Source: Candidatus Hodarchaeota archaeon (GTDB lineage: Archaea; Asgardarchaeota; Heimdallarchaeia; Hodarchaeales; Hodarchaeaceae). Taken from it: 25,127 bases of DNA. Both the position numbers and the translations under genes were made by a program. Position 1 is the first letter of the stretch; every line of letters starts with the position of its first letter. The stretch is taken from positions 1-25,127 of the forward strand of contig JAEOTQ010000118.1 of assembly GCA_016839785.1 (NCBI GenBank), read 5' to 3'. The notes beneath the pieces were generated by a model. It did no database searches. It saw nothing but the letters and a program-made list of their open reading frames with translations, and was not told the origin of the DNA. Positions 1-25,127 of the stretch are shown piece after piece.

Positions 1-50
1 AAAACGGCACCTGTGATGAGGATCGTCTTATTTTCTAATAATTTTCCCAT
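1..50 (-). CDS. Short-chain dehydrogenase/reductase (FabG/PhaB-like), 5' end only; runs off the window
   Basis: Not in the ORF track. Manual translation from ATG at 50 gives MGKLLENKTILITGAV, the typical SDR N-terminus leading into the TGxxxGxG NAD(P)-binding motif. It lies directly downstream of the MaoC gene. Confidence 0.75.
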   Translation of the reverse strand, partial: MGKLLENKTILITGAV

Positions 51-75
51 TTATCTCTCTTGTAGTAATGAATTC

Positions 76-89
76 TATATTAACTTTCA
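76..89 (-). promoter_or_regulatory. Candidate archaeal BRE/TATA promoter for the SDR gene
   Basis: Minus strand reads TGAAAG-TTAATATA, ending 25 nt before the SDR ATG, the spacing expected for a leaderless or short-leader archaeal transcript. Confidence 0.45.
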
Positions 90-102
90 AATAGTCTTTT
101 TA

Positions 103-510
103 TCAATCAAGAAGCATAACTAAAGCTTCACCCATAACAACTAATTCCTCTTGTTGGTTGATACATGTTGTTTTCAGCGTAAGATGGTTTTTCTCATCAT
201 TTTTACTGATTACCTCCACCTGTGTAGTAATAGTATCTCCTATACGAACTGGTCTTTTAAAAACTACCTCTTGTTTAAGATAAATAGTTCCTGGACCAGG
301 AAGCTGACTAGCTAAAGTAGTAGAAATAAAAGAAACAGATAACATACCATGAGCAATTCTCCCTTTAAACATAGTAGTTTTAGCATAGTCTTCATCCATA
401 TGAACAGGATTTAAATCACCAGATACTTCAGCAAACAGTTGAATGTCTTTCTCAGTTATAGTTCGTACATATTCAGCTTTTTGGCCTTTAATAATTTCTT
501 TATATTTCAT
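103..510 (-). CDS. phaJ: MaoC-family (R)-specific enoyl-CoA hydratase/dehydratase (hotdog fold)
   Basis: Hydratase-2 motif FAEVSGDLNPVHMD (catalytic Asp/His), plus GRIAHGML and LPGPGTIY. Start moved from GTG 522 to ATG 510 because AGGAGTGA (SD) overlaps the GTG and sits a few nt upstream of the ATG. Confidence 0.9.
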   Translation of the reverse strand: MKYKEIIKGQKAEYVRTITEKDIQLFAEVSGDLNPVHMDEDYAKTTMFKGRIAHGMLSVSFISTTLASQLPGPGTIYLKQEVVFKRPVRIGDTITTQVEVISKNDEKNHLTLKTTCINQQEELVVMGEALVMLLD

Positions 511-525
511 AGTTCTTATCACTCC

Positions 526-1551
526 TTACTCTTTTCCCCATCGTATTACTCCAGCATTCCATGCCCAGCCGATCCCCGCAGCAGCGAACACCACGATATT
601 TCCACCCTTAATTATTCCTTGTTTTACACCACGATCAATGGAAATAACCATATCATTTTGTCCGTTGTGGCCAATATCATCTAGATAGACTGATTGAGTA
701 TCTGGGTTCACACCAATAGCATTAGCTACATGGTCAAAAGCAGATTTCTTCATGTGAAGAAGGGCTAAAAAGTCTATATCATCTCTAGAAAGGTCGGATT
801 GTTCCAAAGCGTCATCAATAACACGAACAAATGAATCCATTGAAAATTTATCAAGTCTTCCTTTTAATCCTTCAGGATCGGTCACATCAAGGTAATTCAA
901 TCCTTCTTCAATGGCTTTTGCAGAAATTGGAGTAACAGTGCCTCCAGCTGGGACATATACATCATCAGCGAACCGTGCATCTGATACAGCGGCAATACCT
1001 AAGATTTCATTCTCTTTAGTATCTCCTTTCACAATCATTGCTACCCCACTTGCGGCTAGACTAATCATAAATCGTGTCCGTGGATTTTTATAATTTATTA
1101 GATCAGAATTTCTGTACCCCGAAGCTACAAGTACACGTTTCATTTTCGGATATACCTGCATTAATGCTTTTGCTAGTAATAATCCAACGGGCATACTTCC
1201 ACAACGCTGATTGATATCAAAAGCCCATGGTTTTGTGGGACATCCAAGATATTTTTGAAGCTTAATGCCGTAGGTTTGCATTGGATACTCAGAGTAAACT
1301 TCTCCCGCCCAAATTATGCAGTCAATGTCATCAGGGGTCAGGTTAGCCTTTTTCAATGCCTTTTTTGCAGCTTCCGCTCCCATGAATACGGTATGATCCT
1401 CAGGACCAGGAACTGTTTTAGCTTTTAAGCCAAATTTTGTTTCAAGAACTTTCTGTGGGATACCAGTTTCATTTGCGATATGTTCACTTGTGTGACGTTT
1501 ATCTGGAAGATAAACGCCCCAACTTTCGATTCCTACAGGTCTATGATTCAT
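526..1551 (-). CDS. 3-oxoacyl-ACP synthase III (FabH)-like protein A, non-canonical Cys-His-His(+Asp) active site
   Basis: Thiolase/KAS III fold motifs: AFDINQRC(117)G, LLH(266)MK, IGH(295)NGQND(300) and C-terminal AAAGIGWAW. SD AGGTG upstream. Confidence 0.88.
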   Translation of the reverse strand: MNHRPVGIESWGVYLPDKRHTSEHIANETGIPQKVLETKFGLKAKTVPGPEDHTVFMGAEAAKKALKKANLTPDDIDCIIWAGEVYSEYPMQTYGIKLQKYLGCPTKPWAFDINQRCGSMPVGLLLAKALMQVYPKMKRVLVASGYRNSDLINYKNPRTRFMISLAASGVAMIVKGDTKENEILGIAAVSDARFADDVYVPAGGTVTPISAKAIEEGLNYLDVTDPEGLKGRLDKFSMDSFVRVIDDALEQSDLSRDDIDFLALLHMKKSAFDHVANAIGVNPDTQSVYLDDIGHNGQNDMVISIDRGVKQGIIKGGNIVVFAAAGIGWAWNAGVIRWGKE

Positions 1552-1565
1552 GAGGTTACACCTAT

Positions 1566-3137
1566 TTACTTTAGTTCACGCTTTAGGATCTTACCAGCTG
1601 CGCTCAGTGGTAATTTATCCATGATTTCGAATATTTTTGGCACCTTATACTTCGCAAGATTAGCCAGTAAGTAATCTCGAAGTTCTTCTTGGGTAACTAC
1701 TTGATTTGGTTTCAATGTTACAAATGCTTTTCCTACCTCTCCCCATTTTTTGTCGGGAATCCCAATAACTGCAGCTAAAGCAATAGCTTTATGTTTATAC
1801 AGTATTTCTTCGATTTCTACTGGAAAGATATTTTCTCCGCCAGAAATATACATTTCTTTTGATCTTCCAACGATGTAGTAAAACCCTTCCTCATCTTGTC
1901 GTACAAGATCCCCTGTATGCATATACCCATCTGGCTTAAGCGTTTTATTCGTTTCTTCAGGCTCATCCCAGTAACCAGAAAATACATGGGGCCCCTTGAT
2001 TAATAGTTCTCCCACATCTCCCTGTTTAACCACCTCTCCTGTTTCTGGATGAACAGTTTTCAGGTCATTATGGAAAACAGGAAATCCCACCGAAAGGGGT
2101 TTCTCTTTGATTCTCTCATCTGGGAGGAAGAAATTGTTCGGGCCAGCTTCCGTTAGTCCATACCCCATCTTCATAAGTTTTCCCTTAGCCCAAAATCTTT
2201 TCATTATTTCTTCAGGGCAAGTAGCCCCACCAGAAATGAAAATTTTAACTGAATCGAACGTAGCATTAGTGAATTTTTCCGACATTGACATCATATGAAA
2301 TATCGTTGGTACCCCAACTACTATTGTACAATTTTCGTCCTCAATGACTCGGATAGTTTCATCAGGGTCAAAATCTCCCATTAAAATAGTCTTAGCACCT
2401 TGATGAAAGCAGGGAACTAATAAGACATTCCATCCACCAGTATGAAAAAGTGGAAACAGAAGAATTTCCACTTCATCAGGTTGAAGATTCCATGTAAGAA
2501 TAGTGTTAATAGAATTCCAGAAGATTAATCGATGCGATAGAACTGCTCCCTTAGGTAAACCAGTTGTACCACCCGTAAATAGTATCAAATGTGGATCTTC
2601 AAAGTGAATGGGTGGACGTAGAACGTTAGAATCATTTTTTTTAGCCATCAAATTCCGAGAGGCTAAATCATCGTCTAGCTTCTGATCTCCCATTACTATA
2701 TAATTCTTGACGGAAATGATTCCTTTTAATTCAATAATTTTTCCCTTAAGCTCAGGATCGTAAAATAACACTGATGGTTGGGTTTTTTCAACCAGATATT
2801 TGGTTTCTTGATTAGCTAATCGGATGTTAAGGGGAACAAGAATTGCTCCAATCTTACCTGTAGCAAAAAATAAATCTATATAATCTAGACGATTTTTAGA
2901 ATAAACTGCAACTCTTGTACCTTTCTTAACACCCAAATCACCCAGAACTCTGGCTAATTGATTCGCCCGAGAATTCATTTGAGCAAAAGTATAGTGTTTT
3001 TTCTCAATATTATCAATTATTGCTTCTTTATTAGGTGTTAATTGAGCTCTTCGTCCAACGTAATCTCCAATCCAGGACCAATCTTGATGATTTGCAGGGA
3101 TTAGGTAATCAGAATTCATGTTCAAATCAATCCTCAT
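1566..3137 (-). CDS. AMP-dependent acyl-CoA synthetase (ANL superfamily, MenE/FadD-like)
   Basis: FTGGTTGLPKG, FHTGG, GYGLTE, HTGD, GRSKEMYISGGENI and GKILK motifs. ATGA overlap with the upstream gene; an alternative start at ATG 3119 is preceded by GAGGA. Confidence 0.93.
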   Translation of the reverse strand: MRIDLNMNSDYLIPANHQDWSWIGDYVGRRAQLTPNKEAIIDNIEKKHYTFAQMNSRANQLARVLGDLGVKKGTRVAVYSKNRLDYIDLFFATGKIGAILVPLNIRLANQETKYLVEKTQPSVLFYDPELKGKIIELKGIISVKNYIVMGDQKLDDDLASRNLMAKKNDSNVLRPPIHFEDPHLILFTGGTTGLPKGAVLSHRLIFWNSINTILTWNLQPDEVEILLFPLFHTGGWNVLLVPCFHQGAKTILMGDFDPDETIRVIEDENCTIVVGVPTIFHMMSMSEKFTNATFDSVKIFISGGATCPEEIMKRFWAKGKLMKMGYGLTEAGPNNFFLPDERIKEKPLSVGFPVFHNDLKTVHPETGEVVKQGDVGELLIKGPHVFSGYWDEPEETNKTLKPDGYMHTGDLVRQDEEGFYYIVGRSKEMYISGGENIFPVEIEEILYKHKAIALAAVIGIPDKKWGEVGKAFVTLKPNQVVTQEELRDYLLANLAKYKVPKIFEIMDKLPLSAAGKILKRELK

Positions 3138-3928
3138 GTTATCAACTTATCTAAGAAACCAAGAACTATAGAATTAAACTCGTGAGGTTTTTCCCACGTC
3201 ACAACATGACCAGTTTCAGGAATAATGTGCAATTCAGAATTTGGGATCATCTCATGCATCGTCATAGAATAAGGATAAGGTGGTTTAATGAGATCTTGTT
3301 CACCTCCAATGATACACGTAGGAACTCGAATCTCTGATAATTGATCTGTTATATTTAAATCTAGAAAAGCATCCATTAACCTGACAAATGCTGGATAATC
3401 AAACTGTGAATACCGTTCCTTTGATTGTTCAAGTAATGCTTCATTCTTCTCAATATAACTTTCACTGAAATTAAAAGGTACGGTTGCATAGAAGAACATC
3501 AATGGGTCCGCTTGAACGCAGGCGCCTCGCCAAAGCTGACTAACTTGTTTTAAGTACGCACCGATATGAGTGACACCACTACATACTGTTAAACTCTTCA
3601 CACGTTCTGGATACTTCAAAGTGAACACTAGGCCCAGTTCAGACCCATAGGAGATACCAATATGATGTACTTGATCAATACCTAGAGCATCAAGAAGCTC
3701 TTTCTGATCTTGGGCGTGTAAATCAAATGAATACTTACCTTCAGGATGATCACTTTGGCCTTGTCCTCTCATATCATAGAGAATGACCTTATATCTTTTC
3801 GAAAAAACAGGGGTTTGATTAAACCAACTAAGAGTATTAGCAAAAACACCGTTAGCAAAAATAAGGGGTTCCCCTTCTCCATGCATTTCATAATAGATAT
3901 TGATTCCATTTACTTTCATCTGAGGCAT
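3134..3928 (-). CDS. Alpha/beta-fold serine hydrolase (enol-lactonase/esterase-like)
   Basis: Oxyanion ANGV, YDMRGQG, nucleophile elbow GISYG, GGEQD acid and GH catalytic His. TAATG overlap with the upstream ligase and SD GGTGA. Confidence 0.9.
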   Translation of the reverse strand: MPQMKVNGINIYYEMHGEGEPLIFANGVFANTLSWFNQTPVFSKRYKVILYDMRGQGQSDHPEGKYSFDLHAQDQKELLDALGIDQVHHIGISYGSELGLVFTLKYPERVKSLTVCSGVTHIGAYLKQVSQLWRGACVQADPLMFFYATVPFNFSESYIEKNEALLEQSKERYSQFDYPAFVRLMDAFLDLNITDQLSEIRVPTCIIGGEQDLIKPPYPYSMTMHEMIPNSELHIIPETGHVVTWEKPHEFNSIVLGFLDKLIT

Positions 3929-5496
3929 TATTCAGTCACCTTATCCCCGTAATCTTTTAGTAAGCGACGTTTTAGAATTTTACCTGCTCCTGAAATATAA
4001 GGAGCAAAACTCTCAATAAAAACCACTGATTTGGGAAGTTTAAACTTCGCTAATTTTCCTCGACAATATTCAAGCATCTCCTTTTCAGTCGAAAAAACAT
4101 CAGGTCGAAGCACAATAATTGCTCTTCCTGTCTCACCCCATCGATCATGAGGAACACCGATCACCTGAACTTGTACAACCTTGGAATGCTCTTCATAGAT
4201 TCTTTCAATTTCACGAGGATACACATTTTCTCCTCCTGAGATGAACATATCTTTTGTACGATCTAAAACATAGAAATATCCTTCTGAATCATAACGAACG
4301 ATATCGCCAGTAGCAAAAAACCCCTCAGTGTCTAATAATTGTGCATTAAGATTGGGTCGATTCCAGTAACCAGCCGTGACAGAAGGACCTTTAAACATCA
4401 ACTCTCCTGGTTCTTCAGGGCCGCATTCCTTGCCACTTTCGGGATTTACCACTTTTACATCAATGAAAAAATTGGGAGTGCCTATACTACCCTTTTTACG
4501 TTCTGCATCCCATGGATCAAGAGCAAAGCACCCTGGACCGACTTCCGTCATACCGAATCCTTGTTTAAATTTAACTCCGTGGATTTTCTGGAAGGTTTGA
4601 ATGATGTCCATGGGAAGAGGTTCCCCTCCTGACGTTAAAAAGCGAACACTACTGAAATCAGTTGTATCAAAATTCGGATTATTCATCATCATTCGATGTT
4701 GTGTAGGGACAGCGAAGAAGAAATCAGGTTTTTCACTTGTAATTAGTTGTAATACTTTTTCTGTATCCCATGTTTTCATTTGAATAATTTTTCCACCTAA
4801 GATAAAGAGAGGTACAGCATAAACGTAAATTCCTGCAACATGGAACATTGGTAGATGGTTGATATAGGTTGGAGGTACTCCATTTGTAGTAGCTGGGATA
4901 ATATCACGGGTTGTATTTAAGGTATTAAATGCTACATGGTTATAGGTCAAAAGAGCTCCTTTTGGTAATCCTGTTGTACCTCCTGTAAAAACAATGCCCA
5001 TGGGATCCTCATAAGTGAGATTCACCTTCGGAGGGGAGTGTTCGGAGGATTTATTGACTAATTCCTGGTATTTGATCGATCCTTGAAGATCTGAGGATTC
5101 AGAGTCCATGTTTAACCAGTGATCGACTTGTACAAGTTTCTGAATTTCCACACATGTTTCAGTAAACTCCTTTCCAAAAGCTACGATCTTTGGAGATAAA
5201 TCCTTTATCATTTCCGCTAGCTCACGAGCAACAAGTCGCCAATTTAATCCCGCAAGGATACCTCCGCGTTTTTGACAACCAAAAAAGAGTTCCCAATACT
5301 CAATTGTATTATGACTGATAACACACAATCTGTCCCCTTTTTGAAAGTCAAGCGACACAAGAGCATTAGCTACTTTATTAGCCCTTTGATTAAATTCTCG
5401 GTAAGTATAACGGTTTCCACTATCGATGTCTACAAGAGCTTCTACATCAGGGGAATATATTACACGTTTGGATAAATAATCAAATTGATTTACCAT
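3928..5496 (-). CDS. AMP-dependent acyl-CoA synthetase (ANL superfamily), second paralog
   Basis: FTGGTTGLPKG, PMFHVAG, GFGMTE, ATGD, DRTKDMFISGGENV and GKILKR motifs. Confidence 0.93.
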   Translation of the reverse strand: MVNQFDYLSKRVIYSPDVEALVDIDSGNRYTYREFNQRANKVANALVSLDFQKGDRLCVISHNTIEYWELFFGCQKRGGILAGLNWRLVARELAEMIKDLSPKIVAFGKEFTETCVEIQKLVQVDHWLNMDSESSDLQGSIKYQELVNKSSEHSPPKVNLTYEDPMGIVFTGGTTGLPKGALLTYNHVAFNTLNTTRDIIPATTNGVPPTYINHLPMFHVAGIYVYAVPLFILGGKIIQMKTWDTEKVLQLITSEKPDFFFAVPTQHRMMMNNPNFDTTDFSSVRFLTSGGEPLPMDIIQTFQKIHGVKFKQGFGMTEVGPGCFALDPWDAERKKGSIGTPNFFIDVKVVNPESGKECGPEEPGELMFKGPSVTAGYWNRPNLNAQLLDTEGFFATGDIVRYDSEGYFYVLDRTKDMFISGGENVYPREIERIYEEHSKVVQVQVIGVPHDRWGETGRAIIVLRPDVFSTEKEMLEYCRGKLAKFKLPKSVVFIESFAPYISGAGKILKRRLLKDYGDKVTE

Positions 5497-5499
5497 AAA

Positions 5500-6504
5500 T
5501 TACCACCATTGTAACACTGCTGCAGAAAAATTTGCTCCCCCCCCAGATGTACATAGAGCAATGATCTCCCCATTCCCTTGACCTGGAGGGGGAAGTTTAC
5601 CTTTTGCTATTGCATCATAGATCACTAAAGGGACACATGCAGACCCTGTATAACCCCATTTATGCATTACGGTGTGTGTTTTTTCGATTGGTGCTCCTAG
5701 GGAGTCCATTACTGCTTTTATTGTAGATTTGTTAACTTGTGTAAAAAAGAACCAATCACAATCATCAGGAATTAGATTTACTTTCTCTAAGGCCTGTCTG
5801 GTGACAATAGGCCAGTTATTGACATTCGTTTCTGGAGGAAATCGTTTCCTAAACTCTACAAACTGTTTACCACAATTTTGATCCTTACATGGTTCTGCTG
5901 TTCCTCCAACGAATATTCCAAGATGATCATAGTAGCTGCCATCCGCATTAAGTTGGGAACTCAAAAATCCCTTCTTATTTTCGCTTGCAGAAAGAATTAT
6001 TGCCCCAGCTCCATCGGAGAATAATGTGCAAGTATAGTGGTTTGACCAATCCACAAATTTTGTCATTCCATAAGCACCAATAACCATTACATGTCTAATG
6101 GAAGTATCTGTCTGAATATAACGAGCCCCAATATCTAATGCAGTAACTAGACCTGCACAAGCAGCATTTACATCAAAAGTTCCAGCATTGATTGCACCGA
6201 TTTTGTGAGCAATAGCTACTGATGTTGCGGGAGAAAGAAAATCAGGAGTATCTGTGCTAAGGATAAGTATATCGATGTCTTCAGCAATTAAACCTGCTTT
6301 TTCTAAGGCTTCTTTACCTGCTTTTGTCGCCAAATCAGAAGTATTTTCTTCATCCGCCATAAGTCGACGTTGCTTAATACCTACGTTCTTAACAAGCCAG
6401 TCTGCTGTGCCGGGACGATTTAAAGATTTCTCTAGTTCTTCATTGGTGACAATCTTGTCAGGAACATACATCCCTATACCTGTTATTATTGCAGATCGAC
6501 TCAT
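5500..6504 (-). CDS. 3-oxoacyl-ACP synthase III (FabH)-like protein B, Cys retained but His and Asn replaced
   Basis: FabH-like N-terminus (AIITGIGMYVPDKIVTN, GIKQRR), FDVNAAC(116)AG and LFSDGAGA. HQAN appears as TQVN (Thr255) and GNTS as GYTG (Tyr285). Confidence 0.88.
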   Translation of the reverse strand: MSRSAIITGIGMYVPDKIVTNEELEKSLNRPGTADWLVKNVGIKQRRLMADEENTSDLATKAGKEALEKAGLIAEDIDILILSTDTPDFLSPATSVAIAHKIGAINAGTFDVNAACAGLVTALDIGARYIQTDTSIRHVMVIGAYGMTKFVDWSNHYTCTLFSDGAGAIILSASENKKGFLSSQLNADGSYYDHLGIFVGGTAEPCKDQNCGKQFVEFRKRFPPETNVNNWPIVTRQALEKVNLIPDDCDWFFFTQVNKSTIKAVMDSLGAPIEKTHTVMHKWGYTGSACVPLVIYDAIAKGKLPPPGQGNGEIIALCTSGGGANFSAAVLQWW

Positions 6505-6513
6505 ATCATCATC

Positions 6514-7365
6514 CTAAATTAATTTTATTTCTGATCTTGGTGTCCAAGTTTTTCTATCTACCGCTTCGAGAAAATCCAGTACAATACGATTGAAGTCTTC
6601 AGCTCGTTCGACTTCTATCCGATGTGGGGCACTTTTAAAATGAACAAGTTCAGAATTTGGAATTCGTTCATGTAACATCAGAGAATTCTTTGGGGGGACA
6701 ATTAAATCATTTTCTCCGTGCATAATCAAAGTGGGAGCGGAGATATTTTTGATTTCGGACTCAATGTCGATCGTCAAACCAATATTCGCCTGATTATTAC
6801 GAGCAATTTCAGGTTGAGGATTTTCTTCGATCCAACGGTCCATTGTACGGATAAGATCTGGATTGTTCGCTAAAAAATCAGACGACCAAGCCACACTTCT
6901 ACGGATCGCAATAGCTTCTTCTTTTGAAATGGTTTCTGTTGGATGTGCAAAAATAGCGGACATGACTTTTCCACTGGCAGGGATAGCCTGATTGCCCCCG
7001 AAATTAGTCATACCTATTGTTAAACTTAATATTCTCTCTGGATGGGAGATTGCGAACTTTTGGGCGATGAATCCACCCATGGACATACCATAAATATGTG
7101 CTTTGTCTATTCCAAGCTCATCCATCAAAGATTTTGTATCATCTACAAGTAATTCAACGGTGTATGGATTATTGGGTTTCGATGTTCTTCCTACGCCGCG
7201 GTTATCAAAAATAAGGATCCTGTATTTCTGACTAAAAGCTGGGAGTTGTTTAAACCAAGTCCATAGGGCTTGACCCCATCCTTCAATCAAAACAAGTGGA
7301 GTTCCTTCACTTGGTCCATGAAACTCATAATAAACATTAATATCATTAATTTCTACATATGGCAT
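6514..7365 (-). CDS. Alpha/beta-fold serine hydrolase, second paralog
   Basis: IEGWG, FDNRGVG, GMSMGG nucleophile elbow, HGEND and APH. ATG 7365 is preceded by GGAGAG (TTG 7368 is an alternative start). Confidence 0.9.
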   Translation of the reverse strand: MPYVEINDINVYYEFHGPSEGTPLVLIEGWGQALWTWFKQLPAFSQKYRILIFDNRGVGRTSKPNNPYTVELLVDDTKSLMDELGIDKAHIYGMSMGGFIAQKFAISHPERILSLTIGMTNFGGNQAIPASGKVMSAIFAHPTETISKEEAIAIRRSVAWSSDFLANNPDLIRTMDRWIEENPQPEIARNNQANIGLTIDIESEIKNISAPTLIMHGENDLIVPPKNSLMLHERIPNSELVHFKSAPHRIEVERAEDFNRIVLDFLEAVDRKTWTPRSEIKLI

Positions 7366-7377
7366 CAATTATCTCTC

Positions 7378-8868
7378 CTATGGAAAAAGGCTAAAAATTT
7401 GCTCAAAAATTTCGACTATTCGCTTCATTATGTTTTCAAGATCTAACATAAGTGCAAGTATCAAAACTAATGATATTAGAGTTAACCACCAATAATCTGT
7501 TTCTCTTATATTAAACCAGCCTTCCCTTATACGTGTCTTTAATGATCTTGATCGAAGCTGTAATGATCCAACAATGCCGTAAGGGAAGAAGAGAATGATA
7601 AAAATGTAAATAATTCCCAAAAAGACTAACCACCATTGTCCATCAATAGAAAAAGTCCAGAGAAATCTCACCATCCTCCATTCTGAGAATTCGATTAATA
7701 CAGCACCTACAAAAGGCCCTAAAAGAGTACCTAATCCTCCTAAAATGGTGTAAAGCATTGCATTAATTGCTTGACCTATTCCGAAGGTTTCTGGTGTGCT
7801 AACGTTGATGTTATTAACTGTATAGAGCGAACCAGCTAAAGCACCAATGCCACCCGAAATGGTAACGGATAATATCTTATAATAAAAGGTGTTATATCCA
7901 AGAGCTTTAACTCTATCCTCATTTTGAGCGATAGCGGAAAGAACTCTACCAAAAGGAGAAATAGTAAGCCTTTTTACAAAAATATAGACAGCTAGAACTG
8001 ATGTTAAAATCAGCCAATATAAAATCGGAATTTTAAACCAAATGTCAGTAGCAAATAGGTACATGTCAAGAATATTAGGTACAACAAGTATAAGGAGTAA
8101 AATGAACACAGCTACACCTATAATCCAAGAAGTAGTTACTCTTGTGGAAGAAATCCTTTCTTTTTCAGAATAGGAAAATGCAGATCTACGAGGTCTAAAA
8201 TTCAAGAAGAGAAAAGCGAATCTTTCTCTAGTATCCTTTACAACCAAAATGACAAATAGGGAGAGAATAAATATTACAAAGAGAACCATTAACATATAAA
8301 CAATCCAATTTGTAAGTAAAAAAGGCCTTGTAACACTCAAACCTGATTCTCCGCCTGATATAGCCAAATTTTCTTTTAGCTCCATAAATTCTAAAACAAG
8401 CATCGCAATTGCTAAAGCAATAAAAGCGAATGCAGTTCCCTTCATTCTATTTGTTGTTGCTCCCATAACAATACCAACCACCATTCCAGCAAAAATAGCA
8501 GCTACTAATGTTAAGGGAAAAGGTATTAGATTTAATATGTCACCAAGAGGGGAGGGTAAAATTGGGTCTAAACACCAAACAGTAACATAAGCTCCTATTC
8601 CGAAAAATGCTGCTTGTCCAAAGTTCAATAATCCAGTGCGACCAAGTTGCAAATCAAAAGAAAGCGCAAATATCCCTGCGATCATGAATCCTGATAGAAG
8701 ATTGATAAAACCGCGAAGAGGAGATAGCTCTGAATTTGTCAGCAAAGGTAGTAGGTATAGGACTGTTATAACCGATATACTCACCTGATTAGCCGAGATC
8801 AGATCCGATATCTTAGTGATAATGGATTGCTTTTGTTTATTTTTATTAGAATTTGTATGTGTAACCAT
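7378..8868 (-). CDS. livM: LIV/HAAT-family ABC importer permease (LivM-like), enlarged
   Basis: GLLNFGQAAFFGIGAY, GGESGL, SPFGRVLSAIAQNE and ILGGLGTLLGPFVGA motifs; many TM segments; SD GAGGAG. Confidence 0.88.
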   Translation of the reverse strand: MVTHTNSNKNKQKQSIITKISDLISANQVSISVITVLYLLPLLTNSELSPLRGFINLLSGFMIAGIFALSFDLQLGRTGLLNFGQAAFFGIGAYVTVWCLDPILPSPLGDILNLIPFPLTLVAAIFAGMVVGIVMGATTNRMKGTAFAFIALAIAMLVLEFMELKENLAISGGESGLSVTRPFLLTNWIVYMLMVLFVIFILSLFVILVVKDTRERFAFLFLNFRPRRSAFSYSEKERISSTRVTTSWIIGVAVFILLLILVVPNILDMYLFATDIWFKIPILYWLILTSVLAVYIFVKRLTISPFGRVLSAIAQNEDRVKALGYNTFYYKILSVTISGGIGALAGSLYTVNNINVSTPETFGIGQAINAMLYTILGGLGTLLGPFVGAVLIEFSEWRMVRFLWTFSIDGQWWLVFLGIIYIFIILFFPYGIVGSLQLRSRSLKTRIREGWFNIRETDYWWLTLISLVLILALMLDLENIMKRIVEIFEQIFSLFP

Positions 8869-8884
8869 CTTGATTATCTCCTCG

Positions 8885-10144
8885 TTACATTGGTTCTCCA
8901 GTTAATCCTCCAGGCTTGAAAGTGAGAATCGCTAGTAGAATCAGGAATAAAATAATACTCTCTAAACCAGGGTAGAAGAATTGGCAGAAGGTATGACTTA
9001 GGCCGACGATAATTGAAGCCCAAAAAGTCCCAGCAAATCGTCCGAAGTGTGCTCCACCTATTACAACAATAATAAATGCATATATTAAGTAATTACCTGC
9101 GACATCGAGACTTGCATTTACTTGGGGGACAGCAACAGCTCCTGCGAGTCCTGCCATTGCAGCTCCTGTAGCAAAAACAAGTGTAAAAACTCTTTTTGTA
9201 TCAATCCCAAGCGCATTAACCATCTCAGGATCTTCTATACCCGCAGTAATGATTAAACCAATTCGTGTTCGGGATAAAACGAGAAACATACCAATAGCAA
9301 TTACTAGACCAAACAGAATAAGGAAGATGCGGTATATTTCAAATCTCATACCTCCGCCTAGGTCTAGAATTGCTGATCGGGGAAGCCAAAAAATACCTGT
9401 TTGACTTCCTGACACATAATTATAGGTGAAAATCGCTGGTCCCCATATTATCTCTGTTAATTGTAATATAATATAAAGAAATCCTACCGTTAGTAATATC
9501 TGGCTAATAGGTTTACGAAATAGTCTCCTTATCGTCGTAACTTCAATTCCGATTCCAATTAAACCCAAAATTATTGTTGCTCCAATAAGGCCAAATATAA
9601 AGCATATGAAAGACAGTAGGACTGGATCATTCCCTAGGAAGGGGATAGTAATTAAAAAAGATTCGCTTAGGAGGTAAACCTCGTATCCCATAAACCCACC
9701 AAGCATAAAAAATGCTCCATGCGCGAAGTTAATTATATCGGCCAACCCAAAGATGAGGAAAAAACCTGAGGTCATTAAAAATAATAACATACTGAAAGCT
9801 AATCCGTTAACTAAGGTTAAAGAACCGTTTTGCATAAAGATTTCTACTCCCTTAGACTCCACCTCAACAAACAACCATAAGCAACTAATTACGATTATTT
9901 CTACCAGGGAAAAAATCTGTGGGAGTTTTTCCTTCCGGGGAGTTGGTATAGATAATAATGCTAGTCCCATTATCCATACTCCAACTATCATTTTAAATAT
10001 CTGATTAGGTAGTTCAGCTTTATCTAGAATGATCCACAAAATAGTAATTATCCCAGAAATTAAGGCAATAAAAATCTTCAAGAACAGAATAAGTCTCTTT
10101 TTATAATCCTCATTTGAATTTATTGATCGTATTAAGCTTATCAC
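8885..10144 (-). CDS. livH: LIV/HAAT-family ABC importer permease (LivH-like) with N-terminal membrane extension
   Basis: GFFLIFGLADIINFAHGAFFMLG, RTRIGL, ALGID and FIIVVIGG motifs. The GTG start is supported by SD AGGTGA. Confidence 0.88.
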   Translation of the reverse strand: MISLIRSINSNEDYKKRLILFLKIFIALISGIITILWIILDKAELPNQIFKMIVGVWIMGLALLSIPTPRKEKLPQIFSLVEIIVISCLWLFVEVESKGVEIFMQNGSLTLVNGLAFSMLLFLMTSGFFLIFGLADIINFAHGAFFMLGGFMGYEVYLLSESFLITIPFLGNDPVLLSFICFIFGLIGATIILGLIGIGIEVTTIRRLFRKPISQILLTVGFLYIILQLTEIIWGPAIFTYNYVSGSQTGIFWLPRSAILDLGGGMRFEIYRIFLILFGLVIAIGMFLVLSRTRIGLIITAGIEDPEMVNALGIDTKRVFTLVFATGAAMAGLAGAVAVPQVNASLDVAGNYLIYAFIIVVIGGAHFGRFAGTFWASIIVGLSHTFCQFFYPGLESIILFLILLAILTFKPGGLTGEPM

Positions 10145-10159
10145 AAGTTTTCACCTTCT

Positions 10160-10870
10160 TTAGACATTTACTCCTAAATATCGACTTATTAATTCATGGT
10201 CGTCTACTAAAGTTTCCATTTTTCCATTATGAGCGATTTTCCCATCATCAAAGATGTAGTAATAATCTCCCACGGATTTTGCAGCAGCGAAATTTTGTTC
10301 AACCAATAATACAGTTTTTCTTTTCTCCTTTATTGCATGAAGGGTTTTTAACACGTTTTTTGCTAGTAAAGGTGATAAGCCCTCAGTTGGTTCGTCAATT
10401 AAAAGAAGATCATTATCATTAATTAATGCACGGGACACAGCAAGCATTTGTTGTTGACCTCCACTCAAGCTCCCTGCTTTTTGGCCTAGGAAACGCTCAA
10501 AATCGGGAAATAATTCGAAAATCTCACTCAAACGTTCATCGTAAGTTTTACTTCCCTTCCTCAAGGCAATTTCAAGATTTTGTTCTACTGTAAGACTCTT
10601 AATAATGCGACGAGTGTCAGGAACATATCCAACTCCTCTCTGGACAATTTTATGCGTAGGAAGATGAGCAATATTTACTCCTTTGTATATAATTTCACCT
10701 TTACGTGGAGGGTTAAGGCCTAAAATCGCCCTCATGGCTGTGGTTTTTCCTGATCCATTTCTTCCAAGTAACACTGTCGTTTTTCCTTCAGGTACAAAAA
10801 AAGAAATTCCGTGGAGAATGTAGAACGACTGAATATAAACGTGAATATCATTAACTTCAAGTAAATTCAT
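10160..10870 (-). CDS. livF: ABC ATPase (LivF-like)
   Basis: Walker A GRNGSGKT, LSGGQQQ, IDEP and the LivF-type VEQN. ATG 10870 is preceded by GGTGG (the ORF-track GTG 10879 overlaps this SD). Confidence 0.92.
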   Translation of the reverse strand: MNLLEVNDIHVYIQSFYILHGISFFVPEGKTTVLLGRNGSGKTTAMRAILGLNPPRKGEIIYKGVNIAHLPTHKIVQRGVGYVPDTRRIIKSLTVEQNLEIALRKGSKTYDERLSEIFELFPDFERFLGQKAGSLSGGQQQMLAVSRALINDNDLLLIDEPTEGLSPLLAKNVLKTLHAIKEKRKTVLLVEQNFAAAKSVGDYYYIFDDGKIAHNGKMETLVDDHELISRYLGVNV

Positions 10871-11633
10871 GTATACCACCTAAATACGCTGAAAGAACGT
10901 TTTCATTGTTCTGTATTTCTTTTGGGGTTCCTTTAGCCAGAACTGATCCTTGAGATAGAACAATGACTTCTTGACTAATCTTCATTACGATCCCCATTTT
11001 ATGCTCGATAACTATCATTGTTAAATTGTCACCGAACGATTTCTTGATTTTCAGAAGTATCTCATAAATTTCTGGAATTTCTTCAACAGACATCCCCGCT
11101 GTCGGTTCATCAAGCAGCAATAACTTTGGATTTGTTGCTAAAGCCATGGCTATTTCTAATTTACGCTGTTCTGCGTGAGGTAATAGTGATGCGGGTGCAT
11201 AAAGACGTATTGGATCAATACCGATAAGATCGGCAAATCTAAACGTTTCCTCATGGTATTCTGCATAAGAACTTGCTTTTCCCACAAGATTATAGTGAAC
11301 TTGAGTGTTACCACGGCTTTGAACTGCTAGACGGATATTTTCAAATGTCGTTAGGTAGGGAAAAATATTCGTAATCTGATACGATCTTGAAATACCTAAT
11401 TGAGAGATAGTGTGAGGAGCTAACCCAGCAATGTCTCTATCGTTAAGAAATATGCTTCCTGATGTTGGTTTAAGAACTCCAGTTAATAAATTGAAAAATG
11501 TTGTCTTACCAGAACCATTTGGACCAATAATAGATTTTAATGATCCTTTTTCAAAATCGAGCGACACCTTGTTGACCGCTACCAGCCCTCCAAACTCTTT
11601 GGTTAAACTTTTTGTGCTTAATATTGCTGTCAC
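10857..11633 (-). CDS. livG: ABC ATPase (LivG-like)
   Basis: FGGLVAV, GPNGSGKT, degenerate signature LPHAEQ, LLLLDEP, IEHKM and the C-terminal AYLG typical of LivG. Confidence 0.92.
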   Translation of the reverse strand: MTAILSTKSLTKEFGGLVAVNKVSLDFEKGSLKSIIGPNGSGKTTFFNLLTGVLKPTSGSIFLNDRDIAGLAPHTISQLGISRSYQITNIFPYLTTFENIRLAVQSRGNTQVHYNLVGKASSYAEYHEETFRFADLIGIDPIRLYAPASLLPHAEQRKLEIAMALATNPKLLLLDEPTAGMSVEEIPEIYEILLKIKKSFGDNLTMIVIEHKMGIVMKISQEVIVLSQGSVLAKGTPKEIQNNENVLSAYLGGIHEFT

Positions 11634-11669
11634 TTTTTTCTCTTCCTAATAATAGATTAACATGATGTT

Positions 11670-12689
11670 TCATAAAATATATGTATTTCCTGCTCTTAAA
11701 ACAGTAAATTTAGCTTCTACTCCTTCTTCCAATAATTTCAGAGCTTTATCACAAGTATCGTGAGCTGAAAGTAATAATTTTTTTACTTTGATCGAATTAA
11801 GGAATTTAATCGTTTTTGATAAATCCTTCAAAGTGATCTTCTTAGGAAATGGCTTACCAGTTCCCAAAACTTGTTGGAAAGGCACTCCCCAAATTTTCCC
11901 TCTTGATTCGCTAATAGGAAAATGTAAACCTCCCACGATTGCATAAATAGGTTCATTTGGAACCATTTTTTTTACCATTTTGACAATAACCTCAATTGTT
12001 GGATGTCCACACCCAGTTAGTATCAAAATTCCTTTATTTCTAATTTTGGTTATAATTGCTTGCTCTTCAATATTATTTAAGTAAAATAACTCTCTCCTAA
12101 GTGGCCCTGTTGTAGCAAATCCTGACCCAATGACCATTGGTTTCGTAGTGACAATTATTTTCAAATCATCAGAGGTACAAAACTCGGGCACATAAGCAGA
12201 CCGTTTATTGGTAGTTTTTACTATGTCAGGTAGTGAAATTTCCTTCTCTTTCTTACCCACACTCACCCCCGCATGATCAGAATGTAAATGGGAAAATATG
12301 AATTTGTCGATTTGTTTCTCAAACAAACCAATTTTGTTAACATTAAATGAAAAAACAGGATTTTGATTTCCAAATCCGATATCCATTAGCAAAGATCCTT
12401 TATTTGTCTCTAGATAATAGGAAACTGCTGGATTTCCTTTATATCCCTCTTGAAAATAAAAATCCACAATAACACTCAGATTTAGGAATTCTATTTCTTC
12501 AATTTCGAAAGGAACAGCTGAGTTTATTCGAATGTTATTTTGTTGATTAGTTCTCTGAATTCGTTTTTTAAACTGATAATTTTTCAAAAATAGATATGGT
12601 AAAATTATGGGCGAACTGATAATTAATGCTGGTAAATACGACGTCCACCACCATAAATGAAAGATCCTGGTAGTTAATCTGGCCACCAT
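11670..12689 (-). CDS. Metallo-beta-lactamase-fold hydrolase with hydrophobic N-terminal segment
   Basis: SHLHSDH (HxHxDH), TGCGHP, VGGLH and SAHD metal-binding motifs. The TGCxH/GGLH pattern fits the MJ0448-like MBL subfamily. Confidence 0.85.
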   Translation of the reverse strand: MVARLTTRIFHLWWWTSYLPALIISSPIILPYLFLKNYQFKKRIQRTNQQNNIRINSAVPFEIEEIEFLNLSVIVDFYFQEGYKGNPAVSYYLETNKGSLLMDIGFGNQNPVFSFNVNKIGLFEKQIDKFIFSHLHSDHAGVSVGKKEKEISLPDIVKTTNKRSAYVPEFCTSDDLKIIVTTKPMVIGSGFATTGPLRRELFYLNNIEEQAIITKIRNKGILILTGCGHPTIEVIVKMVKKMVPNEPIYAIVGGLHFPISESRGKIWGVPFQQVLGTGKPFPKKITLKDLSKTIKFLNSIKVKKLLLSAHDTCDKALKLLEEGVEAKFTVLRAGNTYIL

Positions 12690-12727
12690 CTAACTAGGTT
12701 TTTACCGAAAATTCGACTTAATATCAT

Positions 12728-12751
12728 AAAAAAAAGAAAGGGTGAAGAAAT
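12728..12751 (-). terminator. Pyrimidine-rich/oligo-T archaeal terminator after SBP1
   Basis: Immediately after the TAA the minus strand reads ATTTCTTCACCCTTTCTTTTTTTT (T8). Confidence 0.6.
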
Positions 12752-14167
12752 TTATTTTTTCTTCTTCTTATAGAAAACTACTGGTACTATAGCTATCATT
12801 GCTAATGCAAGTCCGAAACCAGGAGCTCTAGTAACAGTTGTCACAACAGTAGTAACGTCTGGATAGGGGACGTAGTTTGTAGCAACTGGGGGAGCACAGT
12901 CTAACGCTGGGATACTTTGATTTAATTCCGCAATGATCATGTTGTACGTTTCAGAGGTTGCATCAGTATCGTTAACGACATCAGCGATGTACATCTCAGC
13001 TAATCCTTGGTGATCAGTGGGGCGTAAATATGTTGGTCCCTTTGGTGTAGTAATGTTCAAACCTTCTAAATGAGCAATCATATTGTCAATTTGAAGAGTT
13101 GGAACAGTGTTTGTAACATTAACTAAGAATTGAGCTGCTCCAAAGGCGCTAGCTGTGAAAAGCTCTGGAACTCGGTATGTAAGTCCGTATTGACCGTTAG
13201 GTGTAACATCTCTGTCGATATGTTCTTGAACCATCCAATCATTGACTGGATTATCTGGGAGTTTGTATCCATAAACACATAATCCTTGGGTTCCAACAAT
13301 AGTTCCTCCAAGAGGTTTTAATGCTGCCTCTAGTGCATTCATTGAAAGAATATCAATAGCTACACCGGAAATATTCATGTTAGCACCAACATTGTATGTT
13401 GCGATATCTGCCCACATACCTGTAAAACTACCAGCCCAGATGATATGAAGCATATCGATACGGCCTGTAGTAGCTTCGGTGTTAAGTCTGGTTAGGTAAG
13501 AAGAGAAATCAGTGGTTCCGTAGGGGGCATACTCGGTTGTAACGACTTGGCCTCCACGTTTAACGACTTCACTCTGCATTGCAGCGACACCTGTGTATCC
13601 GAAAGGATGGTCTAGAGCGAGGAAAGCAATTTTCTTTGCATCTAATACGTCCATAGAATGATAAATACCTGCTTTAGCATCATGGTAACTATTACGAGCT
13701 ACACGGAAGGTATGTTTATCAAATAAGCTGGCTGTAATTTCAGCATCAGCAGCAGGTCCTGCAAAATATAACTTTCCGTAATCAGCGGCTACTTGCATGA
13801 TATTTGGTGCGACACTGCTTGAAATACCTCCAACAAGAATATCTATTCCGTCGGTTTCAATCGCATCTGTGGCAATAGCTGTAACAGCTGAACCGACACC
13901 TGTTGTGTCATAATAATGTATTTCATAAGGTGCACCAGTATCTGTCTGATTAGTATTGTCTGTTGAATATATTAGTCCTAATTCAAATCCTTGTTTAACC
14001 CATGGTGTATAAGCAACCAGAGTTCCTGTTTCTTGAATAAAGACACCTATTTTAATAGGATCTGTCTGATTAGTCTCTTCTGGCAATCCTAAAGTAGGAA
14101 TAAAGCTTGCTGCAGAAAACACAAACAGAAATAAAATTGTTAATGAAAATAGATTTGCTTTTTTCAT
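12752..14167 (-). CDS. LIV-type (PBP1) ABC solute-binding protein SBP1 with C-terminal PGF-type membrane anchor
   Basis: N-terminal signal peptide, PIKIG, DILVGGISS, TFRVARNSYHDA, TTDFS and TPKG..LRPTDHQ motifs. It ends in a Thr-rich linker, PGF, a TM segment and KKKKK. Confidence 0.9.
   Translation of the reverse strand: MKKANLFSLTILFLFVFSAASFIPTLGLPEETNQTDPIKIGVFIQETGTLVAYTPWVKQGFELGLIYSTDNTNQTDTGAPYEIHYYDTTGVGSAVTAIATDAIETDGIDILVGGISSSVAPNIMQVAADYGKLYFAGPAADAEITASLFDKHTFRVARNSYHDAKAGIYHSMDVLDAKKIAFLALDHPFGYTGVAAMQSEVVKRGGQVVTTEYAPYGTTDFSSYLTRLNTEATTGRIDMLHIIWAGSFTGMWADIATYNVGANMNISGVAIDILSMNALEAALKPLGGTIVGTQGLCVYGYKLPDNPVNDWMVQEHIDRDVTPNGQYGLTYRVPELFTASAFGAAQFLVNVTNTVPTLQIDNMIAHLEGLNITTPKGPTYLRPTDHQGLAEMYIADVVNDTDATSETYNMIIAELNQSIPALDCAPPVATNYVPYPDVTTVVTTVTRAPGFGLALAMIAIVPVVFYKKKKK
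13940..14074. repeat. Exact 15-nt direct repeat ATCTGTCTGATTAGT (13940-13954 and 14060-14074) inside SBP1
   Basis: Both copies encode TNQTD with identical codons and lie 120 nt apart. Confidence 0.7.
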
Positions 14168-14218
14168 ATTTTAATTCATCCATCACCAAAATTGGGAAGA
14201 TACCTGAGAGATTGGTTT

Positions 14219-14233
14219 GGGATTTAAAATCCC
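14219..14233. promoter_or_regulatory. Perfect inverted repeat GGGATTT-A-AAATCCC overlapping a TATA-like box upstream of SBP1
   Basis: 7-bp arms. The minus strand contains TTTTAAAT about 55 nt upstream of the SBP1 ATG. Confidence 0.5.
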
Positions 14234-14247
14234 TATTTGTGGCACTT

Positions 14248-14273
14248 ACCGAATGAAATAATTTTCAATCGGT
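14248..14273. promoter_or_regulatory. 26-bp imperfect palindrome, candidate operator
   Basis: ACCGA-A-TGAAA-TAAT-TTTCA-A-TCGGT, lying in the divergent region between SBP1 and the HTH gene. Confidence 0.5.
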
Positions 14274-14360
14274 GATAGGAGTTTCAGAGACCTGATTCTG
14301 TAAATGACAACTCTAGTCGATTTATGCATCATAAAAATAATAAATGAACTCAACCGTTAG

Positions 14361-14368
14361 TTTATACT
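14361..14368 (+). promoter_or_regulatory. TATA-like box for the HTH gene
   Basis: TTTATACT ends 24 nt before ATG 14393, and no SD is evident, consistent with a leaderless transcript. Confidence 0.4.
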
Positions 14369-14392
14369 GTCTTTTTTTGTCGGGAATGTCTT

Positions 14393-15040
14393 ATGCCTTT
14401 AGAATTGAACAGAATATTTGAGAAAGAGCCAATAGGCAATGACAAAACCTCTAAAAAGAAAAGACGTCGGGTTATTCCATCATTAAAGGTCACCGTAGGA
14501 ATAATTGGAGTTTGTTGGGAATCCCCTTCGACAAACGGGGAAATTGCACGCTCCCTAGGAGTCACTGATTCAGTAATTTCCGAAGCTATTAAAGGACGTC
14601 TATTTGATTCCAAGTTACTTTTAAAAGATGAGAGTTATTTGAGTAAAAAGAGTTTTCATTATACTATTAATTTCTCTGGAATAATAGATTACATCACAAA
14701 CCATTTTGAGGTTACTCCTTCTATTGATAATGAGAATATAAAAGAAATTCTCATGATGAATCGTGAAATTGTAGCAGACCGCCTGCTTTGGTTTGTAACA
14801 GACAGTACTTATGAGAAAAGTCTTAGAAAAGTACGTCATGTCTATGAAACCATCCCTGAATTATTACTATTATTAATTTTAAGTCTCGATCCTAATGTAG
14901 AAAATAATAATGTGGAATACTGCCAATTTCTTCGTGAATTTCATCGTGGAATCTTTGAAAAATACAAAGAGGAATCTCCTTTAATCCATGTGTGGTCTGG
15001 TTTCCTCTGGCAAATTTATCGACCTGTAATTTCAAGCTGA
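14393..15040 (+). CDS. Putative winged-HTH DNA-binding protein/transcription regulator
   Basis: HTH-like segment STNGEIARSLGVTDSVISEAIKG followed by a wing-like stretch. Divergent from the transport/enzyme cluster. The C-terminal helical domain is not recognised. Confidence 0.6.
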   Translation: MPLELNRIFEKEPIGNDKTSKKKRRRVIPSLKVTVGIIGVCWESPSTNGEIARSLGVTDSVISEAIKGRLFDSKLLLKDESYLSKKSFHYTINFSGIIDYITNHFEVTPSIDNENIKEILMMNREIVADRLLWFVTDSTYEKSLRKVRHVYETIPELLLLLILSLDPNVENNNVEYCQFLREFHRGIFEKYKEESPLIHVWSGFLWQIYRPVISS

Positions 15041-15135
15041 AACCTAGTAAGAATGGTTTCGAGTGTCTTCTATTCTCTTTTCACCGAAAAAATAAATCAC
15101 TTGGTATAAGAACGTGTTTTTGAAAAAATCTAAAT

Positions 15136-16569
15136 TTAGAATATAATCCGTCGTTTCAAAATAACAGGAATCGTTCCCATAGCTACTAATGGGAGTACTA
15201 TGGTCATTGCAGAGGTCTTTTGGGGTCTCGTAAGGCTTCCAGGTATCCAGTTACTCTCGAGAGGTGGGGTAACTTCCTCAGGCGTAAGTCGTTCGATGAG
15301 CCTGGGAATTAGATAACCATATGTTTCTGAAGATTGTCTTGTATCATTCCAAATTTCCGCTATATAGAATTCAGTGATGGCTTGATGATCTTCTGGACGA
15401 AGATATGTGTCTCCTTTTGGAGTGATAATCGATAGATTACTTTCTAAATAGTTTACCATGTCGTAAATGTCAAAATCTGACACTCTATTGGATACATTCA
15501 CCAAAAATTGTGCTGTAGCAAAACCACTCGCCGAAAATAATTCTGGTACGCGGTATTCATGATTAGAAAATTCCGCATTAGGACGAATATTTCTATTGAG
15601 ATATTCCTGTACCATCCAGTCGTTCACTGGGTTGTTGGGTAATTCATAGCCATATAAACATAATCCTGTTGATCCTAAAAGCGTGTGAGGAGGTGATAAA
15701 CTTTCTTCTATGACATTAATTGAGTAAATATCGATTACTGCCCCTCCCACACCCATACCAGAGGTAACATTGTACTCACCTAAATCTTGCCAGAGGTACC
15801 CAAAATTCCCTGACCAAATGATAAATAGATAATCTATCCCTATATTTTCTTCTGCTGTAAGGATATTACTTATATAAGGACTAAAATCAGTTGTTGTTAG
15901 GGGTGCATATTGAACCAAAATAACTGATCCACCCTTTTCTGAAATAACATGAGTCATTGTATCGACTCCGCTGTGACCAAATGTATAGTCGGCAGCGAAA
16001 AAGGCGAATTTTTCTGCTCCTAGCGTTTCAATAGCATACGTAACTCCTGCATATGCGTCCATCCAGTTATTTCGTGCAATCCGGAAAGTATATGGATTAA
16101 AATCCTTTCCAGTTAGATCACTATCAGCACCTGGGACAATGAAGAAGAGTTTTTGATGTTCTTCGGCTACTTTAGCTATTGCCCCTGCTACATCAGAATA
16201 GGTTCCTCCTACAAGGACATCTACTTCATCTCTTGTAATTGCTGCTTCTGCAAGAGAGATAGCATCAGCAACTAATCCTTTAGTATCATAGTAAACTATG
16301 TCAAAGGGTCTTCCACAAAGAGTTGAATTTGTATTATTGGTAGCATAACTCATTCCAAGTTCAAATCCTTGTTTCGACCAATCTGAATAGAAAGATAAGC
16401 TTGCAGTGGTTTCAGCACTAAAAAATCCAATTTTAATGGGTTTTACTCCCACAACTCCACCTTTCAGGTTTCCTGTACTCATAAGGTAAGAAGTTGATAG
16501 TAAAACGAAAAATAAAACAGAAAATTTTCCCAATGAGCTGGTTCTTTTCCTAGTAAACGTACTTATCAA
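15136..16569 (-). CDS. LIV-type solute-binding protein SBP2, paralog of SBP1, C-terminal TM anchor without PGF
   Basis: Shares blocks with SBP1 (QGFELG, NPVNDWMVQE, YRVPELF, TPKG.TYLRP.DHQ). Hydrophobic N- and C-termini. The TTG start is uncertain. Confidence 0.87.
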   Translation of the reverse strand: MISTFTRKRTSSLGKFSVLFFVLLSTSYLMSTGNLKGGVVGVKPIKIGFFSAETTASLSFYSDWSKQGFELGMSYATNNTNSTLCGRPFDIVYYDTKGLVADAISLAEAAITRDEVDVLVGGTYSDVAGAIAKVAEEHQKLFFIVPGADSDLTGKDFNPYTFRIARNNWMDAYAGVTYAIETLGAEKFAFFAADYTFGHSGVDTMTHVISEKGGSVILVQYAPLTTTDFSPYISNILTAEENIGIDYLFIIWSGNFGYLWQDLGEYNVTSGMGVGGAVIDIYSINVIEESLSPPHTLLGSTGLCLYGYELPNNPVNDWMVQEYLNRNIRPNAEFSNHEYRVPELFSASGFATAQFLVNVSNRVSDFDIYDMVNYLESNLSIITPKGDTYLRPEDHQAITEFYIAEIWNDTRQSSETYGYLIPRLIERLTPEEVTPPLESNWIPGSLTRPQKTSAMTIVLPLVAMGTIPVILKRRIIF

Positions 16570-16752
16570 TTTTGCTCACGGAGGTTATTGGATTTTAAGA
16601 AGAGAACTATTGCCTAATTGGATATCTCTGAATAGAACTAAGTTAAAAAGTTACATGACAGAGTAGGAAAAATCAGTCACATTGGAAAACCATAATTATC
16701 GATTCTAGATTGTAATAAGCTGATTGATATTCCCTTTGAAAGGTGCTGAAAA

Positions 16753-18009
16753 TTGGCTTTTCTAAAGATTAAACGACCTATTGGGTTTCAATGGATTATT
16801 TTAGGAAGTTTAATCTTTTTTTCATTATTTCCAATACTAATCTTGGAATTCGTTCAGGTAATGACTGTTCCCGAACAATTAGAACAACATGAAATAGAAA
16901 TTAGTGAAAGTGAGCTAAATTTTGTTGCAGATTCTATTCAAAATTCACTCTTTGAAGATGCTACTCGTTTAGTTCTTCTTGCAGAAAACGAGCATATACT
17001 CCAATTTTTAAAAAATAATGATAGTCAGCCGTATTTCGATCGTGCTATAGAAGCGCTGACCGATTATACTAATATTTCTTCACGATTGACTTCATTACCC
17101 CTCGGAGTAGGTGAACATACGGTTCTCGAAGTTGGACTTGATTTAATAGAATCTTATATAACTTCTAAAGAGATTTCAGGTGATCAGCTAACTCGTTTAG
17201 CTACTCTCACGAACGATTTTGATTCTGATCAGTATCTCATAAGTGGGAAACAAAATATCTTGAACCTGCAGAATTATTATCCTTACCTACAGATTAAGTC
17301 TTTTTATCCTGAAAAAGAGCATTATTCTTCCTCTATTCGTCAAATGACAAATTTTATGAATCAAGAAGCAATCCGTGATGAAAATCAAAACCCTATTCCT
17401 GTAATTGTTCATTCTCGCATAATTAAAGAATCTGATGCCTATATCGGTTGTCTGTACTCGGTGATATCGGCGGAGTGGGTACTTGAATTGATTGATGAAT
17501 TAAGTGAACACGATAAACCAGCAATTTTAACGAATCGAAATGGGAGTGTATTCTACTCTAATCATAATTTAGCATTTACTGAAGTTACAGGTTATTATGA
17601 AACAATTTTAGATGCAGGATTTGACACGACATTTATCGATCGTAATGGATTTGAAGGGGAAATTACGATTTATCGGCAAATTGCAATAGATGTAGAACAA
17701 AACCAATCTCTCCTTGTGGCGAAAGTCTTACCGAGGAATACCATACTTAGCTCCTTTCAAAGAGCATTATTTCAGGCTATCTTGACGATTATTTTATCTA
17801 CGGCATTAGCTACCCTTTTAGCATATTTTACTAGTAATACCATTGCTAAACGTATTCGAAAGGTTACTCAGGCTGCAGATAAAATTTCTGAAGGTGATTT
17901 TGGAGTAGATTTAGACCTAGCTGGCACAGATGAACTAGCAAAACTATCTCAATCCTTCGATCGTATGACAAAGAGACTAAAAATCTACATAAAAGAGGAA
18001 GAAGAATAG
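16753..18009 (+). CDS. Two-TM membrane receptor: extracellular (Cache-like) domain plus C-terminal HAMP, no output domain
   Basis: TM1 at about aa 13-33, a long extracellular region, TM2 at about aa 338-360, then HAMP RIRKVTQAADKISEGDF..GTDELAKLSQSFDRM and a stop after KEEEE. The TTG start has SD AGGTG. Confidence 0.82.
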   Translation: MAFLKIKRPIGFQWIILGSLIFFSLFPILILEFVQVMTVPEQLEQHEIEISESELNFVADSIQNSLFEDATRLVLLAENEHILQFLKNNDSQPYFDRAIEALTDYTNISSRLTSLPLGVGEHTVLEVGLDLIESYITSKEISGDQLTRLATLTNDFDSDQYLISGKQNILNLQNYYPYLQIKSFYPEKEHYSSSIRQMTNFMNQEAIRDENQNPIPVIVHSRIIKESDAYIGCLYSVISAEWVLELIDELSEHDKPAILTNRNGSVFYSNHNLAFTEVTGYYETILDAGFDTTFIDRNGFEGEITIYRQIAIDVEQNQSLLVAKVLPRNTILSSFQRALFQAILTIILSTALATLLAYFTSNTIAKRIRKVTQAADKISEGDFGVDLDLAGTDELAKLSQSFDRMTKRLKIYIKEEEE

Positions 18010-18110
18010 TCACAAGTTTTGAAAACTGATTATTTGCCAATAGGTTCAATTGTCTTTGGTCACAGAACTGTTCGAATACTAGATAAAGACTAGTTTAATA
18101 TGCTCTTCTT

Positions 18111-19886
18111 ATGAGCACCGACCGTCCCTTCCTTCAATTACTTGAATATATGCGGCCACACCGCACAACGGTAATTTTGGCCACAATCTTCTCTATTTTA
18201 AATAAATTGTTTGATTTAGCTCCACCGTTCTTAATATCGGCAGCAGTGGATATTGCTGTGCGACAAGAGAACAGCATTTTTGCGTATTTTGGAATCACTA
18301 ATCCTGCTACCCAATTTGTTGTCTTAGGGTTGATAACTTTCCTTATTTGGGGGTTGGAATCTCTTTTCGAGTATATATACAAGATTTATTGGAGAAATTT
18401 GGCTCAAACAGTCGAACACGAACTTAGAATGGATGCATATAAACACCTTCAAGATCTTGAACTGGAATATTTCGAGGATCGTCAAACTGGAGGATTAATG
18501 TCCATTTTGAATGATGATATTAACCAATTAGAGCGATTTTTAGATGTAAGTGCCAATGACTTGATACAAGTAACTGTAACAGCAATCACTATCTCACTGG
18601 CCTTTTTTCTGCTCTCCCCTCGAATCGCGTGGATGGCCATGGTACCCATGCCATTTATTCTAACATTTGCTATTCTTTTCCAAGCTCGTCTTGAACCAAA
18701 ATATAGACAAGTTCGAGAAAGGGTAGGAGTATTGAATGGAATGCTTTCGAATAATTTAACGGGGATTGCTACAATCAAAAGTTACACCACCGAATCATTT
18801 GAAGCTCAGCGAATTTCTGATTCCTCAAATGCATACCGAATGAGCAATCGTGATGCCATCAGATTTTCTTCCGCATTTTCTCCTCTAATTCGAATGATTA
18901 TTGTTCTAGGTTTTACAGCTATGCTTATATTTGGTGGATTTCAAACTATCGATGGAACTCTAGAGGTAGCAGCGTATAGTGCGATGATATTTTTAACACA
19001 GCGTCTTTTATGGCCTTTAACGAGAATGGGTGAAACATTTGATCAATATCAAAGAGCTATGGCCTCTGTTACTAGAATTATGAGCCTTTTCGAGACTGAA
19101 AGCAAAATTCAATCAGGGTTGACAGACTTACCCTTGAAGAATATTCAAGGGAAATTATGTTTTGAGAACATAGATTTCGCTTACAAGAATCGTGAGGTTG
19201 TTTTCTCAAACCTGAGTGTGAAAATCAATCCTGGTCAAACGGTGGCGTTTGTGGGCAGCACAGGGTCAGGAAAGACTACAATTGTCAAATTATTACTCCG
19301 ATTATATGATCCTACAAAGGGAAAAATCTCTCTTGATGATACTGATTTGAAAGAATTGAGACTTCAAGATTTACGAAAGGCAATTGGTCTTGTTTCTCAG
19401 GATACCTTTCTAATTGATGGTACTGTTAAAGAAAACATATTATATGGAAGACAAGATGCTTCTATGGATATGATAGTCGAAGCAGCAAAAATTGCTGAAG
19501 TGCATGAATTTATTGTAAATCTTCCAGATGGATATGATACTCTTGTCGGTGAGAGAGGTCAAAAATTAAGTGGAGGGCAAAGACAGAGAATTTCTATTGC
19601 CCGTGCAATTCTTAAAGATCCTCCCATCCTTGTACTTGATGAAGCAACCTCATCTGTTGATAATGAGACTGAAGCGGCTATTCAAAGGTCTTTAGAAAAA
19701 ATAATTCTTGATAGAACAACAATCCTGATAGCTCATAGACTTAGTACGATTCGCAATGCAGATCGAATTTATGTCATCGAGAATGGCCAGATTATTGAAG
19801 AGGGGACTCATGAAGAATTAGTCAAAGCTCAGAATCTCTATACAACTTTGTGGAATGTTCAGACTGGGAAAGCCATTCCTCGTTAA
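18111..19886 (+). CDS. ABC exporter, fused permease/ATPase (MsbA/MdlB-like half transporter)
   Basis: Multi-TM domain, then GSTGSGKT, Q-loop VSQD, LSGGQRQ, LVLDEATS and IAHR. Confidence 0.93.
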   Translation: MSTDRPFLQLLEYMRPHRTTVILATIFSILNKLFDLAPPFLISAAVDIAVRQENSIFAYFGITNPATQFVVLGLITFLIWGLESLFEYIYKIYWRNLAQTVEHELRMDAYKHLQDLELEYFEDRQTGGLMSILNDDINQLERFLDVSANDLIQVTVTAITISLAFFLLSPRIAWMAMVPMPFILTFAILFQARLEPKYRQVRERVGVLNGMLSNNLTGIATIKSYTTESFEAQRISDSSNAYRMSNRDAIRFSSAFSPLIRMIIVLGFTAMLIFGGFQTIDGTLEVAAYSAMIFLTQRLLWPLTRMGETFDQYQRAMASVTRIMSLFETESKIQSGLTDLPLKNIQGKLCFENIDFAYKNREVVFSNLSVKINPGQTVAFVGSTGSGKTTIVKLLLRLYDPTKGKISLDDTDLKELRLQDLRKAIGLVSQDTFLIDGTVKENILYGRQDASMDMIVEAAKIAEVHEFIVNLPDGYDTLVGERGQKLSGGQRQRISIARAILKDPPILVLDEATSSVDNETEAAIQRSLEKIILDRTTILIAHRLSTIRNADRIYVIENGQIIEEGTHEELVKAQNLYTTLWNVQTGKAIPR

Positions 19887-19913
19887 TGTGATCGAATGAG
19901 AATGCGTTTTACA

Positions 19914-20390
19914 TTAATTCACTCTTGTCCAGAGAATGTACCCGAAAAGAAGTGAGATTGAGAATGCTGATAGTTGATCTAGGGCATATACTAGTATTAG
20001 AGGAATCTCATAAATCTGGGCAGGTGCAGTAAAGCCAAAATCAAGGATAAGATGTGAATACCATGCTAAAGCAATGGCGGCTAAAGTCAAGAAATGATCT
20101 TTTGCCACATTTCTACGTAGTAAAAATATCACTCCAACATAAAGAATAGCAGCTAATGCAAATATTGATGGTAGAATAGGGTTATGCCAAAATCCTCGGT
20201 GTGAGAATAAATAATCAAGTGTGGGATTTCCTGTCTCTATAATTATTATTTCCCAAATTCCATCGATATCAGGGATTACTCCAGCAAAACCTCCAAGAAC
20301 AAGTGTTTTCATTCGATCCTTTTCATCCCAATAGAAAAATACTAATGCTAGCAAAAAACCAAAAAAAAAGTGGGTGGCATAACCTGGCAC
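19914..20390 (-). CDS. Membrane-bound metal-dependent hydrolase (YdjM-like)
   Basis: TH, PDID, HRGFWH and SHLILD motifs with TM segments. The likely start is GTG 20390 (MPGYATH) with GGTG upstream, rather than 20435. Confidence 0.8.
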   Translation of the reverse strand: MPGYATHFFFGFLLALVFFYWDEKDRMKTLVLGGFAGVIPDIDGIWEIIIIETGNPTLDYLFSHRGFWHNPILPSIFALAAILYVGVIFLLRRNVAKDHFLTLAAIALAWYSHLILDFGFTAPAQIYEIPLILVYALDQLSAFSISLLFGYILWTRVN

Positions 20391-20485
20391 AATCACACAC
20401 CAAAATAAAGTAATTCGAATAAAAATTACATTCATTCTGTACTATTAATAATCTTGGATTTTTACAAGAAGACACAATAATGTGA

Positions 20486-22321
20486 TTAATTCCCAGAAAA
20501 GTCTTCCGAGTCCTCATTTATTTTTGGAAGTACAAAATTTAATATTGCTCCTTGAGGTTCATTATCTTCCACCCAAATATTCCCAGCTAAACTCTCAATG
20601 ACAGTTTTTGCGATTGTTAATCCTAAGCCTGTTCCTTTCTCCGTTCCAAATGATACAAAAGGTTTGAAGATTTCCTCTTGTAGATCCTTCGTTATTCCAG
20701 GTCCACTATCTGCGATACTCACTTGCCATTGCGCTTCTTTCACTAGATCAGTGATTTTTACTTCTATTGCAGATTTTGGAGGTGAAAATTTAATTGCATT
20801 TTGAAGCAAATTTAAGATTACACTTTTTAAAACAATCACATTCCCCCATACGTATGCAGGATTCGAACTATGTTCAAAATCGATTGTTACTTTCTTGAAA
20901 GCACATTCAGGCCCCATAATTTCAATTGCAATCACAACTACTTGGTTTAAATTTAACTGTTGGCGTTGACCTGCAAGTAATTTATCAATTTTCAAATAAT
21001 TAGTGACTTCATTTATGGTATCCAATATTGCAGAGCTTTTCACCTCAATCGCTTCAAGACTTTCCTTAGTATCCTCAAGAGTCTCTGAGGTAACAGCTAG
21101 CTCCGAATATCCTTTTAATACGTTTAAATGGTTACGTAGATCGTGGGATAATAATTGTAAAATTACTTCTTGCATTTGAGTCTTCTGTCGTAGCACTACA
21201 TCGGCTTCTCGTTGAGCAGAAATGTCTCGTATGAAAATGATAACACCTACAATCCTATTTGCTTGATAAAGAGGAGTTGCGCTAATATTATAATAGTTTC
21301 TTTCAACATGTTTCCCTGAAAATAAAAATTCGGAATCTTGAACATGTAAACCAGTTTTTCCTCTAATTAATGCCGATAAACCCTGATATAAATGATTTGC
21401 TTTTGAGATGTGAATATTTCGGTTCGTTTGTTCGTAAATAATTGATTTGAAATTCTTATGTCGAATATCACTCTCAGCTCTATTAGCAAAGATAATTCGC
21501 TGAGCTGAACGATTATAATCAATGACTTGTAGATGAGAATCTAATACAATCAACATATCATGGATATCTCTAAACACGTGTTTTCGAGCAATTGGAACAA
21601 GATCAAGAAACCCTACTTCAAATATGGCATAAGTAAAAAGAACAAATGCAATCATGAATGCCACGGGTGTTAAATCTATAAAATCAAGGGGAGGAATAAT
21701 TTTCGAGACACGGAGGATATTTCCTAGAATTGGAAAAGTAGCTCCAAACATAAATATGATGATTTGACTTCTAATAATCGTTTCATTTGGTGGAATTGTT
21801 TGATACTTGCGAAAAAGTAGGTAAAATGCTCCAAAAACTAAAGCGTAGGAATAAATCATATTGCTATAAAAGGCCGCTCCATATACTAGGTCCATTCGGA
21901 TGAATGGATCGCTAGTATTAAGTGTGATAGATTCATAAAACAAATGTGTAAAATCATCAGTAAGTACTAGGAAGTAGTGAATAATTGAAGGAAAAAATAG
22001 TAGCAAAAGTAGTGGTTTTTCAAGAAAACCATAATCTCTAGTAAAATAGAGAATGAGAAAAAAGAAGAGGACTGGTAAGGTTACAATGCCAATATACTGG
22101 ACCAGATTGAAGAACTTCATTAATCCTAAATCAACACTAGAAATTTCCAAAAAGTACCCAAAAGACCAGAAAAATGCGGAAAGAACCAGGAGTAAAAAAT
22201 ACGTTCGTAATCTAGTCTTTGGACGAGACAGGAAAGGGTAAGCTAGGAGAAATATAGCTAGAACGCTTGTTGCAGCCATCATTAATCCATAGACTGAGAA
22301 CTCGAACCACATCTCAGTCAA
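20486..22321 (-). CDS. Sensor histidine kinase: N-terminal 7TM domain, PAS-like domain, HisKA, HATPase
   Basis: About seven hydrophobic segments, PAS-like DMLIVLD..IIFIRDIS, H-box SHDLRN, N-box NLLQNAIKF, DSGPGI, IFKPF and GTGLGL. The start may be ATG 22312. Confidence 0.9.
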   Translation of the reverse strand: MTEMWFEFSVYGLMMAATSVLAIFLLAYPFLSRPKTRLRTYFLLLVLSAFFWSFGYFLEISSVDLGLMKFFNLVQYIGIVTLPVLFFFLILYFTRDYGFLEKPLLLLLFFPSIIHYFLVLTDDFTHLFYESITLNTSDPFIRMDLVYGAAFYSNMIYSYALVFGAFYLLFRKYQTIPPNETIIRSQIIIFMFGATFPILGNILRVSKIIPPLDFIDLTPVAFMIAFVLFTYAIFEVGFLDLVPIARKHVFRDIHDMLIVLDSHLQVIDYNRSAQRIIFANRAESDIRHKNFKSIIYEQTNRNIHISKANHLYQGLSALIRGKTGLHVQDSEFLFSGKHVERNYYNISATPLYQANRIVGVIIFIRDISAQREADVVLRQKTQMQEVILQLLSHDLRNHLNVLKGYSELAVTSETLEDTKESLEAIEVKSSAILDTINEVTNYLKIDKLLAGQRQQLNLNQVVVIAIEIMGPECAFKKVTIDFEHSSNPAYVWGNVIVLKSVILNLLQNAIKFSPPKSAIEVKITDLVKEAQWQVSIADSGPGITKDLQEEIFKPFVSFGTEKGTGLGLTIAKTVIESLAGNIWVEDNEPQGAILNFVLPKINEDSEDFSGN

Positions 22322-22404
22322 AGTATACGACTCTTACATAAAAGAATTGTCTTTTACTGCAAAATATTGTTTGGTTAAATTAGATGGTTGCGTCCTGTAG
22401 GTCT

Positions 22405-24738
22405 CTACTTATGATCTTGGATAGCTTTCAACACCCGATCGGGTGTGTAGGGAGGTTCAGTAATACGAACACCTGTCGCATCAAAGATAGCGTTACTTAG
22501 AACTGGCATTGGACCAGAGATGTTTACTTCAGCAACGGATTTTGCTCCCCAAGGGCCGCTGGGTTCAAATGTAGGTACTATGATCGTTTCTATCTCTGGA
22601 AGGTCTATAGTTGTCATGATTTTATAATTGCCAAATGAAGGATTCATCATTTTCCCTTTATCATTGAAAATGTACTGTTCTGACAAAGCATAGCATAAAC
22701 CATTTACTAAAGCTCCTTCAACCTGTCCTACAACTAATTTAGGATTGATAGGAGTTCCACAATCGACAGCAGCGACATAATTTAGTACTGTCACTCGTCC
22801 TGTTTCAATATCTATATCTACTTCTGCATAATGAGCGGTGAATGGTGGGGGAGATTTTTTAGATAATTCCGATGCAACTGCCCCTATCTGAGTTTGATTT
22901 TCAGAGTAATAGGACTTTGTCCCAATATCTGCAAAGGTCATCTGTTTTCCTGACTTCTTATGGACAACAGCTTTTCCTTCAAGTGTAAGTTCGTCTTTGG
23001 GAACATTCAACACTTTTGCTGTGTAGTCATACAGTTGTTCTTTCACTTTCAGAGCTAAATTGACACAAGCTTGGCCTGTGAGGTACGTTGTAGAACTAGC
23101 ATATGCACCTTTGTCGAAAGGCGTAGTATCCGTGTCTGAACTGAGAACAATGACATCAGAGGCATCAATACCCAATCCTTCAGCAAAAATCTGAGCTAGA
23201 ATAGTATCTGATCCAGTACCTATATCAGTAGCTCCCACAAGTAAGTTGAATGTACCATCTTCGTTCATCTTACAATAACCTGCAGCCATGTCGATATCAG
23301 GGATTGAAGATCCCTGCATAATACATACAAGACCAAAGCCGCGTTTAACTTTATCTGTACTATTTTTCTTTTTTATTTCTTCACGATTCCACCAATTTAT
23401 TGCATCAGCACCTTGATTAATACATTCAGTTAATCCTACTGAGTCAACAGTCTGTTCTACACCCTCTGTTCCTTCACCTAGGGCTTTAAATATGGGAGAT
23501 GATTCACCAGCCTTAATGTGATTCATTAATCGAAATTTAGCAGGGTCCATACCGATTTCACGAGCTAAGTCATCCATGACAATTTCCATAGCTAGTGAAG
23601 CTTGTGTACCGCCGTAGCCTCTATACGCCCCTCCTACGGGAAGATTAGTATAAACTGTATCTCCTACAAAACGTATATTTTCGCAATGATAAAGGGGTAG
23701 TGTTTTGCTACCTGTATTACTAAGCACTGTTAAAGCATGAGATCCATAAGCTCCAGTGTTACTAGTTACTTTCATATCCATAGCAGTTATGGTACCGTCT
23801 TTTTTTACACCAGCTTTAAACAATGTAGTCATGGGGTGGCGAGTCCGAGCAGAAATAAATTCTTCCTTTCGTGTGAATTCATATTTTACTGGACGTTTTA
23901 ATTTCCAGGCAAATGAAGCAGCAATCGGTTCTGTGATAATTTCTTGCTTTGTCCCAAATCCTCCTCCGATTCTAGGTTTAATTACCCGTATTTGAGCTAA
24001 TGGAATCTCTAGTATTTGAGCTAAGATTCTACGACAATGGAATGGAACCTGTGTGGCTGTTCGAACTACCAATCGATCATAGTTATCAATATAAGCAATA
24101 CTTATATGAGGTTCTAGGGGTGTATGTTGCCCATAATGGTTTCTAACTGTTTTTTCTACAATATAGTCAGCCTCTGCAAATCCTTTCTCAAGGTCCCCGA
24201 TCTCTGCGTCGACATGTGAAGCGTGATTCTTCTTTGGATCAAAAAAAACTGGAATAATATATTTCGAATCTTCCTCATCATGAATGATGATCTCGTTCCC
24301 AAGGGCAGAGTCATGATCGAAAATAGCACCCAGAACCGTGTATTTCACTTTGATTAGCTTTAAAGCTGATTCTGCTATCTTTACTGATTCTGCAGCAACA
24401 GCAGCAACTCGATCTCCAACATACCTAACTTTCTTGTTAAAGAGTCGTGTATCATACGGAGATGGTTCAGGAAAGCCTTGTCCAGCACTTGTATGAAGTA
24501 CTTGAGAAGAATTCTTATAGGATAATACTCCTACTACACCTAGTAACTTTTCTGCCTCGCTTGTATCTATTTCTTCAATTATAGCATGAGCATGTGGACT
24601 ATACAACATTTTTACATGAACGAGGTCTTTAAAATCCTTATCGTCAGTATACATCGGTTTACCCATAGCTAGACTAAGGGCATCTTTCTTTGGAACACTT
24701 TTAGTAACCACTCGGCCTTCGTATATTTTTTGTGTCAT
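22405..24738 (-). CDS. Xanthine dehydrogenase/aldehyde oxidoreductase family molybdopterin-binding subunit (XdhD/YgfN-like)
   Basis: SPHAHA, KVRYVGD, TATQVP, IGGGFG, GAYRGYG, GAYASS, GQVEG and GAKSVAE (catalytic Glu). The GQGFPEPSPYD segment resembles, from recall, the XdhD/YgfN group. Confidence 0.9.
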   Translation of the reverse strand: MTQKIYEGRVVTKSVPKKDALSLAMGKPMYTDDKDFKDLVHVKMLYSPHAHAIIEEIDTSEAEKLLGVVGVLSYKNSSQVLHTSAGQGFPEPSPYDTRLFNKKVRYVGDRVAAVAAESVKIAESALKLIKVKYTVLGAIFDHDSALGNEIIIHDEEDSKYIIPVFFDPKKNHASHVDAEIGDLEKGFAEADYIVEKTVRNHYGQHTPLEPHISIAYIDNYDRLVVRTATQVPFHCRRILAQILEIPLAQIRVIKPRIGGGFGTKQEIITEPIAASFAWKLKRPVKYEFTRKEEFISARTRHPMTTLFKAGVKKDGTITAMDMKVTSNTGAYGSHALTVLSNTGSKTLPLYHCENIRFVGDTVYTNLPVGGAYRGYGGTQASLAMEIVMDDLAREIGMDPAKFRLMNHIKAGESSPIFKALGEGTEGVEQTVDSVGLTECINQGADAINWWNREEIKKKNSTDKVKRGFGLVCIMQGSSIPDIDMAAGYCKMNEDGTFNLLVGATDIGTGSDTILAQIFAEGLGIDASDVIVLSSDTDTTPFDKGAYASSTTYLTGQACVNLALKVKEQLYDYTAKVLNVPKDELTLEGKAVVHKKSGKQMTFADIGTKSYYSENQTQIGAVASELSKKSPPPFTAHYAEVDIDIETGRVTVLNYVAAVDCGTPINPKLVVGQVEGALVNGLCYALSEQYIFNDKGKMMNPSFGNYKIMTTIDLPEIETIIVPTFEPSGPWGAKSVAEVNISGPMPVLSNAIFDATGVRITEPPYTPDRVLKAIQDHK

Positions 24739-25127
24739 TATCTTTCACCTCGCATGACGGCAGCTGCAGCTAATACTGCCTTAATCTGACCAGAATAACC
24801 GGTGCAACGGCATAAATTCCCATCTAAGGCGAATTTTATTTCATTTTTTGTGGGATTTGGGTTGTTATCAAGTAAGTTCTTTGCTGCAAGGATCATTCCC
24901 GGAATACAAAAACCACATTGAACTACTCCTTCATCAACAAACGCTTGCTGGATTGGATGGGGATTATCTCGTGTACCTATCCCTTCGATTGTAATAATTG
25001 TTCCATCCTCAGCTTGGGCTGCGAGCATAATACAGGATTTTACTGCTTTACCATTGAAAATAATTGTACAGGTACCACATGTTCCTTCTTTACATCCTTT
25101 TTTTACCCCTTTATACCCTTCACGCCT
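24738..25127 (-). CDS. 2Fe-2S-binding small subunit (CoxS/CutS/XdhC-like), 5' end outside the window
   Basis: The frame stays open to the window edge upstream of the ORF-track ATG: RREGYKGVKKGCKEGTCGTCTIIFNGKAVKSC, then QCGFC and GNLCRC. TAATG overlap with the Mo subunit. Confidence 0.93.
   Translation of the reverse strand, partial: RREGYKGVKKGCKEGTCGTCTIIFNGKAVKSCIMLAAQAEDGTIITIEGIGTRDNPHPIQQAFVDEGVVQCGFCIPGMILAAKNLLDNNPNPTKNEIKFALDGNLCRCTGYSGQIKAVLAAAAVMRGER

What the first reader, a model, noticed from the sequence alone, without database searches (positions are those of the whole stretch)
1..18009. Candidate undescribed system: ACP-free, CoA-based acyl-compound pathway linked to import and sensing
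Seen: two ligases, two non-canonical FabH-like enzymes, two Ser hydrolases, MaoC and an SDR are tightly packed with a LIV importer and an MBL hydrolase. They are flanked by a divergent HTH gene, a duplicated SBP and an output-less HAMP receptor. No ACP, PPTase or malonyl transacylase is in the window. Known: FabH-like pairs working with CoA ligases act outside fatty-acid initiation, e.g. Pseudomonas pqsABCDE (ANL ligase, FabH-like PqsB/C/D, MBL-fold PqsE). Inference: the locus imports an organic acid, ester or lactone, activates two different acids, and joins or remodels them into a lipid, storage precursor or diffusible signal that is also sensed. From memory, smaller single-FabH versions of this neighbourhood occur in other prokaryotes, so novelty must be tested; it may lie in the doubled module and the sensing arm.
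Basis: partly seen in the sequence, partly recalled or inferred. Interest (0 to 1): 0.8.

Follow-up and report, generated by a model that had tools for sequence, protein, structure and literature searches.

The report
Importer-linked operon with rebuilt FabH-like enzymes
An Asgard archaeon from marine sediment carries a tightly packed, horizontally spread gene cassette that most likely takes up an organic acid or ester and processes it on coenzyme A with two FabH look-alikes that cannot do FabH's normal reaction; in bacteria the same cassette sits beside genes for the storage polyester PHA, which gives a testable guess at its substrate.

Summary
The gene set is real, except that no SDR is in the window. 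Thirteen co-directional genes (103-14167, minus strand, gaps of 62 bp or less) encode MaoC, two ANL ligases, two alpha/beta hydrolases, two FabH-fold proteins, a LIV/HAAT ABC importer, a weak MBL and a binding protein. A winged-helix regulator, a second binding protein and a HAMP-only membrane protein follow.

Both FabH-likes are non-canonical. FabH2 is Cys-Thr-Tyr in place of Cys-His-Asn. FabH1 has Cys, a displaced His, and His at the Asn column.

The genome (84.5% complete) shows no ACP, PPTase or FabD.

The cassette is not peculiar to this organism. The same two modules recur in Thorarchaeota-type Asgard genomes, and the core hydrolase-FabH(CTY)-ligase triad recurs in diverse bacteria with other importers. 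So the doubled module is not the novelty.

New here: in several bacterial lineages the cassette lies in one block with PHA depolymerase, PhaR or PhaC genes. The best reading is a scavenging and catabolic acyl-CoA cassette, possibly for PHA-derived 3-hydroxy acids. The FabH-like reaction is unknown.

This scan found the same cassette before on other Asgard DNA. I found no description in the searched literature.

The parts
103..522 (-). MaoC-type (R)-specific enoyl-CoA hydratase, last gene of the operon
   Evidence: PF01575 96.7 bits. The SGDLNPVH stretch is present; that this is the hydratase-2 motif is recalled. A homologue directly follows FabH1 in 10 of 20 Asgard loci.
526..1551 (-). FabH-like 1 (PRK06840 family): Cys117, His266, His295-Asn296
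   Evidence: NF005308 403.6 bits, cut-off 315. Best solved structure only 70 bits. His266 lies one column after the canonical His, and His295 lies at the canonical Asn column. These residues are invariant in 120 of 120 homologues.
1566..3137 (-). ANL ligase 1 (acyl-CoA synthetase type)
   Evidence: AMP-binding 277 bits. Best PDB 8wev/8weu (feruloyl-/fatty-acyl-CoA synthetase) 329 bits, then FadD13 and MatB. Adjacent to FabH1 in 16 of 20 Asgard loci.
3134..3928 (-). alpha/beta hydrolase 1 (esterase type)
   Evidence: Abhydrolase_1 107 bits. Best PDB hits are metagenomic esterases 4q3l and 5egn. GISYG serine box.
3928..5496 (-). ANL ligase 2
   Evidence: AMP-binding 272 bits. 37% identical to ligase 1. 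Best PDB 8weu, 294 bits.
5500..6504 (-). FabH-like 2: Cys116-Thr255-Tyr285 in place of Cys-His-Asn
   Evidence: 182 bits to Aquifex FabH 2ebd. In all four printed alignments to canonical FabH, His is replaced by Thr and Asn by Tyr. Invariant in 121 of 121 homologues. Forms a separate clade, 99/98 support.
6514..7368 (-). alpha/beta hydrolase 2 (esterase type)
   Evidence: Abhydrolase_1 107 bits. Best PDB Est1 6eb3/8v16, 163 bits. 34% identical to hydrolase 1.
7378..11633 (-). LIV/HAAT-family ABC importer: two permeases and two ATPases
   Evidence: BPD_transp_2 twice and ABC_tran twice. The nearest NCBIfam models are UrtB/C/D/E, all below cut-off. Same order in Thor-type loci.
11670..12689 (-). 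membrane-anchored MBL-fold protein, not part of the conserved cassette
   Evidence: Lactamase_B 23.5 bits. PDB 7dck 44.6 bits. No tblastn match in the other Asgard loci.
12752..14167 (-). substrate-binding protein 1, first gene of the operon
   Evidence: Peripla_BP_6 117 bits. C-terminal hydrophobic tail visible.
14393..15040 (+). divergent winged-helix regulator (probable)
   Evidence: No Pfam hit. AF2 model with H-H-H-beta-beta order at residues 31-92. Best Foldseek rows are MarR/ArsR at E of 0.02 or worse. Homologues sit next to the cassette in 2 related contigs.
15136..16569 (-). substrate-binding protein 2
   Evidence: Peripla_BP_6 155.5 bits. Best PDB 3n0x/3nnd, about 132 bits. In the sister genome one SBP2 homologue stands beside ligase 1, and a second (68%) is paired with the HAMP gene.
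16753..18009 (+). HAMP-only membrane protein, divergent from SBP2
   Evidence: HAMP at residues 359-409 of 418. A 55% homologue with a 422-aa open frame in G190 is again divergent from an SBP2 homologue.

Best explanation
This is an accessory, horizontally spread uptake-and-processing cassette that works on CoA thioesters, not on ACP.

Shown:
- A LIV/HAAT ABC importer with two binding proteins is co-transcribed, by gene spacing, with two esterase-type hydrolases, two acyl-CoA-synthetase-type ligases, an (R)-specific MaoC hydratase and two KAS III-fold proteins with fixed, non-canonical active sites.
- The cassette is built from two older modules. Module A is ligase1-FabH1-MaoC. Module B is importer-hydrolase2-FabH2-ligase2-hydrolase1-binding protein.
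- The hydrolase-FabH(Cys-Thr-Tyr)-ligase core is shared with many bacteria that use other importers.

Inferred:
- An organic acid or its ester is imported.
- Ester bonds are cut by the hydrolases, and the acids are made into acyl-CoAs by the ligases.
- MaoC interconverts (R)-3-hydroxyacyl-CoA and enoyl-CoA, which the genome's many crotonases and 3-hydroxyacyl-CoA dehydrogenases can carry on.
- The FabH-likes load the acyl group on their cysteine. They then do a non-decarboxylative step, either thiolase-like C-C cleavage or formation, or ester/thioester acyl transfer, with the Thr and Tyr hydroxyls replacing His and Asn.

Leading substrate candidate (about 0.3 of the total): (R)-3-hydroxyalkanoates or their oligomers released from bacterial PHA. 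In bacteria the cassette is repeatedly joined to PHA depolymerase, PhaR and PhaC genes. This archaeon has no PhaC, so it would be a consumer.
For: Operon anatomy.

No ACP, PPTase or FabD in the genome.

FabH2 is Cys116/Thr255/Tyr285, invariant in 121 of 121 homologues. The Arg of the canonical HQANxR stretch aligns with Ser; that this Arg docks ACP is recalled. FabH1 residues are invariant in 120 of 120.

Asgard distribution: FabH1 in 95 of 301 genomes and FabH2 in 35 of 301. Of the 35, 30 also have FabH1, and in 15 the two lie within 12 kb. In the window's own genus only 3 of 20 and 2 of 20 other genomes carry them. Module order is conserved.

The Cys-Thr-Tyr signature is found in 19 of the 130 full-length cluster representatives aligned (20 of 131 rows with the query). 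Named members come from Anaerolineales, Caldisericia, Thermofilum/Infirmifilum, Saprospiraceae and Spirochaetia. Asgard sequences form one clade (100/99) and Thermofilum sits elsewhere.

In 74 divergent metagenome loci, a ligase lies directly downstream in 42 of 46 testable cases and a hydrolase directly upstream in 32 of 52. Among 28 loci of 10 kb or more: hydrolase in 28, ligase in 27, LIV ATPase in 12, SBP in 12, MaoC in 11.

Bacterial wiring is TetR, a CarboxypepD_reg/OMP barrel, hydrolase, FabH(CTY), a long FadD11-like ligase, hydrolase, MaoC, and an anion-symporter-like MFS.

PHA genes in the same blocks:
- Extracellular scl-PHA depolymerase over cut-off in L087 and L057 (294.7 and 293.7 bits, cut-off 150).
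- PhaR over cut-off, overlapping the start of the cassette's ligase, in L097.
- PhaC-like genes in L042, L075, L097 and L105, and a class I PhaC fragment in L081.

The genome has 10 crotonase and 7 3-hydroxyacyl-CoA dehydrogenase matches.

Literature, passages read: LIV-type binding proteins of R. palustris mostly bind fatty, dicarboxylic or aromatic acids rather than Leu/Ile/Val (PMC3223731). An alpha/beta-hydrolase (PhaG) plus CoA ligases feed 3-hydroxy acids to PHA (bioRxiv 10.64898/2025.12.18.695248). FabH is cited as a 3-hydroxyacyl-ACP:CoA transacylase in PHA supply (PMC8231600).
Against: No enzyme here has been assayed, so the FabH-like reaction is wholly inferred.

No PHA gene lies next to the cassette in any of the 27 Asgard loci or in this genome.

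The PHA link rests on 7 distinct bacterial loci out of 74, perhaps 5 lineages. L057, L081, L097, L105 and L042 were examined because a tblastn with PHA queries had picked them. Of the 6 loci chosen without regard to PHA, 2 carried a PHA gene. Four of the five PhaC-like genes are below NCBIfam cut-offs, and the fifth (L081) is cut by the contig end.

Both ligases are closest to a feruloyl-/fatty-acyl-CoA synthetase structure, and the binding proteins have no ligand-defined close relative. Aromatic or plain fatty acids therefore fit as well.

The hydrolases match PHA depolymerase models only weakly (65-87 bits, cut-offs 250-300).

A catabolic beta-oxidation-like reading needs a dehydrogenase that is not in the window.

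Thr and Tyr could in principle still support some condensation.
Confidence: 0.55

Rival explanations
1. Same catabolic logic, different substrate. The cassette takes up plant- or detritus-derived aromatic acids or their esters (hydroxycinnamates), plain fatty or dicarboxylic acids, or N-acyl amino acids. The ligases activate the acids, MaoC hydrates an enoyl-CoA, and a FabH-like cleaves the side chain.
For: Both ligases are closest to the 8wev/8weu feruloyl-/fatty-acyl-CoA synthetase structures (329 and 294 bits). SBP2 has weaker matches to R. palustris SBP structures such as 4evs, 4f06 and 4ey3; that these bind aromatic acids is recalled. LIV-type SBPs often bind aromatic, fatty or dicarboxylic acids (PMC3223731 passages). 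An M20 amidohydrolase and an EamA transporter adjoin the cassette in related Hodarchaeales contigs and in L019. The bacterial MFS genes resemble aromatic-acid and organic-anion symporters, below cut-off.
Against: No crotonase-type hydratase/lyase, benzoyl-CoA or ring-cleavage gene is in the cassette in any locus examined. The recurrent neighbours in bacteria are PHA genes, not aromatic-catabolic ones.
Confidence: 0.22
2. Two different acids are activated and joined by the FabH-likes into a lipid, storage monomer or diffusible signal, in the manner of PqsABCDE, OleABCD/beta-lactone or DarB. The product is sensed by SBP2 and the HAMP protein.
For: ANL plus KAS III-fold plus alpha/beta-hydrolase is also the part list of OleC/OleA/OleB (recalled). 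KAS III-like enzymes with incomplete triads, such as PqsC, condense CoA substrates; PqsC is a weak hit. In bacteria the cassette can adjoin PhaC, so it could supply (R)-3-hydroxyacyl-CoA monomers there (literature passages). The SBP2-HAMP pair is conserved in 2 genomes.
Against: FabH2 lacks His and Asn, and FabH1 lacks them at the canonical columns. No SDR (OleD) is in the window. The ligases are nearest to acyl-CoA synthetases. The MBL is not conserved with the cassette. No exporter is conserved with it. No PhaC is in this genome or in 5 other Asgard carriers. The bacterial contexts are uptake-type: TetR, TonB-type barrel, extracellular depolymerase.
Confidence: 0.13
3. ACP-independent fatty-acid synthesis or elongation on CoA in an Asgard archaeon, with a KAS III-like condensing enzyme, the MaoC dehydratase, and a reductase encoded elsewhere.
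For: The genome shows no ACP, PPTase or FabD but has a carboxyltransferase that could make malonyl-CoA. A KS-like enzyme plus a MaoC dehydratase are two of the four activities of a synthesis cycle.
Against: The decarboxylation residues are replaced in a fixed way. There is no ketoreductase or enoyl reductase in the operon. It is physically part of an importer operon. It is patchy: 3 of 20 and 2 of 20 other genomes in its own genus. It is shared with bacteria, where it sits in uptake contexts. The published archaeal fatty-acid synthase uses thiolase/DUF35 pairs, and that preprint has no occurrence of 'FabH' or 'KAS' (passages and term counts of 10.1101/2024.07.05.601840).
Confidence: 0.05

Closest known systems
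FabH / KAS III (E. coli 1hn9, Aquifex 2ebd, B. subtilis FabHA 8vd9)
   Same: Same fold and domain pair (PF08545 and PF08541). The nucleophilic Cys sits in the same motif. FabH2 scores 182 bits to 2ebd.
   Different: His is replaced by Thr and Asn by Tyr in FabH2. In FabH1, His is displaced by one column and His stands at the Asn column. No ACP, PPTase or FabD is in the genome. The genes sit in an importer operon.
LIV/HAAT importer plus CoA-ligase catabolic operons of Rhodopseudomonas palustris (the pim-adjacent RPA3723-3725 and the cou cluster)
   Same: A LIV-type importer and binding proteins stand beside acyl-CoA ligases for organic acids. Such binding proteins bind fatty, dicarboxylic or aromatic acids (PMC3223731 passages).
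   Different: Here two esterases and two rebuilt KAS III-fold enzymes are interleaved inside the transporter operon, and no beta-oxidation dehydrogenases are adjacent.
PHA cycle enzymes (PhaZ/PhaG hydrolases, 3-hydroxyacid CoA ligases AlkK/FadD1, PhaJ, PhaB/FabG, PhaA)
   Same: The same families appear side by side: alpha/beta-hydrolase, ANL ligase, MaoC, and in bacteria a FabG-type SDR in 18 loci at 56% identity or more. PHA depolymerase, PhaR and PhaC adjoin the cassette in bacteria.
   Different: The thiolase place is taken by KAS III-fold proteins. None of the window's proteins reaches the cut-off of a PHA model. No PhaC or PhaR was found in this genome.
Pseudomonas PqsABCDE
   Same: An ANL ligase, FabH-like enzymes working on CoA substrates, and an MBL-fold protein in one locus.
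   Different: PqsD has Cys-His-Asn. PqsC is only a weak hit (47.7 and 56.3 bits). The MBL is weak and not conserved with the cassette. There is no importer in pqs (recalled).
OleABCD / beta-lactone pathways
   Same: The part list of a KAS III-fold enzyme, an ANL enzyme and an alpha/beta-hydrolase.
   Different: No OleD-type SDR. OleA keeps His and Asn (recalled). OleA structures (3row, 4kti and others) match only the N-terminal 120 residues of FabH2 at about 62 bits. The ligases are nearest to CoA synthetases.

Membership tests
FabH / beta-ketoacyl-ACP synthase III | KAS III fold (ACP_syn_III and ACP_syn_III_C domains) | tested here: met
   Both proteins carry PF08545 and PF08541.
FabH / beta-ketoacyl-ACP synthase III | Cys-His-Asn catalytic triad | tested here: not met
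   FabH2 is Cys116/Thr255/Tyr285 in four alignments to canonical FabH. FabH1 has Leu265 at the His column and His295 at the Asn column. Both sets are fixed in 121 of 121 and 120 of 120 homologues.
FabH / beta-ketoacyl-ACP synthase III | ACP, PPTase and malonyl-CoA:ACP transacylase available | tested here: not met
   PF00550, PF01648 and PF00698 each gave 0 matches in the 84.5%-complete genome, with the controls ringing.
PqsABCDE-type alkylquinolone pathway | PqsD-type Cys-His-Asn enzyme plus a conserved MBL-fold thioesterase | tested here: not met
   No Cys-His-Asn enzyme. The MBL gene gave no tblastn match in the other Asgard loci.
OleABCD / beta-lactone synthetase pathway | OleD-type SDR and an OleA with His, Asn and Glu | tested here: not met
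   No SDR in the window. His and Asn are replaced. The OleA Glu was not examined.
LIV/HAAT ABC importer | Two BPD_transp_2 permeases, two ABC ATPases and a Peripla_BP_6 binding protein | tested here: met
   NCBIfam equivalog cut-offs (Liv, Urt) are not reached, so the substrate class is open.
PHA / 3-hydroxyalkanoate catabolic or supply module | Linkage to PHA-specific genes (depolymerase, PhaR, PhaC) | tested here: inconclusive
   Met in 7 distinct bacterial loci. Not met in the window, its genome or 5 other Asgard carriers.
PHA / 3-hydroxyalkanoate catabolic or supply module | Binding or turnover of 3-hydroxy acids by the SBPs, ligases and hydrolases | not testable with these tools
   Needs ligand screens and enzyme assays.
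ANL acyl-CoA synthetase | AMP-binding and AMP-binding_C domains, and closest relatives that are CoA ligases | tested here: met
   No NCBIfam equivalog cut-off is reached, and CoA thioester formation itself was not tested.

The most novel reading that the evidence does not exclude
The Cys-Thr-Tyr KAS III-fold proteins, with the PRK06840-type partner, are a new enzyme class. They use the FabH scaffold for a non-decarboxylative reaction on CoA thioesters of 3-hydroxy or 3-keto acids, either thiolase-like cleavage or formation, or thiolysis of ester bonds. Together with dedicated importers, they let ACP-less archaea (Asgard, Thermofilum) and many anaerobic or soil bacteria feed on, or in PhaC-bearing bacteria refill, the storage polyester PHA. 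This would make Asgard archaea scavengers of bacterial PHA in sediments.
Probability: 0.2. Interest if true: 0.7.

Novelty: new variant of a known kind. Interest (0 to 1): 0.5.

Why it matters
Databases name both proteins 'ketoacyl-ACP synthase III' (source names). In Asgard genomes that label invites the reading that these archaea start bacterial-type fatty-acid synthesis, which bears on the 'lipid divide' debate. The residue and context evidence says otherwise: this is an accessory uptake cassette that archaea and bacteria have exchanged.

The Cys-Thr-Tyr clade is a widespread enzyme family with a fixed, unexplained active site. It keeps a constant three-gene core of hydrolase, FabH-like and ligase.

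The PHA linkage found here turns 'substrate unknown' into a short list that can be tested with standard ligand screens and assays. Cultured carriers exist, in the genus Thermofilum.

Tried and rejected
Ole/beta-lactone reading: considered first because of the ANL, KAS III and hydrolase part list. Dropped for lack of an SDR, the replaced His and Asn, and ligases nearest to CoA synthetases.

Methanogen origin: no MCR. The homologues' names place the contig in Hodarchaeales/Asgard.

The search for related loci with a single protein gave only 3 loci, so I used the genome search instead.

Neighbourhoods outside the core in 8 Asgard loci are unrelated housekeeping or sensor genes.

Pfam at E up to 5 and the protein atlas gave nothing firm for the 215-aa gene. 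Foldseek gave no row with E of 0.001 or better.

RNA evidence: no RNA holder was listed for 526-7368. The DNA holders are marine-sediment metagenomes of 2 studies.

Literature: searches for Asgard with FabH, Asgard with ketoacyl, KAS III-like acyltransferases, and PHB depolymerase with TonB and 3-oxoacyl-ACP synthase found no description of the cassette. Searches for PDB codes 6EB3 and 8WEV/8WEU gave nothing useful.

A FabH1-FabH2 heterodimer was considered and not pursued. FabH1 occurs without FabH2 in 65 of 95 genomes, and the CTY gene occurs without a FabH1-like gene in 24 of 28 long bacterial loci.

The second structure job and the VIA fold searches were not used.

Full report
WHAT IS THERE. 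The window is a whole 25,127-base contig (G000:C73) of a 4.04-Mb, 84.5%-complete genome. GC is even at 0.34-0.41. Homologues of its proteins are named Hodarchaeales, Promethearchaeota, Thorarchaeota and the like, so this is an Asgard archaeon. DNA holders of the stretch are marine-sediment metagenomes.

On the minus strand, 13 genes run from 14167 to 103, with spacings from a 23-bp overlap to a 62-bp gap. Their order is SBP1, a weak MBL-fold protein with an N-terminal hydrophobic stretch, LivG-, LivF-, LivH- and LivM-like importer genes, hydrolase 2, FabH-like 2, ligase 2, hydrolase 1, ligase 1, FabH-like 1 and MaoC.

Upstream and divergent lies a 215-aa gene. Then come SBP2 (minus strand) and, divergent from it, a HAMP-only membrane protein. 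No SDR exists in the window. The pairs are old paralogues, not a recent duplication: SBPs 43%, ligases 37%, hydrolases 34% and FabH-likes 22% identical.

THE TWO FabH-LIKE PROTEINS. FabH2 resembles true FabH closely overall (182 bits to Aquifex FabH). In all four printed alignments, however, the canonical His aligns with Thr255 and the canonical Asn with Tyr285, while Cys116 is kept. The Arg of the HQANxR stretch aligns with Ser; that this Arg docks ACP in E. coli FabH is my recollection. Cys, Thr and Tyr are invariant in 121 of 121 aligned homologues.

FabH1 belongs to NCBIfam PRK06840 (403.6 bits, cut-off 315) and is far from any solved structure (70 bits). It keeps Cys117. The canonical His column holds Leu265 and the next residue is His266. 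The canonical Asn column holds His295, followed by Asn296. All are invariant in 120 of 120 homologues. Bacterial FabH1-like genes keep the Cys, the HMK and the GH but not Asn296. Whether His266 reaches the active site could not be measured with these tools.

Among the 130 full-length cluster representatives nearest to FabH2, 19 carry Cys-Thr-Tyr and 104 carry Cys-His-Asn (20 and 104 of 131 rows with the query). The Cys-Thr-Tyr sequences form a clade with 99/98 support.

NO ACP SYSTEM. Six-frame searches of the genome found no PP-binding (ACP), ACPS (PPTase) or Acyl_transf_1 (FabD) domain, while the bacterial controls rang. The one ketoacyl-synt match is marginal at 22 bits. One carboxyltransferase is present. 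The genome is incomplete, so absence is not proven.

THE CASSETTE IS CONSERVED AND MODULAR. In a sample of 301 Asgard genomes, FabH1 is found in 95 at E of 1e-60 or better, and FabH2 in 35 at E of 1e-80 or better. FabH2 is almost confined to one family (f11, 31 of 76) plus the window's genus. Of the 35 FabH2 genomes, 30 also have FabH1, and the 5 exceptions are 74-83% complete. In 15 genomes the two genes lie within 12 kb on one contig. In the window's own genus only 3 of 20 other genomes have FabH1 and 2 of 20 have FabH2, so the cassette is accessory there.

In 20 fetched Asgard loci, a ligase-1 homologue is directly adjacent to FabH1 in 16 and within 3 kb in 19. MaoC directly follows FabH1 in 10.

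In Thor-type genomes the second module reads LivG-LivF-LivH-LivM-hydrolase2-FabH2-ligase2-hydrolase1-SBP. It usually lies divergent from ligase1-FabH1-MaoC. The sister genome G190 has the same genes in another order. The window has them fused into one co-directional string, with an extra MBL gene that gave no tblastn match in the other Asgard loci.

The SBP2/HAMP divergent pair recurs only in G190, on another contig. That is 2 of 22 genomes of the genus.

OUTSIDE THE ASGARD ARCHAEA. Named members of Cys-Thr-Tyr clusters come from Anaerolineales, Caldisericia, Saprospiraceae, Spirochaetia and the cultured archaeal genera Thermofilum and Infirmifilum. A Cys-Asn-Tyr variant comes from Bipolaricaulota. 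In the tree the Asgard sequences are one clade (100/99) next to the Anaerolineales representative (80/76), and Thermofilum sits elsewhere. Archaeal members are therefore not one group, and transfer between domains is likely.

A scan of metagenome contigs gave 80 loci, of which 6 are 60% or more identical to the window's gene and were set aside. In the other 74:
- a ligase gene lies directly downstream in 42 of 46 testable loci;
- a hydrolase lies directly upstream in 32 of 52 testable loci;
- the 28 loci of 10 kb or more hold a hydrolase in 28, a ligase in 27, a LIV ATPase in 12, an SBP in 12, MaoC in 11 and a FabH1-like gene in 4.

Two layouts recur. One keeps the LIV importer and often a FabG-type SDR. 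That SDR scores 298.3 bits against NF004198 (cut-off 296) in L046, and 18 loci including L046 itself carry it at 56% identity or more. The other layout replaces the ABC importer: TetR, a CarboxypepD_reg/OMP-barrel protein, hydrolase, FabH(CTY), a roughly 600-aa FadD11-like ligase, hydrolase, MaoC and an anion-symporter-like MFS. A constant enzyme core joined to interchangeable uptake parts and a TetR repressor is the pattern of a nutrient-uptake pathway.

A LEAD TO THE SUBSTRATE. Of the first six bacterial loci annotated without regard to PHA, two held PHA genes: an extracellular short-chain PHA depolymerase in L087 and a class III PhaC-like gene in L075. Searching all loci with these proteins, followed by Pfam and NCBIfam, gave:
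- depolymerase over cut-off in L087 and L057 (294.7 and 293.7 bits, cut-off 150); L102 is the same DNA as L087;
- a PhaR over cut-off (112.9 bits against 109.45) whose end overlaps the start of the cassette's ligase in L097;
- class III PhaC-like genes in L105 (361.3 bits, cut-off 365.3), L042 (315.8), L075 (313.8) and L097 (221);
- a class I PhaC fragment at the contig end of L081 (406 bits).

That makes 7 distinct loci, with GC from 0.34 to 0.65, so several lineages. The later ones were chosen because they matched, so the rate is not an unbiased estimate.

The families in the cassette are those known around PHA. An alpha/beta-hydrolase (PhaG) plus the CoA ligases AlkK and FadD1 feed 3-hydroxy acids to PhaC (bioRxiv 10.64898/2025.12.18.695248; abstract and passages). 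FabH is cited as a 3-hydroxyacyl-ACP:CoA transacylase for PHA (PMC8231600; one passage). PhaJ is MaoC-type and PhaB is an SDR; both of those are recalled.

In this archaeon no PhaC, PhaR or depolymerase homologue was found, nor PhaC_N in 5 other Asgard carriers. Here the cassette would work in the consuming direction. The genome has 10 crotonase and 7 3-hydroxyacyl-CoA dehydrogenase matches to take enoyl-CoA further.

HOW IT MOST LIKELY WORKS.
- Shown: the parts, their order, the fixed non-canonical active sites, the lack of an ACP system, and the conserved core.
- Inferred: the importer brings in an organic acid or small ester. The two esterase-type hydrolases free the acids; their best structural relatives by sequence are metagenomic esterases. 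The two ligases make CoA thioesters. MaoC converts (R)-3-hydroxyacyl-CoA to enoyl-CoA.
- Speculative: the FabH-likes take the acyl group on Cys and perform a step that needs no malonyl decarboxylation. One option is thiolase-like C-C cleavage or formation, with the Tyr hydroxyl as proton donor and Thr and Tyr as the oxyanion hole. The other is transfer between ester and thioester. A precedent for a thiolase-fold enzyme rebuilt around tyrosines, the steroid aldolase Ltp2, is recalled and was not checked here.

COMPARISON AND NOVELTY. The locus is not FabH/FAS-II, not Pqs and not Ole (see the membership table). It works like the LIV-importer plus CoA-ligase catabolic operons of R. palustris (PMC3223731 passages), with an added enzyme core that is uncharacterised. 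I found no paper describing the cassette or the Cys-Thr-Tyr clade. The preprint on archaeal fatty-acid synthase has no occurrence of 'FabH' or 'KAS' (term counts and passages). Subscription journals are not covered by these searches.

Earlier reports of this scan described the same cassette and the same active-site changes in Thorarchaeota genomes. I re-derived those points independently. What this report adds is the Hodarchaeales, single-string version with its SBP2/HAMP pair, the absence of the claimed SDR, the alternative bacterial uptake wiring, and the PHA linkage.

VERDICT. This is a real, conserved, accessory cassette. It is most likely catabolic scavenging on CoA (0.55), with PHA-derived 3-hydroxy acids as the leading but unproven substrate. 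It is a new variant of a known kind, and I score its interest at 0.5.

Noticed in passing
window 22405-25028 (minus strand): A molybdenum hydroxylase pair at the contig's right end: a large subunit with Ald_Xan_dh_C, MoCoBD_1 and MoCoBD_2, and a [2Fe-2S] small subunit that may run off the contig. Its substrate is unknown.
   Followed up: no
window 18111-22321: An MsbA-like ABC exporter (18111-19886, plus strand), a YdjM-family membrane protein (19914-20435) and a HisKA_7TM-PAS histidine kinase (20486-22321) follow the HAMP gene. No response regulator is in the window.
   Followed up: no
L111:2520-4836; L003; L019:3832-7193: An M20 peptidase/amidohydrolase and EamA transporter genes adjoin the cassette in related Hodarchaeales contigs and in one f11 genome. 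This hints at amide-linked (N-acyl) substrates.
   Followed up: partly
L015:14173-15573: In genome G239 a Condensation/PapA-like acyltransferase gene, an MFS gene and an AHSA1-domain gene lie between the two modules. AHSA1-domain genes also follow MaoC in L013 and L019.
   Followed up: no
L098:598-3124: A bacterial locus has two FabH1-like paralogues flanking a PEMT/ICMT-type methyltransferase. The second paralogue has Gln where the family's His266 stands.
   Followed up: no
window 7378-11633: The importer's permeases are long (496 and 419 aa). All four transporter proteins score best against urea-transporter (Urt) models, below cut-off, and better than against Liv models.
   Followed up: no
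(genome handles): The window's FabH1 is closer to family f14 (about 70%) than to f11 (56-62%), yet FabH2 was found only in f11, the window's genus and one f19 genome. The two modules may have different histories. In G241 they lie 333 kb apart.
   Followed up: partly
L046:12368-13264: In one bacterial cassette MaoC is a double-hotdog protein of 298 aa, and a third ligase and a 353-aa hydrolase with a long insert are present.
   Followed up: no

Follow-up and report, generated by a model that had tools for sequence, protein, structure and literature searches.

The window, a stretch of 25,127 nucleotides from a Candidatus Hodarchaeota archaeon, carries an operon in which a FabH-fold gene, B, is encoded together with a FabH-fold paralogue, A, acyl-CoA ligases, alpha/beta hydrolases, and an ABC importer (Table 1). 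Three genes lie between B and A. Gene B has an ATG start codon and a product of 334 aa, and ACS2 begins 3 nt past its stop codon. The best solved relatives of ACS2 are the fatty-acyl- and feruloyl-CoA synthetases 8weu/8wev (E 2e-86) and FadD13, and that of ABH2 is the esterase Est1 (6eb3/8v16, E 7e-47); we found no literature on PDB entry 6EB3. None of the solved relatives of the substrate-binding protein, the ligase, or the hydrolase indicates a substrate. The substrate-binding protein has a C-terminal archaeal anchor-like tail, which scores 16.9 bits with Heimdall-CTERM, below the cut-off of 24, and the MBL-fold hydrolase has no counterpart among 58 related loci. The A-MaoC pairing recurs in related loci, with MaoC accompanying A and not B.

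Table 1. Features of the operon around gene B
Feature	Position	Strand	Description
MaoC	103..522	minus	MaoC-type (R)-specific enoyl-CoA hydratase domain protein; Pfam MaoC_dehydratas 96.7 bits; adjoins A
A	526..1551	minus	FabH-fold paralogue (NCBIfam PRK06840): Cys117, Glu84, Leu265, His295/Asp300
ACS1	1566..3137	minus	Second acyl-CoA ligase, 37% identity to ACS2; constant neighbour of A-type genes
ABH1	3134..3928	minus	Serine alpha/beta hydrolase (GISYG), 34% identity to ABH2
ACS2	3928..5496	minus	AMP-forming acyl-CoA ligase; Pfam AMP-binding 272 bits
B	5500..6504	minus	FabH-fold protein, Cys-Thr-Tyr clade (Cys116, Asp85, Thr255, Tyr285, Cys290, Ser320)
ABH2	6514..7368	minus	Serine alpha/beta hydrolase (GMSMG), immediately upstream of B
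LivM, LivH, LivF, LivG	7378..11633	minus	ABC importer of this type; two permeases, two ATPases
MBL	11670..12689	minus	MBL-fold hydrolase; operon insertion
Substrate-binding protein	12752..14167	minus	Importer component (Peripla_BP_6); 3n0x/3nnd, E 1.5e-39

Fold and active-site residues of B

B is an intact, non-decaying FabH-fold protein in which the catalytic His and Asn have been replaced by Thr and Tyr. An earlier note on this DNA had described an intact reading frame with Cys116, TQVN in place of HQAN, and GYTGSAC in place of GNTSAAS, and the open reading frame, HMMER, Pfam, and AlphaFold2 all agree with that description. Both KAS III domains are present (ACP_syn_III, 86.3 bits; ACP_syn_III_C, 66.2 bits), HMMER aligns B over its full length with the solved FabH structures 2ebd, 8vd9, and 5bqs (E 1.6e-52 to 4.4e-49), and the AlphaFold2 model (mean pLDDT 95.9, pTM 0.93) has Foldseek TM-scores of 0.87-0.92 with FabH (Aquifex 2ebd, B. 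subtilis FabHA 8vd9, E. coli 1hn9) and the CoA-using BioZ, which are also its best sequence matches (E 1e-52). The computed positions place Cys116 in NAACAG, Thr255 in TQVN, and Tyr285 in GYTG. Cys116 aligns with the nucleophilic Cys of FabH (E. coli Cys112), and in the HMMER alignment with the FabH structures 'ftqvn' pairs with 'pHQAN' and 'wgytgsacvp' with 'yGNTsaasip', such that Thr255 replaces the catalytic His (E. coli His244) and Tyr285 the catalytic Asn (E. coli Asn274). In FabH, this His and Asn form the oxyanion hole for malonyl decarboxylation.

The elements associated with formation of the acyl-enzyme are retained, including Cys116 at the start of its helix, the Gly-rich loop with invariant G321 and G323, Trp36, and Q256 and N258 of the xQxN motif, and the CoA-contact motifs are also kept. 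B differs from FabH not only in the two substitutions, but also at about ten further pocket positions, in an inserted GGTxxP loop, and in its location within an importer/ligase/hydrolase operon rather than a fab cluster. The position following xQxN is Ser260 in B, and is Arg in 109/121 close homologues; we take this to be the equivalent of the FabH ACP-docking Arg249.

The fabH model TIGR00747 scores 225.3, below its cut-off of 292.1, and the NCBIfam FabH-subfamily model NF006829 scores 253.1, narrowly above its cut-off of 249. HMG-CoA synthase models are far below cut-off (54.3 vs 244 bits), and the Glu-Cys-His triad of those enzymes is incomplete in B, with the acid (Asp85) and Cys aligning but Thr255 standing at the His position. 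Thiolase_N scores 22.7, below the 26.4 cut-off, and B has no His at the site equivalent to the thiolase GHP motif. B likewise does not have the DpsC/CerJ-type triad of Cys or Ser, His, and Asp, having Tyr285 and Cys290 at the positions of His295 and Asp300 of A. PqsC is among the PDB matches to B (E 3e-14).

Conservation, clade membership, and gene linkage

Decay or sequencing error would be expected to yield substitutions unique to one sequence, as the earlier note recognized, but we found the opposite. The substitutions exceed by far what chance would produce. In B and the 120 homologues that match it best (61-89% identity), C116, T255, Q256, N258, G284, Y285, T286, G287, and C290 are each present in 121/121 sequences, which answers the earlier proposal to look for conservation of TQxN and GYTG among homologues. 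Among the best 150 representatives of clusters at 50% identity, 22 have Cys/Thr/Tyr and 104 have His/Asn, with mixed pairs in only two (Ser with Asn in one, His with Gln in the other); all 22 are within the first 63 rows, and canonical FabH proteins are interleaved from row 22. The near absence of mixing suggests a switch in function rather than drift. The Cys-Thr-Tyr clade is well separated, the split that sets it off having SH-aLRT support of 99 (37/76 rows) and 98 (21 rows), and both it and the paralogue clade A are diverged from canonical FabH. Residues specific to the B clade include D85, S91, N227, W231, G287, C290, and S320, with Asp85 being invariant within it. Many members occur in Asgard archaea and several bacterial phyla, among them anaerobes such as the Chloroflexota, and we conclude that the clade is common among anaerobic bacteria and entered the Asgard archaea along with the operon.

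The gene context differs between the B clade and canonical FabH. A ligase is immediately downstream of B in 36/37 loci of the Thr/Tyr type and in 0/14 canonical FabH loci, an ABH gene is within 4 kb in 36/41 and 0/16 loci, respectively, and ABH is immediately upstream of B in 32/41 Thr/Tyr loci. All 38 genome loci that reach both motifs (40-73% identity) have the Cys/Thr/Tyr combination. A large share of the loci counted come from closely related Thorarchaeota, such that these counts overstate independence. At one Chloroflexi locus (L028), ligase and hydrolase are joined in a single 899-aa open reading frame with AMP-binding and Abhydrolase domains. A 412-aa protein (P0160) considered as a B-ABH fusion has, by Pfam, an N-terminal B domain and only the C-terminal third of ABH, and is more likely a deletion chimera; it was left out of the evidence. 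Prediction of an ACS2-B complex gave a score of 0.00 in two runs in which the controls did not fold, and speaks neither for nor against such a complex.

Pocket residues and a proposed reaction

Three of the conserved residues in addition to Cys116 are candidates for a replacement catalytic set. In a profile-profile alignment, Asp85 pairs with Glu92, which is invariant in archaeal HMG-CoA synthase (probability 98.9%); this Glu has the number 84 in chain 3v4n, corresponding to Glu79 after a five-residue offset, with the Cys at 111. HMG-CoA synthase uses a Cys-His-Glu triad in which Glu acts as base on acetyl-Cys (PMC13412983). Tyr285 and Cys290 align with the invariant His295 and Asp300 of A (E 5e-52), and PMC9573744 and PMC12308425 report a His and Asp five residues apart, with similar numbering, in the acyltransferases DpsC, OxaC, and ChlB3; the correspondence of Tyr285/Cys290 with that triad is drawn only through the alignment with A together with residue spacing and published numbering. 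From their spacing relative to the Cys and the Gly-rich loop, Asp85 and Ser320 probably occupy the positions of Thr81 and Phe304 of E. coli FabH, which are listed among its active-site residues in PMC6749404. By homology, Asp85, Tyr285, and Cys290 are predicted to be close to Cys116. Two features may be new: an Asp85, invariant in the clade, where HMG-CoA synthase has its general base, and the Tyr285/Cys290 pair at the site of the invariant His/Asp of A.

Each of the enzyme groups compared resembles B in part. Like B, DpsC, CerJ, ChlB3, and OxaC combine a KAS III fold with the absence of the decarboxylation pair, retain the nucleophile, and have a residue pair five apart at the Asn-site loop. 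However, the pair is His/Asp in these enzymes, as in A, and Tyr/Cys in B, and they act with ACPs in antibiotic pathways; DpsC/CerJ-type enzymes are absent among the 60 PDB matches listed for B, with no close sequence relation. HMG-CoA synthase shares with B an acidic residue at the general-base position and a catalytic Cys and, as proposed for B, uses CoA substrates independently of ACP, whereas B has Thr255 in place of His and Asp rather than Glu. A search of the window's genome (84.5% complete) for the PP-binding (ACP) domain PF00550 gave 0 hits, and the control was positive in 11/14 genomes.

The interpretation in the earlier note receives partial support. The evidence favors its suggestion of a non-decarboxylative enzyme with new chemistry, over its alternative of a partner subunit. 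We give an about even chance to the specific form of this reading in which B forms an acyl-cysteine independently of ACP, does not decarboxylate, and takes as substrate the acyl-CoA that the ligase of an importer-linked operon makes. B most likely works alone and without ACP, presumably as a FabH-type homodimer. Speaking against this is the Arg that follows xQxN in most close homologues, although in B itself the residue is Ser260. In this scheme, the linked hydrolases would perhaps free an imported acid from an ester, ACS2 would convert the acid to its acyl-CoA, and this would acylate Cys116. The acyl-enzyme would then be processed by the new catalytic set in place of malonyl decarboxylation, with Asp85 as a putative general base, like the Glu of HMG-CoA synthase, and with the Tyr285/Cys290 dyad at the site occupied by the His/Asp dyad of KAS III-like acyltransferases and of A. 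This would result in acyl transfer to a non-malonyl partner or in carbon-carbon chemistry with it. More tentatively, A and B may be sister clades of ACP-free KAS III-fold enzymes, both with an acidic base like that of HMG-CoA synthase. In this view, B enolizes or transfers the acyl-cysteine through Cys116, Asp85, and Tyr285/Cys290, a catalytic set without a described precedent in the thiolase superfamily, and so forms or cleaves a carbon-carbon bond of an imported acid with no decarboxylation step.

Alternative readings and significance

Other explanations can be weighed against this acyl-cysteine reading. The one that survives best, which we nonetheless regard as unlikely, is that B is a carbon-carbon lyase or thiolase-like degrader that performs a retro-aldol or retro-Claisen reaction on beta-hydroxy- or beta-keto-acyl-CoA through Cys116, Asp85, and Tyr285, following CoA activation and MaoC hydration. 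The operon, with its importer, esterases, ligases, and MaoC hydratase, has a catabolic appearance, an acidic base at the HMG-CoA synthase position and a Tyr in the pocket would suit such a reaction, and a feruloyl-CoA synthetase is among the best solved relatives of ACS2. The logic is also analogous to that of thiolase-fold aldolases paired with MaoC hydratases, and PMC12329534 reports on a steroid aldolase with a thiolase fold, in which thiolase residues are put to new use and which forms a complex with a hydratase. Against this, the operon has no dehydrogenase, and the MaoC gene goes with A rather than with B. Moreover, B retains the nucleophilic Cys, which those hydratase-paired aldolases are not known to have.

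It is improbable that B has remained a decarboxylating condensing enzyme that uses the hydroxyls of Thr255 and Tyr285 as an oxyanion hole and malonyl-CoA as extender. Hydroxyls can donate hydrogen bonds, the CoA-contact motifs are retained, and the NF006829 cut-off is passed; an acyl-CoA carboxyltransferase (508.7 bits) is also encoded in the genome, which would allow a malonyl-type extender. However, His and Asn mutants of FabH lose decarboxylation and retain transacylation, the Thr/Tyr and His/Asn pairs are almost unmixed among the best 150 representatives, and the further pocket changes, the TIGR00747 score, and the genome search without an ACP match all point away from it.

The earlier note had further offered a Cys-based acyl carrier or transacylase standing in for ACP. 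This idea is plausible in so far as the FabH machinery for the acyl-enzyme step is retained, but the conserved pocket points to catalysis and not carriage. We consider there to be little chance that B is a stoichiometric carrier that hands acyl groups from ACS2 to other enzymes; the lack of an ACP match and the nearly constant adjacency of B and ACS2, with coding regions only 3 nt apart here, would fit, whereas the clade is frequent in bacteria that possess ACP, about ten pocket residues besides the Cys are strictly conserved, and ACS2 resembles an ordinary CoA ligase.

PqsBC is an obligate heterodimer of degenerate FabH-like subunits, and the earlier note had proposed that B is a similar partner of A. 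As in PqsBC, incomplete-triad FabH-like proteins are encoded in one operon with an AMP ligase; A and B are paralogues, and the requested co-occurrence is in part observed, with 30/36 B-bearing Asgard genomes also having A. However, a survey of 301 Asgard genomes gave 66 with A alone and 6 with B alone, and the Asgard families f14 and f17 have A in 33/68 and 12/19 genomes, respectively, and B in 0/68 and 0/19. A true A-type gene was found in only 1/5 of the bacterial B-bearing genomes checked. B is never adjacent to A across loci and instead adjoins a ligase; on two complete chromosomes the distance between A and B is 100 kb and 334 kb, in two further genomes they lie on separate contigs, and each is paired with its own ligase. 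Both proteins retain the Cys, and A, which has neither the FabH His (Leu265) nor the Asn (His295), is itself no 'normal' subunit that B might complement. The proposal that B is an obligate partner of A is therefore not supported, and a PqsBC-like heterodimer is very unlikely, although A usually accompanies B in Asgard genomes, which makes it possible that B depends functionally on the A arm.

It is highly improbable that the B arm is an Ole-like module, in which OleA-like, OleC-like AMP, and OleB-like hydrolase proteins would generate a beta-lactone or olefin. The same three protein types are present, and the ligase-hydrolase fusion noted above recalls the OleBC fusions that are known to occur, but OleA structures match only residues 20-141 of B (E ~1e-16, compared with full-length FabH matches at 1e-52), OleA retains the His and Asn, and the window operon is tied to an importer and has no OleD-type reductase (SDR). 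Lastly, that B is a decaying or nonfunctional FabH relic is scarcely credible; two of three triad residues are gone and one Asgard copy (G077) carries internal stop codons, but the conservation of the replacement residues contradicts this reading, the clade is deep and diverse, and B has an unbroken reading frame and a fold predicted with high confidence.

The B clade comprises distinct, uncharacterised FabH-fold enzymes that are mislabelled as FabH in databases. Literature searches turned up nothing on a KAS III clade of Cys-Thr-Tyr type, nor on its genes in Asgard archaea, and every source name seen for B-clade genes is ketoacyl-ACP synthase III. The proteins are almost certainly incapable of starting the fatty acid synthesis that this label implies. 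In Asgard genomes this has consequences, because arguments that these archaeal relatives of eukaryotes make lipids of the bacterial type draw on such labels. With its strictly conserved Cys/Asp/Thr/Tyr/Cys pocket, the clade offers a well-defined place to test for new chemistry within the thiolase superfamily. If B does perform non-decarboxylative carbon-carbon chemistry, this would be a new reaction type in that superfamily, and would reveal a way for Asgard archaea to manage acyl groups in the absence of a carrier protein.

B is an intact member of a conserved Thr/Tyr clade

The FabH-fold protein B retains both FabH domains (Pfam ACP_syn_III, 86.3 bits; ACP_syn_III_C, 66.2 bits), and solved FabH structures match it end to end, led by Aquifex 2ebd (E 1.6e-52), with B. 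subtilis FabHA (8vd9) and S. pneumoniae FabH (5bqs) the next best. In these alignments Cys116 falls on the catalytic cysteine, and 'FTQVN' and 'WGYTGSACVP' of B lie opposite 'pHQAN' and 'yGNTsaasiP', so that the FabH His and Asn correspond to Thr255 and Tyr285. The AlphaFold2 model, built from an alignment of 47 rows, has a mean pLDDT of 95.9 and a pTM of 0.93, and its Foldseek matches are FabH and BioZ (TM 0.87-0.92). The earlier note's reading, that B lacks both decarboxylation residues yet is intact, thus holds.

Nor is the substitution peculiar to B. Among B and its best 120 homologues (61-89% identity, with source names from Hodarchaeales and Thor-, Hermod- and Promethearchaeota), C116, T255, Q256, N258, G284, Y285, T286, G287 and C290 are each present in 121/121 sequences; the Thr/Tyr (T/Y) swap marks a conserved clade, not decay. 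A genome search with B retrieved 58 loci, 41 of which have Thr at position 255 (40-73% identity to B), and Tyr285 accompanies it in all 38 that reach that position, the remaining three being truncated at contig ends. These loci come from Thor- and Heimdallarchaeota, Chloroflexota, Actinomycetota, Ignavibacteriota, Gemmatimonadota and Polyangiaceae. Sixteen other loci encode ordinary His/Asn FabH (27-36% identity), and one is too short to be read. We also searched 50%-identity cluster representatives exhaustively and classified the best 150 by their residues at the sites: 22 have Cys/Thr/Tyr, all among the first 63 rows and mixed with canonical FabH from row 22 on, 104 have Cys/His/Asn, and the other 24 comprise 17 fragments short of one or both sites and seven with different combinations. 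Named cluster members, Anaerolineales and Caldisericia among them, all carry the label 'ketoacyl-ACP synthase III', and we found no publication on the Cys-Thr-Tyr FabH-fold clade.

In a quick IQ-TREE analysis of 76 rows (SH-aLRT supports only), a branch with 99 support sets the T/Y rows apart, in a group of 37 that includes one Asn/Tyr row and one fragment. Representative P0137 (327 aa, 'FTHGG ... GYTAN') sits on the FabH side, branching between canonical FabH and the T/Y clade, and could represent either an intermediate form or a third type. The seven Asgard rows group together with a support of 100, and their sister (support 93) is a clade of Chloroflexota, Actinomycetota and Ignavibacteriota, the two being nested in a broader radiation of metagenomic rows lacking organism assignment. 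This topology suggests, without proving, that Asgard B genes were acquired from bacteria. B is carried by 36/301 Asgard genomes and by 3/21 in the window's own genus, a patchy, accessory distribution that is consistent with operon transfer. One Thorarchaeota-type family has B in 31/76 genomes; in another Asgard family, a distant B-type copy (41% identity) with two internal stops, one TGA and one TAA, is likely a pseudogene.

B is linked to a ligase and a hydrolase

The window's operon comprises thirteen tightly packed minus-strand genes, from 14167 down to 103, in the order substrate-binding protein (SBP), MBL-fold protein, LivG, LivF, LivH, LivM, ABH2, B, ACS2, ABH1, ACS1, A and MaoC. Its arms are paralogous, with 37% identity between the acyl-CoA ligases ACS1 and ACS2, 34% between the alpha/beta hydrolases ABH1 and ABH2, and 22% between B and A. 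A ligase lies directly downstream on the same strand in 36/37 T/Y loci with at least 1 kb of downstream sequence and in 0/14 canonical FabH loci; similarly, an ABH gene lies within 4 kb in 36/41 T/Y loci and 0/16 canonical loci. The ABH gene is directly upstream in 32/41 T/Y loci, the only class for which this was counted. The loci behind these counts are non-independent, many being Thorarchaeota kin. In a Chloroflexi MAG, an ACS2-type ligase and an alpha/beta hydrolase are fused in one ORF. We note that P0160 (412 aa; also P0308, giving two sources) combines a B-type N-terminal domain with the last third of an alpha/beta hydrolase, and is probably a deletion chimera across this module.

Features and their coordinates (window positions unless a locus or genome handle is given)
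Feature	Position	Strand	Remarks
A	526-1551	-	FabH-fold paralogue of B
B	5500..6504	-	ATG start, 334 aa
MBL-fold hydrolase	11670-12689	-	between LivG and SBP
SBP	12752-14167	-	bacterial-type
Second Peripla_BP_6 binding protein	15136-16569	-	
HAMP-domain protein	16753-18009	+	
7TM histidine kinase	20486-22321	-	
Molybdenum hydroxylase + 2Fe-2S subunit	22405-25028	-	aldehyde oxidase / xanthine dehydrogenase type
Different MBL gene	L024:14284-15273		Heimdall locus, downstream of B module
Ligase-hydrolase fusion	L028:11043-13742	+	899 aa
HMG-CoA-synthase-like fusion	L074:985-2664	-	window's genome (G000:C11), 559 aa
Distant B-type copy	G077:C90:1293-2282		

ACS2 keeps the adenylate-forming motifs, and among solved structures it is closest to fatty-acyl- and feruloyl-CoA synthetases and FadD13; ABH2 and SBP are closest to the esterase Est1 and uncharacterised R. 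palustris-type binding proteins, respectively. None of the solved relatives of these three proteins identified a substrate. A PP-binding (ACP) domain search gave 0 matches in the window's genome (84.5% complete), with the control positive in 11/14 genomes; an acyl-CoA carboxyltransferase is encoded there. At its C-terminus the SBP has a hydrophobic tail and then KKKKK. The NCBIfam Heimdall-CTERM model matches this tail weakly (16.9 bits against a cut-off of 24), and an acquired gene may here have gained an archaeal surface anchor. The window's MBL gene has no match among the 58 related loci.

B and its paralogue A

A and B are paralogues (hhalign E 5e-52), and they share a GGTxxP-containing loop that is absent from the FabH structures aligned to B. 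The earlier note had proposed, as one of several readings, that B is a PqsBC-like partner subunit of A, which co-occurrence does not bear out. Of 301 Asgard genomes, 36 carry B, 96 carry A and 30 carry both. A occurs without B in 66 (in family f14, A in 33/68 and B in 0/68; in f17, 12/19 and 0/19), and B without A in six, four of which are 74-83% complete; the other two hold distant B-types, one with internal stops. In five Asgard genomes whose B locus has no A within 10 kb, A lies elsewhere in all five, at about 10 kb, 100 kb and 334 kb on three complete chromosomes and on separate contigs in the other two. We ran an A-family profile against five bacterial B-bearing genomes without A in the stretch fetched around B, and one has a true A-type match (504 bits); the best scores in the other four, of unknown completeness, are at the level of B-type/FabH cross-matches (134-159 bits). 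In B-less genomes, A sits beside its own ligase and ABH at 4/4 loci examined. A never adjoins B and both have the Cys, which sets them apart from PqsBC. The evidence thus says that B is not an obligate partner of A.

A also lacks the FabH triad: its residues at the His and Asn sites are Leu265 and His295, respectively. It passes NCBIfam PRK06840 (403.6 bits, cut-off 315). The hhalign pairs are D85/Glu84, T255/Leu265, Y285/His295 and C290/Asp300. All 16 A-type sequences compared have His295 and Asp300, and nearly all have Cys117 and Glu84; position 266, one residue beyond the FabH His site, varies among H, R and L. By residue spacing and published numbering, the Cys-His-Asp pattern of A resembles that of DpsC/ChlB3-type acyltransferases; KAS III-like acyltransferases described as non-decarboxylating have His and Asp five apart (DpsC S118-H297-D302, OxaC S113-H292-D297, ChlB3 C113-H296-D301; PMC12308425, PMC9573744). 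An HMGS-rooted tree places the 16 A rows with the T/Y clade, apart from canonical FabH (SH-aLRT 94); the long stem of A makes this grouping, and with it the sister relation of the two clades, tentative.

The altered pocket and a proposed reaction

Comparison of 23 T/Y rows (the 22 representatives and B) with 104 His/Asn rows identified D85, S91, G196, P223, N227, W231, T255, Y285, G287, C290 and S320 as clade-specific. From spacing to the catalytic Cys and the Gly-rich loop, D85, S91 and S320 would correspond to Thr81, Phe87 and Phe304 of E. coli FabH, in which Phe87 limits primer size. The described active-site residues of 1HNJ include Thr81 and Phe304 (PMC6749404).

Profile-profile alignment of the B clade with four archaeal HMG-CoA synthases (probability 98.9%, E 1.2e-17) pairs the invariant Asp85 with their invariant Glu92, and likewise Cys116/Cys124, Thr255/His246 and Tyr285/Asn278. 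Against E. faecalis HMGS (3v4n), the Glu and Cys of the archaeal enzyme fall on chain residues 84 and 116, counted by hand, or Glu79 and Cys111 after subtracting a 5-residue offset taken from 1x9e. According to a review, HMGS catalysis relies on a triad of Cys, His and Glu, with the Glu taking the alpha-proton from acetyl-Cys (PMC13412983). Glu84 of A occupies this base position too. The window's genome also encodes an HMG-CoA-synthase-like domain fused to a zinc-ribbon, DUF35-like C-terminal part; its ordinary HMGS, on C242, is truncated by the contig end.

B retains the elements with which FabH forms its acyl-enzyme: the helix-start Cys, the Gly-rich loop, Trp36, and Gln and Asn of the xQxN motif. 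The malonyl-decarboxylation pair has given way to a fixed polar set, which includes an acidic residue where HMGS has its general base and a Tyr/Cys dyad where acyltransferase-type relatives have His/Asp. This combination leads us to a non-decarboxylating acyl-Cys116 model. Its most serious rivals are a retro-aldol or retro-Claisen lyase and a condensing enzyme that still decarboxylates by way of its Thr and Tyr hydroxyls. The correspondence of the B Tyr/Cys with the A His/Asp may be new, as may the HMGS-Glu equivalence of B Asp85 and A Glu84, the quantified independence of A and B in both directions and, tentatively, the sister relation of their clades.

The active-site residues and their conservation are observations, as are the clade and its gene linkage; B acylation, the residue roles, quaternary state and substrate are our inferences, as follows. 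In the acyl-Cys116 model, B would act by itself, independently of ACP and without decarboxylation: ACS2 would supply an acyl-CoA, the acyl group would pass to Cys116, and Asp85 with Tyr285/Cys290 would catalyse a second half-reaction, in which the acyl group would be transferred to an O- or C-nucleophile or the acyl-Cys would undergo enolate chemistry. This reaction would be set within a pathway for the uptake and processing of an acid or ester.
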